64,000 nucleotides of DNA. Origin: Candidatus Freyarchaeum deiterrae. Its GTDB lineage: Archaea > Asgardarchaeota > Jordiarchaeia > Jordiarchaeales > Jordiarchaeaceae. A model generated the notes under the pieces. It had not been told where the DNA came from, did not search any database, and worked only from the letters and a program-made list of their open reading frames with translations. The DNA is taken from positions 2,496,001-2,560,000 of the forward strand of contig CP147778.1 in the NCBI GenBank assembly GCA_037305845.1. Reading direction: 5' to 3'. A program made the position numbers and the translations under genes. Below are positions 1-64,000 of this stretch, piece after piece; the stretch's first letter is position 1, and each line of letters begins with the position of its first letter.

Positions 1-615
1 AAGTTGAAGCCAGATGTTGTGATTGTTGCTGCTGGCGGGAGTCCTCTGGTTCCCAAGATTCCCGGAATTGATGGTTCTAACGTGGTTATGTCTTGGGATG
101 TGCTTGCTGGTAAGGTTGCCGTGGGTAGAAAGGCTGTTGTGGTGGGAGGCGGCGGTGTGGGCTGCGAAGCGGGTCTCTACCTTACTGATCATGCTTCTAT
201 TACTCCGGAGCAGATGATGTTTCTTGTGAACTTTGGGGTTTTGGACTTGCAGACGGCTTACGACATGGCGAGGAAGACGCGTGACGTTACTATTGTGGAG
301 ATGCTTGACAAGATGGGTGCGGATATTGGCAGAACCTGTCGTTGGACGATTCTTAAGACTTTGTCTATGTGTGGAGTGCAGATGTTGACTAACGCCAAAG
401 TGGCGGAGATTACTGATAAAGGCGTGATTCTTGAGAACGGTGATCTTCTTGAGGCGGATACGGTGGTCGTAGCGGTGGGTACTGTTCCCAACAATGAGCT
501 TATTGACCAGTTGGAGGGCTTGGCTCCTGAAATGTACTCTATAGGTGACTGTGTGCAGCCCAGGAAAGCGTATGAAGCGGTTCACGAGGGAGCTGAAATA
601 GCTCACAAAATTTAG
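1..615 (+). CDS. C-terminal part of NADH:flavin oxidoreductase / 2,4-dienoyl-CoA reductase (FadH-like), truncated by window edge
   Basis: VVVGGGGVGCE dinucleotide-binding motif, VTIVEMLDKMG, ADTVVVAVG, IGDC..PR...EAVHEG typical of OYE/FadH C-terminal domain. Confidence 0.85.
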   Translation, partial: KLKPDVVIVAAGGSPLVPKIPGIDGSNVVMSWDVLAGKVAVGRKAVVVGGGGVGCEAGLYLTDHASITPEQMMFLVNFGVLDLQTAYDMARKTRDVTIVEMLDKMGADIGRTCRWTILKTLSMCGVQMLTNAKVAEITDKGVILENGDLLEADTVVVAVGTVPNNELIDQLEGLAPEMYSIGDCVQPRKAYEAVHEGAEIAHKI

Positions 616-975
616 TCACGTCTGCTGTTCCCCTGTATACTTGTTCGATGCGCTGAGGTGGACTTTAATTCACCTTTCTACTTTTCCTTTTTCGGTGCCT
701 ATTTTTTCTAAAAGTTGAACACAGGGTTTTTATAGTTGTTTATTTTTTTATTTTTAATTTATAAATTCGAATAAAGGGAAGGCAAGAATTTTTAAGGGGC
801 TGTTAACGGAGCCGTTTGCCCGTTGGAACAAATTTATAAGGATTAGATGAGGTTCACAGTATTATAACTTATAAGCAAGTTGGCACTCATTAGTTGGTGT
901 TTGATTCTTTAGTGTGGCTTAGAAACAGTTATTTATTGATGCCCTTTAGTAATTAGGCTCAAGGAGGTCAAGCAA

Positions 976-2055
976 GTGGGTAAAATTAGAGTAGCTATTA
1001 CCGGGCTTGGTAACTGTGCTAGTGCAATTATTCAAGGAGTCCGCTATTATCAAAACGCTAAAAAGGAAGAAACTGTTCCCGGTTTGATGCACGTGAATTT
1101 TGGAGGATACTACCCCAAAGACATTGAATTCGTCGCAGCGTTTGATGTTAACACAAATAAGATAGGTAAGGACGTGAGTGAAGCTATTTTCGCCCAGCCC
1201 AACTGTGTTAGAAAGTTTGCTGAAGTACCAGAGTTAGGTGTTAAGGTTCTCCCGGGTCCGATACTAGACGGTGTCGCGCCTCACATGGTGAAATCCTTTT
1301 TCTGCTACGATTCCAAGAAGATGGACCCTGTTGATGTGGCTGAAGCCCTGAGGGAGGCTAAGGCGGATATTCTGGTGAACTTCATACCTGTGGGAAGCAT
1401 TGAAGCCACTAGGCATTATGCTACTGCGGCTTTGGAAGCGGGCTGCGCGTTTGCATGCTGTATACCGGAGTTCATATGTTCTGATCCTGTATGGGCTAGT
1501 AAGTTTGAGGACGCCGGTTTACCAGTTGCTGGTGACGATATCAAGAGTCAGCTCGGAGCCACTATTCTTCACAGAACCCTCGTGAATCTCTTTCTTGATA
1601 GGGGCGTCAAAATAGATGATACCTATCAGTTGAACATCGGAGGAGACACGGATTTCGAAAACATGACTGTGGAGGAAAGGCTGAAAAGCAAGAGAATCAG
1701 CAAGACTGAAGCGGTTACAAGTCTAACCCCGTACAGTATACCCGTTAGGATAGGTCCCTCGGATTACGTGCCCTTCTTGGGGGACAAAAAAATATGCTAC
1801 ATTAGGCTTCACGGGAAAAAATTTGGAGACACGCCGGTGAGCGTGGAGGTTAAACTATCCGTGGAAGACTCTCCCAACAGTGCTGGGATGGTTATTGATG
1901 TTATTAGAGCGGTTAAACTGGCGCTTGATAGGAAAATTTCGGGACCGCTTATAAGCATCTCATCCTACGCGTTTAAGCATCCTCCCACCCAGACTACGGA
2001 TAACATTGCTCGACAGTGGGTTGAAGATTATATTCAAGGAAATCGAGAACGCTAA
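976..2055 (+). CDS. ino1: myo-inositol-1-phosphate synthase
   Basis: GLGNCAS, GDDIKSQLGAT, YQLNIGGDTDF, DSPNSAG motifs; SD ggagg upstream of GTG. Confidence 0.95.
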   Translation: MGKIRVAITGLGNCASAIIQGVRYYQNAKKEETVPGLMHVNFGGYYPKDIEFVAAFDVNTNKIGKDVSEAIFAQPNCVRKFAEVPELGVKVLPGPILDGVAPHMVKSFFCYDSKKMDPVDVAEALREAKADILVNFIPVGSIEATRHYATAALEAGCAFACCIPEFICSDPVWASKFEDAGLPVAGDDIKSQLGATILHRTLVNLFLDRGVKIDDTYQLNIGGDTDFENMTVEERLKSKRISKTEAVTSLTPYSIPVRIGPSDYVPFLGDKKICYIRLHGKKFGDTPVSVEVKLSVEDSPNSAGMVIDVIRAVKLALDRKISGPLISISSYAFKHPPTQTTDNIARQWVEDYIQGNRER

Positions 2056-2251
2056 AAATCGCTCCTTTCAAAGAATTTTTTAGATTCAACCCATCCCTTC
2101 TCTTTTAATATCCTATAATACTTATTGAAATCCCTAATTTTTGATATTTTTTGCATTATTTTTATTCTTTTGATTTAAATTTAATGAGAACGAAAATATT
2201 ATTAAACTCTTGGCGCCATTTTTATATCAATGAGGTTTTGGAGGAAAGCAA

Positions 2252-2449
2252 ATGAGTGAAACCCCTCCCACAGCGGAGCAAGTAAAAAAAGATAGAGATT
2301 TGCTGAAAAAGCTGCAAGATGAGAAGAAAAAAGAACTAGAAAAAAGCTTGGCTGATGGTAAAGCGAAAAGGGAAGCTGCGTTTAAAGAGGCAGCATCCAA
2401 GTTGGAACCTCATATTGGAGAAAAAGCGACAAAAAAACCTCTTGATTAA
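2252..2449 (+). CDS. small charged helical hypothetical protein
   Basis: ATG with ggagg SD, K/E-rich helical composition, T-rich tract downstream. Confidence 0.6.
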   Translation: MSETPPTAEQVKKDRDLLKKLQDEKKKELEKSLADGKAKREAAFKEAASKLEPHIGEKATKKPLD

Positions 2450-2588
2450 GCGCCATCAGTTCCCCATTTTTCTTTAATTCACAAAAAGCGGCCGCGACAA
2501 ATTACTCGCATCTACTTTTCTTTTTTTTAAGATTATTTGTTCTCACAATAAAAATAATGCAAAAATAAGTGGGATGAAAATTATTACA

Positions 2589-2768
2589 CTATTTCTTTTT
2601 TGTTCCTTCTTGTCTATTCCAGACTTCCTTTTTGAGCATGTCTCGGACAGCAACCCTTATAGCTTCGCTTCTACTTGGATAGATTCCATTTTCAACCAAC
2701 TCATTCAGGCCGTCAATGTAAGCATTCGGTAGCTTTATACTGATTAGCTTCATGGAAGGTTTCTTCAT
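2589..2768 (-). CDS. ribbon-helix-helix (CopG/Arc/MetJ) regulator, CdrS-like, 59 aa; absent from ORF track
   Basis: Manual translation MKKPSMKLISIKLPNAYIDGLNELVENGIYPSRSEAIRVAVRDMLKKEVWNRQEGTKKK; RSEAIRxAVRD RHH signature; ggtga SD upstream. Confidence 0.85.
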   Translation of the reverse strand: MKKPSMKLISIKLPNAYIDGLNELVENGIYPSRSEAIRVAVRDMLKKEVWNRQEGTKKK

Positions 2769-2975
2769 GATTTAGATCACCGGTATCAGAGTTAACTTAA
2801 TCTAATGGTTGGAAGGCATTAAAAAATGTTTTTAAAAGTAAAGATTAAATTTCTGATACATGGTGTTCAATTTTTTCAAAATGTCTATCAAAGAGAGGTT
2901 TGTTTAATATATCCGATTCGGAAGTTTCGCAAAACTAATAAATAACTGTGTTACAAAAGTGAAGTAACTATTTAA

Positions 2976-4517
2976 TTGGTGATAACTTTGTTTGAACACG
3001 AGGTAAGAAGTTTTCCGATAAAGACAAAGAGCATTTGTCCTGAATGTCAGAAAGTTATTGACGCCACACTATACGAGGAAGGCGGCAAAGTATACATGGA
3101 AAAAACCTGCCCTGAACACGGCAAGGTAACCGACTTATACTGGGGCGACGCTGAACTCTTCCAAAAGGTTGAGAAATGGTGGCTGGACTCGATTCCCCTA
3201 GAAAATCCCAGAACGAGAGAAAAACTCGGCTGCCCCTACGACTGCGGTATCTGCGATAAACACCATTCACACACCGCGTTAGGTCTCATAGATGTTACCA
3301 ATAGGTGTAATCTCCGATGCCCAATCTGTTTTGCAAACGCTGCAGTATCAGGCTACGTGTATGAACCATCCATAGAGCAGATACGCTTCATGCTAGAGAA
3401 CTTCAGAAGCAACAAACCAGTTCCCGCCCCCGCAATACAGTTTGCTGGCGGCGAGCCCACAGTTAGAGAGGATCTACCCGAAATCATCCGCATTGCGAAA
3501 GAGGTTGGTTTTCAACACGTGGAGATAGCCACTAACGGCATAAAACTAGCAGAGAGCGCAGATTACTGCCAAGAACTCAAAGACGCAGGCCTAAGCACAC
3601 CTTACATGCAGTTCGACGGTGTAACACCAGAACCCTATAAGGCAGCCCGAGGAGTGAACCTTCTGCCAAGAAAGCTGAAAGCTATTGAAAACTGTCGCAA
3701 GGCTGGTTTGACTTCTATTGTTCTTGTACCCACAATAGTCCGTGGAGTAAACGACAGCCAGATAGGAGACATCATACAATTCGCCTTGAAAAACATAGAC
3801 GTGATTCGAGGAATAATTTTCCAACCAGTGAGCATAACCGGAAGAATCGACGAATCCAAGAGACTGGATATGAGGATAACGATACCCGATGTTATGAAAA
3901 AATGCGAAGAACAGACCGAAGGAAAAATAAAATACGAAGATTTCTATCCCTGCAGCATAACCGCATCCATTTCACGAGCACTAACAGCCTACACCGGAAA
4001 CCCCATAGTAGAATTCGGAAACAATGTGCACTGCGGCATGGCCACCATACTCAGAATGGAAGAAAATGGAGAATACCATCCAATAACTTGGTACGTGAAT
4101 GTTGAAGGTTTCTTCGGAATGCTAGAGGGTGTGACCAAAGACTTTGAGCAAGGAAAAATGACCAGAGGCAAGTTAAAAGTAGTAACTGGAGCCCTACGCC
4201 ACTTTAAAAAGAAAGGAACACTCTTCAATTTAATGCGTGGCATGCTAAGCTCAGGTAAGTACGACTCTCTGGGCGACTTTATGAGATCAATACTCCTTGT
4301 AGGCATGATGCACTTCCAGGACCCATACAACTACGACCTTGAGAGAGTTAACAGATGCGTTATACACTACGGAATCCCTGATGGACGAATAATTCCCTTC
4401 TGCGCGTATAACAGCATTCACAGACCGCAGGTTGAAAAGCAGTTCGGCATACCTATCGAAGAGTACACAAAACAAAAGGGAAAAGCCATAACTCCAGCAA
4501 TAACTGAAAGCTCGTAA
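2976..4517 (+). CDS. tes: tetraether lipid synthase (GDGT-MAS, MJ0619-family radical SAM)
   Basis: N-terminal CPEC/CPEH, GCPYDCGICxxH, DVTNRCNLRCPICF radical SAM motif, C-terminal MHFQDPYNYDLERVNRCVIHY and IPFCAYN. Confidence 0.9.
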   Translation: MVITLFEHEVRSFPIKTKSICPECQKVIDATLYEEGGKVYMEKTCPEHGKVTDLYWGDAELFQKVEKWWLDSIPLENPRTREKLGCPYDCGICDKHHSHTALGLIDVTNRCNLRCPICFANAAVSGYVYEPSIEQIRFMLENFRSNKPVPAPAIQFAGGEPTVREDLPEIIRIAKEVGFQHVEIATNGIKLAESADYCQELKDAGLSTPYMQFDGVTPEPYKAARGVNLLPRKLKAIENCRKAGLTSIVLVPTIVRGVNDSQIGDIIQFALKNIDVIRGIIFQPVSITGRIDESKRLDMRITIPDVMKKCEEQTEGKIKYEDFYPCSITASISRALTAYTGNPIVEFGNNVHCGMATILRMEENGEYHPITWYVNVEGFFGMLEGVTKDFEQGKMTRGKLKVVTGALRHFKKKGTLFNLMRGMLSSGKYDSLGDFMRSILLVGMMHFQDPYNYDLERVNRCVIHYGIPDGRIIPFCAYNSIHRPQVEKQFGIPIEEYTKQKGKAITPAITESS

Positions 4518-4738
4518 AACTAGAAGCATTCGCTTCTCTTTTTATTATTTTTAAACAAATTTTTTGAAATTATTCTTAAATAACAAAACAAGAAGACATC
4601 ATACAAAAAGGTAAACCATTATTCGGCAATACTGTAGGCTACATGTTCATCCGCCAATTGTAAACCTGCAGAAAAGCTGAATTTTTTTATAATTGAGAAT
4701 GGGAGAAGAAAGTTACCAAGTTTTTGAGTTTGTTTCCC

Positions 4739-4948
4739 TTATCCTCCCTTTATTTTTGGTAGCACTATTATCTTGTTTCCTTTTTCTATTTCTTCACTGA
4801 GGTCTGCTTTTCTTCCGTTAACGATTACGGCGAAAAATTCTTCTTGTAGACCCAGTTCGTGTAGCAGTTCGGCGACTTTTTGACGATGTTCCGAAACTAG
4901 TTTAATGAGTCCCCCGCTTCGTTGTGCTTCAGGTTCGGACATCTGCAC
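4739..4948 (-). CDS. MoaD/ThiS/SAMP ubiquitin-like sulfur carrier (true start possibly ATG at 4942)
   Basis: AVIVNG beta-grasp motif, C-terminal LPKIKGG diglycine. Confidence 0.85.
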   Translation of the reverse strand: MQMSEPEAQRSGGLIKLVSEHRQKVAELLHELGLQEEFFAVIVNGRKADLSEEIEKGNKIIVLPKIKGG

Positions 4949-5154
4949 ACCTCCAATTACATAAACAAGTTTTTTTGAGGAAGATATTCTGAGAAATTAA
5001 AGTATTTCTTTTTACATAAAGCTTTCGTAGATGCCTTTTCAACAGTTTCGAAATAAGTAGGCTTAAATAGTAACATAAGAAATCATGTTGAAGGCTGCGG
5101 AATCAGCAAGGCCAACCGTTATAAAGAGAGGAGACGCTTGAGGAGAAAAACAGG

Positions 5155-6399
5155 GTGATAAAAACCTATACGGTTCCCCACAACCTCCAGCTGGACCAAT
5201 TCTTCTACGCCTACCTCACAGCCCTAAACAGCATGATCGGCGATGTCTGGAAAAACATCCAGTGGAAAGAAAAAACAATAAAGGGGAAAAAACAGAAGCG
5301 GATACTGCCCACCATCCCCAACTACACCTTCAAGAAGGAGATGAGAGAACAGTACCTGAATGGCTGGGAGTACGCCAGGCACTGGGTCGATTCCGCCCTG
5401 AAAACCGCGTTCTCCATAATAAACAGCTGGAAGAAAAACTACGCCAAAGGAAACCGCAAGAGGAAAAAGCCGGTCGTCAAACGCTGCTTTGTGAGAGTTA
5501 AACAAACACTAATGAGAATCAGTGGGGAAAAGCTACGCATCACCATCAAGCCAGGAGAATACGCAACTATTGATTTGTCGAAACGCTACTTCAGCATAAA
5601 GGGAGGAAGAATCGGGGAGCCCATACTAACCCCCACCAAGCTCCACTTACCCATAGAAACCAACCACGCGGAACAACAACAGCAAAAGGAGCCCGCTGAG
5701 CGGATCGGTTGGGACTCAAACAAGTTCTCAGTGGACGGTTTCTCACCCACCCACGGCTGGATAAAAATTGATTTGAAACCGCTGCACACCCTCCACACAA
5801 CCTACGACAACAAGATGCGCAACATAAACCAAGTGTACTCCAAAAACCGGCGGAAGGGAAAAAGGCTCTACCAAAAATATGGGAAGCGGTGCCGGAACCG
5901 GGTGAAAAACTACCTATGCCACATCGCCAAGCGGATAACCTCTTCATACTTTGGGCAGGCACTGCACGGTTTTGAAAAACTGGAGAAGCAGCGCATGAAA
6001 AAAGGGCACAAGCACCGGTGGAACCGGGAGCTGAACCAAGCGGATTGGCGTCTGCTCGTTTCCCTGATCCGAAACCGGGCACCGGTTGTCGAAGTCAGCC
6101 CCTTTTACACCTCAAAAACCTGCAGCAGGTGCGGGGAAATCCACAAAGCCCTAAGAAGCGAGAAGGTTTTCGAGTGCCCGTTCTGCGGGCTGCTAATCGA
6201 TCGGCAGCTGAACGCCAGCATAAACATTTATCTGAGGATGAGAGGAGTTTCCCCGCGAAGGGAGTGGTTCGACGCCACATTCATCGCGGGTAGGTTTCCC
6301 TTGATCGGGGTGGAGACAAAGATTCCCGATGAACTCGCGAGGGAATTATATGACTCTTTGAAACCCCAATACTACGTAAGTCTACCTCTGACTACATAG
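5155..6399 (+). mobile_element. tnpB: IS200/IS605-family TnpB (solo, IS1341-like; no tnpA nearby)
   Basis: RuvC-I IGWDSN, RuvC-II HGFEKL, TSKTCSRCG..CPFCG zinc ribbon, DRQLNASINI; more GC-rich than flanks. Confidence 0.85.
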
Positions 6400-6499
6400 T
6401 ATAAAACCTGTCTGTAATGTATCTTCTTTCTGATTCATTATGGCTCGAGCGATTCCTTTTTAAGTATTCAGGTATCTGTTGGAGCGCAGTAAAAATTGA

Positions 6500-6943
6500 G
6501 TGATGGTGAAGATGACTTCGGAACTACTTCTGAACGAGATTAGGAATATATTCTGGATTTTTCACACAAGCTATGATGAAATAGTTCAGGAACTGGAAGA
6601 AATAGATGCCGAAAATGCAATAGACGATTTCGACATCGCACTGGTGTCCTTCCTAGAAACAATTCACGTTTTAAATCTCGACAGCAATGTGGATGAACTA
6701 ATAAACAAATATCTGGTCATGCTAACAGGCCCCAAAGCCGCTGCAATGATAAGGGAGGAAGTATCTAAAAAAATCAAGGAAAAAGAAGAAAAGGAAGTAC
6801 GGGAAAGCCTGAAAGCCGCTCTATCCCAGGGTGAAATTGAGGAAATACAGGAACTACTAGAAGGAACCACAAGTTTCGTTAAGAAATGGCAAACAATATG
6901 GGCCAAAAGAAAAGACGAAGACCACAAAGGGCTCTACATCTAA
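6500..6943 (+). CDS. hypothetical acidic helical protein
   Basis: 147-aa ORF with protein-like composition; no recognised motif. Confidence 0.6.
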   Translation: MMVKMTSELLLNEIRNIFWIFHTSYDEIVQELEEIDAENAIDDFDIALVSFLETIHVLNLDSNVDELINKYLVMLTGPKAAAMIREEVSKKIKEKEEKEVRESLKAALSQGEIEEIQELLEGTTSFVKKWQTIWAKRKDEDHKGLYI

Positions 6944-7093
6944 TAATCCGATACAAAAATATTTTTAACACCACAAAATAATATCAAATCAAAACAAAAA
7001 GCAGAAGACCCGCAAAAACTCTACTTTTAAAATTTATATCAACACTTTAAACACCATAAAACAAACAGCAGCGCAAAGGCACACTTTACTATA

Positions 7094-7723
7094 CTATAAC
7101 TCATATCGGTGATTTATAAGATTCAACGCCGCTGCTAAAGCCCCCCTCCAAGCAGTCAAGTCATCATCAGCTGAGGTAATAATTATAGCATCCCCCTCAT
7201 GCACATCAAAAGCTTCTCTGATCATTTCACACTCTTTTTCGTTTAATTCGCGTATTGAAGGGATTATTAATCTTCCATTCTTGCAGATAATGGTGGTCGC
7301 CCCGCCGGCACCCACCTGAATAGCCTTATCCCGTTGTCCCTGCCCATTCGAAATTTTATCCGCAGCGTTCCTCAATCTAACACCGTAAAAGTTTTCTCCT
7401 CCAATAAGGAACAAGTAATTTTCCTGAAGCCTTTTCTCTTCAATAATAAACTTTCTTATCTCTTTAATAGTTTCTTCCCCCTCAACAGTTAGAATGTGTC
7501 CCTTTTTCTCCACAGGTCGGATTAAACTCAACTGGGCGAGTCGCCTCAGCAGAGTTCTGATTACTCCTGGACCCAGCTTCAACTGCTCTCTGAGAGCGTA
7601 TCTTCCGATGGGGTACTTCTTCTCCGAGAAAAACAACAGTACCATCAATACGTCATAGCTGTTGAAACTGGGGGAAATCGTCGGAGATTCCTTTATTGCT
7701 TCCAATAACTCCCCTATTTTCAT
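7094..7723 (-). CDS. winged-helix putative regulator (DUF4443/PH0730-like)
   Basis: IGRYALREQLKLGPGVIRTLLRRL wHTH, GHILTVEG wing, QRDKAIQVGAGGATTI motif. Confidence 0.75.
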   Translation of the reverse strand: MKIGELLEAIKESPTISPSFNSYDVLMVLLFFSEKKYPIGRYALREQLKLGPGVIRTLLRRLAQLSLIRPVEKKGHILTVEGEETIKEIRKFIIEEKRLQENYLFLIGGENFYGVRLRNAADKISNGQGQRDKAIQVGAGGATTIICKNGRLIIPSIRELNEKECEMIREAFDVHEGDAIIITSADDDLTAWRGALAAALNLINHRYEL

Positions 7724-8125
7724 ATAATCAATCCTAAATTTTCTAGTTTACAAATATATAAAAATATGATTACTAAAATTTACCCTATAACCTCATAACA
7801 ATGCCCTTAATTCTTGGAAGGCTTCTTGGACGACCAGCTCTTGTCCCTAAATCTTCTATTACCATCCTTTATTGTTGCTCTTATTAATTCTTAACTCTAA
7901 TGACAAACGAATTAAACTCATTGCGCTACGATAAGTTCAACATCCTAAATTTCATCGAGTATATTTGAAGTCTCTTAAAATTATACATTTGGGACAGTTA
8001 GAGTTATATTTCGTAAATTTTAAGGTAACTTAATAAAAAATACAAACAGGTTTCCTTGAGTGGAAAAAAACAAGATAAAACGTGAATTTTGGTTGAATTT
8101 AAACAGTTTGTAGGAAGGGGTTTCT

Positions 8126-9259
8126 TTGTACAAGGATTTGGAACGAGATGTGATAAACGCTGGAAAATGTGTTTTTTGCGGTACATGCATTTCCGCTTGC
8201 CCCGAAGGAGTGCTTGCATTGGATAAATGGGGTAAACGAGTAGTATCCACTGGAAGGTGTCGTATGGACTGTAATGTCTGTTATGAGATGTGCTTAGGGG
8301 TGAATCCTATTGAAGTTAATCAGAATGAAATATTTGGAGATTTCCAGGAGGTTGTTCAAGTTCGGTCTCTAATGAACGAAGCGAAAGATTACTCGTATTT
8401 CAAGTTCCAACCCATTAGTAAAAGTCTGGGAACCATAGCTAAACCGAAAAGTGGTGTGGTGTCCACGATCCTAATACACCTGCTGGAACAGCATCTAATC
8501 GACTGTGCGGTTGTGGCTGGGCGCAGGCAGGATGAGCCTTGGAGACCCTCACCCGCTATTGCGGCTTCCAAATTCGAAATCCTCTATGCTTGTGGAACGA
8601 AGCCTTTCCAATGCCCAACGAACGCTGTACTCCTCGATGCCGTAACGAAGTTTAAGAGTGTGGCCCTGGTGGGACTACCCTGTCATATAGAGGGGGCGCG
8701 AAGACTTGCACAGACGTATGAGGAATTCCGGGGGCCAATAACTTACTGGATCGGTATACCCTGCGGGAATGTTTTCAATCATGACCAATTAACCAAGCAG
8801 GCTGCGGGAATGGGCATAGACCCCGAAACAATCGTGGCCGTCGATTTCGACAACGAGGTATTCAAGGAGGAAACCCCCATTAAAAACCTAGGAATCTACA
8901 TAGTAACTAAAGATGGAAAAAAACACCCCATGAGCCTAAACGAGTTTAAAGCCTCCATGGCGAAAGAATGCATAACCTGCAAAGACTTCGCAGCGGAGCA
9001 CACGGATTTTTCAGTCGCCACACAAGGTTCCCCAGCTGGCTGGTCAACTGTCTTCATCCGGACGGACAAAGGAAAAGAACTTATCAACAAAATGGCTGGG
9101 GAAGCAAAAATAAACAAAAGACCCCTCGAATACGAGAAGGTGCAAGATAAAGCCACACTGGAAGCCCAGGCCGAAATGGTTTGGTTAAAAAGCCAACCCA
9201 AAACATGGATGAGCTTAGTCACTTCAGCCATAACCAAAAGGAATCGGCTGTATTACTAA
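8126..9259 (+). CDS. coenzyme F420 hydrogenase/dehydrogenase beta subunit (FrhB/FdhB family) with N-terminal ferredoxin
   Basis: CVFCGTCISACP, CNVCYEMC, SGVVSTIL, VGLPCH, GIPC, CITCKDF, GWSTVFIRT. Confidence 0.85.
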   Translation: MYKDLERDVINAGKCVFCGTCISACPEGVLALDKWGKRVVSTGRCRMDCNVCYEMCLGVNPIEVNQNEIFGDFQEVVQVRSLMNEAKDYSYFKFQPISKSLGTIAKPKSGVVSTILIHLLEQHLIDCAVVAGRRQDEPWRPSPAIAASKFEILYACGTKPFQCPTNAVLLDAVTKFKSVALVGLPCHIEGARRLAQTYEEFRGPITYWIGIPCGNVFNHDQLTKQAAGMGIDPETIVAVDFDNEVFKEETPIKNLGIYIVTKDGKKHPMSLNEFKASMAKECITCKDFAAEHTDFSVATQGSPAGWSTVFIRTDKGKELINKMAGEAKINKRPLEYEKVQDKATLEAQAEMVWLKSQPKTWMSLVTSAITKRNRLYY

Positions 9260-9423
9260 TAGACTATAATACATCAACACCTATTTACTCCAACACCTTT
9301 CAAACACTTGGCGTCATGAAAGTCCAGTACACCACCACATCATCAAAACCCAAACAGAATAAAGGGCGTCGCCTATTTCGCAACACTGGAATTAAATTAA
9401 AGGGTTGTTTTTGTGACATGTTT

Positions 9424-10179
9424 TCAATTAGCTCGGGACTTTTTGCAAACTGGACAGTTAGAATCACCCCGGGTTTCGCAGGTTACGAAAGTCATATCCT
9501 CCAAATCAAAGAATAGTAGTTTCCCGATCAGAGGTTCACCGATTCCCAGAATCAGTTTTATTACTTCTGTTGCTTGGAGAATCCCTAACAAGCCAGGTGT
9601 TACTCCCACAACCGGAAACCTCTCCGCTTCTGGGGGCTTTACGGGAAATATACATTTCAAACAGGGGCTTTTCCCGGGAACTATTGTGGTCATCTGACCC
9701 TGAAATCCGTAGATACCTGCGTGGACGAATGGGATTTTATTTTTAACGCACGCTTCATTAATCATGTATCTTATTTCGAAATTATCCATGGCGTCCACAA
9801 TTACGGTTGCCCCTGAGATGAGTTTATCTATGTTTTGTTCAGTGATATCTGTTTTTAACGCTTCCACTTTAATTTCCGGGTTTAATGCCAATATTTTTTC
9901 TTTTGCGGAAAGAACCTTAGGCTTCCCTATGTCTTTTTGCCAGTGCAGGATTTGCCTATTCAAATTACTGAGCTCAGAACTATCCTTGTCTACCAAAACT
10001 AGATGACCAACACCCGCAGCTCCAAGGTAAAGGGATGCCGGGCAACCCAACCCGCCAACACCCATAACCACAACCTTAGACTGCTTCAACTTTTTCTGTC
10101 CCTCCTCTCCCCACCCTGAAACTCGCATTTGCCTATCGTATCTATCCTTCTCGGAAATTGAAAGATCCACTTTTAGCAA
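9424..10179 (-). CDS. ThiF/MoeB/UbaA E1-like adenylyltransferase
   Basis: RYDRQ, GVGGLG, SNLNRQILH, PCLKC and CPVC zinc motifs. Confidence 0.92.
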   Translation of the reverse strand: MLKVDLSISEKDRYDRQMRVSGWGEEGQKKLKQSKVVVMGVGGLGCPASLYLGAAGVGHLVLVDKDSSELSNLNRQILHWQKDIGKPKVLSAKEKILALNPEIKVEALKTDITEQNIDKLISGATVIVDAMDNFEIRYMINEACVKNKIPFVHAGIYGFQGQMTTIVPGKSPCLKCIFPVKPPEAERFPVVGVTPGLLGILQATEVIKLILGIGEPLIGKLLFFDLEDMTFVTCETRGDSNCPVCKKSRAN

Positions 10180-10261
10180 ACCTCCATAAAATTAAAAAGT
10201 ATAATAATTTTAAAACCTAAAAAGGCCATTTTTTCTAATGCCGCTTAATTTTTGTGCTAAA

Positions 10262-12109
10262 TTATTTCTCTTCTGCTAGTTTCAAATTGGTTAGGATGTA
10301 TAGAGCGTGTGACCAAGTCAAAGGTATTGCTGATTCTTTTTCCCAGTTCTTCTCTATCACCTGTTCTGGGAGCAAATCTAAACCATTTTTGGAACGCACG
10401 CACCAGTCAATTAGACTTTCAGCTTCCTCTCTTTTTCCCACTTCAAGTTTGTACCATGCAAGCCAGAGTGTGGTTAATGTCCAGGGGTTACCCCCAAAAT
10501 AGTTATCTTTTTCGAATCTCAAAATTCCTCCAGTTTTTGTTTTTAAAGGCTTCTCTATTTTGGCAACTGTGCTTAACATTTTCTTGTTGTTTGGGGGAAT
10601 CATGAGAAAAGGAACTGAAATGCCGAGCAAGCTCGCATCCGGTGTATAATCTTTTACGAGCTTTTCAGTTACAAGTGACCTCACGAACATTTCTTTGTTA
10701 TCATCCCAGAAGTTCTTAACGAATCCTTCTTTTATCCTGCCAGAAACAGAATTCCAGAGGTCCCGCTTATCTTGATCCTCTTTGATTAAAGCCATTTCGG
10801 AGGCTGCTTTTAGTCCCGCGTAAACCGAGGCTGTAGAGTAGGCGTGAACGCCCATTCCATCTTCCCAAAGGTCATTACAGGGTGCTAATAATTTATCCCC
10901 ATTGACTAATTCTGATAAATTATCCGCAGTTAATTTAATCTTATCCCAGTTCTTACTCAAAAATTCGTAATCCTCTGTTAGGGTTATGTGTTTTTCTAGA
11001 CCCCAGAGAAAACCCGCAGTTCCATCAATGTAGGGCTGTTCCCCGCTGGGGCCGGTGGATCCTGGTGCAGTCCAATATCTCTGGTGTAGAAAACCGTGAG
11101 AATTTTGGGACTTGAAAAGCCATTCATAGAACTTATGAGAGAGCTTGTACTGACCTATACAGTCCAGAGCAAAGGCGGTATAAACTCCCTCTCTTCCGCA
11201 AACGTAACCGTATCCTTTACTGAACGAAAAATCTGGATCGAATTCTGGTGCGGTCAAAATTCCCCCCTTGCTGTCACATAATAATCTAATTGCCAGAATC
11301 GACCTTTCAAAAAGTTTCTGTCTACTATTCTCCGTTTGAGGTATTCTTGTATCGCCCAAAAAGCTAGTCGACTCATTAATAGTTTGCTCTAAAACTTTTT
11401 GATTATCCTGTTTTTTCTCCTTTTCGAGTTTTGAGAGTACCTCTTGAGAAGAATTCCCACAGCATATGAGGATGGGAACCTTGCCGGTGTCTCCCGGTCT
11501 TAACTTTCCTATATTCCAACGGAAGTAGCCTGCTACATCTCCAGCAGCATGGGCACTTTCTCCAGCAACCTTTGCTCGCATCCGTAGACCGAGTTCAGTG
11601 TTTTTATTGGCTCTTAAACACGAGTAAGTATCTACATTAGCATTCGCTCCGACCGCGAAAAAGTAACCATGTTTGTAAAAAACCATCGCCTGTTTGGAAA
11701 AATCGTAATAAACCGCGTTGGCTCGGGAACTCTCCAAAATACTAAAATTACCGTAAAACTCGATTTCAAAATTTGAACTGGTAGAAGATTTATTTTCGAT
11801 TTCTGTACTTATTTCTATAATATCCTCATCAGGAAGGGCGAAGATGTACCTTTTCACCCTGATACCCTTTTTTCGACTAATGATTTGGATAACATTAGAA
11901 CTCGGCAGATAGGAAAATTCGTTCTTCCAACCCCCACTGGATAACCAGCTTGTGGAATGTTCGTCAACTATACCCATCTTAGTTATGGTAACATGATAAG
12001 GAAAATCGATATTCGGCCAAAATATCTGTGTAATGTCCCCTGAACCACCGACCGTGCCCAAAATCCTTCCATTACCAAAAATTCCCTCTATATCCAATTT
12101 CTTTCTCAA
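10262..12109 (-). CDS. glycoside hydrolase family 15 (glucoamylase-like)
   Basis: GNG N-terminus, APEFD, DLWE, DASLL, GGNPWTLTTLW, LPEQ, PLTWSHA. Confidence 0.88.
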   Translation of the reverse strand: MRKKLDIEGIFGNGRILGTVGGSGDITQIFWPNIDFPYHVTITKMGIVDEHSTSWLSSGGWKNEFSYLPSSNVIQIISRKKGIRVKRYIFALPDEDIIEISTEIENKSSTSSNFEIEFYGNFSILESSRANAVYYDFSKQAMVFYKHGYFFAVGANANVDTYSCLRANKNTELGLRMRAKVAGESAHAAGDVAGYFRWNIGKLRPGDTGKVPILICCGNSSQEVLSKLEKEKKQDNQKVLEQTINESTSFLGDTRIPQTENSRQKLFERSILAIRLLCDSKGGILTAPEFDPDFSFSKGYGYVCGREGVYTAFALDCIGQYKLSHKFYEWLFKSQNSHGFLHQRYWTAPGSTGPSGEQPYIDGTAGFLWGLEKHITLTEDYEFLSKNWDKIKLTADNLSELVNGDKLLAPCNDLWEDGMGVHAYSTASVYAGLKAASEMALIKEDQDKRDLWNSVSGRIKEGFVKNFWDDNKEMFVRSLVTEKLVKDYTPDASLLGISVPFLMIPPNNKKMLSTVAKIEKPLKTKTGGILRFEKDNYFGGNPWTLTTLWLAWYKLEVGKREEAESLIDWCVRSKNGLDLLPEQVIEKNWEKESAIPLTWSHALYILTNLKLAEEK

Positions 12110-12413
12110 GCCGCCTCACCAAAAAACGGGAACATACGTAATCTTAGAAATTGTGTTTTTCACTTAAATTTTTTTTTGGGACTATTTATGAAATTACTCC
12201 TAGAAAAATATAATACACCCATCAGAATAAATAAAGTTAGGATAAGAATATGACTATTTACATTTAAAAGACTGGCGCCATATTCATCCTCCAAAAAACT
12301 TAAAATCATCATAAAAGGGGTATATCTTAAAACTTAGGATGGTAAATATCTTTAAAAAAACAATAAACCAAAATCATAAGCTTAATTTACTTCAAAGTAC
12401 TAATTTGTTGTAG

Positions 12414-13175
12414 GTGCAATTCATGCCGCATTTGGGAAAAGAAAAAAAGGAAGGATATCTCGACTCATCAACAAGTGAGCAACCAGCAAACGACCCTCCA
12501 TCAAAAATGGATTCACAAACACTAAGTGAGGTAAAGTCGGGAATAGAAAAACTCACCCAGATTTTATCAACTTACTTATCCTCATTTGAAGAAAGACTTG
12601 GCAAAATGGAGAAACAAGTTGGAAACCTTGACTTACGAATGGCTGACCTTGAACAAGGTGGCAAGAAAGCCGCCTCTAGCACCGGGGCGCTTCGTGTGCC
12701 TTCAGGACTGGTGCAGGACGCTACTAGAACTGAACCAGTTATAGCTAAAAAACGACTGGAAGCAGAAACCCCCTCTATTCCAACTCCGGCTGTTCCAACC
12801 GGCCCTCCAAAACCTCCTACGGCAACTCCGCCAAAAGCACCTATAGCTGCTCCAAAGATTGAAACTCGCGCTCCGCAAATCGAAACCGGGGCAGTTCCAC
12901 CCACAGGACCGGGAACACAGGCTTCCCAACCTGATATACCTCTCTCCAAAGAAGCTCCCATGGCTGAGCACTTTTTCGATGAATTAAAGTCACGAATATC
13001 CAAGACTAGTGATTTTCAAGAAGGCAGAGTATCCCAAACTACACCAGGATATGTTGCTCCGGCGGCACCCAAGCCAACCGCCCAAGTGCCAGCTAAGCAA
13101 GAAGCCACCGGGGGATCGGAAGAGGACATTAAAAGGGTACTCCAACGCCTTAAAGATTCCATAAAAAAGGCTTGA
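12414..13175 (+). CDS. coiled-coil / proline-rich protein with short C-terminal amphipathic helices (likely start ATG 12423)
   Basis: Heptad coiled coil aa ~40-82, Pro-rich linker, FFDELKSRI helix, terminal IKRVLQRLKDSI helix. Confidence 0.7.
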   Translation: MQFMPHLGKEKKEGYLDSSTSEQPANDPPSKMDSQTLSEVKSGIEKLTQILSTYLSSFEERLGKMEKQVGNLDLRMADLEQGGKKAASSTGALRVPSGLVQDATRTEPVIAKKRLEAETPSIPTPAVPTGPPKPPTATPPKAPIAAPKIETRAPQIETGAVPPTGPGTQASQPDIPLSKEAPMAEHFFDELKSRISKTSDFQEGRVSQTTPGYVAPAAPKPTAQVPAKQEATGGSEEDIKRVLQRLKDSIKKA

Positions 13176-13320
13176 ATAATCCCTCTTTGCAAGTAATTAA
13201 TCAAATTCGACCAAACTTGCCCAATTTTAAGAATCCTCCTCGCATAGGATTAGTGAGAAAGCCGGTACCTATAGATAGGATGATTTGCGAGGAGTTAAAT
13301 TTTAAAAAAAGGTAAAAAAA

Positions 13321-13429
13321 GGCGGGTAATAACACTTGCTCACTCATGAAGGGTACGCAAGCCATTAACCGGAAGATGATTATAAGCCTCACACTATTTA
13401 GCACTTTAACGGTAAGAGTGAAGCCCACC
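13321..13429 (-). ncRNA. candidate structured non-coding RNA / structured 3' element
   Basis: Three nested stems on minus strand (ggtggg/cccgcc, ttcactc/gagtgag, ccgttaa/ttaatgg), each with a G-U wobble that is an A-C mismatch on plus; followed by oligo-T tracts. Confidence 0.4.
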
Positions 13430-13479
13430 AAACTTTCAAGGGTAAAGCAGGAAGCTCCTTTGCAGAAGCGAAGGGTGGT

Positions 13480-14013
13480 TCACAGAATTTTTATCAAGAA
13501 CGCATCTTCTTCTTTAGCCATTCCTACAATTTTCTCGCTTTTGTCCATCATAGCATAAGCTCTTCCCACTTCGATTTCTGTGTCGCTTTTCAGGAGGTTA
13601 ATGTTTAGATAAACTTTGTCTTGTTGGCTTATGGGATCCCTCTGTTTTTCGGGTGTAAACTGGAAGTTTCCTTTAAACATTATTGGGTACGCGGCAAGCT
13701 GGGGCACCGCTTTCTCTTTTATAATTCTGTGAGGTAGCATAGATAGATCATTTTCTATCGAAGCCACGCCAGAATGGCTAGCATAGGAGGGATTAATCTG
13801 AGAAATGTTATAAATTTCAGTTAGAGCAGCTATGTCGGTACGAAGTAGCATAGGGTCACTTTTTTCTGAGTACTCCTTCAATTTTTCCTGATCCACGTCA
13901 ATTTTCCACATCCAATTAACTGAATCAATCCAAAAAATTCCCGCAACTTTCTTTTTCTCATCAAACTTCATCAAGCGGCCTCCTTTAGGAGATTTAAAAA
14001 CTCTGAACTGCAA
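13480..14013 (-). CDS. hypothetical protein
   Basis: 177-aa ORF; aggagg SD before the internal ATG (MKFDEK) suggests that as the true start. Confidence 0.65.
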   Translation of the reverse strand: MQFRVFKSPKGGRLMKFDEKKKVAGIFWIDSVNWMWKIDVDQEKLKEYSEKSDPMLLRTDIAALTEIYNISQINPSYASHSGVASIENDLSMLPHRIIKEKAVPQLAAYPIMFKGNFQFTPEKQRDPISQQDKVYLNINLLKSDTEIEVGRAYAMMDKSEKIVGMAKEEDAFLIKIL

Positions 14014-14285
14014 TTCTGACTTATTTTATACGGTATTATCATTGATTGGTACGAACAAACCACTTTGTTACACATCGTCAAATTAAAGAATATAAAGATT
14101 AATAAACCATCAAAAGCAAGATATATGAGCATTTACTGAAAAATAAATTTTTCTTCAGTATTTTCTAAATTGCAGAAATTGGCAGAAACCATGTAAACTC
14201 TTAAAAGTCTAGGGACATAAAATTACAGTAGTTTTAATTTTCGCGTTGGCACGAGAACTGGTTTAGTCACTCTCGGAGGAATAAT

Positions 14286-15257
14286 ATGAGCAACGAGATA
14301 CCCAACCGTATCCACGGTTGTCTAGTTGGATTAACCATAGGAGACATGCTAGGGGCCGCTCAAGAAGGTCTAACGCCCTTTGATATAAGATCAAAGTTTG
14401 GAGTAGTAAAAGACCCTTTAAGTTTAGAGATAACCGATGATACGATTCTAAACTTCCTAGTAGCTGAAGCTTTAATAGAAAACCAGGCAAATGTTACTCA
14501 AGAAATTATAGCGAAAGCGATCTTAAAGAGCGCTGGTTCTTCCCGTCTAGGTCCAACTACTCAATCCTCTATTCTACGCCTTCAAAAGGATCCTAAAGCC
14601 ATCCCTACCACCGGCGAGACTAACGGAGCCGCTATGCGTGCTTTTCCTTTAGGTTTATGCTTACCCTATGAACCAGAAGTAATCGTGGAAAAAACAGCCA
14701 TATCATCAATGGTTACCCATGGGACCAGCGCTGCAATTTCAGCGGCCGCAGCAGTTGCCTGTGCAACCTCCGCCGCGGTTGAAGGATTTAAGGTGGAACA
14801 AATAATGGACTCTGCATTTGAGGGTGCAGAATTGGGGGAAAACTTCGGCAACAAGTCCGGTAAAAGTGTAGCATTTAGAATTAGAATGGCTGATGAGCTT
14901 GTGGGGGGGCAGTCTGATCCTTTGGAGATACAAAAAATTCTTTACCGCGAAATCGGTGTAGGCCCTCTTTCTTGGGAAACCGTTCCCTCAGCTTTGGCAA
15001 TTTTTTCCGCCTGTAAAGGTGATATCCAAAAGGCTCTGCTCATCACAGCAAATATGGGTGGCGATACGGATACTTTGGGTAGCCTAGCAGGAGGTCTTTG
15101 TGGAGCTAAAAATGGTCTAGGCTCTGTTCCTAAACGTTGGATACGATTCGTAACAAAGCTTGAACCACAAATTCCTACAGGCAACATACAGAAGATTGCC
15201 GAAGGCCTAACGAATCTTAGAGCAAAGTTAATTTCCGAGAAAAACCCTGTTTATTGA
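14286..15257 (+). CDS. ADP-ribosylglycohydrolase (DraG/ARH family)
   Basis: IGDMLGA, TDDT, TNGAAMR, THG, GGDTDT motifs. Confidence 0.92.
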   Translation: MSNEIPNRIHGCLVGLTIGDMLGAAQEGLTPFDIRSKFGVVKDPLSLEITDDTILNFLVAEALIENQANVTQEIIAKAILKSAGSSRLGPTTQSSILRLQKDPKAIPTTGETNGAAMRAFPLGLCLPYEPEVIVEKTAISSMVTHGTSAAISAAAAVACATSAAVEGFKVEQIMDSAFEGAELGENFGNKSGKSVAFRIRMADELVGGQSDPLEIQKILYREIGVGPLSWETVPSALAIFSACKGDIQKALLITANMGGDTDTLGSLAGGLCGAKNGLGSVPKRWIRFVTKLEPQIPTGNIQKIAEGLTNLRAKLISEKNPVY

Positions 15258-15369
15258 ATATTAAAATGTTTCAAAAATTGCCATTAAGACTAGATTTATA
15301 TTCTTACAATCACATAATAAAATTAGAACCTCTTGATACTTTAGGGTACAAGAAGGGAGGTTAATCAAC

Positions 15370-16176
15370 TTGGCAGATAATGTAACCCTACTTATGGACG
15401 AGTACCATAATGAAGAGACCAAAACAAGCATATACAACGAAATAAAGAACAGTATAGTAAACTGGGGTTTGGAACTCTACGTAAACTCCTCAAGCCCACT
15501 TAATTCACCACTACTAGAATCATACGGTGCTTTAGTTCTTATAGCTCCCAGAAGGTTCAGGAAAGAGTACGACTGGAAGGTGGAAGAAACTCGATCGATT
15601 ATGGAATACGTCGAGGAAGGCGGAACACTACTAGTAACTCCCACACGAGCAGACAGAAACTATAAAATCAATTTCGCCCGTGAAATCGGCATTGACTGGT
15701 TAGGAATGAACCAGAAATTCGTTACCGATTTTACCCTGCATCCCATAACCAAAGGAATTTTCAAAATCCACGCTCCTTGGTTCCGGGCAAACCTGATTCC
15801 CGAGTGGCAACAAATAGCAAGAGTTCAGTTGGGTTTAAGATCATTTCCAGTAATCGCGGTTAGGGAGCTTGGAAAAGGAAAAATGATCTTCGTAAGCAGC
15901 ATTATGCTATTTTCTAAGCCGTATATGAAAAGAAATGACAATGCAAGACTTATAATGAACCTATTCGAGTGGATCAAAGAACTCGGCGAAAATACTGGAA
16001 TAAAAAGAAATGCGCCGAAAGAGGAGAAACGAATAGTAGTCACTGAAGAAGTAAAGCCGAAGGTAGAGATAAAGCTAGGAGCACCGCAGAAAAGCCGGTT
16101 TTGCCCACACTGTGGCGTCGAGGTACCGCCCTTCGCAGTTTTCTGTCCAAACTGCGGAGCAAGCATAGAGGAATAA
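15370..16176 (+). CDS. GldG/IFT52 (GIFT/DUF4350)-like domain protein with C-terminal zinc ribbon
   Basis: LVLIAP, YVEEGGTLLV, HPITKGI, GKGKMIFV, DNARLIMNLFEWI; FCPHCG..FCPNCG. Confidence 0.7.
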   Translation: MADNVTLLMDEYHNEETKTSIYNEIKNSIVNWGLELYVNSSSPLNSPLLESYGALVLIAPRRFRKEYDWKVEETRSIMEYVEEGGTLLVTPTRADRNYKINFAREIGIDWLGMNQKFVTDFTLHPITKGIFKIHAPWFRANLIPEWQQIARVQLGLRSFPVIAVRELGKGKMIFVSSIMLFSKPYMKRNDNARLIMNLFEWIKELGENTGIKRNAPKEEKRIVVTEEVKPKVEIKLGAPQKSRFCPHCGVEVPPFAVFCPNCGASIEE

Positions 16177-16303
16177 AACCCCAAATTATCTTTATTATTA
16201 TACCCATTTTTCCACCCCCCGTTTAGAGGCCTAAAACTATATTAAACCTTAAAGATTAATGATTTTTTCACCGAATTTTTAGTTACTCACAATTGCGTTT
16301 ATT

Positions 16304-17215
16304 CTACTTTTGACAGTACAAATTTGTGGTTGCTCTAAACTGCTCGGGTATAAAGTGGTGAAAAAACCTTTTGTCCGTTTTATAGGCTTCCTTGTACAAT
16401 CTTTCAAAGTATTTTTTTGGAAGGAAACCCTTCATGAAAAAGAAAAGGAAATAAGAAAAAAAGGTTTCAGCCTTAGTAAAAACTTTTTTAAATCCCGACA
16501 CATAACCCGCCCTAATCAACTCATTTAAAGTAAACATATAAGGATCAGTCAGCAACTCCCTAGGATTTTTCTGCATCTCCAACATAGCCTTATTTGTCCT
16601 CACGTCTAAACTAGAACCAGATCTGCGTCCCACAAGCTCCCCCAGCTGGTTAAGTATCACACCCACCATTCCAACCAGCATTATTCCCAGACGATTAGGC
16701 TCCTCCAATACGGCTAAATATCCTCTAGGCTTCAAAATCCTCCTGCTCTCCTTCATAAAGGAAACATAGTTTGGAAAATGATGCAAAGAAGATGAACAGA
16801 TAACCAAATCAAAAACATCATCCCTTAAGGGTAAATTCTCACAGTCACACCGAAACCAGAAGGTATCACCAGAAAATCCATAATTTTTCGACTTGCCGAT
16901 AGCCACCTTAATTATCTCCGAACTAATATCACAATTTACTATCAAAGCCCTAGAACCAAAAGCCTTGAGATTGAGAGAGATTTTCCCAGTTCCACAGGCG
17001 GCATCCAAAATTAGAATTTTCCTGGAAGCATCAATACCCGCAAAAGACAACTCTGAGTTAATCACACTTCCATACCGGTAACTAGTCTTTATGTCAAATA
17101 TACCATCATAGTATGTACTCTCTATATCATGCCTCAGTATGTTATCCTTCTTAACTCTTCTTTGAGAATCCGACGACAAGTTCTCACGTCCTTCTGAATT
17201 TAACCGCCTTACCAT
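16304..17215 (-). CDS. class I SAM-dependent methyltransferase
   Basis: ILDAACGTG motif I, DCENLP..FDLV...LHH, RILKPRG. Confidence 0.88.
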   Translation of the reverse strand: MVRRLNSEGRENLSSDSQRRVKKDNILRHDIESTYYDGIFDIKTSYRYGSVINSELSFAGIDASRKILILDAACGTGKISLNLKAFGSRALIVNCDISSEIIKVAIGKSKNYGFSGDTFWFRCDCENLPLRDDVFDLVICSSSLHHFPNYVSFMKESRRILKPRGYLAVLEEPNRLGIMLVGMVGVILNQLGELVGRRSGSSLDVRTNKAMLEMQKNPRELLTDPYMFTLNELIRAGYVSGFKKVFTKAETFFSYFLFFFMKGFLPKKYFERLYKEAYKTDKRFFHHFIPEQFRATTNLYCQK

Positions 17216-17423
17216 CTTAAACCCTTTATCAAAAGAAATAGGTCTTTCTCTCTTGATAATAATCTTCCAAACAATTCTTACAATTACCAGTAGCCTAGTC
17301 CTTCTGTTCTTGCGTTTCTATGAATCAATGACAAAAGCAGAAGATTTATTCGTTTATGCTTCAGCGAATCTTTCTACATTGCTTCCTCCGCCGGTGATAA
17401 TTTCTAGCCTTTCCTCAGTCGCC

Positions 17424-20207
17424 TCATGTTAAGGCATATCGCTTGTAGAACCATTTTTTAATAGTCTCAACAAGTAACAGGTAGCTACCAACCAAACCTG
17501 CTAGAATTATGTAGAATAAGAGTGGTGGTTGCGCGAATCCGAACAGTGCGCCTAACGGTGTGAACGGTATTATCAACGCGAAGCCGACAACAGCTAAACT
17601 GCTTATGGTCAAAAGCTTACTCGGCTTACTCTTAAAGAAAGGTGTTAAGGTCGTTCTTATAACGAATATAACCAGAGTCTGTGTGCACAAAGACTCAATA
17701 AACCAACCAGTTTGAAACAGTGATTGAGATGCGGCGAAGACGTTTAACATTATGAAGAAGGTTAGGAAGTCATAGATAGAACTCATTGGTCCAATAAGAA
17801 GCATGAATTTCCTTATGAAGGAAATATTCCATCTTCTCGGCTTTTCAGTATACACCGCATCAACATTGTCGGTTGGTATAGTTGTTTCAGACAAATCATA
17901 AAGAAAATTGTTTAAGAGTATCTGTATTGGCGTCATAGGCAAGAATGGAAGGAATAGAGACGCGCCTGCACAGCTGAACATGTTACCGAAATTCGAACTC
18001 GAACCCATCAGGATGTACTTCAGGGTGTTGCCGAAAGTTTTTCGTCCCTCTATAACTCCTTCTACTAACACCGTTAAATCCTTACGAGAAAGTATGATGT
18101 CTGCGGACTCTTTCGCAATATCCACAGCGTTATTGACCGATATGCCAACATCCGCAGTCCTCAAAGAGGGCGCATCATTAATGCCGTCGCCAAGAAAACC
18201 GACAACATGCCCGTTACTCTTCAACACGTTCATTATCCTGTCTTTCTGCTGGGGCGTCACCCTCGCGAAAACGTTTGAATTCTCAACTAATACCGCGAGA
18301 GCATCATCAGGCATTCCAACAATATCGCTTCCGAGAACAATACCCTTAACCTCAAAATCCAACTGCTCGCATACCTTCTTCGTAACTATCTCATTGTCGC
18401 CCGTACAAATTTTCAGTTCCACTCCCGCCTTGCTTAACAACTGAAGAGATTTTTTAACAGTTTTTTTAGGTGGGTCGAGGAACACCACATAACCCAAAAA
18501 TACCATACCACTCTCGTCGCTGACAGAGCACGCCTGCTTCTCCTCTTTCATACTCTTGTATGAGATTCCCAAAACTCTGAATCCATCAGAGCTCAGTTCA
18601 AAGTATTTTTGCTCGATCTTTCTCTGTAAATCACTTGTCATGTCAACTATTCTGTCCGCGAGTTCACAGTAAGAACACACTTTGATAATCTCATCAGGAG
18701 CACCCTTAGTAATCAAAAATCTCTGGCCCCTCTGTTCAACAACAACAGAAATTCGCTTTCTTATGAAATCAAAGGGAACCTCATCTATCTTCTGGTAACC
18801 CTTTGCAGTAACATCAACATTTTCGTGCCGAAGTATCGCCTCGTCAAGCGGGCTCTTCAACCCTGTTTGATAGTAACTGTTTAAGAAGGAATAGAGCAGC
18901 ACTTTTTCATCTTCATTTCCTTCAAAATCCACATGAAGAAGAAGTGTCACTTTATTCTCCGTGAGTGTTCCCGTCTTATCTGTACACAAAACATCCATGC
19001 TTCCGAAATTCTGAATCGACGCCAAACGTTTTACGATAACACCCTTCCTGGACATTGCGAGGCCAGCCTTTGAAAGGTTTACAGAGAGAATCATTGGCAA
19101 AAGTTCAGGCGTCAAACCAACCGCTAGAGCCACGGAGAAAAGAAGCGATTGTAGCACTTGTCCACTGATTTGCGTGCTTAAAGAGAGAATCCCTTGCAAA
19201 AGGTCAGGCGTCAAACCAAACGTTAGAGCCACAGCGAAAAGACCCGATTGTTGCATTTGCAGAGCTTGGCCCTTGAGAAGTGTATTTACGAAAAAGACGA
19301 ATACCACGAGGAAAAAGGTGATTTCCATTATTAGAAAACCGAATCTTCTAAGCCCCCTCTCATACTCCGTTTCCGGTTGTCTTGCGACAAGCTTTTTGGC
19401 AATTTTCCCATATTCTGTAAAGCTTCCAGTTTTTACCACAACAGCAGTTGCTGTTCCACTTACAACAGAAGTACCCAAAAAAAGATAGTTACTCCTTTCA
19501 GTGACTGTTTCACATTTAACCATCGACGGCGCAGCTGTTTTTTCTACCGGAAAAGACTCACCTGTTAATGAGGACTGGTTCAAGAAAAAGTCCTTAGACT
19601 CAATTACTCTCGCATCCGCAGGTACAATATCCCCCGCCGAAAGATATACTATGTCCCCTGGAACAATCTCGGAAAGCTTTACTTCTTTTTTAACGCCGTT
19701 TCTGAGAACAGTTGCGGTAGTGGTTACTTTTTCTTTAAGCATTTCAGCGGCTTTCTCAGCCCGAGATTCTTGGTAAAAGTCAAGAACCACGCTTAGAAGC
19801 ACTATCGCAAATATGATGACTGCGTTTATTACCTGTTGGAAAAAAACTGAAACCAAACCTGCAATCAACAAAATAATTATTAAAGGATTTCTGAAGTGAG
19901 AAGCGAATTCAGCAACAGCAGTTCTTTTCTTTCTCTTGGCTATCTCATTATGGCCGTAGAGCTCAAGGCGTTTTTCCACCTCTTGAGAGGTAAGGCCTGA
20001 TTGAGAAGTCTTCAAATTAGCAAAAAGATTGTTAATCGGCAGTTCAATCTGCTCTTCGGTGCCTTTCTCTAATTGTACCTGACTCGAAGACTTTGTTGTA
20101 CTCGCTTTCTTGGAGCCTTTGAAGCCATTCATCGCTTTCACCATCCATAAAGACACCTCATGAGTTGAGCTACCCTTTTTTAAAATTAAAGAAAAAACCA
20201 CCATCAT
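17424..20207 (-). CDS. mgtA: magnesium-translocating P-type ATPase (true start probably the downstream ATG near 20144 after a gaggtg SD)
   Basis: TGES, GLTPELLP, CTDKTGTLT, DEVPFDF.RKR, TGDN, GDGINDAP, SSNFGN, FQTGWFIES. Confidence 0.93.
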   Translation of the reverse strand: MMVVFSLILKKGSSTHEVSLWMVKAMNGFKGSKKASTTKSSSQVQLEKGTEEQIELPINNLFANLKTSQSGLTSQEVEKRLELYGHNEIAKRKKRTAVAEFASHFRNPLIIILLIAGLVSVFFQQVINAVIIFAIVLLSVVLDFYQESRAEKAAEMLKEKVTTTATVLRNGVKKEVKLSEIVPGDIVYLSAGDIVPADARVIESKDFFLNQSSLTGESFPVEKTAAPSMVKCETVTERSNYLFLGTSVVSGTATAVVVKTGSFTEYGKIAKKLVARQPETEYERGLRRFGFLIMEITFFLVVFVFFVNTLLKGQALQMQQSGLFAVALTFGLTPDLLQGILSLSTQISGQVLQSLLFSVALAVGLTPELLPMILSVNLSKAGLAMSRKGVIVKRLASIQNFGSMDVLCTDKTGTLTENKVTLLLHVDFEGNEDEKVLLYSFLNSYYQTGLKSPLDEAILRHENVDVTAKGYQKIDEVPFDFIRKRISVVVEQRGQRFLITKGAPDEIIKVCSYCELADRIVDMTSDLQRKIEQKYFELSSDGFRVLGISYKSMKEEKQACSVSDESGMVFLGYVVFLDPPKKTVKKSLQLLSKAGVELKICTGDNEIVTKKVCEQLDFEVKGIVLGSDIVGMPDDALAVLVENSNVFARVTPQQKDRIMNVLKSNGHVVGFLGDGINDAPSLRTADVGISVNNAVDIAKESADIILSRKDLTVLVEGVIEGRKTFGNTLKYILMGSSSNFGNMFSCAGASLFLPFLPMTPIQILLNNFLYDLSETTIPTDNVDAVYTEKPRRWNISFIRKFMLLIGPMSSIYDFLTFFIMLNVFAASQSLFQTGWFIESLCTQTLVIFVIRTTLTPFFKSKPSKLLTISSLAVVGFALIIPFTPLGALFGFAQPPLLFYIILAGLVGSYLLLVETIKKWFYKRYALT
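19084..19262. repeat. diverged 99-bp tandem duplication inside mgtA (TM4 region)
   Basis: gagagaatc...tcaggcgtcaaaccaa...tagagccac recurs at 99-bp offset (19084 and 19183). Confidence 0.85.
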
Positions 20208-20600
20208 TGCTTATAGGTTTTTCCATAATCCACTATACTATGTAGTTTTCTCTTTTTCTTTTTGAAAAAGGTCTTCCTCTGCTTAATTTCGGTTTTCCGC
20301 TTGCGGATTTTTCTTCTTTTTCCTTTCTGTGCTTTTTTCTCCGTCTTTAATTTTCCAAGTACTCGTACTATTTGCAAATCTTTCGATATAGTTTTTATTG
20401 AAAAATTCTAGCCTCCTTCTAATTACCTATGGCAGCAAGAACCAATTCGTAGATTGGAACAACAGAAGATATATCTCAAATCTGCACAAAAACGGGAATA
20501 TAATTTGTAAAACTAGTTGTGGTCTTTAAAAGGGCAAAACAGGCGAAATAAATTGCCCAAAGAACTAATTCTGTAACTTCTGCACAACAGGTGTGAAGCT

Positions 20601-21059
20601 TTGTCTAAAAAAGTTGAACTGGTAAACGTTCTCAAAAGGATCAACTCACCGGATACGGGTTCCGCTTTATTCGAATTATGCAAGTGGTGCGGTTGGTATC
20701 AGGTGTTGGAGGTTAAAACCCTTTTCAGAACCCGTGTTAAGAAGCCCTACAAGAATTGCCCTAATTGCGATTGCCCTACTACAATAACTCCAGATAAAAT
20801 AGTCTGTACATGTGGAGTTTGCAGAAGATTACTCGTTGAAAAATTCGTGATATCTCTCGACAGTAGCAAAAAAGTATCCTCAGTAGATTATGATTACGAG
20901 TGCTACAATTGCGGAAACACCTCAAACATTACCTTTCTTCATATTTGCGGCGATGGGGAGCTGGGTGAGTGCGACGGCTTATGCAAAAAAGAAGGAGAGA
21001 AGCCCTTTGGATTTGTATGCATAAGATGCCACGAGTATACCCCAAATACCACATTTTAG
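20601..21059 (+). CDS. Cys-rich multi-zinc-finger hypothetical protein
   Basis: CKWC, CPNC, CGVC, CYNC, CDGLC, CIRC pairs in 152 aa. Confidence 0.65.
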   Translation: MSKKVELVNVLKRINSPDTGSALFELCKWCGWYQVLEVKTLFRTRVKKPYKNCPNCDCPTTITPDKIVCTCGVCRRLLVEKFVISLDSSKKVSSVDYDYECYNCGNTSNITFLHICGDGELGECDGLCKKEGEKPFGFVCIRCHEYTPNTTF

Positions 21060-21075
21060 TCTGAAATAAGACGCG

Positions 21076-21360
21076 TTAAATTGGAGGCGCTAGATTTGGG
21101 GGCGGAAGAAAATAGGATTTCTTACTTCCATCTTTTTCAGAACTAGAATTGCGTCCCTCCAGCCACTTCTCAAAGTCCGCAAGAATATCACTTATACGCT
21201 TATATTTGTAAAGCCTTGCCCTTTTCTCAATAAAATCTTTACAAAGCGTTTTGTTCCCTCGTTTGTCTATTAACTCGAACCAGTGCGGTTCTCCCCACTC
21301 AAAATGCACCCAAATAGCAAATACCTTACCCTCAAAAACCTTCAAATTAGATCCCACCAA
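21076..21360 (-). CDS. hypothetical protein
   Basis: 94-aa ORF with ggag upstream. Confidence 0.5.
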   Translation of the reverse strand: MVGSNLKVFEGKVFAIWVHFEWGEPHWFELIDKRGNKTLCKDFIEKRARLYKYKRISDILADFEKWLEGRNSSSEKDGSKKSYFLPPPNLAPPI

Positions 21361-21539
21361 TTCAGCTCCCCTTAGTTTAGGAGTTCACTATTTAAACCCA
21401 GTCCTTAACAAAACGAAAATAAAAAGAGTAAAAGAATAAACGAAAAACAATAAGAAAAGGTACAATATTCCCCGGACAAATTTTCCTATCCCAAGTTTGG
21501 CAGTACTACTCTATTCGGTAATAAAGAGTATCCTTCCCT

Positions 21540-23078
21540 TTATCGTTTAGAATCCCTGCCCTCTTTTAGATATATCCTCAACATTTCGGGGTTCCACTTC
21601 CACGTTTCGGTCTGGGGGTCGAAAAGCTTCGGTAGGGGGTAGTTGCTTCCCTCCTGCTTGCTTCTGAAACATAGTTTATAATCTGCTAATGTACGTAGAT
21701 TCTGGCGCACTACTCTCTCAAGTGGGGTGATGCTTCCCGGCGGGGTTTCCAACCAGCAGGCGAGAGCTGGAGGGTTATCCCCCTTAAGAGATTTCATCCA
21801 GTAGATCCAAGCTTTTGGCAGCTCTCTAACAGCAACCACGAACGCATTAAGAGTGTTCATATCCGACTCGACGATGAAGAGTATGCTCTCACTCAAACCT
21901 ATGTGCTCTATGCTTAGAAACGGCAGAAGTATTCCACCCTCAAAGAGGCTATTCTTGGTTTTTTCCGCAGCGCGCATATCGTATTCGAGCTTCTTGCTCA
22001 ACTCTAGTGTGGGTTTATCCGCTCTTTCGAGCATCTCAACGATGAGCTTCAGGTCCTCAGTGGTGATACGCTTTCTTTTTTTGGGTGGTTCGGGTAAGGA
22101 ATTTGGCTCTTCTATTTTCTTTTTCTGGGGGATAACCTTGTCCCACCCCTTGTTGAGCACATTACTGAGGTAAAGTGACCAGGAATCCCAATCAATGCTC
22201 CAATCTTCCTTATCCGCATCATAAAAGCCGAACGAGTTGGAGCCCTCAAATCCATCGACTTCCCAGATCCATAGTTTTGAGAATCTCTTCCCGAAATCTT
22301 TGTGAACCTGGCTAACCGCGCCGGAAGGTACCGCGATTGAGAAGAGGGTGTATGAGTCCACGCCCAAGAGTTCTTGTCTCGAGAGGAGATACGGGCTCTC
22401 CACGTAGGCTTCACCCTCAACAATGACCACCAGATTAGAGAGGCCTATCTTTGAGTAATCCAATCGTGTGCCCACTCTTAGGCGGCACCTTTCCTCAAGT
22501 TCCTTCTTACGGTACAAAGCCGTCTTATAGCTCATATTGGTTTGCTTTTGAATATCGGCTATGGAGATAAACAGGTCGTCGCACATCGCATTCAGAATCA
22601 TCAAATCCTTCGCGTCCAGCCTTACGCGATAATCGTAAACTATGTTAAATAGAGTTTGCCTAAACTGTTCCGAGGTAAGAATCTCCCCACTAAGCCTCTT
22701 ATACTTGTTCATCTGCCTAAGCTTCGAAACCACCAAAGGCAGAAACTCTCCCCCCATTATAGAATCAACTATCATCAAATCCCTAAACTTCTCTCCCGCC
22801 CCTTCCTCCAATCCCTTTTCACCCTTATACCTGTAGACAAAGAACTCGGTCAAGAGCTGTTTATCCTCCTCAGATAAAATACCAGGTAAAAACAAGTGAA
22901 ACAGGCCCTCCACCGGGAGACTGTCAGGATTAGCAACCTTTTCTAATGGCTCACTCTTAAGAAACTCCTTAATTTTTACAATTTCACTCATAAAAACGCC
23001 CTTCAGATTAAAACATATGCAAATAGATAAATAAAATTTAGCGATAATAGTCCATCTCACCAAAACAAAGGATAGCAA
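21540..23078 (-). CDS. large two-module winged-helix (Lrp/AsnC-like) regulator; true start probably MSEIVK near 22991
   Basis: Two repeats of L/I-x-x-x-DL-x-I...HTH...IGL (LDYSKIGL, SIEHIGL), each followed by a beta/alpha domain. Confidence 0.65.
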   Translation of the reverse strand: MLSFVLVRWTIIAKFYLSICICFNLKGVFMSEIVKIKEFLKSEPLEKVANPDSLPVEGLFHLFLPGILSEEDKQLLTEFFVYRYKGEKGLEEGAGEKFRDLMIVDSIMGGEFLPLVVSKLRQMNKYKRLSGEILTSEQFRQTLFNIVYDYRVRLDAKDLMILNAMCDDLFISIADIQKQTNMSYKTALYRKKELEERCRLRVGTRLDYSKIGLSNLVVIVEGEAYVESPYLLSRQELLGVDSYTLFSIAVPSGAVSQVHKDFGKRFSKLWIWEVDGFEGSNSFGFYDADKEDWSIDWDSWSLYLSNVLNKGWDKVIPQKKKIEEPNSLPEPPKKRKRITTEDLKLIVEMLERADKPTLELSKKLEYDMRAAEKTKNSLFEGGILLPFLSIEHIGLSESILFIVESDMNTLNAFVVAVRELPKAWIYWMKSLKGDNPPALACWLETPPGSITPLERVVRQNLRTLADYKLCFRSKQEGSNYPLPKLFDPQTETWKWNPEMLRIYLKEGRDSKR

Positions 23079-23284
23079 TCAAGAAAAAGCACCACCACAA
23101 ACCGCCAAAGTGGCTATTTTCCCGTATCCTCAACAAAAATTAGAAGTGTATTCCTTTTACAAAAATCTTATTCGGAGTATTTTGAATTTTTTTCAAATAA
23201 AAAGTTGAAGGCAACGTTAACAATAACATTATTAACATTTTTTCGAAAAGCGGAGTTCTTGAAGAAACATGTTCAAGAGTTCTG

Positions 23285-24007
23285 CTATAAGAGTTTTTTA
23301 ACTGTCTCCTTTAGTTTCTCTGAATCAATAATGTTGATGGGGTTTAAGTGATAATCCTTCTTACACAGTGACAGAATTATCTGTGCATCCTCTCCCTCCC
23401 TACAATCTACAAGGTTGAACAAAATTTCTGGATCAGTAACGCCGTTACTCAGGAGCTCCCAGAAAAATTCAGCCTGTAGCGCTAGAAGCCTGAGTTTTCC
23501 GCTGAGAATGATTTCAATAGATTCGGTGTAGTGGGAAGCCTCCGAAAGAAGATTCTCCATAAGCCAGCACCGTGTTTTCGCAACATCTACGTTAAGCCAC
23601 TTTCGATTATTCAAGTCATAAACAGCAACATTATGCTTGCTAAGTTCTTTTTCATCGGGAAGAGACACACACGAAGCCACCCACCCGGTGTCAAAACTCT
23701 CCATAAGCCGCGTGAGGAAATCCGATGAGATGCCCGAAGCCAGGTATATTACTCTCTCTGACCTACCGTTCTGTTCCCCTTCAAACAGGGCTTTGAGCTC
23801 CTCCATGCCGTTGTCAAAATCCTCTGAAATATCCAGCTCGTATTCCCACAACTGTCGGTGGGGGGCAAACGCAGTCACCTCTCTGAGAACGTTGCTATTT
23901 AGAAAGCCAAATAGGAGCACTGGGCGTCTCAGGGTGAAAATCAACTGCCCTAGCACTGCCAGACCCTTATCGCTGAAATATTTAGAAAGCTCTTTCAAAG
24001 AGTTCAC
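23285..24007 (-). CDS. hypothetical protein, translationally coupled to the MglA-like GTPase
   Basis: 4-bp GTGA overlap with upstream GTPase. Confidence 0.65.
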   Translation of the reverse strand: MNSLKELSKYFSDKGLAVLGQLIFTLRRPVLLFGFLNSNVLREVTAFAPHRQLWEYELDISEDFDNGMEELKALFEGEQNGRSERVIYLASGISSDFLTRLMESFDTGWVASCVSLPDEKELSKHNVAVYDLNNRKWLNVDVAKTRCWLMENLLSEASHYTESIEIILSGKLRLLALQAEFFWELLSNGVTDPEILFNLVDCREGEDAQIILSLCKKDYHLNPINIIDSEKLKETVKKLL

Positions 24008-24582
24008 CGAGACTTGTTTTTGATGGCTAAACGTATCATACCCCGAAATACTTCGTATACACCCTCACCGGTTGCCGCTGAAGCGGGATAAACTCGAATG
24101 CCCCTAGGTAAACCCATTTCTTTTCTTAGTTTTTCCGCTGGGACTGCTTTGGGCAAGTCCTGTTTGTTCGCCTCAACTACTATTGGGATTTTGTTTTCTG
24201 TGAAGGCTATGAGCTCTTCAAAGCTTCTCACATTATCCTTCAATTTGTGTTCCTGTGAATCAGCGACGAAGAGAACACTATCCGCGTTTCTCGCAACCTG
24301 TTCCCTAGTTGCCAGAAACCTTTTTTGACCTGTTGTTGTGTGGACGTGGAACACGAAACAGTAAGGGGGAAACTCTAGTTGTAGAGCCAGGTAATCCTCC
24401 CAAATAGTGCGGCCCTCGCTAGTTGAGATTTCGTAGGGCTCGCCAATTATGTTATTTGGAAAAAGCTTCGCTAAAGCACGGATGTTTGTTGTTTTCCCAG
24501 ATGACGCGGGTCCCCAAAAGACAATCTTCAACTGCACCATTTTTTCTTCTGGCAAATCTCTCTGAAACTTTTCTGCCTCCAA
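24004..24582 (-). CDS. MglA-like small GTPase
   Basis: KIVFWGPASSGKTTN (G1), EGRT (G2 with intrinsic Arg), TTGQ (G3, MglA-type), FVADSQ, NKQD (G4), ASA (G5). Confidence 0.88.
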   Translation of the reverse strand: MEAEKFQRDLPEEKMVQLKIVFWGPASSGKTTNIRALAKLFPNNIIGEPYEISTSEGRTIWEDYLALQLEFPPYCFVFHVHTTTGQKRFLATREQVARNADSVLFVADSQEHKLKDNVRSFEELIAFTENKIPIVVEANKQDLPKAVPAEKLRKEMGLPRGIRVYPASAATGEGVYEVFRGMIRLAIKNKSR

Positions 24583-24598
24583 TTCTATCTAACTCCTT

Positions 24599-25183
24599 TT
24601 ACTTCGTTTCTCTTATGAGAGCGGCGTCCAGTATGTGCAGGACGTCCTCGATCTGCTCCTCACTTGCTTCAATGGTTTTTCTTATTGGCTCACTGTTCTT
24701 AATATCTTCTTGGATTCGCTTCACGTATTGGCTCATCTTCGCACGGATAAATCCAATATTCGCTTTCTCGGTAGCAAAAATCAGAAGCAGCAAAGACTTA
24801 TTTTCGTCAAGGTCACCGATTTTGCAGACGTAGAACTGTTTTGAATCGTACATAATCATCGCGTTCTGGAACGCGTCTGCACCCAGATGGGTCTCTCCTT
24901 GTTTTGCTATACCGGCCAAAGCTGCGCCCAAGGCTCCTGCATTCCAAGCGTTTTTTACATGAAAGAACCTAGATTTTGCTAAAGCCTTACCGTCGCTATC
25001 TACCAGTAGTAAACCCTCTATGTCGCCTTTACCAAGCATTCTCTTGTAAGATTCCAGTAGACTGTCTAGTGTATCTGAAACCCTGTTAGTCAGGTAAAAA
25101 TATCTGTGCTGTGTCTCGTTATTATTTTCTGGTGTTTGTTGAACTTTTCCAGTTGAGAAAAATTCCGAATCCATTTCATTCAC
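24599..25183 (-). CDS. roadblock/LC7 (MglB-like) protein with N- and C-terminal extensions
   Basis: IEGLLLVDSDGKAL, GALGAAL, LLLIF..KANIGFIR; directly upstream of the MglA-like gene. Confidence 0.82.
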   Translation of the reverse strand: MNEMDSEFFSTGKVQQTPENNNETQHRYFYLTNRVSDTLDSLLESYKRMLGKGDIEGLLLVDSDGKALAKSRFFHVKNAWNAGALGAALAGIAKQGETHLGADAFQNAMIMYDSKQFYVCKIGDLDENKSLLLLIFATEKANIGFIRAKMSQYVKRIQEDIKNSEPIRKTIEASEEQIEDVLHILDAALIRETK

Positions 25184-25238
25184 TCCTTTAAACTTCTATA
25201 ATTCTTCTTAATCAGCATGATTTAAACACCCCTAAATG

Positions 25239-26216
25239 TTAGAGAGTGGTTTGTACGAGTTGCGATTCCTTGTAAGCCTTCACCAATCTCCTAATTCCCT
25301 TATCTATCCTCTCAGGCTTCATACTAAACTCCTCCAACAGTCGCCTGAGAGAACCAGTATTAGGAGCATTGAATATTATCTGAGGTTCCACAACATCGGG
25401 GTTTAGAAAAATCTCCCTAACACCTTCCACATCAAAAGGTTCCAACCCCGCTCCAGAAAATACTCCCCTAATATCCCCATGTTTTCGAATCAGTTTCAAC
25501 GCCTTTTTTGCTCCCACCTTCTTAACTCCCAAGTTAAAGTCAGTTCCCACAAGGATTGCCAAGTCTACAAGCTGCTCATAAGAAATGTTTTGCAGCTTCA
25601 GAACCTCTTCCAGAGTTGCACACTGAACATTGTTTTCCGTTAGATCCAGATTCCTCAAGATTGACCTAGCCCCAAAGAGCAGAGCGTCGTAATCCTGTGT
25701 GAGAACATGATCAGCCTTCCCTATCCGAGTCATGTAAGCCGCCTCCGCCTCTCCCTCTCCCGGAGACTTTACCCAGGGCACCCCCATAGTGGTGAGTAAT
25801 TTCTGGGTTTCGTTTATGATGGTATCGTATAAAATCTCATTGGATAATGATAGGGTTCTAGCTACATTGTAATTCTTGTTCTCTCTTGCTTTTCTCAGAT
25901 AACTGTACTCCTTAACCAGAGATTCCACCAGATGCTCCCTCCTCTCCTTCAGCCTCGGATGCGCTCCATCAAACACAATTATCGGTTTAATATTATGTTC
26001 CAAAAAGTTAGTGGTTCTATAAAACACACCATAAATGTGAGAGACCACACGACCCTCATAGTTAAAGAGAGGGAGATTCTGCCTCCTAATCTTATTTAAG
26101 AACTGAAACAGCATGTTTGAAGCGTCCACTGCTACCCTAGTATGCTCCAGTTGGTCTAGGGAAAGGGTTTTGAAGTTAACTATAGAAGCAAGTTTTACTC
26201 CCATCTTTTTCACCAT
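25239..26216 (-). CDS. flap endonuclease FEN1/XPG family (divergent copy)
   Basis: MGV start, VAVDASN, VFDG, GEGEAEAAY, QDYDALLFG, ILVGTDFN.GVKKVGAKKA. Confidence 0.9.
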   Translation of the reverse strand: MVKKMGVKLASIVNFKTLSLDQLEHTRVAVDASNMLFQFLNKIRRQNLPLFNYEGRVVSHIYGVFYRTTNFLEHNIKPIIVFDGAHPRLKERREHLVESLVKEYSYLRKARENKNYNVARTLSLSNEILYDTIINETQKLLTTMGVPWVKSPGEGEAEAAYMTRIGKADHVLTQDYDALLFGARSILRNLDLTENNVQCATLEEVLKLQNISYEQLVDLAILVGTDFNLGVKKVGAKKALKLIRKHGDIRGVFSGAGLEPFDVEGVREIFLNPDVVEPQIIFNAPNTGSLRRLLEEFSMKPERIDKGIRRLVKAYKESQLVQTTL

Positions 26217-27353
26217 CTATTTTTCGGCTTTCAGTATTTTTCTCATTTCTTCGATTCTTTCGTTTACCATTCTTTTCTGCTCCGAGCCCTCCTCGGACGA
26301 ATCCTCAATTTTAAATTGAGAAATTTTATTCAAAATCTCCTCCGCCCTATCTTTTTCACCCCTTGAAAGAAGGTAATCTAAGTAAATATTTAGGGCAACC
26401 AATAGATGCACTCTGGTATACCATCTCTCAAAGATTTGAATCGCCTTCTCAAAAGCCTCAACAACTCTCTGATCATTTTTTAACATAATATTCGAAACTC
26501 CTATGTGAAAGAGAGTGATAGCTTCTCCGGGTTGGCTGCCTTCCTCCCTCGAAATCGTAAAAGCTTTGTTGAACTGTTCAAGAGCCTCCCCCACTTTTCC
26601 TAATTTAAGAAGAACGGTTCCTACTCTTATACGGCAAAGCGGCTCCTCTACCCCATCATGTATTTCTTCTTTGATTTTCGCCGCTTCGAAATATGATTCA
26701 AGAGCCTCATCCAGTCTCCCCAGTCTCTCATGTATGACTCCGATTTCCCATAAACAAACACCTTTGGTTTTAGTGTCCTCTAATTCTTCTGAAAGTCGAA
26801 GAGCTTCCTGATATTTTTTGTAGGCTTTCTCATATCTCTGCATACCGAACAAAATGTCTCCCATTCTAACAAGAACCTCTAATACACCATCCTTTTCTAC
26901 ATTCTGAATAGCTTGGTAGGCCTGTTCAGAATGCTTCAAAGCCTTCTCCAAATCATCCATCAACCATAAGATTGTACTTATGTGAAAATGAACAGAACCC
27001 AAATTCAGCAAGTCCCCAAGCTCCCCGTAAATAGCCGCAGCCTCCGAGTAACACTTTACAGCATCATCCCCCCTCTCTTTGCTCCACATTAGACGCCCCA
27101 TTCTCGTCAGGCAATCACCCTCTGATGCCTTATCACCTTTTTCTCTGCTCAACTCCAGAATAAGGTTTAGAACCCTTTCCGCTGCATCGTGATGGTAAAG
27201 CTTCGTGCACTGATTAGCCACATTCAGCATGAACCTAGAAATGGACTCCCATTCCCTACCCTTCCCTTTCATAACGTCTATGATATCCTGAGGTTCAGCT
27301 CCTCGCGAAATCAGACTGGCTACACCGTAAACACTATTAATCAAACTTAGCAT
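26217..27353 (-). CDS. tetratricopeptide repeat protein
   Basis: ~40-aa TPR-like repeats (G..L..IG.IH..LG.LDEAL..Y..A..I). Confidence 0.85.
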   Translation of the reverse strand: MLSLINSVYGVASLISRGAEPQDIIDVMKGKGREWESISRFMLNVANQCTKLYHHDAAERVLNLILELSREKGDKASEGDCLTRMGRLMWSKERGDDAVKCYSEAAAIYGELGDLLNLGSVHFHISTILWLMDDLEKALKHSEQAYQAIQNVEKDGVLEVLVRMGDILFGMQRYEKAYKKYQEALRLSEELEDTKTKGVCLWEIGVIHERLGRLDEALESYFEAAKIKEEIHDGVEEPLCRIRVGTVLLKLGKVGEALEQFNKAFTISREEGSQPGEAITLFHIGVSNIMLKNDQRVVEAFEKAIQIFERWYTRVHLLVALNIYLDYLLSRGEKDRAEEILNKISQFKIEDSSEEGSEQKRMVNERIEEMRKILKAEK

Positions 27354-28677
27354 CCTCCTCGTAGGATTTCCCCTCGGTGGCGTTCATCGAAATTTGAATA
27401 GGTAGAAGTTCAGATACTTCCTTCGAATTATACTTCTCCGTGTATTTCCTTCTCCTAATGAGATTGTATTCAATTTCGCCTCTTTTCTCGGTGTTCACCT
27501 GTCTTATTATCCGCGTCATATCTCCCCCTGTTCCAACAAAGAAAAGGCAAGCACCCCAAAGCCCGCAGCTCTTAGCGTCTATCATCCTCTGACACTTAAC
27601 TCTCGCCTCCGTTAGTTTCTTCTCCAAGCCTGGTTGCATAAGAAGACTTCCATCCCGACTCATGGACAACATAGTGATTAGGGAGGCCGGGTCATTCTTC
27701 TTGAATTTGTTAGACGCCAATCCCTCAATATTGCGTTTTAGTTCTTTTTCGGCTGTTCTAAATTCCTTATCCAGATTAAAAACAGGTCGCAAAAGGAGTA
27801 CGTAACCGGCACTCTCCTTCTCGAAATCCACGCCGCTCAAAACTCTTTCTAAGATTGGTTTCGTCTCTGTACTAAGAACTAATTCGTTAACACTGAGCTG
27901 ATCCAAATACTGTTTATCCAGTTTTTCAATATGATTACCATCACTTGCTAGCAGTGGTGAATATAAGCAGCGTTCAATCTCCAACTCATCAACTATTAAC
28001 CTCGTATCGTAACCCTCTTTTTCCAGTATAGCTCTGAAGAGGCTCATTTTTTTCCTCACCTGCTCCACCGCCTCACCGAAATTCCTGGAAGTCTCCCAAA
28101 CTGAGACAAAAGTGTACAACGCTTCATCCATCCTATAAGTTTCGAAGCTGAGATTGATTTTTTCCTTCCAGGCGGATAACAAAACCGAAACCCCGGTGCC
28201 ACTACCCTTTACTTCGGTGAATTGCAACACTTGGAAACCCTTTCTGCCACTTCTGAAGACTACACAATCATCCAAAATAGCGTCAGGCACAACGTAACGG
28301 GGAAATTTGCCCCTGACCCAGAGCAGAGGGATATCTCCTGAGTTGCGTCTTATTAATATTAAAACTACTAACGTTGCTGCCTCAACAGCGATAGTTATTA
28401 TGGCAGGAATTCCATGACTCAACCCTAGTCCAATAAAACCAATGCACATATTGACGGTTCCCACTCCCAATACGATTAGACTCGACTTACTGAACCGCCT
28501 GTCAAAAACGAACCTGGCTAGAGGATAAAGCACCAAATAAACCGCTAGAATGTAGAGAAGACCGAGAGGGCTGCCATTGAAGCAAGCCGTTATCCCAGTT
28601 TCTATTAATCTAATGAGGAAAGCAATTCCTACTGCCAACGCGAATATTATGGCTATATAATAGATTTCTTTAAACAT
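27337..28677 (-). CDS. membrane protein (4 N-terminal TM helices) with cytoplasmic domain
   Basis: Four hydrophobic segments in aa 1-110; overlaps both neighbours (operon). Confidence 0.75.
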   Translation of the reverse strand: MFKEIYYIAIIFALAVGIAFLIRLIETGITACFNGSPLGLLYILAVYLVLYPLARFVFDRRFSKSSLIVLGVGTVNMCIGFIGLGLSHGIPAIITIAVEAATLVVLILIRRNSGDIPLLWVRGKFPRYVVPDAILDDCVVFRSGRKGFQVLQFTEVKGSGTGVSVLLSAWKEKINLSFETYRMDEALYTFVSVWETSRNFGEAVEQVRKKMSLFRAILEKEGYDTRLIVDELEIERCLYSPLLASDGNHIEKLDKQYLDQLSVNELVLSTETKPILERVLSGVDFEKESAGYVLLLRPVFNLDKEFRTAEKELKRNIEGLASNKFKKNDPASLITMLSMSRDGSLLMQPGLEKKLTEARVKCQRMIDAKSCGLWGACLFFVGTGGDMTRIIRQVNTEKRGEIEYNLIRRRKYTEKYNSKEVSELLPIQISMNATEGKSYEEDAKFD

Positions 28678-29459
28678 TTTTCACCAACCTTCCTTAATTT
28701 TTCCTGAAGTTCTGAATCAACAGAACTTATTCCTCCATTTGTAATCTGGTAGTAGACCCTACCACTCAGGTCACGGTAATGGCTGATAATTTCCGCCTCC
28801 ATGACTGGCTTCACAGGAAGCCCTGAAAGATGTAGTGTTATCTGGCAAAACTTGTTCAAACCCCCACCGGCTGCAGGAACCGTTTTACCCTCTTCTCCGT
28901 CTTCTACCTTAGAAACCACCTGGTTCAGTACAAGTACTGCTATGTCTCGCCTCCTCCTGCATAAACCCAGCATTTCAGGCAACTGTTTCTCCACAACATC
29001 TCGGTATCGGGAAAAACTAGTTTCAGGAGAGAGCCCCTCGCGGTACTGGGAGGCAATCGTGTCTACCACTATAAGTCTAGTTCTATTCGAGACATAAGCA
29101 TCCAGAACGCTGATTATCTCCGTTTGTTCGTCCAAACTCTTAGGAACAATTAGCGTTAATCTCTCCAGCGAATTCTCATCTTGGAAGAGTTGAGAGAACC
29201 TTTGGAAAGAGAACCTGTTATCACAGTCGATGTAAAGTGTTTGATAGCCTTCCTCGGATAGGTGGCCCGCCGCCTGCATGGCTATCGTAGTCTTACCCGT
29301 GGCAGCCTCCCCGTAGATGTGGGTAATTATCCCGGTTGGTATACCTCCTCCAATTAAATCGTCTATTGGACTATGCGTTCTGACACAAGACACTTCATAT
29401 TCACCCCTAAAGGTAAGTGAATTCAACACCACCACTTCTCCTAACCAGCATTCCCTCAC
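28653..29459 (-). CDS. RadB-like RecA-family ATPase
   Basis: LIGGGIPTG.ITHIYGEAATGKTT, LYID, LIVVDTIASQYR, VLVLNQV; no N-terminal HhH. Confidence 0.85.
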   Translation of the reverse strand: MRECWLGEVVVLNSLTFRGEYEVSCVRTHSPIDDLIGGGIPTGIITHIYGEAATGKTTIAMQAAGHLSEEGYQTLYIDCDNRFSFQRFSQLFQDENSLERLTLIVPKSLDEQTEIISVLDAYVSNRTRLIVVDTIASQYREGLSPETSFSRYRDVVEKQLPEMLGLCRRRRDIAVLVLNQVVSKVEDGEEGKTVPAAGGGLNKFCQITLHLSGLPVKPVMEAEIISHYRDLSGRVYYQITNGGISSVDSELQEKLRKVGEKCLKKSII

Positions 29460-29826
29460 TCTCCATGTAATCCAACCTCTTGAGCACCCAATCTTTAGCT
29501 AATCCTATTTTTTCAGCGTTTCTTACTATGTCTTGAACTGGAATCACTTTACTTTCCCGAAGGCTCTGGATAACGCTCTCCAATTTCTCGGTCTTGGTAT
29601 CCATTCCCAATGCATTGTACCTCTCCCCCATCTTCTCAGCCTGCCTCCTCTGAACAAGTTTCGCCCCTGTTTTCCAAGAGTCGACGATATCCCCATGTAA
29701 CCGCTGCGGGTTCAATTTCTCCCCGCATCTCGGGCAGGAAGGCTTCTTGCTGAGGGCGGCTGCAAAGTATTGTTTACATGACGGGCACTCTGCCACCATG
29801 TACTCCCTTTTTCCCATATTTCTCAA
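29407..29826 (-). CDS. zinc-ribbon + winged-helix protein (DUF1922-like)
   Basis: CPSC...CPRCG followed by wHTH-like RLDYMESEGML. Confidence 0.65.
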   Translation of the reverse strand: MRNMGKREYMVAECPSCKQYFAAALSKKPSCPRCGEKLNPQRLHGDIVDSWKTGAKLVQRRQAEKMGERYNALGMDTKTEKLESVIQSLRESKVIPVQDIVRNAEKIGLAKDWVLKRLDYMESEGMLVRRSGGVEFTYL

Positions 29827-32024
29827 CTCCAGGTTTCGAGGTCTTTCTCTTTTCTACGATTCTTAATGCGTTCCTCCAAACTATTTCCCACCCTAGTCGC
29901 GGTTTTCGCCCCCTCCATATTCGCTATCTCCGTGACACAGTGTATCATCCAGTTTAGAGTATCAATGACCGATTCTAGGTCTCCCTGAGGAATCGCATAG
30001 AGAGAGCTAACCTGCCTGATACTCTTACCCTTAAGATAATCCAAAACCGCCACCGACATAAATTGAGGCTGCGGTCTACCATACTCCGACTCCACCGCGC
30101 TTAGAACCAAATTCAATAAACCAAGTTCATCATCAACGTTACCGTGAATCATGCTTCGAATTAGTATACCAGTAGCTGGCTTGAGATAGAGCCTTGTAAC
30201 CTGTTTCCCAAACCCTGTGGCAGTAAAAGTGTTCATTGTGGTTTCAGCAACTAATCCATTATCCCTCAGCTTTTTCAGCACATTCTCAGCGTTAAGGCAG
30301 CGTGACACTAAGCCCTTGTAGACTGGATAATTCCGCTCCACAACCTGGGCCAGCTTAACCAGATGCCTGCACAATCCTTCCCGATTTTCTCCCTGATAAG
30401 AACAAGTGCAGAGAGGACCTTGCTCCTCATGAAAACTGCAAACATTGACAACGGGATCCGTAACAGTAGCCTCAACTCTCTTAGAGAGTAATTGTAATCT
30501 CAAATCCTCGTCACGAATTCTCTCAGCGCCACTCAATTCACATGTTTCAGCAAGGCATTTCACAGAGTCAGATATGTTTGCCGAGCCCAACCTAACCAGC
30601 CTCTCAAGGCTTGGTTGTGAATTATTAGATTTCTCCTTCCTCCACCAAAAAGTTTTTTCAAAAAAGTTCAAGATATCCTTTTCATTCGCCGCCCCGCTCT
30701 CAAATATTCTGAGAAGGGTTTGCTCCTCAAGATTCTGAGGTGAACCGATGGAACTTTCCACGGGATTGTACCGAGGCACTAATTCCCCATCCCTGACATC
30801 AAAGTATTTCTCCAGAACCATAAAACGGTCCGAATCAGAAGAGCAGAGTACTACACCATAGCCCACGCTGTCAAACTCCGGTCTACCCGCTCTCCCCAAT
30901 ATCTGATGAAACTGATTCGCATTAATCCCATCAATCTCAAACTCACCAGTAGCCATCTCTACGCGATTAAACACTTGAAAATCCCTTAGAATCACTAACC
31001 GGGCAGGAGTGTCAATACCCGCAGACAGAGTAGTGGTGCAGCATACAACCTTGAGAAAACCGTTTCGAAATGCGTCCTCCACCAATTCCCTAGAACCATG
31101 ATTCAAACCCGCATGGTGAAAACCCACACCCTGCCTCATCAACTCAATCAAACGTTTAGAATAATTCTTACCCTCAACGAACCTAGCTGAGAGCGTCTCC
31201 CTCTCATCACCAGATAACTGAGGCTCAACCGACTTAACCAATTTACGAGCCAGACTCTCCGCGTCCCTCCTATGCGCAACAAAAACAAGAGCCTGACCGC
31301 CATTCTGAACTGTTGAGGAAACCAATTTCCTTATAGCCCCCAGTTTATCAGCCTCCACCAAGATATAGTTTTTTAAAGGCACGGGTCTGGTGTCTGACTC
31401 GATTAACTTTAAATTCAACCAATCCGCGAACTCACCAGCATTGGCAATGGTTGCACTCAATCCAATGAGCTGCACCCGCAGCTTCTCCCTTATTCTAATA
31501 AGTGCACTCTCCAGCCTCCCCCCTCTCTCGCCCTCACCCATAGCGTGTATCTCGTCCACCACAATAACCCTTATATCGTAGAGCCAATCGGGATTCAAAC
31601 GCAGAAGTGAATCAAACCTCTCAATTGTTGTGATCAGTATATTCGCTTCCTCCAAAATATCGGGAGTATAATGGAAATCGCCGGTGGATATCCTAATCTT
31701 CAAATTCAGGCTGCGGTACTTTCTCAGGAATATACCAAATTTCTCCCGGGCGAGAGCTTTCAGGGGAACCATGTAAACCGCCTTCCCGCCTTCCAGAACC
31801 CATTTCAAAATAGCAAGCTCTCCCACCAGGGTTTTACCACTAGCTGACGGAGAACAAACCAGAAGATCAGCGCCCTCGAATAATCCACCCTGAATTGCAA
31901 GTATTTGAACGGCGCGCAAATAGTTTATCCCCTGCTGTTCCAGAATCTCCCGGATTTGGGCAGGCATCTTCTCCTCCAAGTTCAAGAAGGTTCCCAGACT
32001 CTTTGGACCATCCACCGTCAGCAT
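29823..32024 (-). CDS. Ski2/Hel308-like SF2 helicase with inserted SWIM zinc finger
   Basis: SPSASGKT, PLKALA, VDEIH, LSAT, RPVPL, FHHAGL, TTTLSAG, QILGRAGRP; CTCSY..GLCRH SWIM motif. Confidence 0.88.
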   Translation of the reverse strand: MLTVDGPKSLGTFLNLEEKMPAQIREILEQQGINYLRAVQILAIQGGLFEGADLLVCSPSASGKTLVGELAILKWVLEGGKAVYMVPLKALAREKFGIFLRKYRSLNLKIRISTGDFHYTPDILEEANILITTIERFDSLLRLNPDWLYDIRVIVVDEIHAMGEGERGGRLESALIRIREKLRVQLIGLSATIANAGEFADWLNLKLIESDTRPVPLKNYILVEADKLGAIRKLVSSTVQNGGQALVFVAHRRDAESLARKLVKSVEPQLSGDERETLSARFVEGKNYSKRLIELMRQGVGFHHAGLNHGSRELVEDAFRNGFLKVVCCTTTLSAGIDTPARLVILRDFQVFNRVEMATGEFEIDGINANQFHQILGRAGRPEFDSVGYGVVLCSSDSDRFMVLEKYFDVRDGELVPRYNPVESSIGSPQNLEEQTLLRIFESGAANEKDILNFFEKTFWWRKEKSNNSQPSLERLVRLGSANISDSVKCLAETCELSGAERIRDEDLRLQLLSKRVEATVTDPVVNVCSFHEEQGPLCTCSYQGENREGLCRHLVKLAQVVERNYPVYKGLVSRCLNAENVLKKLRDNGLVAETTMNTFTATGFGKQVTRLYLKPATGILIRSMIHGNVDDELGLLNLVLSAVESEYGRPQPQFMSVAVLDYLKGKSIRQVSSLYAIPQGDLESVIDTLNWMIHCVTEIANMEGAKTATRVGNSLEERIKNRRKEKDLETWS

Positions 32025-32029
32025 TCCCC

Positions 32030-33928
32030 CTACTCACCTAAAAAATCATTCCAACTATCGAGTGATTCTTCTGTTTTGGTTGTTTCAGGTTTGTTCGACC
32101 TTTTTGCACGATAATTTTCCATAATCAGTTTCTTAAGCTGCTGAGGTTCATAGTCAATTTTGCTACTTATTCCTCCGTCTCGTGAAACAATTATCTGAGC
32201 CTTACCATTAACAACATGCTCATAGGTTTCAAGAGGCACATCGGGATATTCCCTCTTAAGACTCTCAACAAAACTCGCCACCTCAGGGCTCTGGGTAACG
32301 ACCAAAATAGCAGAGTACCCGTTTCCACTTCCAGAATCAAAGAGCCTCCTCAACTCATTCTTAATACCATCATCAGTACACATCGTCTCAATAACGGAAT
32401 CACAATTGGTTACTTCAGCCTCGGTTTCAACCACTCGACCACTTTTTGGAACAAGGGGCTCAGCATACAACTTTTCAGGCTCCTCGATTACAGACTTCCT
32501 TTTCCCAGCCTTAGACTTCACCCTAATTCCACTCTCTTTCGCCCTCTTAGAGCTCTTCTTCTCAGTTCGCGGAGCAGATACAGTATTGAAACTACGCGCA
32601 TCTTTCTTAGACAAATCTTTCCGATTCCTTACTGCAACCCTTTCAACAGAGTCCGCTTCAAAAGTAGCAGTGGCTGACACCGAAGATTGTAGGTCAGTAA
32701 GAAGTTTCTGAGCATTTTCAAATAATCTCGAAACATCCGCTTCACCCAGCTTCTGAGGAGTGTTTATTTCTAAGAATTGCTGAAACCCTTTCAGATTCAA
32801 TCCAGTCTTTTCACAAACAAATTCCGCAACTTGTTGCAGAGACCCAAACGATGCTTTCCCAGTTATTTTCACGTAAATTTCCTTTAACCCAGAACTCACC
32901 GCCCCTTTCAAGTGATAGGTACAGTTATCCCAGTCACCCTCAGCATACGATTTCTGTGCTAAATCCCATAGTCCCTCTCTTCTCTGGGCGAAAAATTTGC
33001 TATTGTTTCCTCCCTCTGTTAATAGGGGCTCAACATATTCCTCAACCTCCAACACCTTTGGAGCTTCCTCATCAGTAACGGGTTGAGAAACAGAGCTAAG
33101 CCTAAGCCTAGTGAGTTGTTTTGGAGATTCCGGGACTGTTTCGGATTTCCTTGAAATGGTTTGAGGGGGTATATCTCTTGCTGAATCTTGCACTGCGGTT
33201 AGCTCTTCCCTCAAGAGTTTTTTAAAATTGGCGACTCCCAATTCGTGTATAGCAAGTGATGCGGTAATGGTTGCTACAACGAGAACGGAGTCCAAGGTAA
33301 GCAGCGCTTGGAAAGACGCGGTGGTTTCGCTGAGAAATATTAACGGAACGAGCAGGGCTATAAGAGCCACGGTCAGGATTAACCCTTTTCTCGCACGTGA
33401 GTAGGCTTTCTGTAAAACCTCCGCCTTATTAGGTTTAAAAATTCTGTTGGCTTTCTTCAAAACATAGTTCCGCCTGCTATGCAGCAAAGATGGCAAATCA
33501 GATAGGGAAACTATCTCAACCGAGTCAACCTTGGAATCCCCCTCCTGGCGAGAACCGCTCACCAGGATTTTATCTGCTACAATAATTATTTGCTTACCCA
33601 TGTAATAGGGGGCGTTCACACCAAATACCTTTTTTAGCTCTATGCCGCTTGGAGCATTCGGACCATTGACAAATTGATTAAGCAAAAAGCCAGAAAATCT
33701 AGACAGTGTACGTCTATCTTCTCTAATTTTCTCCATAGAAGTAGCTCTGTACACGACAGCATCAAGGACACTGTAACCCTTACTTTCATATATCTTCCAG
33801 GCCACACGCACAGGAATCTTCTGATAAGACTCTACATCATATCCGTTGTCGGAAAAAATACGCGAAGCCTCACCCTTGCGGGGAGGCTCATCTCCTATTT
33901 GCTTCGTTTTTATTTCCTCCATACACAC
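32030..33928 (-). CDS. two-TM membrane protein with several soluble domains
   Basis: Two hydrophobic helices aa ~183-230; a HEPN-like helix pair AQKSYAEGDWDNCTYHLKGAV; basic linker. Confidence 0.7.
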   Translation of the reverse strand: MCMEEIKTKQIGDEPPRKGEASRIFSDNGYDVESYQKIPVRVAWKIYESKGYSVLDAVVYRATSMEKIREDRRTLSRFSGFLLNQFVNGPNAPSGIELKKVFGVNAPYYMGKQIIIVADKILVSGSRQEGDSKVDSVEIVSLSDLPSLLHSRRNYVLKKANRIFKPNKAEVLQKAYSRARKGLILTVALIALLVPLIFLSETTASFQALLTLDSVLVVATITASLAIHELGVANFKKLLREELTAVQDSARDIPPQTISRKSETVPESPKQLTRLRLSSVSQPVTDEEAPKVLEVEEYVEPLLTEGGNNSKFFAQRREGLWDLAQKSYAEGDWDNCTYHLKGAVSSGLKEIYVKITGKASFGSLQQVAEFVCEKTGLNLKGFQQFLEINTPQKLGEADVSRLFENAQKLLTDLQSSVSATATFEADSVERVAVRNRKDLSKKDARSFNTVSAPRTEKKSSKRAKESGIRVKSKAGKRKSVIEEPEKLYAEPLVPKSGRVVETEAEVTNCDSVIETMCTDDGIKNELRRLFDSGSGNGYSAILVVTQSPEVASFVESLKREYPDVPLETYEHVVNGKAQIIVSRDGGISSKIDYEPQQLKKLIMENYRAKRSNKPETTKTEESLDSWNDFLGE

Positions 33929-33939
33929 CTTTCATCAAT

Positions 33940-34209
33940 TTACATAGGCCATCCACCCGATGGTGGAGGCAGAAAGGAACTTTTTTTACCTTTAACCCTT
34001 TTTTCCGAATCACCCTTCGGTTCTTCTAGCGATAGCTGATCGTCAGAACGCTTTCTTTTCAAAGTCAGCCCTAGTCTCCTTGCATGTTTCAATACAGTTA
34101 CCTCCGATACCCCAAGTTTTTCAGCGATCTCTCTCAACGTCAATCCTCGGCTGTGAAGCTGCTTCAGATCATCATCAGTAAATTTTCTACTCACCGTCAT
34201 AGGCCGCAC
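33940..34209 (-). CDS. small helix-turn-helix protein, first gene of the left operon
   Basis: GLTLREIAEKLGVSEVTVLKH classic HTH. Confidence 0.85.
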   Translation of the reverse strand: MRPMTVSRKFTDDDLKQLHSRGLTLREIAEKLGVSEVTVLKHARRLGLTLKRKRSDDQLSLEEPKGDSEKRVKGKKSSFLPPPSGGWPM

Positions 34210-34232
34210 CTAAGAAAGTGTTAAGTTTCAAA

Positions 34233-34252
34233 AAGTCTTTATAAAGACTTAC
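34233..34252 (-). promoter_or_regulatory. left-arm promoter: TATA-containing 18-bp palindrome aagtctttataaagactt
   Basis: Perfect palindrome 34233-34250; minus strand reads gtaagtctttataaag, identical to 34780-34795 on plus. Confidence 0.7.
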
Positions 34253-34446
34253 CTCCTTTTACGAAGAGTTCTTTTTTCCAGCTTTTGGTCTTCATTAGAA
34301 CTCCAATAATAATTCAAAAAAATATTATCGCTCTTTTTTTTGTATTAGGTCTTATAATGTTGTATTTTCTTTATCAGAGTATTATAAAGTCCTATTTTTC
34401 ATCCAAAAAAATTGCCAAACAAGTTACATATACCTCTCATTGTAAA

Positions 34447-34481
34447 AAATGTGTAAAAATCGCCCAAAAAATTACACAAAA
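34447..34481. promoter_or_regulatory. inverted-repeat box TGTAA-N15-TTACA (copy 1)
   Basis: aaatgtgtaa-aaatcgcccaaaaaa-ttacacaaaa. Confidence 0.6.
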
Positions 34482-34550
34482 CCTGTTGGGGTGTCAATAT
34501 TATTAATTTATTAATTCCCTATTTTGGTTTCTCCAGTATTCGTACAACAG

Positions 34551-34594
34551 AAATATGTAATTTTTGACCATTTTTTTACATATTTTTTGCAAAC
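34551..34594. promoter_or_regulatory. inverted-repeat box AAATATGTAA-N15-TTACATATTT (copy 2)
   Basis: Perfect 10-bp arms, 15-nt spacer; 34576-34594 is the exact reverse complement of 47274-47292. Confidence 0.7.
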
Positions 34595-34779
34595 GATAGT
34601 TCCGTAATGGATTCTCCATCTTTTCACTTTAGAAAAAAAGAATCTCATAAGACTCTAAAATGAAAACTAAAGAGTAAAAAACGGTATAAATTAAAAAAAG
34701 AGAAAAGATATGCCAAAAATAATTGAAAAAGTATTCATAAACCTCCAAATCAATCAAAAAAGCATTCGCAAAAGTAAGC

Positions 34780-34795
34780 GTAAGTCTTTATAAAG
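34780..34795 (+). promoter_or_regulatory. right-arm promoter (gtaagtctttataaag)
   Basis: 16/16 match to left-arm promoter; TTTATAAA TATA box. Confidence 0.7.
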
Positions 34796-34820
34796 GCAAA
34801 ACTGAATCTAGCATCCTTTA

Positions 34821-34895
34821 GTGCGGCGCAAAACATCATTGTAACCTCTCTATTATGCGACACCTGTTACATACAAATGAATTCGAGCGCCGCAC
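34821..34895 (+). other. GC-clamped hairpin in the 5' leader of the radA-paralog operon
   Basis: gtgcggcgc/gcgccgcac 9-bp stem with inner tcatt/aatga and tgtaac/gttaca stems, starting ~25 nt after the TATA box. Confidence 0.5.
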
Positions 34896-34940
34896 AACAA
34901 TAATCGCTAATCGTAAGAAAAAGGGATATGGTGAGAATGA

Positions 34941-35222
34941 ATGCCAGAAGTTTATTGTCAGGTTTTAAACCGGAATGTTGATGGAGGTTATTGTGCCTTC
35001 ATTTGTGAACTTCCAGAAACCGAGAAAAAAATCTTTTACAACCCAGTCAGAGGAATATACGCCGAATGCGACTTTTGCGAGGACACCCCAAAACCGGAAC
35101 CAGTCCGTAAAACTATCTCCACAGTTATAAAGAAGTCTGAACTGGAAAATTCCGAAGATACGCTGAGAATTCCTCAATCAGTGATTCGCAAAGTAATCAC
35201 CGTTTTGGAGGGGGACAAATAA
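34941..35222 (+). CDS. small Cys-containing hypothetical protein
   Basis: ggtga SD; C..CAFIC..CDFC; stop overlaps radA start (TAATG). Confidence 0.65.
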   Translation: MPEVYCQVLNRNVDGGYCAFICELPETEKKIFYNPVRGIYAECDFCEDTPKPEPVRKTISTVIKKSELENSEDTLRIPQSVIRKVITVLEGDK

Positions 35223-36289
35223 TGGATTTGAATAACATTAAGGGTGTGGGGCCCGAGAAATCCAAGAAGCTTATGAACGCGGGTTACAGCACGGTGGAGA
35301 GTATAGCCTTCTCCTCATCCAGAGATCTCTCCATGGATTCCGGTATACCCGAGGAAACAGCCAGACAAATCATTGCTTCCGCCAAGATAATTCTTCGCTC
35401 TAAAGAAAACACGAAAGGCGGAAAACTGGTGGAGATTCTCTCCGGTAAAGACGCTAAAAAAATTCTAAATAGTATGGAACATATTACCACCGGTCTGAAA
35501 GGACTCGACAAGATTCTAGGAGGAGGAGTAGAGACCTGTGCGGTTACTGAGTTCTACGGACCCGCAAAAGCTGGAAAAACACAAATCTGCCACCAACTCT
35601 GCGTCACAGTCCAGCTCCCCAAAGAAAAGGGCGGCTTAGAAGCCCCAGCCATATACATAGACACCGAGAGAACGGTGAAATACGACCACATCAAAAGCAT
35701 AGCCGAGAGATTCGGTCTAGATCCAGACTTGGCAAGCGACAACGTGTTCTACGCCTACGCCATGAACAGTGAAGCCCTCTTCGACATGGTTCACAAGAGT
35801 CTAGATGAAGTAGTTCAAAACCGAGGAATTAAACTCGTAATCGTGGACTGCCTAACCGGACACTTCCGTGCAGAATACTGCGGAAGGGAGAGCCTGCCCG
35901 CAAGGCAGCAGAAAATTAATAGAGTTATCCACGACCTTCTGAGAATCGCCGTCTCCCACGACCTAGCAGTGGTAGTAACAAACCAGGTTCACTCACAACC
36001 CGACCTGTACGGAAAGAGTGAAAATCCCATAGGGGGACACACCGTGGCTCACGGGGTCACTTTCAGGCTGGGATTGAGCACAAGGAAACACAACATGAGA
36101 ATAGCAACCGTGGTTGATGCTCCAGCGCTGCCCCCAGACGAGACTTACTTCGCGATAACCTCCAAGGGACTAATCGACATAACCGCCAAGAATCTGAGCT
36201 CCAAGGAACCTATAGAATTCTCTGATGGAAAAGAGATAGAAGAAAAAGAAGACGAGAAAGTGGAGGAAGAGGAAGCAGTCACGGATTAA
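35222..36289 (+). CDS. radA: RadA/Rad51-family recombinase (divergent paralog)
   Basis: N-terminal HhH (IKGVGP), LDKILGGGVET, EFYGPAKAGKTQ, YIDTE, IVDCLTGHFRAEY.GR..L..RQQ, TNQV, PIGGH. Confidence 0.88.
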   Translation: MDLNNIKGVGPEKSKKLMNAGYSTVESIAFSSSRDLSMDSGIPEETARQIIASAKIILRSKENTKGGKLVEILSGKDAKKILNSMEHITTGLKGLDKILGGGVETCAVTEFYGPAKAGKTQICHQLCVTVQLPKEKGGLEAPAIYIDTERTVKYDHIKSIAERFGLDPDLASDNVFYAYAMNSEALFDMVHKSLDEVVQNRGIKLVIVDCLTGHFRAEYCGRESLPARQQKINRVIHDLLRIAVSHDLAVVVTNQVHSQPDLYGKSENPIGGHTVAHGVTFRLGLSTRKHNMRIATVVDAPALPPDETYFAITSKGLIDITAKNLSSKEPIEFSDGKEIEEKEDEKVEEEEAVTD

Positions 36290-36307
36290 TTTAGCGAGGG
36301 ATGCACT

Positions 36308-38974
36308 ATGTGGAAACGGGGAGCAACTTTGGTTCTGGTTTCTCTCATACTTGTACTGATGATTTCAGTTCTTTTTGCAGCTGTTAGTTCATTCCCCGCT
36401 TTCCCCGTTCAACCTAGTGCAGCGGCTCAGTCCAGTTATGTTCCAAAATCTGTGGTTAGTGCTGCTTACCTCACCAATCAATCAACCGTCCAAAAATGGG
36501 AGAACTACTTCGCGAGTAATTCCAGCCAGACTAATCTGCAAAACGCAGTCGGGTTTCTTTCGGGCCTAGGAACCCGATATCCATCAAGTCCGACGTGCAA
36601 CAATTCGGCGGACTATATTTACACAACTCTTTCTTCATATGGTTACACACCCCTAAGAGATTACTTCACGGTTATGTGGCAGGGCAACCCGTACATTACC
36701 CAAAATATATACTGCATCAAGCCTTCTTCTTCGTCATCGGACATAATTCTTTTAGCCTGTAACTACGACTCAATAAGGGCTTCCAGAATAGGGACAACAA
36801 TTTACGATCTTCAGAACACTAGTTGTCCGGGTGCTGTAGACGACGCGACTGGTGTGGCGGTGCTTCTTGAAACCGCTAGATTAATCGCCAATGTAAGTCT
36901 TGATAAGACTCTGGTTTTCGTTTTTCTGAGTGGAGAGGAAGGAAACAGCACAACGGAACACTGGTTCGGCTCAGAACAACTGGTAAATCAAGGATACAGC
37001 CTATTCACCACACAGCTCTCAAACATAAAACGAGTAGTATACTTGGATACTCTCGGGGAGTCCCCGTACGGGGCACCGTATGAAAATATTACGCTTTTCT
37101 CAACTCTCGCAGTATTACCACAAAAAAGTTCCCTTATTGGTGCGGCGTCTGACCTAGGTATTAACGTCATCTCTGCGAATAATTCGAGGGTTTCATCAAT
37201 TTCAGATGCTCAAAACCAGTTTTGTACGGAATGGATGTTACAATCAGTCCTGCCCACGATAACTATCTCACAGAATGACTGGAATCTCGCCACGAGCAAA
37301 AGATTAACTGAGCAGGACACGGCCTCCATAGTTGATTACACCTTTGTTGATAACGTCACAGAGGTCGTTACAGGAGCACTGGTACGGGAGTTCTTCGTCC
37401 TTCCGCCAAGCTCTCCCAGCTACGTAGACGGTTGGAAGAAGCTCGCAAACCTAAACCAATACGGGGTTAACCTATTTGAGGTGGACTATGTAGAATACCT
37501 AGCCCACCCGAATTCCGATGTTGTAATAATAGGACCTAGGCTACACTTTACACCCTCCGAGCTCCAGCAGCTAATTGGTATCGGCAAGCCTCTCATCTGC
37601 ACAGGTGGAAATGGTGTAGAGTTGCTTAACAGTCTAGGTGCCCAGGTTACTGGCATTTCCTCTAATACTGATTATGTTTCTCTAACCAGAATGGATTTGT
37701 TCTATCATCCTGTATGGGAAAACGTGGAGGAGAACACCACGGTAACAATCAATCAGGGGCAGTCCACCCTCATTACCGCCGGAAACAACTTCTTCTCATT
37801 CTTAGGATTTAATGGAACTTGCTGGATGGGATTCTACTATGGTAACCAATCACTAAAGTATGTCTTCTATGTGGGAAGAGACAACCCTTCGAATCTAAGC
37901 GATAAAGGGAAACAAATTCTGAGCAACCTGATATTCTGGAGTGCTCAACAGCAGGAAAATGTTCTACAGATTCAGCCCACAAAAATTGTAGCTGGAGAAA
38001 ATACCAACCTCACCATGGCCATAAGGAGCGCTCTGAGCTGGAACGTCATACAGGCTGACACATTGAATCTAACCATCACCCAAAACGGGGGATTAGTATA
38101 CCAAGATTCCATTCCCACGTCGAACGGCTACTTTAGTGTTAATCTTGATCTAAACCTTGGAGAGTATATCTTTACGGTGTCAAATGGCACAGTTTCTGCC
38201 ACAAGGATAATACAGGTATTAATGCCGTTTATAGTTCAGGTTTATTCTTCTCCATTATTGGTTCAGAATGAGTATGTTCTATTGGTTCTAAGAATTGATA
38301 GTCTATCATCATCCCAGCAAAATCTCGGTGTATTTATCCCAGAACTTCAGGTGTTTAATCAGGTTAATCTACCCTCAAACCAATCGGTGACGGTCCTAGT
38401 TCCCGCGATTTATACTCCTTCATCAATTTACGACCAAGGCTTTCACCTATTCACGGTTCTGGTTCAAGGTTCTTACGGTAGTGGTTCGGTTTTCCCCATG
38501 TGGATATCTCTAGATGCGAGTAGTCTGATTCTCGGGTACATTCTACCCCTAATTGCTATTTTGGCAATCAGCTTCCTTACTTACAGAAAGATATACGTGG
38601 TTAAACTTCCCGAGAAGATAAAGCTTAGGGAGACTAGGAGGAGAAACAGGAGAAGCTACTTTAACACTTTTGTCTTAGACTCGGAAATAATTGGAGTACT
38701 AAGAGAACGCCTCAAACAGAAAGGATTCCGAGAGAAGGCAAAAAACCGCTTCTACAACTCCGAAATGATAATCGAAATTGAAAATAAAGGGGATAAATCA
38801 TCCATTAGAGTCTTCTCTTCAATCCCATTCTCATCTAAAAAAGATTTCTTCAAACTAACCGAACGAATCAAAATAAACAGGGTCACCATCGCTAAAAACC
38901 AAGAAGCAAAACCTGAACCGGAGAAGGGCACAATATCCAAATTCAAAGGAGGGCTTAAGGATGATAGGTATTGA
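36308..38974 (+). CDS. secreted M28-peptidase-like multidomain surface protein with C-terminal TM anchor
   Basis: Signal peptide; ACNYDS, PGAVDDATGVAVLLE, SGEEG, YLDTLG; many NxS/T sites; TM aa ~738-760 plus basic cytoplasmic domain. Confidence 0.8.
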   Translation: MWKRGATLVLVSLILVLMISVLFAAVSSFPAFPVQPSAAAQSSYVPKSVVSAAYLTNQSTVQKWENYFASNSSQTNLQNAVGFLSGLGTRYPSSPTCNNSADYIYTTLSSYGYTPLRDYFTVMWQGNPYITQNIYCIKPSSSSSDIILLACNYDSIRASRIGTTIYDLQNTSCPGAVDDATGVAVLLETARLIANVSLDKTLVFVFLSGEEGNSTTEHWFGSEQLVNQGYSLFTTQLSNIKRVVYLDTLGESPYGAPYENITLFSTLAVLPQKSSLIGAASDLGINVISANNSRVSSISDAQNQFCTEWMLQSVLPTITISQNDWNLATSKRLTEQDTASIVDYTFVDNVTEVVTGALVREFFVLPPSSPSYVDGWKKLANLNQYGVNLFEVDYVEYLAHPNSDVVIIGPRLHFTPSELQQLIGIGKPLICTGGNGVELLNSLGAQVTGISSNTDYVSLTRMDLFYHPVWENVEENTTVTINQGQSTLITAGNNFFSFLGFNGTCWMGFYYGNQSLKYVFYVGRDNPSNLSDKGKQILSNLIFWSAQQQENVLQIQPTKIVAGENTNLTMAIRSALSWNVIQADTLNLTITQNGGLVYQDSIPTSNGYFSVNLDLNLGEYIFTVSNGTVSATRIIQVLMPFIVQVYSSPLLVQNEYVLLVLRIDSLSSSQQNLGVFIPELQVFNQVNLPSNQSVTVLVPAIYTPSSIYDQGFHLFTVLVQGSYGSGSVFPMWISLDASSLILGYILPLIAILAISFLTYRKIYVVKLPEKIKLRETRRRNRRSYFNTFVLDSEIIGVLRERLKQKGFREKAKNRFYNSEMIIEIENKGDKSSIRVFSSIPFSSKKDFFKLTERIKINRVTIAKNQEAKPEPEKGTISKFKGGLKDDRY

Positions 38975-39413
38975 ACAATTACTAGGTTGGATGGTTAACT
39001 CATTAATTTACGATGGGATTATACTCTTCATCGCATTTTTCATCGTGTTTCTGAGTCTAAAAGTAGCCATAACATTTCTAAGAGCAAACGAATCCCAAAC
39101 CGTTCCCCTGATTCCACCAAAGCTACCAGTGTCGGAAAAAGCTAATCCCTACGTCCAGCTAGCTGAAGCCCTAGAGAAGGGCGACCAAGGAGCATTATTA
39201 TGGCTGATGAGCCAAAACACAACCAAGAGCAGGATTCAAAAAACGCTAAACTCAGCTTCGGTGGACTTGTTTTTGGGAATAGCTTCCCTGTTAACAGTTT
39301 CCAGTGCTTATATCAAGATTAACGCTCTACCAGTGTCGGACTGGATAGTAATCCTAATGATTATAGCAGCCCTCATTCTTGTGGGCGTCTCATACCGGAG
39401 GGCGAAAGGTTGA
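38961..39413 (+). CDS. small membrane protein (~3 TM)
   Basis: Three hydrophobic segments; overlaps upstream gene. Confidence 0.7.
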   Translation: MIGIEQLLGWMVNSLIYDGIILFIAFFIVFLSLKVAITFLRANESQTVPLIPPKLPVSEKANPYVQLAEALEKGDQGALLWLMSQNTTKSRIQKTLNSASVDLFLGIASLLTVSSAYIKINALPVSDWIVILMIIAALILVGVSYRRAKG

Positions 39414-39529
39414 CTCTTATCAAAAACAAAACGCTCAACGGAGCCAAAAATCACCAAATTTGGAACAACACCAAAATCAGATGGAATAAACAATTTAAAG
39501 TAATCATATAATAAAGAGGAGGTTTAGAA

Positions 39530-40378
39530 GTGTCTGCTGAAAATGAAGAAACAGAAAAAGAAAAAGAAGAACCCAAGGAACCATATATCAAGTGGAAAGA
39601 TAGAAACGCCAAACTTTTCAGCCTCAAGAACGTAGCCAAGTTCATGGTTGTAGCAGTCGTCAGCCTACTATCCTACTTTGCTTCAACAGCATATCTCTCA
39701 TATCCGTACTGGATAATAACGACCGCTCTATGCACCTACATCTCGATGTGCTCAGTGAATTCCAAGTTTGCTTCGCCATTTCTTAGATTGCTTAGTCGCG
39801 GAAAGTGGCCTAACAAAGACAAGTTCTCACTGGTCGATCCGTTACAGGACATGACCTTCTTCTTCATGGGAGGCGAGGATTCCGTTCTAATAATGCGTGA
39901 TAGCTACAAGCTTGCCGCCTACGCTATGATGAAGGTGGAGGAAATCCCCCTGAGCATAAGAGGAAGCTTCAACTACTTCTTCCGAACACTCTATCTCCAA
40001 AAAATACCAGTAACATACTTCGTGGAAAGCAGCCCGGTCTCAGAGAGAACGGTAAGGTTCCTACCAAACCTTGAGGAAGACAGCCGCCGATCCATCGCTA
40101 AGAGGGACAAGTCTCGCAGAAAAACTTACCTCTGGGGAGGCGGAGGCATCTGGACAACACGCATAGTCCTCGGAACCAAAAAGGAGACAATAGCACCAGT
40201 ACGCCTCGACAAATCAATTGGAAAACTTGTCGAAGAGGTCAAACAGAACGCTTTCACACTAGCCACAGCGTTTGAAAACTCTTACCCCCACTGCAAAATC
40301 GAACCCCTATTAGGCGAATCCCTGCTACAGGCTACAAAGGCTATGCTAACTGGCGGAGGGGTGTCCAATTTTTTCTAA
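39530..40378 (+). CDS. two-TM membrane protein; 0-frame half of a probable frameshift fusion with the downstream ATPase-like ORF
   Basis: ggagg SD + GTG; TM aa ~38-76; ends at T TTT TTC TAA. Confidence 0.75.
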   Translation: MSAENEETEKEKEEPKEPYIKWKDRNAKLFSLKNVAKFMVVAVVSLLSYFASTAYLSYPYWIITTALCTYISMCSVNSKFASPFLRLLSRGKWPNKDKFSLVDPLQDMTFFFMGGEDSVLIMRDSYKLAAYAMMKVEEIPLSIRGSFNYFFRTLYLQKIPVTYFVESSPVSERTVRFLPNLEEDSRRSIAKRDKSRRKTYLWGGGGIWTTRIVLGTKKETIAPVRLDKSIGKLVEEVKQNAFTLATAFENSYPHCKIEPLLGESLLQATKAMLTGGGVSNFF

Positions 40379-40402
40379 CCGGGTTGGAGTCGTCTCCAAC
40401 TT
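40355..40402 (+). other. putative programmed -1 ribosomal frameshift cassette
   Basis: GGAGG (40355-59), slippery T_TTT_TTC (40369-75), 5-nt spacer, hairpin gggttggag-tcgt-ctccaactt (40381-402); -1 frame open into the ATPase ORF. Confidence 0.65.
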
Positions 40403-41946
40403 TCGTGGACATAGCCACCTTCATGACCAAAGGCTTACCGGTCAAACCCGCCGCGGAATTCGTCAGCCCCTCAGTGGAATACGATTTTAAGCTGGGCAAG
40501 GTGCTTGAAACTGAGGTGTACAAGGAAGACGTAGACGTAGGACTAAAAATCGAACACCTAACGCGAGGAATCATGGTCGCTGGAGGAAGCCACAAGGAAC
40601 GCACCGCCACAAACCTAAGCATCATTTTCGAAGCTTCCAAATTTGCCTGGAACTATCTAATAGTGGACACCAAGAAAGAGTTCCGAAAACTGGTGAACAT
40701 GAACCCCGAAACAAGAGTGTACACCAGCAAAAGCATCTGCATAAACCCACTGGACCCCGAAGGCTCAAACGTTTCCGAGTACATTTCCCTGTTACTCAGA
40801 CTATTTCAGGTACTATGGGACCTCACCAACAGACAGAGTATCGGTCTGAACGAAGCCCTGAGAAGCATATACGAGAAACAGGACGGAGACGAAGCCCCCA
40901 CACTCGAGGACCTGAGAAATGCCCTACTTAATCAGAGCTCATCGAAGCTGCGGACACCCCAGGAGAGAGGCGAAACAGAGGAACTGATACGCGGCGTAAC
41001 GGGTCTGGTTCTCTCCGAAGAATCCCCCACAATAAACGGGCGCTCCACAGCACCCTTCGGAGAACTCACGACTAATCCCACAGTTATAGAAATTTCCAAA
41101 AAGGATCAGCTTTTCTCAAGCTTCTTCAAAGGACTAATGATAATCAAAGCCCTAGCCACGGAAAAAGGCAGATACTCCATATTTCTGGACGACGCAGAGG
41201 AGGTTTTCAAAAACGTAAGGTTCGGCTGGAAAACACAGCAAGTCTACTTCATGGAATCTCTAACCGCCTGGGTGGAAAGCCTCAAAGAAATGAAAGTGGG
41301 ATTACACATTTCAACAAGTCTACCACGATTAATATACGACCCCATCACCCCATCGATAGAAACACGAATATTCCATAAACTCGTTTCAAGCGATGACATA
41401 GAGGTAGGAGGAGATCTCATGGGACTGGATGAAAACGCCCCCGGAATACACTCCCTCAAGAGAGAACGACTCTACCAGAAAACCTACTTCAAATACCTGA
41501 AAGAGGGAGAAGCCATGTTCCACAGACCAGACCTACCCACAGGATTCCCCATAATCCTACAATACCCCGCAGGAGCAACCTCAAAGGCACCATCAGACCA
41601 AGAGATAAAAACCAGGATGGAAGAGCTCTACCCTCCACAGAACGTAAACCCGATGGAGAGTTTACCGTCCACGATACTCGAGAGAGACTTGAAAAACGAA
41701 ACTGAGAACGCCACAAAAATACTTAGTCTGCTCCACGAATACCCCCAACTATCACTAACAAATATTATACAGAGCCTAAAAACAGAAGTCGACTCGGAGA
41801 AGCTAAACTATCTAGTAGAGAAGCTCAAGGATCAGGAATACTTGAAGGAAACTCTGGAAATCTGGAAATCAAGAACCAAAAGAGTATACTCCCTTACGCT
41901 GAAGGGAGAACAGGCGCTAAAAGAATACACGGAATCCAAACGGTAA
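40384..41946 (+). CDS. HerA/VirB4/FtsK-superfamily ATPase-like protein with degenerate motifs and C-terminal wHTH
   Basis: LTRGIMVAGGSHKERT (Walker A position), LIVDTKKEF, INPLD, PTLEDL, IFLDDAE (Walker B position), LKEGEA, VYSLTLKG wing. Confidence 0.72.
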   Translation: MESSPTFVDIATFMTKGLPVKPAAEFVSPSVEYDFKLGKVLETEVYKEDVDVGLKIEHLTRGIMVAGGSHKERTATNLSIIFEASKFAWNYLIVDTKKEFRKLVNMNPETRVYTSKSICINPLDPEGSNVSEYISLLLRLFQVLWDLTNRQSIGLNEALRSIYEKQDGDEAPTLEDLRNALLNQSSSKLRTPQERGETEELIRGVTGLVLSEESPTINGRSTAPFGELTTNPTVIEISKKDQLFSSFFKGLMIIKALATEKGRYSIFLDDAEEVFKNVRFGWKTQQVYFMESLTAWVESLKEMKVGLHISTSLPRLIYDPITPSIETRIFHKLVSSDDIEVGGDLMGLDENAPGIHSLKRERLYQKTYFKYLKEGEAMFHRPDLPTGFPIILQYPAGATSKAPSDQEIKTRMEELYPPQNVNPMESLPSTILERDLKNETENATKILSLLHEYPQLSLTNIIQSLKTEVDSEKLNYLVEKLKDQEYLKETLEIWKSRTKRVYSLTLKGEQALKEYTESKR

Positions 41947-42249
41947 AAAACAAGCGAACTTCTTTCCCGCTTCTTTCTTTTTTATGAATTCTAAATAAAA
42001 ATTAAGGAAATGAGAGGCAATGGAAAAATGAGTGAATCGCGAGAAAATAAACTTGGCGAGGCGAAGAGTTGGATTGGTAAGGGTGATACCCTATAGTTAT
42101 TCAACATAACTTCATAGAGGCACATACAACTATTAATGAAATTCCTTGTGAAAAAGCTAGAGTTAAATTATCATTAGGAGAAAATAGATGGCTAGATTTG
42201 ATTAGAATATCTGCAACTTGATATCTAATTTTCTTTGCGACAAATTCCT

Positions 42250-42765
42250 TCATTTCTGTTCATCTCCTTCCGGTGTTTCAAGTTTTAATTTCTCATGGCT
42301 ATTCCTCAATTCAAGTAAATGCTGGTATTGCCAATCTCGTTCTTTGGCTACAGCAGCATCAGCATCAGAGGAGTTGGTGGCTCTATGAATAGCCTGTAAG
42401 GCATAAATTGCAGCACCAACAGAGTGAGCGGGAACATGTGCAGTTGCCACCGCTTGACCTGCGGCACGGGCAGCAGAACGAGCGGCATTATCCTCTCCTA
42501 CCTCGCGAGCAGCAGCATGAGCATCAAGTGAAGCTTTGCGTATTTCTGCCATCTTAAATATCCCTGTTCTTATCCATTTTTGGAGTGCTTCAATAGCTTT
42601 TCTAGGGCGATTATCTTGTGGGTATCTTTTCTCAAAATAGGGCAGGGCACGCTCAGCACAATCAATTGCCCAAATGGCTAATGCTTTTTTGTCAGTTTTT
42701 TTCACAAGCTCAACAATTCTCTCGTCTTTGTAGCGTGTAAGTGAAAATTTGGATTTTTCCTTCAT
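42250..42765 (-). CDS. putative immunity protein (Imm5-like)
   Basis: LAIWAIDCAERALPYFE..PQDNRPRKAIEA, AHAAAR, ARAAGQAVATAH. Confidence 0.75.
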   Translation of the reverse strand: MKEKSKFSLTRYKDERIVELVKKTDKKALAIWAIDCAERALPYFEKRYPQDNRPRKAIEALQKWIRTGIFKMAEIRKASLDAHAAAREVGEDNAARSAARAAGQAVATAHVPAHSVGAAIYALQAIHRATNSSDADAAVAKERDWQYQHLLELRNSHEKLKLETPEGDEQK

Positions 42766-42839
42766 ATTCTCACCCCTTTATAGGTAACTTTTTTACTTTT
42801 TCTTAATCCTCTCTCCCACTCATAACGATTCGTAATTAC

Positions 42840-43097
42840 TTGGGTTTTATCCTTGACGTTTCGTTTAGGAGGGAAGAAGCTTTAGAATGCTACGATAAGG
42901 CGTTGGAGCTGAAACCGGAAGATGATAGTATCTGGGTAATGAAAGGCTGGACTCTAGAAAATACAGGCCGAGGCAAGGCGAGTTTAAAGTGCATTGATAC
43001 GGCGTTGCAGATCAACCCGGATAACGTGAATGCTTTGAATAATAAGGGTGCGATTATGTATGATTTGCACCGATATGAGAAGGCTTTAGAATGCTAT
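42840..43097 (+). pseudogene. TPR gene fragment (possible 5' remnant MSESRENKLGEAKSWIGKGDTL* at ~42028-42096)
   Basis: EEALECYDKALELKPED, ALNNKGAI..EKALECY, then runs into the antisense of the HEAT gene. Confidence 0.55.
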
Positions 43098-43390
43098 ACA
43101 CGATTTCCTATTTTTTTCAGAGCCCAAATTGCCATCTCTCGAACATTTGAATCCTTATCTTTCGATGCCTCGGTGAGCGGTTCCACTGCTTCTAAGTCTC
43201 CCAGTTCCCCAAGGGCCCCAGCCGCTCCCCTTCTCACATATTTGTTTTCATCCTTTAGTGCCTGAATGAGCCGTTCTACTATAAACTCCCAGTCCTTCTC
43301 GTATTTCGAAGATTTCACCGATGTTTCAATATTCTTCTGTTCTTTCTTTTTCTCAACTTCCTCTGGGGAGAGTTCAACTCGCATACCCAC
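43094..43390 (-). CDS. short HEAT/PBS-lyase repeat protein
   Basis: [25 protein letters not shown]; gaggagg SD. Confidence 0.75.
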
Positions 43391-43434
43391 GCCTCCTCAA
43401 GCATTCTGCTCCCCTGTTTTTATTCTCCACTTCA

Positions 43435-43698
43435 TTAAATTTTTAACGAAAAGGCCAATGCCATGGCTGTAGCACCCCAAATATTTTTGTCTCCCATTAA
43501 AGAGGTTAGGATTTCACCGCTGTCTGCCCAAAAGATAGTTCCACAGTCATAACAAAGAGCGAGCGTTCTTCCCTTAGCATTCCAGCCTCTCAGCCTCTCG
43601 GTGTTTTTACACTTTGGGCAGGCTATTTTTTCCCCGCAGCACTCGCAAATAATTGGGTGTGTTTTATACTCCTCTACCATTTTTTCATACGCCTCCAA
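43435..43698 (-). CDS. small zinc-ribbon protein
   Basis: CECCG, CPKC, CYDCG. Confidence 0.5.
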   Translation of the reverse strand: MEAYEKMVEEYKTHPIICECCGEKIACPKCKNTERLRGWNAKGRTLALCYDCGTIFWADSGEILTSLMGDKNIWGATAMALAFSLKI

Positions 43699-43725
43699 AC
43701 ATAACTAGTTGATTATTACACCATT

Positions 43726-44646
43726 CTAGAAATCCTCATCCTCCATTTCTTCCTCAGCATCGTCATCCCACTGACTCTCCGGAAAGAGTTTTTCATAATT
43801 TTTCTTCGTTCTTCTTTTCTCGGATTCCGGGAGTTGTCTCGGCTTACTCTCCTCCCTATTTCGGTTTCCACTATTGGGATTGGAATTGTGTTCCTTTCTG
43901 CTTCTTCCTCTGTAGGCTTTCTCCACCTTTGTTAGTCCTGGATTTCCCTCCGCCTTCGAGAGATGCGTTAACCCGGGTGGATTTTCATCAGGATCGTCTG
44001 GATAATCGGGATTAAGATTTGGATTTTGGTTATTGATTATGCCTTGTGTGTTCAGGTATGCTTCGTCTGATTGGTGTCTTGTCTTAAACATCCAGTATAA
44101 CTTTTTAGCTAGTGCGATGCTGATTATTGATGGGATTAAAACCAGTGCCAGTAGTCCAAGAGGGAAAGGTTGCATGATCAGCTGTGGGACCAGATACGTG
44201 TTCTCTGTATAGAGGAAAATTGCAATAATCGTGGTGATTGAGGCTGTGGATACTGGTGCTAGTCTTAAGAGCCATTTTATCTTCCTTTGGGCTAGTAAAA
44301 CTACGGTTGCTGATATCATTGTGGAAGAAAACAGGCTTACCAACTCCTTTTGCATCATGTATACTCCCGCCCAGTCGGGAAGAGCAGAGTAAAACACTAG
44401 GTAGAGGAATGGGAAAAGAATTAAACCAGAAGCGAACCTCCAGTGGTTTATGAAAAATTTAATGGTTGACCATACGAACCAGAATGTTAAGCGTACCTGA
44501 TCTCTTATAATCAAATACACTAGGGTAAGTTTCCCCTTCACGGCGAGGAAACCTAAGCATAAGACATTGATTACAATAATTATTATTACTATGGTCAAAA
44601 CGCTGCTAAGCATGGATGAGAGATTAGAAAAGAAGCTTTCAAACAT
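43726..44646 (-). CDS. polytopic membrane protein (~6 TM) with disordered acidic C-terminal tail
   Basis: Hydrophobic aa 10-180; ggagtga SD; N/P/E/D-rich tail. Confidence 0.75.
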   Translation of the reverse strand: MFESFFSNLSSMLSSVLTIVIIIIVINVLCLGFLAVKGKLTLVYLIIRDQVRLTFWFVWSTIKFFINHWRFASGLILFPFLYLVFYSALPDWAGVYMMQKELVSLFSSTMISATVVLLAQRKIKWLLRLAPVSTASITTIIAIFLYTENTYLVPQLIMQPFPLGLLALVLIPSIISIALAKKLYWMFKTRHQSDEAYLNTQGIINNQNPNLNPDYPDDPDENPPGLTHLSKAEGNPGLTKVEKAYRGRSRKEHNSNPNSGNRNREESKPRQLPESEKRRTKKNYEKLFPESQWDDDAEEEMEDEDF

Positions 44647-44744
44647 CTTATATCACTCCCATTCTTAGTTCTTGAATCAGAATATTTATCGAAATTATAA
44701 TTGTGATTAAAAAAAAAGGAAAATTGAGTTTGGGGATTGTTGCT

Positions 44745-47039
44745 TTAATTCTCTCCATCGTCCCACCCTTCCTCGTTTCCTCCTGTGCCAGATCCGTCGA
44801 GCATCCGATTATTAAGAAATTCGCTTCTGTTTTTCCTAAGCCGCGTGAACAATACTACGCTACCCAGCAATCCGAATCCGGTAACTGCCAGAACGCTAGG
44901 CAGAGTGAAGCCAGAGATGTTAGGGTCTAACAGAGAAAGCCCCGCCAATACGTTTAGTGAAGCACCCCCACCTCCTGAAGATGAAGATGTTACTCTGATT
45001 GAACTGCTTGTGGTAGCGATGGTGTAAGACTGGTTGAAGAACATCAGTATATTGTAATCTCCGGTGTATTGCGGCGTCCATTGGGTTTGGAAACAAGTCA
45101 GGTTACTGATAGTGTACATCCCTGAGAATACGGCGTTATTGTCGAGATCCGTTACCAGAAGAGTTACTGGGTCGTTAAGGTTAGGTGTGAAGCCGAGTGA
45201 ACTGAATTTCGCATTAATCTGGAGACTTCCTCCCAGTGTAATCTGTCCATTATTGGCATTGGTTTCAAGACCTGCTACAAGTTGAGAAGCTGAGAATTCC
45301 AAACCCGTGGTTACAGGGTCTAAGGTTGAGTTACCGGGGAACGTGAAGAATACGCTGTGAATTCCTCTAGTGCTTGGAGCCCACCCCAGAGAGAAAAGGC
45401 TGTCAATTCCCGTGTATATGGAGCAATTCACCATACGACCATCAGGACAGTAAATGGTTACATTTATACCAATGCTGCCCCCAAGAGGCTGTGAATTCAG
45501 AGTTAGGTTTCCCTCAAAGTTCAGGGTGTCCCCCACAGTTATACCGGAATTTGTACCGACAAGATTTACCGATAGCGCTGGTTTGCCTCTGACTGTTACC
45601 TGGGCGGCGGTCCAGTTCTTTGGCTGGCCGTCGTAATTCTTAATCCAGGCTACGATTTCGTATATTCCGATTCCCACGGGAACCCAGTTGTATGCAGCAT
45701 AACCCGAACTGTTGCTGACCTCGGAGTCCAAGAGTGTGTATAAATCAGGGTTGTTAGTGAAAGTTGCTCCTGGATAGGTTATCCGGTTTATTATGCTCAA
45801 GTAGACGACTAATCCTGGAGCGGGGTTACCCCCTGCTGTTACGCAGGCGTTTAGCAGTACCACGCCTCCGCTGAGGTATATGGTGCTGGGTGTGGCGTTG
45901 AATGCTGTTATCTTGTAATCGGTGGGTTGTACGGTGAACGATTCAAGGAAGAATAGTGTCCCATCCGTCACATTTATGGTGTAGCTGGGGCTGGGGATTG
46001 AAGGTATTTGAAATGAGGTGTAAACCGGTCCGCTGCTGCTTGTGACTACTTGGTCGGTGTGCACCGTGGTTTGGTTCCAGTCGATAACCTTCACATTGAG
46101 GTTTACTCCTCCGTAAAAGGTTAGATTTAGATTGTTTCTCGCGGCTATGCTTATGTTAGCTACTTCTGAGGCGTTGTATGAGTAATAATCTGGTTCTATT
46201 TGAATGCTGTAGGGGTTTTTATTCTTAAGCCAGTAGAGTATGTTCATCAGGGTTTGCAGGCAACTATATCCATTGGGGTCTTGGCTAATGGTTGTTATGT
46301 TTTGTAACGCCCAGTGTACCAAGTAGGGGTTTACCGAATAACTACTATAGATGCTCAAGAAGTACTCATTGAATTCTTCCCAGTCCATTGCCAGCGGAAT
46401 CAATTGTGTGGAGTTGGTTAGGGTTAGATTGTCATTGGATAGGGGTAGCTCGAAGTATCTTTGGGATACCTGCCCGTAGAGTTCCTGGGTGGTATAATTC
46501 ACTCGGTTGGGGTACTGGAATACTATGTGGTAGTGGGTGTCCCAGTTGTTGGGGCCGTATGTAATCTCAAGCCAGTGAATCGATGTGACTTTAGTGATTT
46601 TTAGAGGGGTTATCTGGGCTCCGAGATTGTTAAGAAACTCGTACCCGCCATCGCCCACAGCTAGTACTGGTTTACCGATTCCTGCTATGGTTTGAGATTC
46701 AGTCTGGTTCAGTCCTTTACAGGAAGTGTCCAAAATGAGAATATCAAAAGCACTGGCAATGGAAGAATTACTGACCAAGTTTTCTAAATAGACCTGTGTT
46801 AAGGTAAAGCCCTCTGCTTGGAGAGTGTTGTTCCAATCGTTGAAATAGTTGTTGCTACCGTTGGTGATAAAGAGGATGCTCGGCTGATTGGATTTAGAAT
46901 ATGCTGGGTTGTTATTGTTAACTCCTAGGGAAACATAGTTGAGAACAGTTGTTTGCGGTGATGCTGTTGTTAGTAAAGTAAGTTCAGTTAACGATAGTAG
47001 CGTTAAAATTAGAGCTATTATGAGTAATTTTTTCTTCAG
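44745..47039 (-). CDS. large surface glycoprotein (GATase-like domain + Ig-like domains, C-terminal TM); extended to a CTG start
   Basis: Frame is open 87 codons upstream of the track start, giving signal peptide (M)KKKLLIIALILTLLSL after aggagagga SD; Ig-like WxPxxxGxY repeats; TM followed by RLRK. Confidence 0.8.
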   Translation of the reverse strand: MKKKLLIIALILTLLSLTELTLLTTASPQTTVLNYVSLGVNNNNPAYSKSNQPSILFITNGSNNYFNDWNNTLQAEGFTLTQVYLENLVSNSSIASAFDILILDTSCKGLNQTESQTIAGIGKPVLAVGDGGYEFLNNLGAQITPLKITKVTSIHWLEITYGPNNWDTHYHIVFQYPNRVNYTTQELYGQVSQRYFELPLSNDNLTLTNSTQLIPLAMDWEEFNEYFLSIYSSYSVNPYLVHWALQNITTISQDPNGYSCLQTLMNILYWLKNKNPYSIQIEPDYYSYNASEVANISIAARNNLNLTFYGGVNLNVKVIDWNQTTVHTDQVVTSSSGPVYTSFQIPSIPSPSYTINVTDGTLFFLESFTVQPTDYKITAFNATPSTIYLSGGVVLLNACVTAGGNPAPGLVVYLSIINRITYPGATFTNNPDLYTLLDSEVSNSSGYAAYNWVPVGIGIYEIVAWIKNYDGQPKNWTAAQVTVRGKPALSVNLVGTNSGITVGDTLNFEGNLTLNSQPLGGSIGINVTIYCPDGRMVNCSIYTGIDSLFSLGWAPSTRGIHSVFFTFPGNSTLDPVTTGLEFSASQLVAGLETNANNGQITLGGSLQINAKFSSLGFTPNLNDPVTLLVTDLDNNAVFSGMYTISNLTCFQTQWTPQYTGDYNILMFFNQSYTIATTSSSIRVTSSSSGGGGASLNVLAGLSLLDPNISGFTLPSVLAVTGFGLLGSVVLFTRLRKNRSEFLNNRMLDGSGTGGNEEGWDDGEN

Positions 47040-47273
47040 GGTTATTTCCTCTCCTTTATTTTTCAGCTTTGAATTTTAAAAAGTGAAGAGTGGAGTATAT
47101 AAATAAATTCAAAGCCGTTTTTCGGGCTTTTTCGGGGAGTTAAAAGTATTTCTTTTATATTTAAAGAATTATTACCTGTTTAAATTTGAATTAAGTTGAT
47201 ATTTATTCTTAATTTTTCTTATTAGGAACTTTCAGCCCTTCTAAACATACTATTTTCAGCTTCCCAAAAAATG

Positions 47274-47317
47274 GTTTGCAAAAAATATGTAATTTTTACA
47301 CCAAAAACTACATAGTT
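47274..47317. promoter_or_regulatory. inverted-repeat box AAATATGTAA-N15-CTACATAGTT (copy 3)
   Basis: Same 15-nt spacer as copies 1 and 2; 19-bp exact inverted match to 34576-34594. Confidence 0.65.
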
Positions 47318-47502
47318 TTACAAATTTCAGTTTCCGAGGAATAATTTCACAATACAATGTGGCCAATGAAAATTCAGTAACCAGTAAAGAAGATTATATA
47401 ATTGAATCAAAAAAACCCAAATGAGATTAAAATAATAAAAAATAAGCGTCTTGTTGAGTGTACGAATTAACTTTCTCTTGCCTAATACTTTATCTTTCAG
47501 GA

Positions 47503-48852
47503 TCACGAAGCTGCTTCTAGTTCCTTCTTAACCTGCCCTATGACTTTCTCAGTTTCACCCTTCTCTGTCAGCATCCTAGTCTTCTTCTCTTTGAGGACAT
47601 CTCTAGCCTTTTTTATACGCTGAGAGAGTTTTTTCCTCATCTCAGGCGTCATTTCTGGAACTTTCTCCTCAGCGATTGGAATTTCCTCTTCCTTTTCTCG
47701 CTGAATCTTCACTATGCGTATTTTGGGTATTTCGTCAGCTTTGCCTACTAGTTTCAGAAATGTCTGCTCCCACATTTTGCTCCAGGGAGTTTCATTAGGC
47801 TTCGTGTAGTGGACATCCTTTCGGGCAATCTCTATGATTTTCTCCGGACATGCTTTTTCACAAGCTCCGCAGAAACCGCAGAAGTCCTGATTAAAAGCTA
47901 TTTTATCAAACTTCTCTTTTTCCTCGAGAGTTTCGGGAATAAACCAAACCTTGGAGGGACAAATATTCAGACACGCTTTACAACCCACTGGATCGCACTT
48001 CTCCGGGTGGTGCAGCCGGATCTCCCCCTCGAAAGCCTTAGTTACACTTATTGCTTCTTTTGGGCACACCATTTTGCACAAGCCACACGTTAAGCATTTT
48101 TCTCGGTCTATTTTAATGTCTCCAGACCACTCTAACTCCTTAATTTCTCTTTTAACATCCGTTTTGCAATTAACTCTTATAGCATCATAGGGGCAAATCT
48201 TTTCACACAACCCGCAGTAGTCACACTCGTCTTCAACCACTCGGATGTTGCCTCCCGGCTTCGGATTATTGGGGGTCACGTCTCTCCAGCCAATCTCTAT
48301 GGCGTTGCACAGTCTCGCGCAGAGTCCGCAGTACGTACACTTGTCCTTATCAATGGTGATTTCTCCCTCTATTTTCGCGGGCTTCTCCCCTTCGTAGATA
48401 ACCAAGTCCTCCTTCTTGGGAATTTTAAGTTCAGCGTTAATAGACCTATTGGGACAGCATTTTTCACATATTAGACATGGCACACATTTTTCTTTGTCTA
48501 CATTGATGTCCTTAACGAACTGAGGGTAATCAGCACTATCCTCTATGTACTTATCGCCCATTTTCAGCTTCATAGCCTTGGTCAAACAAACCGCGGAGCA
48601 TAAACCACAGTAGCTACACTTGTTCTGGTCAACCACTACCTTAGGTGCTTCCACCTCATGCATCGCGATCTCCGGTATCGGTCCCATCTCTATGGCGTCA
48701 CAGGGGCAGACCAGTTTGCATAACCCGCAGCCGGAGCATCTTGTGGCGTCGTAGTCGAGTGTTTTCTTCAGCTTTTCGGTGTTCCATCTGAAGATCATTC
48801 TGTCGTCTTCAACTTCCATTGTGATTTCCAATTCTACCTGTTCGGTCAACAT
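47503..48852 (-). CDS. polyferredoxin, formylmethanofuran dehydrogenase FwdF-like
   Basis: Eight CxxCxxCxxxC-type clusters; CSGCGLC..VCP.DAIEMGP, CDPVGCKACLNICP. Confidence 0.85.
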   Translation of the reverse strand: MLTEQVELEITMEVEDDRMIFRWNTEKLKKTLDYDATRCSGCGLCKLVCPCDAIEMGPIPEIAMHEVEAPKVVVDQNKCSYCGLCSAVCLTKAMKLKMGDKYIEDSADYPQFVKDINVDKEKCVPCLICEKCCPNRSINAELKIPKKEDLVIYEGEKPAKIEGEITIDKDKCTYCGLCARLCNAIEIGWRDVTPNNPKPGGNIRVVEDECDYCGLCEKICPYDAIRVNCKTDVKREIKELEWSGDIKIDREKCLTCGLCKMVCPKEAISVTKAFEGEIRLHHPEKCDPVGCKACLNICPSKVWFIPETLEEKEKFDKIAFNQDFCGFCGACEKACPEKIIEIARKDVHYTKPNETPWSKMWEQTFLKLVGKADEIPKIRIVKIQREKEEEIPIAEEKVPEMTPEMRKKLSQRIKKARDVLKEKKTRMLTEKGETEKVIGQVKKELEAAS

Positions 48853-49037
48853 TTATCCTTCCTTTTCTAGTTTTTTATGGAAGTTCTCCGTTTTTGGTTG
48901 TGGACCTTTTGTGTGACTTGTTTTCTTTGGGTTTTGTGTCGGGTGGGTTTTTACGTGTTGATGGTTTGCTCTTTGGTTAAATGCTTCCTTGCTCGCTTGT
49001 TCTTATTGCTCTTTTATTCTAGGGCACGGTGTTTCCT

Positions 49038-49071
49038 CTCATTTATAAGTCTTCCACATAAATCATCCGCC
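49038..49071 (-). promoter_or_regulatory. promoter motif shared with hdrA-mvhD
   Basis: 29/34 identity to 54893-54926; minus strand GGCGGATGATTT-N2-GTGGAA-N3-TTATAAATGAG. Confidence 0.7.
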
Positions 49072-49317
49072 TCTCTTATCGACTTGTATTTACAGAGGAT
49101 TAGCAAGAAATGCCCCTATCATCCCTCAAGATGCTTTTTAAATGGTTTTTTTCTAGTTGAAACCGTTAAGAATTTAAGACAAAAAATATTTTAAATACAT
49201 TATATAATAGGATTAGAAACGACTGTTTAGCGTGCTAATTTGGGATAATATAATAACTCAGTTGGGATATAACTTATACGCTATTGGTTACATTAATTGT
49301 TTTGGGGCGTATGATAA

Positions 49318-50211
49318 ATGGGAAAACTTGAACCGGATGCGGGAAAGATATTAAAAATGATGGAGAAGAAAGATGTTAAGGGGCTGATAGGTGCCTTAAT
49401 ACAGGCCTCCAAGCCTGAATGCACGAGGCTGTGTGGCAGAAAAATGGCGGAGTCTATAACAGAGGAATTCGTCAGAATAGGGAAACCAGCAGTTGGCCCA
49501 CTCATTAAAACTCTATACTCTGCCCACTTTGAAGCTCGAGAATATATAGCTGAGGCTCTTGCAAAGATAGGAGAACCTGCTGTGGACCCCCTTATCTGGG
49601 AGCTGAGGACTAAAAATAGAAACGTTCGGGAGTACGCAGCAAAAATCCTTGGGCGGTTAGGCGATAAGAGGGCGGTAGAACCACTAATAAAAGCACTTGA
49701 AGATGATTCTAGCTGGATTCGAGATAAAGCAGCATGGTCTCTGGGAGAGTTGGGTGATAAGAAAGCAGTAAAACCACTAATACAATCACTGACCGAATAT
49801 CCCGATATGCGAAATGCAACAATAGAGGCTCTGGGAAAGCTTAGTGATAAGAGGGCGGTAAAACCACTAATAAACGCACTGGATGACGAATACCCACAAG
49901 TTCGAAGAAGCGCAGCATGGGCACTCGGAAAGATAGGGGATGAGAGAGCAGTAGAACCCCTCTTTCGAGTCATAAGCGATGGCAAATCTTATCTGACAAA
50001 CACCCAATCCATGGGAGAAGAAAATGTTAAACAACAACAAATGCTAGGCCAACAAGTGGATACCGTACTAACCGCAGCAGAAGCTCTTGGCACAATGGGT
50101 AAACTCGAATTAAAACCCCTCATACAGGCATTAGGCGAAGATGATCCTTCAGCTCGCGAAGCCGCGGAATGGACCTTAGCGCAGGTCAAGGAGAGAACGC
50201 GAGAAAAGTAA
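49318..50211 (+). CDS. HEAT (PBS lyase) repeat protein
   Basis: Repeats of VR..AA..LG.LGDKRAV.PLI.AL. Confidence 0.9.
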   Translation: MGKLEPDAGKILKMMEKKDVKGLIGALIQASKPECTRLCGRKMAESITEEFVRIGKPAVGPLIKTLYSAHFEAREYIAEALAKIGEPAVDPLIWELRTKNRNVREYAAKILGRLGDKRAVEPLIKALEDDSSWIRDKAAWSLGELGDKKAVKPLIQSLTEYPDMRNATIEALGKLSDKRAVKPLINALDDEYPQVRRSAAWALGKIGDERAVEPLFRVISDGKSYLTNTQSMGEENVKQQQMLGQQVDTVLTAAEALGTMGKLELKPLIQALGEDDPSAREAAEWTLAQVKERTREK

Positions 50212-50347
50212 TGAACAGCCAAAAGCATATAAAACGACTCAGTAAGATCTTTAAATCTTTTACTTCCCCACCTTAGATAGTGTCAACTTAAGATTAATTT
50301 GAAGGGATTTCCCTACTCTCAGTTATTATTCGACCAATTTTTGAGAG

Positions 50348-50607
50348 CGGATCAACCGTGAGGCCTGTAAACTTCGAAATCTGCGTCAAAAGCTTTCCAA
50401 TGGAAACCATTTGGCATCACTTTCCGCATAATGAGGATTTATCCAACCAACGACAAAATGATAATCCTAGAAGAGAAATGCATAGGCTGCGGAGTGTGCT
50501 CCCACAAATGCCCCAGAGAAGCCATAACCATGATAAGAGTGCGGGAAGAAATACTCGAGGAAAAGATTAGTGGGGCAATGATAGATTCGATAAGGAAAGA
50601 CTACTAA
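50348..50607 (+). pseudogene. frameshifted remnant of a 4Fe-4S dicluster protein
   Basis: MIILEEKCIGCGVCSHKCPREAITM (50458-50607) plus out-of-frame decayed first cluster (ACKL/EICVKSFPMETI). Confidence 0.6.
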
Positions 50608-50703
50608 TTTCGTTCAAAATGTGTTCTTATTTACGGTCATGTGTCTGCTAGGTAACTCTTCTTAGGTTTGGTAAGACTTATTTGTAAGAAAATGTAAGAT
50701 ATA

Positions 50704-50976
50704 TTGGTGGTAATTGTGGTATCGTTTGAGCAATTGTTTAAGGTTAAAGTTACCTCTAAAGGTCAGGTTGTTATTCCTAAACCCCTCCGCGAATTTTACC
50801 ACATTAGAGAGGGCGAAGAAATACTTATGATTCCTCTTGAGAAAGGCGTTCTAATAAAGAGAGAGGAGGGGTCATCTGAGTTAAGAGGACTACTCAAAGA
50901 GCTTGACGTTGTTGACGTAATCGAACTTGAGGATATTCTCGCTGAAGCGAAAAGAAGCCTCACAAAGATGGTTTAG
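50704..50976 (+). CDS. AbrB/MazE/SpoVT-family antitoxin
   Basis: VKVTSKGQVVIPKPLRE..IREGE. Confidence 0.88.
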   Translation: MVVIVVSFEQLFKVKVTSKGQVVIPKPLREFYHIREGEEILMIPLEKGVLIKREEGSSELRGLLKELDVVDVIELEDILAEAKRSLTKMV

Positions 50977-51366
50977 ATGAAAACATACGTATCAGATGCC
51001 GTGGCTTTCCTATACTTTCTCTTGGATAGGCTTCCACACGGAGCAGATGAAGTTTTTAAAGAAGCAGAAAAAGGACGGGCTGTTGTATACTTGCCCACGA
51101 TAGCCGCAGCCGAACTCTATTATCTTTTCGAGAAAAAAGGATGGCTAGAACGGTGGGATAAACTCAGAGAAAAAATGTCAGAAGCAGTAACATTTCGATA
51201 TTACCCCTTTGATGAAAAGGTTTTAAACCTCCTTAAATCTAGCAAGGCTAAGGAACTTCATGACAAAATCATAATTTTAACAGCTAAAGCTCTTAAGGCG
51301 GATGCGCTCCTGACAAAGGATGAGGAACTGGTAAAGATTAGAGAAGTAAACATTATTTGGACATGA
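50977..51366 (+). CDS. PIN-domain (VapC-like) toxin
   Basis: YVSDA, AAAEL, ELHDKII..TA, LLTKD; abuts the antitoxin. Confidence 0.85.
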   Translation: MKTYVSDAVAFLYFLLDRLPHGADEVFKEAEKGRAVVYLPTIAAAELYYLFEKKGWLERWDKLREKMSEAVTFRYYPFDEKVLNLLKSSKAKELHDKIIILTAKALKADALLTKDEELVKIREVNIIWT

Positions 51367-51698
51367 GCAATTATTGACTTCCACTTTAAAGAATGCCGTG
51401 CACCAATAAAATTTTCATTCATGGTTGTGTTTTAAGAAGCTAATTAAACTTGACTTATGCCCGAATACATTGTCAACTTCTTTTAGGGGATCCCTCAAAA
51501 TTAATCTTAAGTTGACACTATCCCACCTTAGAAGACTAGATGAGAAAGCAGGCAGCAGTTCACTTCAGTTTATAAAAATCCTTTTAATAAAAAATTCCAA
51601 AGTTTTTAATATGGTTCATTGTTCCTGTTTTCAATTCCTTATGAAGCGGGACAACGAATGGTAGACCAAAACTTAATAAAACGAGCAGAACGATAATA

Positions 51699-52391
51699 AT
51701 GAGAGTACTTGGGAGGTACCCTACCGTGTCAAGAAAATCTCAGCCAGACAAAAGCAACGCTAAAACGGGGGAAAAATATGATAAATTGCTCGAAAAAGGC
51801 AACGCTCTTCATAAGCTTGGTAAACTTGACGAAGCACTAAAAAGTTTTAACGAGGCAATAAAAATAAACCCAGAAGATCCAGAAGTCTGGACTAATAAGG
51901 GTGCTGCTCTTTTTGGGCTGGGCAGGTTTGAAGATGCCCTAGAATGCTTTGATGAGGCAATAAAAATAAACCCAGAAGATGCAGTAGCATGGTATAATAA
52001 GGGTGCTGCTCTCAATGAACTTGGTAGAGCTGAGGAAGCCGTAAAATGCCATGACGAGGCAATAAAAATAGACCCCGAAGATGCGGGAGTCTGGACTAAT
52101 AAGGGTGCTGCTCTTTTTGGGCTGGGCAGAATTGATGAAGCCCTAGAATGCTTTGATGAGGCAATAAAAATAGACCCCGAGTATGAAAACGCTTGGACTA
52201 ATAAGGGTGCTGCTCTTTTTGGGCTGGGCAGAATTGATGAAGCCCTAGAAAGCTATGACGATGCAATAAAAATAAACCCAAAGTATGCAAGAGCATGGTA
52301 TAATAAGGGTGTTGTCCTTCATGATCTTGGTAGAGATGAGGAAGCCAAGCGATGCTTTGATGAAGCCGCCAAATTAAACCCAGAGCTTTAA
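51699..52391 (+). CDS. TPR protein with near-identical 34-aa repeats
   Basis: WTNKGAALFGLGR.DEALECFDEAIKI.P repeats. Confidence 0.9.
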   Translation: MRVLGRYPTVSRKSQPDKSNAKTGEKYDKLLEKGNALHKLGKLDEALKSFNEAIKINPEDPEVWTNKGAALFGLGRFEDALECFDEAIKINPEDAVAWYNKGAALNELGRAEEAVKCHDEAIKIDPEDAGVWTNKGAALFGLGRIDEALECFDEAIKIDPEYENAWTNKGAALFGLGRIDEALESYDDAIKINPKYARAWYNKGVVLHDLGRDEEAKRCFDEAAKLNPEL

Positions 52392-52435
52392 CCCTCATTC
52401 AGATAGGTAGGTTGCCGCAACCCACATGAAATCTC

Positions 52436-54802
52436 CTACATGGGTTTTTCCACAAGTTCTGAACCTATGGTAGGTAAACTGCGCAGTTCCTCCGTGAACT
52501 CTTTTATTACATTGGCGAACTTTTTGCCCTCTGATGCTGAGGCGCTTTCCAGCTTTAGCCTCTTTGGATTGATGCCTATTGATTTGAGCATCTCCTTTAG
52601 AACTTCTACTCGCCGCTGAGTTTTCAGGAACCCTGTTCTGTAATGACAGTCTTGAGGGTAGCATCCCATTATGAGTACTCCATCCGCTCCCTTCTCCAGA
52701 GCCTCAAGTACAAATTGTGGATTCACTCTTCCACTGCACATTACCCATATGGGTCTTACGTTGGTGGGGTATCTTACCTTGTTTAGTCCCGCGGTGTCTG
52801 CGGCTTCGTAGGCGCAGTAATTGCAGAGGAATGCAATTATGAGTGGATACTCTTTCTTCTCCTTGAGGGCGGTGTCTATCTGACTGATTATCTGGGCATC
52901 TGTGGATATTGGAATCTGTATTGCTCCCGATGGGCAAGCCGCTGCGCACGCTCCGCAACCTTCGCAGCCAGCTTCGCTTACGCTTACTCCTTCTTTGCTT
53001 ATGGTGATTACTCCTCGGTCGCAAGCGGTGGCGCATATGCCGCATTTAAAGCATTCTTCGGGGTCTATGACTGGGACGTAGGGTTCGATTTCCACCTCTC
53101 CCTTTGAGAGCAGTCCGGCAACTTTTGCTGCTGCTGCTCCTGCTTGAGAGACGCTGTCCTGTATGTCTTTGGGGCTCTGAGCGCATCCCGCGACATAGAC
53201 TCCCGGTGTCTGGGTTTCTACTGGCCTTAGTTTGGGGTGACGCTCAAGGACGAAACCGTCGCTGCTCAGAGGAACCCCTAGATTTGATAAGAGGTTTTCT
53301 TCTTCTATTGGAGGGGATATGCCTATTGAGAGTACCACGAGGTCTGCTTCAACCTCCACTGGGTGCCCCATTAGGCTGTCTTCCGCTCTTACTATGAGGT
53401 TCTTGGTTTTAGGATTCTCGAGTATCTTGCTGACTCTTCCTCTTATGAATCGAATTCTGTACTCGCTTAACGCGTCTTGGTAAGCTTCCTCGAATCCCTT
53501 GCCGAAGGTTCTCATGTCCTGATAGAATATGTATACCTCGGATTCTGGAACGTGGTCCTTTACTTCCTTGGCTTCTTTTACGGCGTAGGTGCAGCAAACC
53601 CGAGAACAGTAAGGTTTACCGATGCTTTCGTCTCTGGAACCAACACACTGTACGAAAACGATTTTTTTTGGTGGCATGCCATCGGATGGTCTGACGATGT
53701 CTCCCAGCGTGGGCCCGGAGGCGCAGAACATTCTTTCCAACTCTAGGCTTGTGACTACGTTGTCAAATCTGCCGTAGCCATAATTGTCCTTGATTGTGGG
53801 GTCGAAGGGCTCAAAGCCCGTGGCGAGGATTATTGCTCCGAAGGTATCTTCAATTATCTCCTCTTTCTGGTCTAGGTCTATTGCCTCCCTGTTGCAAACA
53901 CCTTCACAGTTTCGGCAACCCACGCAGTGATCCGGATCGATAGTGTAAACAGTGGGTGTCGCTTGGGGGAAGGGCATATAAACGGCTTTCCTCATTCCCA
54001 GTCCGCAGTCAAATTCGCTGGGGACTTCAATTGGGCAGTAGTCGGCGCAGATTCCGCAGCCCGTGCACTCTTCCTCCTTAATGAATCGGGCCTTTTTTCT
54101 TATCTTAACCTTGAAATTGCCTATCTCGCCTGATACGCTATCTACCTCTGCGTATGTGATTAGCTTAATGTGGGGGTGTCTATTCGCTTCTACCATCAGG
54201 GGCGCAAGAATACATATGCTGCAGTCATGGTAGGGGAAAACCTTGTCCAGCTGGCTCATATGGCCTCCGATGCTGGGATTCCTTTCAACCAAGGAAACAT
54301 CATATCCCATATCCGCCAGATTAAGTGATGCATTAATTCCAGCCACGCCTCCTCCTATGACCAGAACTTTCTTCTCCACGGGCACCGTGTGTTTAGGCTG
54401 TGGCTGCATGAGTCGGGCTCTCTCGATAGCCATTTTTATAAGGTCTTCCGCCTTATTGGTCGCCCTTACGCTATCCCCCTTATGAACCCAAGAACACTGC
54501 TCCCTAATGTTAGCAATCACTAATAAATACTTGTTTAATCCAGCCTCCTCCACGGTTTGCCGGAATAGCTTTTCATGAAGTTTAGGCGTACAGGAGGCGA
54601 CAACAACCCTCTCCAATTTTTCCTCTTTTATCTTCTCACTTATAATCTTGAGGCCAGGATCGGCACACATGTAGGTGTAATCTTCAACATAAACATTCGG
54701 CAACTTTTTGAGTGATTCAACAAGATTGGGCATGTTAACTACGCCAGCGATGTTCGACCCGCAATGGCATACGAACACTCCAACCTTGGGAACTTCAGAC
54801 AT
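52436..54802 (-). CDS. hdrA: heterodisulfide reductase HdrA fused to MvhD
   Basis: GVFVCHCG.NIAG, ANIREQCSWVH, VIGGGVAG, QCVGSRD, YCSRVCC, PKDI..SV; C-terminal AFLCNYCAY.AAD, CSGRV, GC..DCHY (MvhD). Confidence 0.93.
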   Translation of the reverse strand: MSEVPKVGVFVCHCGSNIAGVVNMPNLVESLKKLPNVYVEDYTYMCADPGLKIISEKIKEEKLERVVVASCTPKLHEKLFRQTVEEAGLNKYLLVIANIREQCSWVHKGDSVRATNKAEDLIKMAIERARLMQPQPKHTVPVEKKVLVIGGGVAGINASLNLADMGYDVSLVERNPSIGGHMSQLDKVFPYHDCSICILAPLMVEANRHPHIKLITYAEVDSVSGEIGNFKVKIRKKARFIKEEECTGCGICADYCPIEVPSEFDCGLGMRKAVYMPFPQATPTVYTIDPDHCVGCRNCEGVCNREAIDLDQKEEIIEDTFGAIILATGFEPFDPTIKDNYGYGRFDNVVTSLELERMFCASGPTLGDIVRPSDGMPPKKIVFVQCVGSRDESIGKPYCSRVCCTYAVKEAKEVKDHVPESEVYIFYQDMRTFGKGFEEAYQDALSEYRIRFIRGRVSKILENPKTKNLIVRAEDSLMGHPVEVEADLVVLSIGISPPIEEENLLSNLGVPLSSDGFVLERHPKLRPVETQTPGVYVAGCAQSPKDIQDSVSQAGAAAAKVAGLLSKGEVEIEPYVPVIDPEECFKCGICATACDRGVITISKEGVSVSEAGCEGCGACAAACPSGAIQIPISTDAQIISQIDTALKEKKEYPLIIAFLCNYCAYEAADTAGLNKVRYPTNVRPIWVMCSGRVNPQFVLEALEKGADGVLIMGCYPQDCHYRTGFLKTQRRVEVLKEMLKSIGINPKRLKLESASASEGKKFANVIKEFTEELRSLPTIGSELVEKPM

Positions 54803-54892
54803 AATTTTTTACACCTTCTCCAAACTAAACGGGTGTGCCATGAAAAATTCACACACACAACTAACTCACATTTCTAAGAAACGGTTATCCAC

Positions 54893-54926
54893 CTCATTTA
54901 TAAAGATTCCACCAAAATCATCCGCC
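54893..54926 (-). promoter_or_regulatory. promoter motif shared with the fwdF-like gene
   Basis: 29/34 identity to 49038-49071; contains TTATAAA. Confidence 0.7.
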
Positions 54927-55118
54927 CATTCGCCTCAGAATATAAAAATCAAGCGTTCCTAAGCCAAAATTTAGACCTCTTGCGTCCAAAGTTTTGAGTC
55001 AATGCGTTTTGTGATAAAATACTAAAAAGAGGAATAGACACATACTCGAACCTAAAGCAGTCGAATTATTTTTTTTATAATTGTTCAACTTTGCGGTATT
55101 GATAATTTGAGTTTTATC

Positions 55119-55550
55119 TTATCCCTTAACTTTTCTCAGGACGATGCAGTTCTCCAGGCTTATTATCCCTTTTGTTTCTCTCATTTTTTCCACGAAGTCG
55201 TTCAGTTCTAGGAGATTATTAACGTGAACCTTCATGTTTAAGCCGCAGCCGCCGGTCATGAGATGCGCTTCTTCTACTTCCTTCATTTCGGCGATTTTGT
55301 TTATTATCTCATTCTGTCTGTGTGCTGCTGGGTGCACGGTTACCAGTGCTGTTATTCTGTTCCCGAATAATTCGGGATTCAGTATTATTGTAAATTTTTT
55401 AATGATTCCCTCATCCATTAATCTCTGAACTCTCTTTTTGACGGTTATAATGCTTAAACCGAGTTCCTCCGAAATATCCTTGATTGATTTTCTACTGTCT
55501 TCCGAGAGAATCTTAATCAGTTTCTCATCTGTATCATCAATTTTTATCAT
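55119..55550 (-). CDS. Lrp/AsnC family regulator
   Basis: IDDTDEKLIKIL..DSR, GIIKKFTI, RAM domain. Confidence 0.9.
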   Translation of the reverse strand: MIKIDDTDEKLIKILSEDSRKSIKDISEELGLSIITVKKRVQRLMDEGIIKKFTIILNPELFGNRITALVTVHPAAHRQNEIINKIAEMKEVEEAHLMTGGCGLNMKVHVNNLLELNDFVEKMRETKGIISLENCIVLRKVKG

Positions 55551-55760
55551 CCTTTGAAAACCTCGTTTTTTATTTAGTGAAGTTACCTGCCTGTATATCA
55601 GTGATTCCGGCTTCTATATTCGACTAATGCCAATGGATAAAATAATCCTAGTTGTGTTTTTGAAAGGGCAGAATAGATTAGCCTTTTGATAGGTGTTAAT
55701 ACTTTTGACCAGGAAAGTTGGTTCTTTTTACTGATTCTGGTTTAGAAGTTCCTGCTTATG

Positions 55761-56201
55761 CTAAATTAGTAGTGATCTTTTTAGTTCTTTTAACGCGATG
55801 CAGCTTTCTAAAGCTGTAATTGTCGGTTCCTTTTGCAGTTTTTCTAGGAAGCCGTTTAAACTCTGTAAATCCTTAACCACAACCTTCATGTTTACTCCAC
55901 ACTTCCCTGACATGGAGTATGCTTCCACCACTTCGGGCAAGTATTTTACCAGTTCTTCTACTTCTCTTTCCCTCTGGTTCTGAGGATAAGCAGTAACATA
56001 AGCAATTACCGATCTCCCGCTCTTCTCTGGATTGAGGGCTAGCGTGAACTTCTCTATAACTTTGTCCTCCACCAGTTTTTTAACTCTCTTCCTCACCGTG
56101 GATTCTGTTACTCCTAGTTCGTCAGCAATTTCTCGGTACGGTCTCCGACAATCACTGATTAGCATATCAACAATTTTCTTGTTTACTTGATCCATTTCCA
56201 T
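55761..56201 (-). CDS. Lrp/AsnC family regulator (tandem paralog)
   Basis: RRPYREIADELGVTESTVRKRVKKL. Confidence 0.9.
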   Translation of the reverse strand: MEMDQVNKKIVDMLISDCRRPYREIADELGVTESTVRKRVKKLVEDKVIEKFTLALNPEKSGRSVIAYVTAYPQNQREREVEELVKYLPEVVEAYSMSGKCGVNMKVVVKDLQSLNGFLEKLQKEPTITALESCIALKELKRSLLI

Positions 56202-56806
56202 GGTTATCTATCTCCTCCTTAGCGGAACCTAATTCGACTGTTTTTGATGCTCTTCATTACTTGCTATTACTTATTTCGGAAAATTTATAAACATTTTGAA
56301 ATATAAACGCATCTTTTTGAAAAAAAAATAATGAAAATGGTAATTAATAATCCCAAAAATCCGAGTGCATATTAAATATAGCCCACTTAATCATTTTAGA
56401 AGGAAATGCTCGGTAATTTTGCGAATTTAAACGTTAATCATTCCTGATTCTAACGAAACTAGCACTATGAGAAAGAAAATAAGCTCCATTCCGGTTCCAA
56501 TATCTGTAAAATGGGTATTAACTTTAAAAGTGGAAAAACCTTTCCTATTTTAGGCAAAAATTTGCAAAAACTAACCTAAAAAGTAGTATAAAATTATCCA
56601 ATTTTACCAATAATGGTACCACAAGGTTTTTAAGATGGGTTATTTTGGTGTCGCGCTGGGACTTACTTCGGAAAAAGCTTTCCTAAATTCGTACTTTTAG
56701 CTGCTTAAACTTCACAAATCATCACAGAATATGGCTTGAAATTCCTATTTCTGACCCCCACTGTATTATATTATAGAGAGAGAAAAAATTGCGGAAGTGG
56801 TGAGTT

Positions 56807-57379
56807 ATGAAAGTTTATGTTCCCCTGAAAGAGAATAAAAATCCCGGTGCGACCATGTGGGTCGCGAAAGTAGGATATGAATTAAATGTAGCCTTTTACG
56901 CCATTTCTGACAATATGAATGAGTTATACGAATCTGTAAATGAGAAAGCCCAAAACCACTACTCTGGATTACTGGAACTAAAAAAGAGCTTCCTCAATGT
57001 AAAAAAGACCCGCTTAGGCGAGGTGGACATACCGGAGAACATAATAAACTCAGCCACAAGAAAAATCGAAGAAAAGGAAAACCAAGAGGTAAAAATACCT
57101 CCAAGCATTTTGGTTCCTTTAGAACTAGAGTTGGTTCCCGTAGTGAATTTCGACACTGATGATATGGACCCCGAATTCAGTCGATTTGTTGAGGCTAGAA
57201 ACATACTATCCAAAGAAGAGATAAAATTCCTCAACGGGTTAGACGATGAATCCAAACTCACTTTAATTGCAAATGAGGACCAGCTAGTTTGGCTGTGCCA
57301 AAAGGGTAACGAAAAAGCAGATTACGACGCAATTAACGGAAAAAGATTAGTTAACGAATTAATAAATTTAAGGAGTTGA
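56807..57379 (+). CDS. hypothetical protein
   Basis: ggtga SD; 190-aa ORF 6 bp upstream of the metF-like gene. Confidence 0.65.
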   Translation: MKVYVPLKENKNPGATMWVAKVGYELNVAFYAISDNMNELYESVNEKAQNHYSGLLELKKSFLNVKKTRLGEVDIPENIINSATRKIEEKENQEVKIPPSILVPLELELVPVVNFDTDDMDPEFSRFVEARNILSKEEIKFLNGLDDESKLTLIANEDQLVWLCQKGNEKADYDAINGKRLVNELINLRS

Positions 57380-57385
57380 GAAAGG

Positions 57386-58228
57386 ATGAATATGGAAAAA
57401 ATGGTTCACGGACAATTCATAACCATAGCGCTATTCGATCCACCGGAGGGACTCGACACTTTCAAATTCGTCCATGAGGTGGAAGCCTTCTGCGGTTTCG
57501 TAGACGCCATTATGGTTCCTGACTCAACTAATGAATACATCCACATGAGCCCGATTATACCCAGTATGCTTCTTGCTCAGTGTAATGTGGAACCAATTAT
57601 GGAAATCGCTTATGGGAGCAGAAGTGAAAAAGCAGTTTTTTCCGATGTCCTAGCCGCATTAACTGCTGGAGTCCGAAACATAGTATTCGTTGCAAAAAGT
57701 GATGATGAAGTATACGCTGAAAAAAACATTCTTGAGGTCATAAAAGAGGTCCGAAAAATGGTAGATGAACTGGACTTCGAGGACCCAGACTACGAACTAG
57801 ATCTCAAGATTGGTTTATCAATTAACCCCCTAACCGAAGAAAGGGTCGACTTCAAAGAAGCCAAAGAATCAGGAGTAGACTTCATAATCGCACTCGAAAC
57901 CTACGACCCCGCCCTCATATTCGACATTCTCCATCGAGCTAAAGAAGCAGGACTATACACGATAATGAAGGTTGGAGTATTCACTTCTGTAAACCAAGCC
58001 AAATTCGCACACAAATTCATACCTGAACTATCGGTCCCCGAAGAACTCCTAGACAAACTAAGTAATGCTGAAGACCAATTAGAAACTGGTGTCGAATACG
58101 CAAGAGAGCACATAAAAACATTAATGGAACTGGGTGCCGACGGAGTATGTCTTATGCCCATCAAAGAAACCAAAGCTTACGAGATACTCCACAATACTCT
58201 AAATATTAGCGCCAAAAATATCGAATGA
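57386..58228 (+). CDS. divergent methylenetetrahydrofolate reductase (MetF)-like protein
   Basis: DPPEG, VDAIMVPD, MSP, EPIMEI, GVRNI, GVDFII, VPEELLDKL, GADGVCLM; canonical RD/GD/TQ motifs altered. Confidence 0.7.
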   Translation: MNMEKMVHGQFITIALFDPPEGLDTFKFVHEVEAFCGFVDAIMVPDSTNEYIHMSPIIPSMLLAQCNVEPIMEIAYGSRSEKAVFSDVLAALTAGVRNIVFVAKSDDEVYAEKNILEVIKEVRKMVDELDFEDPDYELDLKIGLSINPLTEERVDFKEAKESGVDFIIALETYDPALIFDILHRAKEAGLYTIMKVGVFTSVNQAKFAHKFIPELSVPEELLDKLSNAEDQLETGVEYAREHIKTLMELGADGVCLMPIKETKAYEILHNTLNISAKNIE

Positions 58229-58681
58229 AATCAAATTTTCCCCTTTTTTTAACATTTTTTAAAAAATCCACTGACAGGTATCTAAATTCTTCCCACAAAT
58301 TTTCCTAAAAACGGAATTATTAATCTGAAATATGCCATTTTTTGTTATTTTTCCGTTTTTTATTACCAAAATCGAAAATCACTACTCATATCAATTCATT
58401 TTATCCCGATTTTAGGAAAAAATAATGCCTAAACCTCCCTTTTTTTATACATTTTCGTGATAATTTGTTGGTTTAAGGAAAAAATTCTATGAAAAATGAT
58501 TGTTTAGGAAGCTTCTCTTCCGTTTTTGATTACTTTTACCCATTTAAAACTATTACTTATTAACTATTTAGCGGTTTTATTTTCCTAATTTTCGTATTTT
58601 TATTTCCTAATACGTGACATTTACTTTATAAGTAAAGTTATTGCTAAAGTAACATAAGATAATGAAGGAGGTAGAGTTAAA

Positions 58682-58993
58682 ATGATGTCATTCTCGAAGG
58701 AAAAACTGGCTGCTGTTGAGCTAGCTGAGCTCGTAAGCAGAATAGATACGGAAGTTAGAGAGGATCTAGTAGAGGATCTAGTAGAAACCTGCCTAGAAAC
58801 TAAAAACGCTGAAACCATGCCCCCAGAATACGCTAGAGGCGTCCTACACTTGTGGAGGAATGGAAAGCTGGAATCAAACAACGGCTTGAAAGTACTCCTA
58901 AAAGCTACTCTGAGTGTGGAACCAGAAAAAACCGCAGAAGTTTTTGAGAAATACGGATGCAAAGAAATGGCTGATTACATAAGAAGCCCCTAA
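58682..58993 (+). CDS. small helical hypothetical protein
   Basis: ggaggt SD; 103-aa all-helical ORF. Confidence 0.65.
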   Translation: MMSFSKEKLAAVELAELVSRIDTEVREDLVEDLVETCLETKNAETMPPEYARGVLHLWRNGKLESNNGLKVLLKATLSVEPEKTAEVFEKYGCKEMADYIRSP

Positions 58994-59070
58994 ATCTCTC
59001 TCACCCCTTTTCAAGCTAACTTTTTAAAATTAAATTTTAGAACTTAAAAAAAATTAAGGGAGAATTAAAA

Positions 59071-60066
59071 ATGGTAAAACTGGGAATTGAGCTTGTACCC
59101 CAACAGAGGATTGACAAAATTGTGGAGTACATAAAAAAAGCCGAAGAACAAAATTTCGACTTCGCGTGGATCACTGACCACTACAACAATCGCAACACTT
59201 ATGTCACTCTAACTATGGCCGCGTTGAATACAACAAAAATTAAAATTGGAACCGGGGTAACAAATCCCTTTCTGGTAAATCCGGCAGTGACCGCCTCAGC
59301 CATAGCCTCTATACATGAGGTCTCGAATGGGAGGGCAATTCTGGGAATTGGAGCAGGAGACTCCACAACCCTGAAACAATTAGGCGTGGAATGGAAAAAA
59401 CCATTATCAGCTGTCCAAGAAACTATAACCATAGTTAAAAAATTGTGGGCAGGGGAATCAGTCCATTGTGAAGGTGAAGTATTCAACATCAAAAGCGCAC
59501 GATTAAACTTCAAAAACAAGTTAGGACCAATCCCAATTTATGTCGGCGCTCAAGGACCCAAAATGCTATCCATGGCCGTCGAATTGGGAGACGGAGCATT
59601 AATAAACGCTTCTCACCCCGTGGACATCGAACCAGCCACTACACAAATAAAAGAAGCGATAAAAGCGAAAGGTGACTCCCACAATTTCGACATCGCCGCC
59701 TACACCAGCTTTTCACTCGCAGACACCGAAGAAGAAGCTAAAAAACTAGCAGCACCAGTAGTAGCTTTCATAGTAGCAGCAACACCCGCAATCGTACTCG
59801 AAAGACACGAAATATCGGAGGAAAACGCAAACAAAATAAGAGAACTACTAGGACAGGGAAAAATCCCCCAAGCGTTCGCCGCGGTAACGGAAGATATGAT
59901 AGACGCCTTCTCAATCTGTGGAACAAAAGAAACCTGCACGGAAAAAATGATTGACCTCAAAGAAATAGGAGTATCACAAATCGTAGTCGGATCACCTATT
60001 GCGGAAGACAAAAATAAAGCCATTAAAACAATTGGAACCGAAATCTTACCCAACCTGAACCAATAA
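59071..60066 (+). CDS. mer: F420-dependent methylene-H4MPT reductase
   Basis: WITDHYNNR, GTGVTNP, LGIGAGD, GAQGPKML, LINAS, VGSPI. Confidence 0.92.
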   Translation: MVKLGIELVPQQRIDKIVEYIKKAEEQNFDFAWITDHYNNRNTYVTLTMAALNTTKIKIGTGVTNPFLVNPAVTASAIASIHEVSNGRAILGIGAGDSTTLKQLGVEWKKPLSAVQETITIVKKLWAGESVHCEGEVFNIKSARLNFKNKLGPIPIYVGAQGPKMLSMAVELGDGALINASHPVDIEPATTQIKEAIKAKGDSHNFDIAAYTSFSLADTEEEAKKLAAPVVAFIVAATPAIVLERHEISEENANKIRELLGQGKIPQAFAAVTEDMIDAFSICGTKETCTEKMIDLKEIGVSQIVVGSPIAEDKNKAIKTIGTEILPNLNQ

Positions 60067-60369
60067 ATTTTTTTAAACCAACCCACCCCCCATCCAATAT
60101 ATTAATGGTTACACGCCTCATTTTCAAAAAAACTCCGTATAATTCTACTTTTAACAGAAAATGAATTCCAAGGTTAAGTTAATCCGAAAATAACTCTCTC
60201 GGATAGAGCTATTTTAAAACCTATTTTAAAAACCGCTTTCCTATTTATAATATACTGCTTAAGCTTACAATCTTTAAACATACAGTCAAAAATATATACC
60301 CCTTCATAGTCGTAAACACGGGCAAAAACATTAAGCCCCACGCCTAAAAAAAGGAGGCTTGTAACAGGA

Positions 60370-61014
60370 ATGATAATTACCAAGGTTAAAAACGACGAAG
60401 AACTCAAAGCAGCTATAGAACCATTCAACAAGCTAGCAATTGTAGGATGCGGAACCTGCGCTACTTTGTGCCAGACAGGTGGCGAAGACCAGGTTAAAGC
60501 CATGGTTCAGAAGCTAACGGACATGGGCAAGCAAGTTACTGCTTCCATAGTTATCGAGAGCCCCTGCGACATGAGAATTGATAAGCGTGACTTGAAGAGA
60601 ATAGGAGACCAAGTGAGTGATGCTGATGCTCTTCTCGTGATGTCGTGTGGAGTTGGAGTCCAAGTCGTAGGAGACGCCACTGACAAAATCGCCCTAGCCG
60701 CATTAGACACCATGTTCATAGGCGAGGTCGAGCGAATCGGTAAATTCTACGAGATGTGCAGAGCCTGCGGATCCTGTATACTAAATGAAACCGGAGGAGT
60801 CTGTCCGATAACCCGGTGTGCAAAACACTTACTCAACGGACCTTGCGGCGGTATGCGTGAAGGAAAATGTGAGGTCGGAACTGACAAAGACTGCGCATGG
60901 GTACTCATCTACAATAAGCTCAAAGAGCAGGGTAGAGGCGAACTTTTCGTAAAGTTCAGAGAACCCCGAGACTACAGCGTAAAAGCTGGACCAATCGAAG
61001 TCATATGGAAGTAG
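60370..61014 (+). CDS. metV: MetV (MTHFR-associated Fe-S/Zn subunit)
   Basis: GCGTCATLCQTGG, SCGVGVQ, CRACGSCIL..TGGVCPITRCAK.LLNGPCGG..GKCEV..CAW. Confidence 0.88.
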   Translation: MIITKVKNDEELKAAIEPFNKLAIVGCGTCATLCQTGGEDQVKAMVQKLTDMGKQVTASIVIESPCDMRIDKRDLKRIGDQVSDADALLVMSCGVGVQVVGDATDKIALAALDTMFIGEVERIGKFYEMCRACGSCILNETGGVCPITRCAKHLLNGPCGGMREGKCEVGTDKDCAWVLIYNKLKEQGRGELFVKFREPRDYSVKAGPIEVIWK

Positions 61015-61032
61015 AAAGGAGGCTAAAAAAAG

Positions 61033-61956
61033 ATGACAGCAATAACTGAAGTGTATAGCGATCTTGGAAAGAGCCTTAAGGCCGGCAAATGGACCTGGAC
61101 TGGAGAAATAGAACCCGGAAAAACCACTGACCTAGAAGAAGTAATTAGCACCGCTAAACTGCTCGCAGGGCAGGTGGTGGCAGCTAACGTCACAGACAAC
61201 CCACAATCATTCGGCTGCATGAACAGCCTAGTCCCATCACACCTCATCCAGGAGGAAGCTGGACTAGAAGCCATATGGCAAGTGACTTGCCGAGACAGAA
61301 ACCGCCTCGGACTATTATCCGACATACTCGCAGCAGGCCACTTAAAAATTAAAAACATACTCGCACTAACCGGTGACCACACCGCCTCAGGAGACAACCC
61401 ACAATCCATGCCAGTATTCGACATAGATTCCGCCCAACTCGTCTACATGATTAAGAAAATCATGGACGGCAAAGACTTAGCTGGAAACGAAATCAAAAAT
61501 CCTCCAAAATTCCACATAGGAGTCGCGGGTGCGCCAGGAGCGGACCCCTTCGAGCCAGAAATCCTTAAAATCGAACGCAAAATCAACGTGGGTGGAGAAT
61601 TCATCCAAACTCAAGTAGTCTTCGATATGGAAGTAGCAAAGAAATTCTTAGAAGCAGTCAAATATCTTAATGTACCTACACTGATAGGGATTTGCCCATT
61701 GAAATCTTACAAGATGGCAAAATGGATGGACGAGTTCTGCCCAGGAATTTTTGTCCCTCCAGAAATTTTGGGTGCCTTGCAGAAGATTCAAGACGCTCCC
61801 AAAGAGGAGCGACGAGAGAAGACTGACAAATGGAATCTTGACTTTTTCGAGGACTGGATAAAAGAGCTCAAGAACACAACCAGCGCAGCGGGATGCCACA
61901 TAATGGCTGTGGGCTTCGAGTACATCGTTGCAAGTATAGTTAAAATGATAAAATAA
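61033..61956 (+). CDS. metF: methylenetetrahydrofolate reductase
   Basis: TGEIEP, NVTDNP, TCRDRNR, LALTGDH, VFDIDS, FIQTQ, HIMA. Confidence 0.9.
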   Translation: MTAITEVYSDLGKSLKAGKWTWTGEIEPGKTTDLEEVISTAKLLAGQVVAANVTDNPQSFGCMNSLVPSHLIQEEAGLEAIWQVTCRDRNRLGLLSDILAAGHLKIKNILALTGDHTASGDNPQSMPVFDIDSAQLVYMIKKIMDGKDLAGNEIKNPPKFHIGVAGAPGADPFEPEILKIERKINVGGEFIQTQVVFDMEVAKKFLEAVKYLNVPTLIGICPLKSYKMAKWMDEFCPGIFVPPEILGALQKIQDAPKEERREKTDKWNLDFFEDWIKELKNTTSAAGCHIMAVGFEYIVASIVKMIK

Positions 61957-62068
61957 ACTTCCTCCCCTTTTTCAACCTTTATTATTCTACTTTTTTATTA
62001 CCAACAATAAAAACTATCACTGAAACCTAACAAGCGACTGGACATAATTTTTTTCAGTCGCTCTCTAT

Positions 62069-62806
62069 TTATTTCTGGTTTAGAAAATCTGAGAGTTTGG
62101 CTATTTTTTCGATCCCTTTTGTATACATTGGTGATTTTATTAGTGGGGTAATCCCTGTTCCCGTTACTATCGATGGGGCTGACTTGTACACCGGGTTTGG
62201 CGTCCACTGGGGTCCTTTTTTTGTTTTTATGAGATAATAAGCCGCACCCCTAGTGTTTTCGATTGGTTCGTAGATTGATTCAAACTTGTTTGAGACCCAG
62301 TTTGCCATAACTAGCGTTTCTAGTCCCTTATTTATTGTTATGTGCCCGTGCAGGGGAGGCGATACCCAGAGCCCGCCGCTCTTTGTTTCCGTCGCCGTGA
62401 AAACCTCTACTCTGAGAGGATCTTCATCACTCCTTTTTTGTGAGACGTAAGTTGCGGTTCCCCGGAATACACCGTATATTTCAGGGTAAAGAGCCGGGTG
62501 ATAGTGCCCCGAGGTTTTTCCATACTCATCTCCCAGCATAAAGGCCTTCATTACGGTTATGTCGAACCGCACAAAGTACTCTGCAACAAGGGATCTGTGC
62601 TCTTGGAGAGCAACGTCCCTGTACATCCAATAAGCAATCTCCTGCGCATCAACTTCTAGGTCTTGGTTTCTGGCTACCTTGGAGAGCTCGCCTAGGGTTC
62701 TAACGCTTGGTTCAGGAAGCTCCAATTCCATCGAATCCGAACTCAGCATATTTGTTTTTACGTCAAAATTTACGGGAAGCCCCAAAACTTTCTCTAAACT
62801 AATCAT
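62069..62806 (-). CDS. cupin-type glucose-6-phosphate isomerase
   Basis: YWMYRDV, RFDIT, KTSGHYH, YPEIY, PPLHGHITIN, GAAYY. Confidence 0.88.
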   Translation of the reverse strand: MISLEKVLGLPVNFDVKTNMLSSDSMELELPEPSVRTLGELSKVARNQDLEVDAQEIAYWMYRDVALQEHRSLVAEYFVRFDITVMKAFMLGDEYGKTSGHYHPALYPEIYGVFRGTATYVSQKRSDEDPLRVEVFTATETKSGGLWVSPPLHGHITINKGLETLVMANWVSNKFESIYEPIENTRGAAYYLIKTKKGPQWTPNPVYKSAPSIVTGTGITPLIKSPMYTKGIEKIAKLSDFLNQK

Positions 62807-62888
62807 CCCTTACTACCCCTACCTGTTTATTATATTATTGTTGGTTTTTAAGTTGTTGTCCGGTTTTGGTTGGTTTTTCTAAAAAGCG

Positions 62889-63296
62889 TTACTCGATTTT
62901 TTGTAGGCTTTCTTCCATGTTTTTTAGGGCATCTTTAGCTCTCTCCGTTTTTCCGTCTTTTTCCAGTCTCTCTGCATATTTTTTGTAGAGGTCTGCCGCC
63001 TTCTGGTAGCATTCTTTCATTTTATCTTCGCTTCCTGCTTGCTCGTAGCATTTTCCAGCCCTTTTGAAGTTATCCGCGCTCGTACCCAGAAAGTCCTGTG
63101 CAACTAAATTTTCTCCCACTTTTTCAAAGCAGTCTGCCGCCTTTAAGAAACTCTCTTTGGCCTTTTCTTTGTTTCCTGCGTCAAGGTAGCAGGCTCCTGC
63201 CCACTCGAAATCGTCACCAGCTTCAGCTAAATCATTTTTTTCCAAGCTATTTTCTGCCTTTTGATAGGCTTTATCTGCCTCCTTTTTAAGACTCAA
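62889..63296 (-). CDS. alpha-SNAP-like helical repeat protein
   Basis: EAGDDFEWAGACY...A..SFLKAADCF...ADNFKRAGKCY pattern typical of the SNAP N-terminus. Confidence 0.6.
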   Translation of the reverse strand: MSLKKEADKAYQKAENSLEKNDLAEAGDDFEWAGACYLDAGNKEKAKESFLKAADCFEKVGENLVAQDFLGTSADNFKRAGKCYEQAGSEDKMKECYQKAADLYKKYAERLEKDGKTERAKDALKNMEESLQKIE

Positions 63297-63431
63297 GATG
63301 TAACCCCCTGTAACAGAAGTAATAATAATATTAGAGCTTCAAATATATGAAATTATTCGATTTTCAATTCTCCCTTCTCCCCCAGTAAAATAATAAATAG
63401 ACAGGTTAGGAGAAAACGGCTGATGGTAGTT

Positions 63432-64000
63432 TTACTCTGTTTCTTCATCGACCCAGGAGAATTTTTTTTGGAGGGTTTTGGGGTAGTAGTTTTTCCAATC
63501 GTAGTCTACTTTTTTACCCCATTCGTAGTACACTCTGGGATCAATGTAGCTTTTGAGCGAGGTTGTGAGGTTATAGTTTTTGGTTTCCTTCATGCTTTCG
63601 ATCTGAACCTCTAATTCCTTCACCTTTTCCAGAGATTTTTCAGTTTTCTTTTCTTTCAGTTTTATAAGGCGTTCCTTCTTCTTTTCCAGCGAGCTCTGGA
63701 AGCCTTTTGACACCTGCTTTTTATGGTTGCAGATTTCAGCGGCTTTGAGGTTAGCCACTCTGGCGGTGTTTTTCTTAACATAGTCTGGGTCATCCTTCGC
63801 GGTTTTAGAGCCGTATAGTTCGCTCTCTACCACTTGGGTAGCGTGATAAGTTCTGAAGACTTTGGCGCTCAACCCGGGCATAACCTCGTAAAGAAACTGG
63901 CTAACGTTACTCGACCTAACCCCCTCAAAAATTGCTGATTTCGCTTCCGAAATAAACTCCTGAAGATTTTTAATCACCTCGGGCGGAAGAGTAACCTCTT
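63432..64000 (-). CDS. eukaryote-like DNA topoisomerase IB, C-terminal part (truncated by window edge)
   Basis: LSAKVFRTYHAT, CNHKK, TSLKSYIDPR (catalytic Tyr), KKFSW; frame open to the window end. Confidence 0.92.
   Translation of the reverse strand, partial: EVTLPPEVIKNLQEFISEAKSAIFEGVRSSNVSQFLYEVMPGLSAKVFRTYHATQVVESELYGSKTAKDDPDYVKKNTARVANLKAAEICNHKKQVSKGFQSSLEKKKERLIKLKEKKTEKSLEKVKELEVQIESMKETKNYNLTTSLKSYIDPRVYYEWGKKVDYDWKNYYPKTLQKKFSWVDEETE

Follow-up and report, generated by a model that had tools for sequence, protein, structure and literature searches.

Introduction

[quoted passage not shown] CedB carries one part of the VirB4 N-terminal domain and CedD another, so a split VirB4 has a precedent in DNA import. 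Bacterial competence regulons comprise ComEC, ComFA, DprA and RecA. The Shu complex joins a SWIM protein with Rad51 paralogues (PMC5727457). The papers on Ced and Ted make no mention of Asgard archaea (PMC11868833, PMC11823120, PMC9905601), in which type IV filaments are reported to be scarce (PMC13705601); the literature that we searched contained neither a DNA-exchange system from Asgard archaea nor a description of the gene set reported here. Recombination among the ancestors of eukaryotes bears on the origin of sex.

Here we analyse a locus of Candidatus Freyarchaeum deiterrae, a Freya/Jordarchaeia genome of 3.58 Mb (GCA_037305845.1 CP147778.1), which occupies positions 21540–47039 of the window, the 64,000-nt stretch of DNA that was analysed. 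We propose that its shared promoter design, spare recombination enzymes and membrane proteins descended from VirB4 belong to an undescribed machine that probably imports the DNA of neighbours and recombines it.

Two divergent operons on the chromosome

A preliminary description had listed two divergent, tightly coupled operons and a convergent unit. All listed ORFs were recovered at their positions and strands. Neighbouring genes of the left operon are spaced -53 to +55 nt apart; in the right operon the spacing is -14 to +18 nt, apart from a single gap of 116 nt. Pfam agreed with the labels given: Hel308 (DEAD, Helicase_C, archaeal domain 4), Rad51 fold (RadA and RadB-like), XPG_N/XPG_I, Roadblock, Arf/Ras-type GTPase, TPR, M28 and HTH_24. 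The large winged-helix gene assigned to the left operon lies 206 nt past the operon and may be transcribed separately. The convergent unit, said to carry a paralogous surface protein, was recovered with a CTG start at 47039 that equals the end coordinate given earlier. The spacer between the two arms holds an Imm5-like gene and small HEAT/Zn ORFs, and its content varies, G002 having other genes there.

42250–42765, minus strand: Imm5-like putative immunity protein in the variable spacer (Pfam PF21805, E 3e-44)

The claim that the locus is chromosomal and devoid of visible integrase or capsid genes was upheld. There are no tRNA genes in the 64-kb window, no integrase or att/tRNA boundary and no phage structural protein match were found at the locus, and the sole tyrosine recombinase of the genome lies ~0.93 Mb away. 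No locus ORF matched a relaxase in Pfam, which models archaeal relaxases poorly. Read mapping of the Freyarchaeia genome showed no integrated element (PMC11529989). The locus is real, chromosomal and conserved.

VirB4-derived proteins in both operons

Three membrane-module proteins are encoded in the two arms:

27337–28677, minus strand: 4-TM protein, complete VirB4 N-terminal domain without an ATPase domain (model pLDDT 70)
39530–40378, plus strand: 2-TM protein, half a VirB4 N-terminal domain by alignments
40384–41946, plus strand: VirB4/HerA-family protein, predicted ATP-dead, with a C-terminal PadR-like winged helix (dN/dS ~0.11)

The model of the 4-TM protein aligned with TrwK/VirB4 at Z 17.8 (rmsd 4.0, 265 aligned; model 124–430 on chain 15–400), its top 14 Foldseek rows were all R388 T4SS entries, and ESX EccE was its next-best fold match (Z 11). 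Since a VirB4 N-terminal domain is thus folded in full by a left-arm protein, VirB4 parts are encoded in both arms. In many other Asgard lineages the half domain of the right arm and the dead ATPase form one fused protein, and a fused orthologue aligns to TrwK 224–804. Judging by its motifs, the HerA-like ORF is VirB4-type and ATP-dead: its ATPase domain matches the fold at Z 27.3, and the Walker A lysine is absent in the window protein and in every close relative. Hence the HerA/VirB4-like membrane module first described keeps its VirB4 ancestry and loses its motor role, because an ATPase that lacks this lysine cannot be the motor. A complex prediction of the 4-TM and 2-TM proteins scored 0.00 and carries no weight here in either direction.

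The Ced system, with its membrane channel, had been cited as a parallel. Sequence search recognised no CedA/VirB6 channel, ComEC or VirB2-type pilin among the membrane ORFs of the locus. For a CedA/TedA-type channel there was no NCBIfam, Pfam TrbL or PDB sequence match, in families that escape sequence search, and the operons hold no 60–110 aa two-helix ORF of the CedA1/TedC-like pilin kind.

Other VirB4-like ATPases, which are active, are encoded elsewhere in the genome. A membrane-anchored one has homologues in 46 of 61 Asgard genomes, including genomes without the dead ATPase; its neighbours in Thorarchaeia-type loci are a TadA-like ATPase, a paralogue of TFB and an ORF resembling a pilin. 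An active 829-aa VirB4-like ATPase of this genome was considered as an obligatory partner and rejected, being present in 6 of the 61 genomes searched.

Like Ced and Ted, the locus is chromosomal, VirB4-derived and membrane-anchored, splits the VirB4 N-terminal domain over genes and is linked to recombination genes. Unlike them, its ATPase has no Walker A lysine, it adds a VirB4 N-terminal-domain protein devoid of ATPase, its operons carry their own RadA, RadB-like, Hel308-SWIM and FEN1 proteins, its regulatory site is another one, and no CedA/TedA or CedA1/TedC was recognised at the locus. CedD is the best NCBIfam match of the dead ATPase, at 32 bits against a cut-off of 600, and the CedB model is unmatched at the locus. 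The resemblance to the VirB3-VirB4 complex (R388 TrwK; T. pseudethanolicus VirB4) extends from the two fold matches to the TM helices fused in front, in VirB3's place. In contrast to conjugative type IV secretion systems, the locus has a dead ATPase with an added winged helix and is not on a mobile element, and relaxase, VirB6, VirB8 and coupling protein were not recognised in it.

Separate copies of recombination enzymes

25239–26216, minus strand: FEN1 paralogue, acidic catalytic residues all kept, C-terminal PCNA-binding box truncated
28653–29459, minus strand: RadB-like Rad51-fold paralogue, Walker A intact
29407–29826, minus strand: Zn-ribbon and winged-helix protein, kept in the cluster across lineages
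29823–32024, minus strand: Hel308 paralogue with an inserted SWIM zinc finger, helicase motifs I, II, III and VI intact
35222–36289, plus strand: full-length RadA paralogue, with HhH domain, Walker A/B, catalytic Glu and L1 arginine kept

The RadA, RadB-like, Hel308 and FEN1 proteins had been described as dedicated copies, which was supported: two housekeeping RadA proteins, RadB, Hel308 and FEN1 are encoded elsewhere in the genome, so the locus copies are not the sole housekeeping orthologues. In trees, the locus RadA, RadB-like, Hel308-SWIM and FEN1 proteins fall on branches separate from the housekeeping copies and group by lineage, and an AU test rejects a tree in which this genome's three RadA copies form one clade (p 0.0002). 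The enzymes retain their motifs and are under purifying selection. On these grounds we regard all four as old, separate paralogues with predicted intact catalytic sites. The FxxA filament motif of the RadA paralogue is altered in Freya/Jordarchaeia. Extra RadA paralogues in Asgard genomes, a second Asgard RadA clade that may or may not be the one found here, were noted by phylogeny in passages that give no gene context; in that study the Rad51/DMC1 duplication follows the divergence from the Asgards sampled (PMC12722695).

The SWIM motif CxC...CxH occurs in all 17 aligned cluster Hel308 copies and is absent in canonical Hel308, and this helicase is a candidate motor. Like Shu, the locus encodes a CxC...CxH finger beside a RadB-like Rad51-fold protein and RadA. 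Unlike Shu, the finger is inserted in a helicase, and the resemblance to SWS1/Shu2 is one of motif and gene context. One TACK locus has a stand-alone SWIM ORF between RadA and the RadB-like gene, and Lokiarchaeia-type loci encode a membrane protein with a fused RadA-like HhH domain.

One promoter design for three units

21540–23078, minus strand: large Lrp/AsnC-type winged-helix regulator (Pfam HTH_24)
33940–34209, minus strand: small HTH protein, encoded at the head of the left operon
34237–34252, minus strand: BRE/TATA-like 16-mer of the left operon, identical to that of the right operon
34450–34478, minus strand: operator copy towards the left operon, 233 nt from the left TATA box
34554–34582, plus strand: operator copy towards the right operon, 233 nt from the right TATA box
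34780–34795, plus strand: BRE/TATA-like 16-mer of the right operon
34821–34895, plus strand: conserved 9-bp stem closing a variable loop, predicted 5' leader (z -2.2)
47286–47314, minus strand: operator copy towards the convergent surface-protein unit

That the units share promoter or operator motifs was confirmed. The palindrome TRTGTA-N17-TACAYA has seven copies in the genome, all intergenic, against 0–3 for other spacings, and three of the seven fall within the locus. In five promoters the 29-bp operator lies 231–233 nt from the TATA box, and the 16-mer around the TATA box has just two copies in 3.58 Mb, one per divergent promoter. The shared motifs exceed chance, and one promoter design is common to the three units. 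Operator matrix scores are circular for the seven training sites, four of which are copies of one duplicated promoter; independent support comes from the spacing spectrum, the constant TATA distance and conservation in congeners. The arms of the leader stem are preserved in congeners and in the duplicated promoters. The matrix did not carry over to distant lineages, and no operator copy was found at the active VirB4-like ATPase or at the Tad-like pilus locus. The large winged-helix regulator, which has a paralogue elsewhere in the genome and adjoins the cluster in congeners and in G049, is a candidate operator binder.

As in competence, one promoter signal unites surface, membrane and recombination genes, and an SF2 helicase could be the motor; unlike competence, the locus has no ComEC, ComEA or type IV pilus gene, and its membrane parts are VirB4-derived.

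Surface and accessory proteins

23285–24007, minus strand: 240-aa protein without Pfam or PDB match, travelling with MglAB
24004–24582, minus strand: accessory MglA-like small GTPase (Pfam Arf/Ras; dN/dS ~0.07)
24599–25183, minus strand: accessory MglB/Roadblock protein (Pfam Robl_LC7, weak)
26217–27353, minus strand: TPR protein, not at that place in three congeners
32030–33928, minus strand: 632-aa 2-TM protein without family match
34941–35222, plus strand: small cysteine-rich protein with two paralogues elsewhere
36308–38974, plus strand: membrane-anchored surface protein with a degenerate M28 domain, the first His ligand being Asn here and His in congeners
38961–39413, plus strand: 150-aa membrane protein (3-TM in the first reading) without family match
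43726–44646, minus strand: polytopic membrane protein with ~5 TM, found only in Freya/Jordarchaeia-like sequences
44745–47039, minus strand: 764-aa secreted surface protein with signal peptide, C-terminal anchor and CTG start

By BLAST (E 1e-7 over 106 aa), the 764-aa protein and the M28 protein are distant paralogues. The ~5 TM protein is a channel candidate; the polytopic membrane proteins of the cluster differ from lineage to lineage. Among 22 membrane families, profile comparison found only two linked pairs, and the polytopic, 150-aa, 632-aa and 200-aa proteins matched none of the others. Atlas searches with the 2-TM, polytopic and 4-TM proteins gave leads near or below chance, except a Thorarchaeota cluster for the 2-TM protein.

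Of the MglAB switch proposed earlier, the adjacent Roadblock and MglA-type GTPase genes are present, but they lie beside the cluster in just five of 31 other neighbourhoods and so are not core; the TPR gene, likewise part of the first gene set, is present here but missing at that place in the three congeners. MglAB and TPR are lineage add-ons. The 240-aa ORF adjoins MglAB in G002, G003, G005, G009 and G014; its reading as DENN-like was unsupported.

The right-hand promoter is duplicated upstream of a HEAT-repeat cluster and of two strain-specific giant surface proteins of 7,200–7,400 aa, whose N-terminal parts are conserved (79–86%) and C-terminal parts divergent (39%). A search of five congeners did not recover the giants' 200-aa partner, so that these cassettes look recent and strain-specific, and they were rejected as conserved core.

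Distribution of the cluster

The VirB4-type dead ATPase is found in 182 of 332 Asgard genomes, mostly as a single intact copy. Several TACK lineages have it too, there together with a RadA paralogue. It adjoins Hel308-SWIM in 21 of 31 other neighbourhoods and RadA, RadB or FEN1 paralogues in many, and large surface proteins recur next to it in other lineages. The co-conservation anticipated in relatives is therefore real across Asgard lineages. The cluster is missing from some complete Asgard genomes. The TACK minimal unit consists of the half domain, the dead ATPase and a Rad51-fold paralogue.

Four findings had been named at the outset as able to overturn the preliminary description, and the three that concern sole housekeeping copies, co-conservation in relatives and mobile-element origin were decided in its favour.

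Discussion

The locus combines two VirB4-derived membrane components, four enzymes with intact catalytic motifs and one promoter design. We give about an even chance to its being a co-regulated chromosomal programme for recipient-side DNA uptake at the membrane and recombination into the chromosome; on present comparisons it would work like Ced/Ted or competence and be a member of neither. In this reading the direction of transport, DNA transfer with DNA as the substrate, cell contact and inducibility are inferences. Several findings favour the reading as a whole. Both membrane components have the VirB4 fold, and CedD is the best NCBIfam match of the dead ATPase; the dead ATPase clusters with Hel308-SWIM and the RadA/RadB/FEN1 paralogues in a minimal unit that recurs in TACK; the enzymes keep their motifs under purifying selection; a RadA-like HhH domain belongs to a membrane protein in Lokiarchaeia-type loci; operator and TATA geometry are shared; and an active membrane-anchored VirB4-like ATPase is widespread in Asgard genomes. 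Against uptake, the locus encodes a single membrane protein with an ATPase fold, which is dead, channel, ComEC and pilin are unrecognised, the polytopic proteins vary between lineages, and the active ATPase and the Tad-like pilus locus are operator-free, this ATPase also occurring where the dead one is absent.

In such a programme the VirB4 parts would assemble into an inner-membrane ring like that of type IV secretion systems, with the dead ATPase as scaffold or DNA guide rather than motor. Hel308-SWIM would pull or unwind the incoming strand, as ComFA does in bacterial competence, possibly assisted by the active membrane-anchored VirB4-like ATPase encoded elsewhere. SWIM finger and RadB-like protein may load the private RadA as Shu-type mediators load Rad51, and FEN1 could trim flaps after strand invasion. 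The surface proteins, plus the two giants in this strain, would give cell contact, and a regulator bound ~230 nt upstream of the TATA box would switch the units jointly.

The alternative that survives best, though we think it unlikely, is a membrane-tethered platform for repair or handling of the cell's own DNA, in which a dead VirB4 ring anchors the private RadA, RadB, Hel308 and FEN1, for instance for chromosome resolution at division or in long protrusions, and no DNA crosses the membrane. A transport ATPase that is dead in all close relatives and ends in a DNA-binding-type winged helix is consistent with it, as are the unrecognised channel and pilin and the composition of the TACK units, two of which lie near Nre repair and CdvA genes. 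However, secreted surface proteins stand in the operons and under the operator, large surface proteins recur in other lineages, a full housekeeping repair set is present, and complete Asgard genomes exist without the cluster, as would suit an optional social trait.

Donor-side or two-way chromosomal conjugation by a domesticated element, comparable to distributive conjugal transfer, would have the helicase, RadA and FEN1 ready single strands for export through the VirB4 ring. VirB4 ancestry is that of exporters, the EccE match points the same way, and no relaxase is called for where the strand is produced by host enzymes, a proposal made for Ced/Ted (PMC9905601). We nevertheless consider this improbable: the related archaeal systems are importers (PMC9905601, PMC11868833, PMC11823120). 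The strand-exchange recombinase, mediator-like pair and flap nuclease of the locus are, moreover, recipient functions.

Equally hard to credit is contact-dependent protein delivery or killing with DNA salvage, as in fratricide-coupled competence, in which the VirB4 parts would export surface or toxin-like proteins and the recombination genes would draw on the DNA set free. The promoter copies before the giants and the HEAT-repeat cluster, the Imm5, HEAT and TPR genes in the variable spacer, and a weak C-terminal match of one giant to a 1,696-aa ORF adjoining an active VirB4-like ATPase speak for it; but no toxin domain was found in the giants, their cassettes look recent, and the conserved core consists of DNA enzymes. 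An origin as a provirus or integrated plasmid, or by the chance assembly of repair genes, to which the GC content (43.9% vs 40.7 +/- 1.7%) and flanking genes that vary between congeners might point, is largely refuted and very improbable given the mostly single intact copies, the trees grouped by lineage and the chromosomal setting described above.

Returning to uptake and recombination, a bolder form that we hold only tentatively is an ancient parasexual DNA-exchange machine of Asgard and some TACK archaea, with an ATP-dead split VirB4 ring, a SWIM-Hel308 that pulls, direct handover of DNA to a private recombinase with Shu-like mediators and an activator site ~230 nt upstream of the TATA box. 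If true, homologous exchange in the lineage ancestral to eukaryotes would mainly take this route. The link to eukaryotic sex drawn in the preliminary description is unsupported, as no test that we ran ties the locus to it. A defined gene set, a marker in more than half of Asgard genomes and an operator make recombination among the ancestors of eukaryotes accessible to tests, both biochemical and in Asgards under cultivation. A regulatory site at a constant ~230 nt from the TATA box would, if true, be unusual for archaea.

Membrane module

Re-examination of the window confirmed all the ORFs, strands and tight packing of the preliminary description, and Pfam backs its gene labels. A left operon (Hel308-SWIM, RadB-like, 4-TM, FEN1, MglAB) diverges from a right operon (RadA, M28-like surface protein, 2-TM, HerA-like ORF), and a convergent unit follows. 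The genes considered here are, in window positions:

27337..28677 (-), 4-TM protein, left operon
39530..40378 (+), 2-TM protein, right operon
40384..41946 (+), HerA-like ORF, here the dead ATPase, right operon
43726..44646 (-), polytopic membrane protein, convergent unit
44745..47039 (-), surface protein, convergent unit

The HerA-like ORF, like all its close relatives, has no Walker A lysine, which is kept in just 7 of 137 aligned sequences, all seven distant. The 2-TM gene lies upstream, and the two are fused in Thorarchaeia, Lokiarchaeia and others (these labels of other genomes are inferred from protein matches). The model of a fused orthologue best matches the VirB4 ATPase domain (Z 27.3, rmsd 3.2, 327 aligned; HerA, Z 25.3) and, N-terminal part included, aligns to TrwK 224-804. 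Of the original HerA/VirB4-like label, VirB4 family membership thus stands, while ATPase competence falls with the missing lysine. The 4-TM model matches the N-terminal domain of VirB4 over its full extent (Z 17.8, rmsd 4.0, 265 aligned), with no ATPase domain; the runners-up are EccE (Z 11) and unrelated rows at or below 8. Judging by these predicted folds, the membrane module is VirB4 in pieces. Since the 4-TM protein (left) and the 2-TM/dead ATPase pair (right) are both VirB4-derived, both arms encode VirB4 parts and are therefore linked through ancestry, besides the promoter. Sequence search of the membrane ORFs of the locus recognised no CedA/VirB6, ComEC or pilin, families that escape such searches (PMC9905601).

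Recombination enzymes

Beyond the cluster, the genome encodes two more RadA proteins (two close canonical copies, at G000:C1:2323552 and 1520672 of the source contig), plus one canonical RadB, one Hel308 and one FEN1. The dedicated copies that had been proposed thus coexist with housekeeping ones and lie on separate branches, RadA in part. Firstly, 17 Hel308 copies encoded in clusters of many lineages group in a single clade (97), separate from canonical Hel308 (99). Secondly, every cluster FEN1 falls outside the canonical clade (98/98). Thirdly, 12 of the cluster RadA copies group together (97/95), in a clade that loses resolution when TACK copies are added; a few cluster copies of other lineages branch elsewhere. 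An AU test rejected trees that unite this genome's three RadA proteins (p 0.0002), so the cluster RadA is no recent duplicate.

Cluster RadA retains the Walker motifs and catalytic glutamate, with an altered filament motif; the RadB-like protein retains Walker A; FEN1 retains its acidic residues, with a shortened PCNA box; Hel308 retains helicase motifs I-VI. The SWIM finger is present in all cluster Hel308 copies and in zero canonical ones. Against a congener, dN/dS is 0.06-0.18 across eight genes. As read from their sequences, the cluster enzymes are spare copies with intact catalytic motifs.

Conservation and spread

The dead ATPase is encoded by 182 of the 332 Asgard genomes, in most of them once and intact. 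Several Asgard families gave no match, some complete genomes among them. Hel308-SWIM lies near it in 21 of 31 other neighbourhoods (several of the remainder are short contigs), where RadA, RadB-like, FEN1, the Zn-wHTH gene, polytopic proteins and large surface proteins are also frequent neighbours. Gene order is almost fixed in Thorarchaeia; searches detected the 4-TM protein in 14 of 61 genomes. Outside Asgards, the dead ATPase is followed by a Rad51-fold paralogue on Thermoprotei, Verstraetearchaeota and Bathyarchaeia contigs, with a 2-TM homologue upstream in three of these loci and a stand-alone SWIM ORF in one. The gene set is thus co-conserved among Asgards, with a smaller unit in TACK. 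MglAB, which had been counted as part of it, recurs with the 240-aa ORF in only five of the 31 neighbourhoods, and by the same comparison the TPR gene is local.

Several clusters carry further genes. Lokiarchaeia-type ones (L060:4915-6726, L049:5326-7506, L061, L064) have a RadA-like HhH domain fused to a 600-720 aa membrane protein. Thorarchaeia-type ones (L044, L052, L057-L059, L065-L067) additionally encode an XPD/Rad3-like helicase, another 2-TM protein of the half-domain VirB4-like kind, and a RadA-like ORF that has no Walker A. On two Thermoprotei-type contigs (L133:13398-15601, L136:13316-15598) genes for Nre (repair) and CdvA (division) lie downstream of the dead-ATPase/RadA operon.

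Operator and giant surface proteins

A 29-bp palindrome, the operator, has seven copies in the genome, all intergenic. Scored with a matrix made from them, these copies reach 31-42 bits, against a maximum of 23 in shuffled genomes, a comparison that is circular for the training sites. The operator is oriented, and five promoters have the TATA box at a distance of 231-233 nt from the operator start; the sixth has TATA candidates at 211 and 232 nt, and the seventh is a truncated copy. Three congeners retain both operator positions along with the TATA box and a leader stem, though with base substitutions, and a 16-mer at the TATA box occurs only in the two divergent promoters. The seven-copy operator, fixed TATA distance and shared 16-mer bear out the shared promoter or operator motifs first noted by eye.

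The right-hand promoter has copies elsewhere in the genome (74-84% identity). Two of these each stand ahead of a 200-aa membrane ORF plus a giant protein (7,241 or 7,416 aa), and one precedes a HEAT-repeat cluster. The giant cassettes (duplicated promoter, 200-aa membrane ORF, giant; L122-L125) are:

G000:C1:1808425-1831953, first cassette
G000:C1:2697103-2721299, second cassette

Both giants have DUF2341 and Ig-like domains as well as hydrophobic C termini; they are 72-86% alike in their N-terminal parts and 39% in the C-terminal. The 200-aa partner was not found in congeners. The giants look like recent recruits to the putative regulon. At G000:C1:853141-860081 the promoter copy precedes a 259-aa ORF, then three HEAT-repeat proteins; a truncated copy at G000:C1:2269651 has no clear gene.

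Proposed mechanism and alternatives

The membrane components of the cluster are domesticated type IV secretion parts, and the cluster would work most like Ced/Ted or a competence regulon. It departs from Ced/Ted in ATPase competence, its ATPase being dead, and in orthology: in NCBIfam the dead ATPase scores highest with CedD, but at 32 bits where the cut-off is 600. In Ced, CedD is needed for import (PMC11868833, PMC11823120), and CedB and CedD hold different parts of the VirB4 N-terminal domain. Our literature search found no paper describing this gene set.

The most likely reading, to which we give an even chance, is that the cluster acts on the recipient side of DNA exchange. The analysis shows the folds, motifs, synteny and promoter design, and we infer all transport steps: surface proteins would make cell contact, the VirB4-derived ring would guide DNA, Hel308-SWIM would move it, SWIM and the RadB-like protein would load RadA, and FEN1 would trim. 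With the same spare enzymes, a membrane-tethered repair platform acting on the cell's own DNA is conceivable and rather doubtful.

The motor for uptake could be Hel308 or a protein encoded outside the cluster. One VirB4-like ATPase of this genome (G000:C1:1048708-1051683, L121) is membrane-anchored and keeps Walker A intact; homologues of it occur in 46 of 61 Asgard genomes, and here it is solitary, flanked by UbiA-like and PGK-like genes. Thorarchaeia-type and TACK loci have active VirB4-like ATPases beside a TFB paralogue, a TadA-like ATPase and a pilin-like ORF. Here, a Tad-like pilus locus (G000:C1:1785430-1791522) lies 17 kb from the operator of one giant. It encodes an ATPase, two platform proteins and a 68-aa pilin-like ORF, and a TFB paralogue diverges from it. 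Its layout is that of the Thorarchaeia-type/TACK loci, where it adjoins an active VirB4-like ATPase. The operator is absent from both the L121 ATPase and the Tad/TFB locus, so their partnership with the cluster is a lead only. Another active VirB4-like ATPase (829 aa; G000:C1:1600451-1608473, L120), preceded by a 111-aa two-helix pilin-like ORF and followed by a 1,696-aa ORF, adjoins an SNF2 helicase and methylase island and is patchy in Asgards (6/61).

Donor-side transfer by these VirB4 parts is improbable. The giant cassettes look similar to intermicrobial giant adhesins or polymorphic toxins; a programme of contact killing coupled to DNA salvage is, by a shade, less probable still.

The preliminary description saw a bearing on the origin of eukaryotic sex. 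This is unsupported at present, because Rad51/DMC1 arose after the split from sampled Asgards, according to a phylogeny that had already noted extra Asgard RadA paralogues (PMC12722695).

Chromosomal setting

The host contig has 3,576,204 bp and 40.7% GC; locus GC is 43.9%, about 1.8 SD over the genome mean. That the cluster is a mobile element is very improbable: no integrase had been visible, and the sole tyrosine recombinase of the genome lies about 0.93 Mb distant; no tRNA was found in the locus, a PHROGs scan of ten ORFs gave generic HTH or zinc-finger matches only, and read mapping showed no integrated mobile element in the Ca. Freyarchaeum deiterrae genome (PMC11529989).

The convergent surface gene starts with CTG at window 47039, preceded by a clear ribosome-binding site; standard gene callers would cut 87 residues and the signal peptide off its product. 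The spacer at window 41947-43698 is variable: here it holds Imm5-like, HEAT and small Zn ORFs, and a congener has another, longer TPR/HEAT set in this place. The small cysteine-rich protein encoded first in the right operon has two stand-alone paralogues (G000:C1:2966043 and 215842; 60-67% identity over ~55 aa).

Follow-up and report, generated by a model that had tools for sequence, protein, structure and literature searches.

Two overlapping reading frames in the genome of Candidatus Freyarchaeum deiterrae, called as two genes in databases, raise the question whether they are in fact a single gene with two protein products. They lie in a window of 64,000 nucleotides (contig CP147778.1, positions 2,496,001 to 2,560,000), by which we mean the whole stretch of DNA that was analyzed and to which coordinates refer unless another contig is named. 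A preceding sequence-only reading had proposed that a −1 frameshift joins the two frames. We consider it very probable that programmed −1 ribosomal frameshifting indeed lets one gene encode both products; evidence at the level of RNA, ribosome profiling or peptides is lacking, and the slip itself is inferred.

Results

The proposed frameshift cassette

The 0-frame ORF (39530–40378, + strand) ends with AAT TTT TTC TAA, such that the 282-aa short form terminates in VSNFF. Re-reading of the sequence located the individual elements exactly where they had been proposed: a slippery heptamer of the X_XXY_YYZ type, U_UUU_UUC, in 0-frame phase at 40369–40375 (+), the adjoining 0-frame stop codon (40376–40378, +), and a Shine-Dalgarno (SD)-like GGAGG(GGT) at 40355–40362 (+), whose GGAGG portion (40355–40359) ends 9 nt 5' of the shift site. 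The 3' hairpin, a putative stimulator of 9 bp (seven Watson-Crick and two G-U pairs), was likewise recovered at 40381–40402 (+), with a spacer of 5 nt and a stability of −16.3 kcal/mol. The −1 frame stays open between 40276 and 41946, its translation across the junction being F-F-L-T-G-L-E. Translation bore out the two products, as the −1-frame part (40375–41946, +; 523 aa), comprising a HerA/VirB4 ATPase fold and a winged helix, adds to the 282 aa of the short form to give a conceptual fusion of 805 aa, with the junction N-F-F-L-T-G (VSNFFLTG) and the junction peptide GGGVSNFFLTGLESSPTF. Gene callers begin the downstream part at TTG 40384 or later.

Across the genome, 145 pairs of long ORFs overlap in −1 register, and 13 of them carry an in-phase slippery heptamer in the overlap. 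Among these 13, a strong 3' hairpin was seen only at the 40369 site (next best −9.3), and this genome-wide scan found no second comparable cassette. Rfam returned only a chance snoRNA match, and a promoter/terminator scan with bacterial patterns gave nothing at the junction.

Conservation of heptamer and frame

The protein family is present in 161 of 400 genomes of the phylum; a single-protein query recovered close relatives only, the closest orthologs (75–81% identity) residing in genomes titled Ca. Jordarchaeum madagascariense, Jordarchaeia and Freyarchaeota. T_TTT_TTH with an immediate stop codon (TAA in 16, TGA in eight) occupies the same position in 24 loci of the Asgard families f1, f2, f12, f26 and f28, so that the heptamer and frame relationship postulated from one genome are kept across five families. 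These loci comprise 16 of the Jordarchaeia group, three f12 genomes, four Helarchaeales-like ones (G157, G152, L143, L144; a 68%-identical protein is annotated Helarchaeota), and G009. All 16 Jordarchaeia-group assemblies, drawn from NCBI, JGI, ENA and Logan, read N/H/Y-TTT-TTC-stop with the same T6C; in G009 the heptamer is T_TTT_TTA, and in G152 the run is extended to T8. Six different codons (CAT, AAT, TAT, CCT, CGT, GCT) precede the Phe codons, and all of them end in T. On the protein tree, the frameshift lineages are about two or more substitutions per site apart, and the tree did not resolve a single ancestral shift versus multiple origins (backbone support <95). A natural loss of the frameshift is seen in a Helarchaeales-like ortholog (L145:2330–2400), where heptamer and hairpin have disappeared and an own ATG has been gained.

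Putative RNA stimulators

Folding of the hairpin at 40381–40402 is more stable than that of dinucleotide shuffles (z −2.5) and of synonymously recoded sequences (z −3.5), and no other in-frame 42-nt window sampled in the downstream ORF is as stable as the hairpin region. The downstream 42 nt are likewise the most stable window sampled in the ORFs of f12, G157 and G152, with z values versus synonymous recoding of −4.5 to −5.2 in f12 and G157 and of −2.5 in G152. Hairpins of these other families (f12, Helarchaeales) differ in sequence and register from that at 40381–40402, and the spacing to the heptamer, 5 nt here, is 3–7 nt in the other folded families, as compared with about 5–9 nt for −1 frameshifting of the dnaX/IS type. 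Within the Jordarchaeia group, conservation of the hairpin is incomplete: it is kept in most sequences (z −1.6 to −3.8 in 9 of 14 tested) but weak in five (G001, G003, G004, G005, L090). No significant hairpin was detected by the synonymous-recoding test in nine fused or in-frame controls or in two −1 loci with own starts. In the Helarchaeales stem, four pairs are changed on both sides, a result matched in 19 of 500 shuffles and resting on four rows only; the search for covariation in the Jordarchaeia-group hairpin gave no signal and was uninformative.

The 9-nt spacing between the SD-like element and the heptamer falls within the 9–14 nt known for −1 stimulation (PMC5009743), and pairing of GGAGG with the genome's own anti-SD amounts to −11.5 kcal/mol. 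The element overlaps Gly codons, the second and third of which are GGA in 14 and 13 of the 16 sequences, with the first varying freely, and GGA accounts for 40% of Gly codons in this genome. Given this overlap and its absence from family f12, the element can be regarded as an optional stimulator at best. The five weak-hairpin sequences carry good SD matches (−9.8 to −11), and f12 combines a strong hairpin with no SD. These are hints, anecdotal at this stage, that SD and hairpin are interchangeable as stimulators.

Entry into the −1 frame

L-T-G-L-E is invariant in the 16 close sequences, encoded by synonymously varying codons (four for Thr, two for Gly, 2 + 2 for Leu), and no ATG, GTG or TTG is conserved at the junction among them. 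G151 lacks any candidate start near the junction. As far as aligned sequences can tell, comparison shows that coding selection acts on the −1 frame before any conserved start codon.

This bears on the possibility that two separate proteins are made by translational coupling, with termination followed by reinitiation at the stop overlap (NTGA/CTAA) or at TTG 40384, aided by GGAGG. The −1 register is equivalent to a 4-nt stop/start overlap, which is common in archaea (PMC6728339), and split orthologs having their own starts do exist; true starts are found in G009 (ATGA) and G016 (GTGA/ATGA), a TTG in G152, and an own ATG with SD in G053. The stop-overlapping codon is, however, CTA in 13 of the 16 Jordarchaeia-group loci as well as in G151, G157 and L144, and the nominal TTG, which sits inside the hairpin, is CTG in 5 of the 16. 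SD-to-start spacing in this genome peaks at 7–10 nt, as opposed to 15 nt from GGAGG to CTA and 24 nt to TTG 40384, the poor spacing of the latter having been recognized in the sequence-only reading. Reinitiation would further leave the invariant T run and the strong start-adjacent hairpin unexplained, and loci with own starts have lost both, G009 excepted. In G009, an ATG overlaps the stop and a strong SD lies 12 nt upstream, and for this reason the locus may reinitiate instead. We thus judge reinitiation highly improbable as the general explanation and plausible only for G009 and perhaps G152. Since L-T-G-L-E changes only synonymously, no start is conserved and the SD spacing is wrong, entry into the −1 frame by translation from the 0 frame appears most likely.

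The same two products could also arise by programmed transcriptional slippage, in which RNA polymerase would insert an extra U at the T run, and ordinary decoding of the +1 mRNA would yield the long form. A homopolymer is indeed present (T6; T8 in G152), but it is short, and efficient polymerase slippage usually needs about 8–9 A/T. The codon phase of the run is invariant, and a hairpin 3' of it at 3–7 nt fits a paused ribosome, but would still be untranscribed while the polymerase is on the run. Although Thermus dnaX and some IS elements do rely on polymerase slippage instead of frameshifting (PMC5009743), we give it here slightly less credence even than reinitiation. An assembly error or a decaying pseudogene, conceivable in that homopolymer indels are common in sequencing and most orthologs are in frame, is practically excluded by conservation, as the identical T6C recurs in 16 separate assemblies and the site in four other families (raw reads not consulted), the downstream ORF is intact, and changes at the junction are synonymous only.

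Proteins encoded by the two frames

Natural in-frame fusions, one of the checks named in the sequence-only reading, do exist: the 805-aa conceptual fusion aligns through the junction, without a large gap, with in-frame orthologs of 750–1010 aa, whose F-Y/H-x-x-G-x-E motif matches F-F-L-T-G-L-E. The architecture consists of two TM helices, a VirB4-like N-terminal domain (NTD), a HerA/VirB4 fold without the Walker A lysine, and a winged helix. The short form had originally been taken for a membrane anchor alone. Two long hydrophobic helices (residues 32–76; 39623–39757, +), evident from the modelled secondary structure and the hydrophobic sequence, support that part, and we infer that they anchor the protein in the membrane and occupy VirB3's position in bacterial systems; in addition, the short form has a VirB4-NTD-like alpha/beta domain. 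Its model (pLDDT 77.5) shows two long helices plus this domain, and the top ten Foldseek rows were all TrwK/VirB4 (best E 1.5e-3). The match to TrwK residues 15–207 (151 residues, Z 5.3, rmsd 4.6) is modest and below several chaperone-like folds; a wide VIA search did not rank VirB4 first for the short form, and Pfam gave no match to it.

The −1-frame domain yielded profile matches to HerA (E 3.7e-8), and the model of a natural fused ortholog matched TrwK/VirB4 (E 2.8e-14) and HerA (E 1.4e-13). The earlier assignment to HerA/VirB4 therefore holds for the fold, with the reservation that the Walker A lysine (GxxGxGKT/S) is missing in all family orthologs examined, though present in two outgroup HerA proteins; ortholog comparison places the degenerate Walker A, GGSHKERT without catalytic lysine, at 40582–40605 (+). 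The domain is homologous to VirB4/HerA by fold, but probably not an active ATPase. The C-terminal winged helix-turn-helix (wHTH; 41716–41934, +) rests on weak Pfam wHTH matches and on PadR/MarR matches in the PDB. A natural 447-aa variant with TM, NTD and wHTH and without the ATPase-fold domain occurs in genome G050 (L142:2004–3347, −).

Gene content and predicted pairing of the short form

Frameshift genomes have one NTD match each. Among the fused loci of family f7 with enough flank, a separate 2-TM + NTD gene lies directly upstream in 16 of 16 (hhalign E 5.5e-6) and its end coincides with that of the short form, and f9 proteins have two tandem TM + NTD modules followed by one ATPase fold. 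In the Helarchaeales-like order, G157 and G152 shift with one copy, and G155 and G158 are fused with a stand-alone paralog elsewhere. No extra short copy was found in the fused G014, G041, G018 and G156, the assemblies of which are incomplete. Covalent fusion is not obligatory, as G053 and G016 (Baldrarchaeia-like), G006, G008 and L145 have two separately started genes. Selection seems to maintain the short product as a subunit. That short and long forms are made at a fixed ratio, as the sequence-only reading had it, can be inferred from these gene-content patterns, without any measurement.

In modelling, the short form was predicted to homodimerize through its NTD via strand 158–169 (score 0.45 vs 0.00 for the best control); among solved homodimers the mark was met in 20 of 30, among single chains in 1 of 23. 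The dimer runs share at least 52% of contacts at a pLDDT of at least 59, and likeness to solved VirB4 dimers may contribute. In the R388 T4SS, VirB4 forms six dimers joined only by their NTDs, one subunit of each building the ring (PMC9259494). By analogy with VirB4outside and VirB4central, we infer that NTD contacts may join a short to a long form. If the short form takes the place of the outer VirB4 subunit, a high shift rate is predicted.

Genomic neighbourhood

Directly upstream lies a gene for a small membrane protein of 150 aa (38961–39413, +), and most split loci have a small hydrophobic gene ahead of the NTD gene; we infer that this protein is a probable partner. RadA (35222–36289, +; Pfam Rad51) and an M28-like surface protein (36308–38974, +; Pfam Peptidase_M28), both of which recur near orthologs, are on the same strand and probably share an operon with the frameshift gene (35222–38974). 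Recurrent around orthologs are RadA, RadB-like, Hel308-like helicase, FEN1-like nuclease and M28-like surface proteins together with small membrane genes.

Window positions 25239–36289 hold a divergent DNA-repair cluster whose families recur beside orthologs across Asgard families, made up of FEN1/XPG-like (25239–26216, −), RadB-like (28653–29459, −) and Hel308-like (29823–32024, −) genes and, on the opposite strand, of RadA. A small Arf/Ras-like GTPase and Roadblock/LC7 pair (MglA/MglB-like; 24004–25183, −) belongs to the same leftward run as the first three of these genes. Two membrane proteins without Pfam match, of 446 aa (27337–28677, −) and 632 aa (32030–33928, −), are conserved in some ortholog neighbourhoods and are possible further parts of the complex; the 446-aa ORF looked by eye like another NTD paralog, which hhalign did not support (prob 0.3). 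At 43726–46778 (−) there is a second pair of surface and membrane proteins, its 677-aa protein clustering with the M28-like protein, and such a pair flanks the ATPase-fold gene in several close relatives.

Elsewhere in the same genome, an 829-aa HerA/DUF87 protein with intact Walker A (GSTKAGKS; C1:1605513–1608002; L139:8514–11003, −) adjoins a 1696-aa unannotated protein and is a candidate for the active partner; the genome has at least five more HerA-like ORFs. In the Baldrarchaeia-like G053 and G016 (L076, L077), the gene is followed by NifH-like (GKGGIGKS) and nitrogenase component-1-like genes, and repeated LWGLFLF-type translations upstream of the cluster in G006 (L079:86–1200) suggest a CRISPR-like repeat array.

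Discussion

Comparison across the family establishes the conserved site, its phase and stop, the hairpins, the homology of the fusion to natural in-frame proteins, and extra NTD copies in many fused lineages. On this basis, we propose that ribosomes would stall with U_UUU_UUC in the P and A sites, held by the 3' hairpin, with probable help from the stop codon next to it and, in some lineages, from SD:anti-SD pairing. A fraction would slip back by one base, either by a tandem tRNA-Phe slip or by a P-site slip at the stop, and continue to the 805-aa protein with its two TM helices, VirB4-like NTD, ATP-site-dead HerA/VirB4 fold and wHTH, with the remaining ribosomes terminating to release the 282-aa TM + NTD form. 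The short:long ratio would thereby be set, perhaps near 1:1 by inference. The resulting complex is inferred to be the membrane scaffold of a Ced-like DNA uptake/recombination system that would need an active ATPase encoded elsewhere.

Several known systems share parts of this arrangement. As in the fs-chlD frameshift of magnesium/cobalt chelatase, known from bacteria and predicted in Methanocaldococcus and Methanococcus (PMC9227772, PMC5009743), a conserved −1 site with 3' structure would deliver the small and large subunit of one complex from one gene, and where lineages lack the shift, the N-terminal part is encoded by a gene of its own (chlI there). Unlike fs-chlD, an AAA+ chelatase with A_AAA_AAR, the present case concerns a membrane VirB4/HerA-like family with U_UUU_UUC, the stop follows the heptamer directly, and tandem duplication constitutes a third solution. 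Heptamer, upstream SD, 3' stem-loop and two N-terminally coincident products recall E. coli dnaX and IS elements (PMC5009743); here, however, the ribosome is archaeal, Phe codons take the place of Lys codons, some lineages lack the SD, and shifting would yield the long product instead of the short one as in dnaX. Saccharolobus solfataricus fucA1 is likewise archaeal and chromosomal and combines a −1 overlap with heptamer and stem-loop (PMC1616953, PMC8211752), but is shifted in two strains only, other Sulfolobales being in frame, whereas the site described here is kept across five Asgard families.

A 2021 review names fucA1 as the only chromosomal −1 frameshift so far demonstrated in Archaea and states that it is not known whether the mechanism serves other genes (PMC8211752). 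Several haloviruses are predicted to use frameshifting, as is chlD in Methanococcales, and the latter prediction rules out calling the Asgard site the first conserved archaeal frameshift (PMC5009743). Our literature search, of incomplete coverage, found no report of this site. The mechanism is of a known kind; new is its domain context, and the protein family is undescribed.

The combination of TM, a VirB4-like NTD, itself a modest structural match, and a HerA/FtsK-type fold, on a chromosome and near recombination genes, is shared with CedD/CedB (TedD/TedB) and VirB3-VirB4 (PMC11868833, PMC11823120, PMC9259494), and the CedD layout of TM, NTD and ATPase fold resembles that of the long form (PMC11868833). 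In contrast to CedD/CedB, the Walker A lysine is lost, a wHTH is added and expression is probably by frameshift; nor was a CedA/VirB6 or pilin homolog identified here (flanking small membrane proteins not compared). A role in Ced-like DNA uptake and recombination, energized by another HerA-family protein, is a serious possibility that we hold at somewhat short of even; it derives from neighbourhood and fold only, and uptake is inferred. Membership of the Ced system is not shown, and there are no genetic, expression or DNA-damage induction data. Still a little more tentatively, an ancient Asgard −1 shift may tune the ratio of full to ATPase-less VirB4-like subunits in an undescribed membrane machine for DNA uptake and recombination, with frameshifting, a separate short gene and tandem duplication as different lineages' routes to two NTDs per ring subunit.

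The site matters because only one −1 slip has been demonstrated in any archaeal gene. It also corrects the annotation: what is entered in databases as two genes has truncated starts (502–522 aa; 481 aa in f12). Nature supplies its own controls in the form of fused genes, split genes, and variants with a strong hairpin and no SD or a weak hairpin and strong SD; together with deep conservation, these provide a ready cassette for asking whether ribosomes of archaea respond to bacterial-type SD and stem-loop stimulators, a question that here concerns the lineage closest to eukaryotes. Beyond this, the shift points to the subunit design of an uncharacterised Asgard VirB4-like membrane complex encoded beside RadA, Hel308 and FEN1-like genes.
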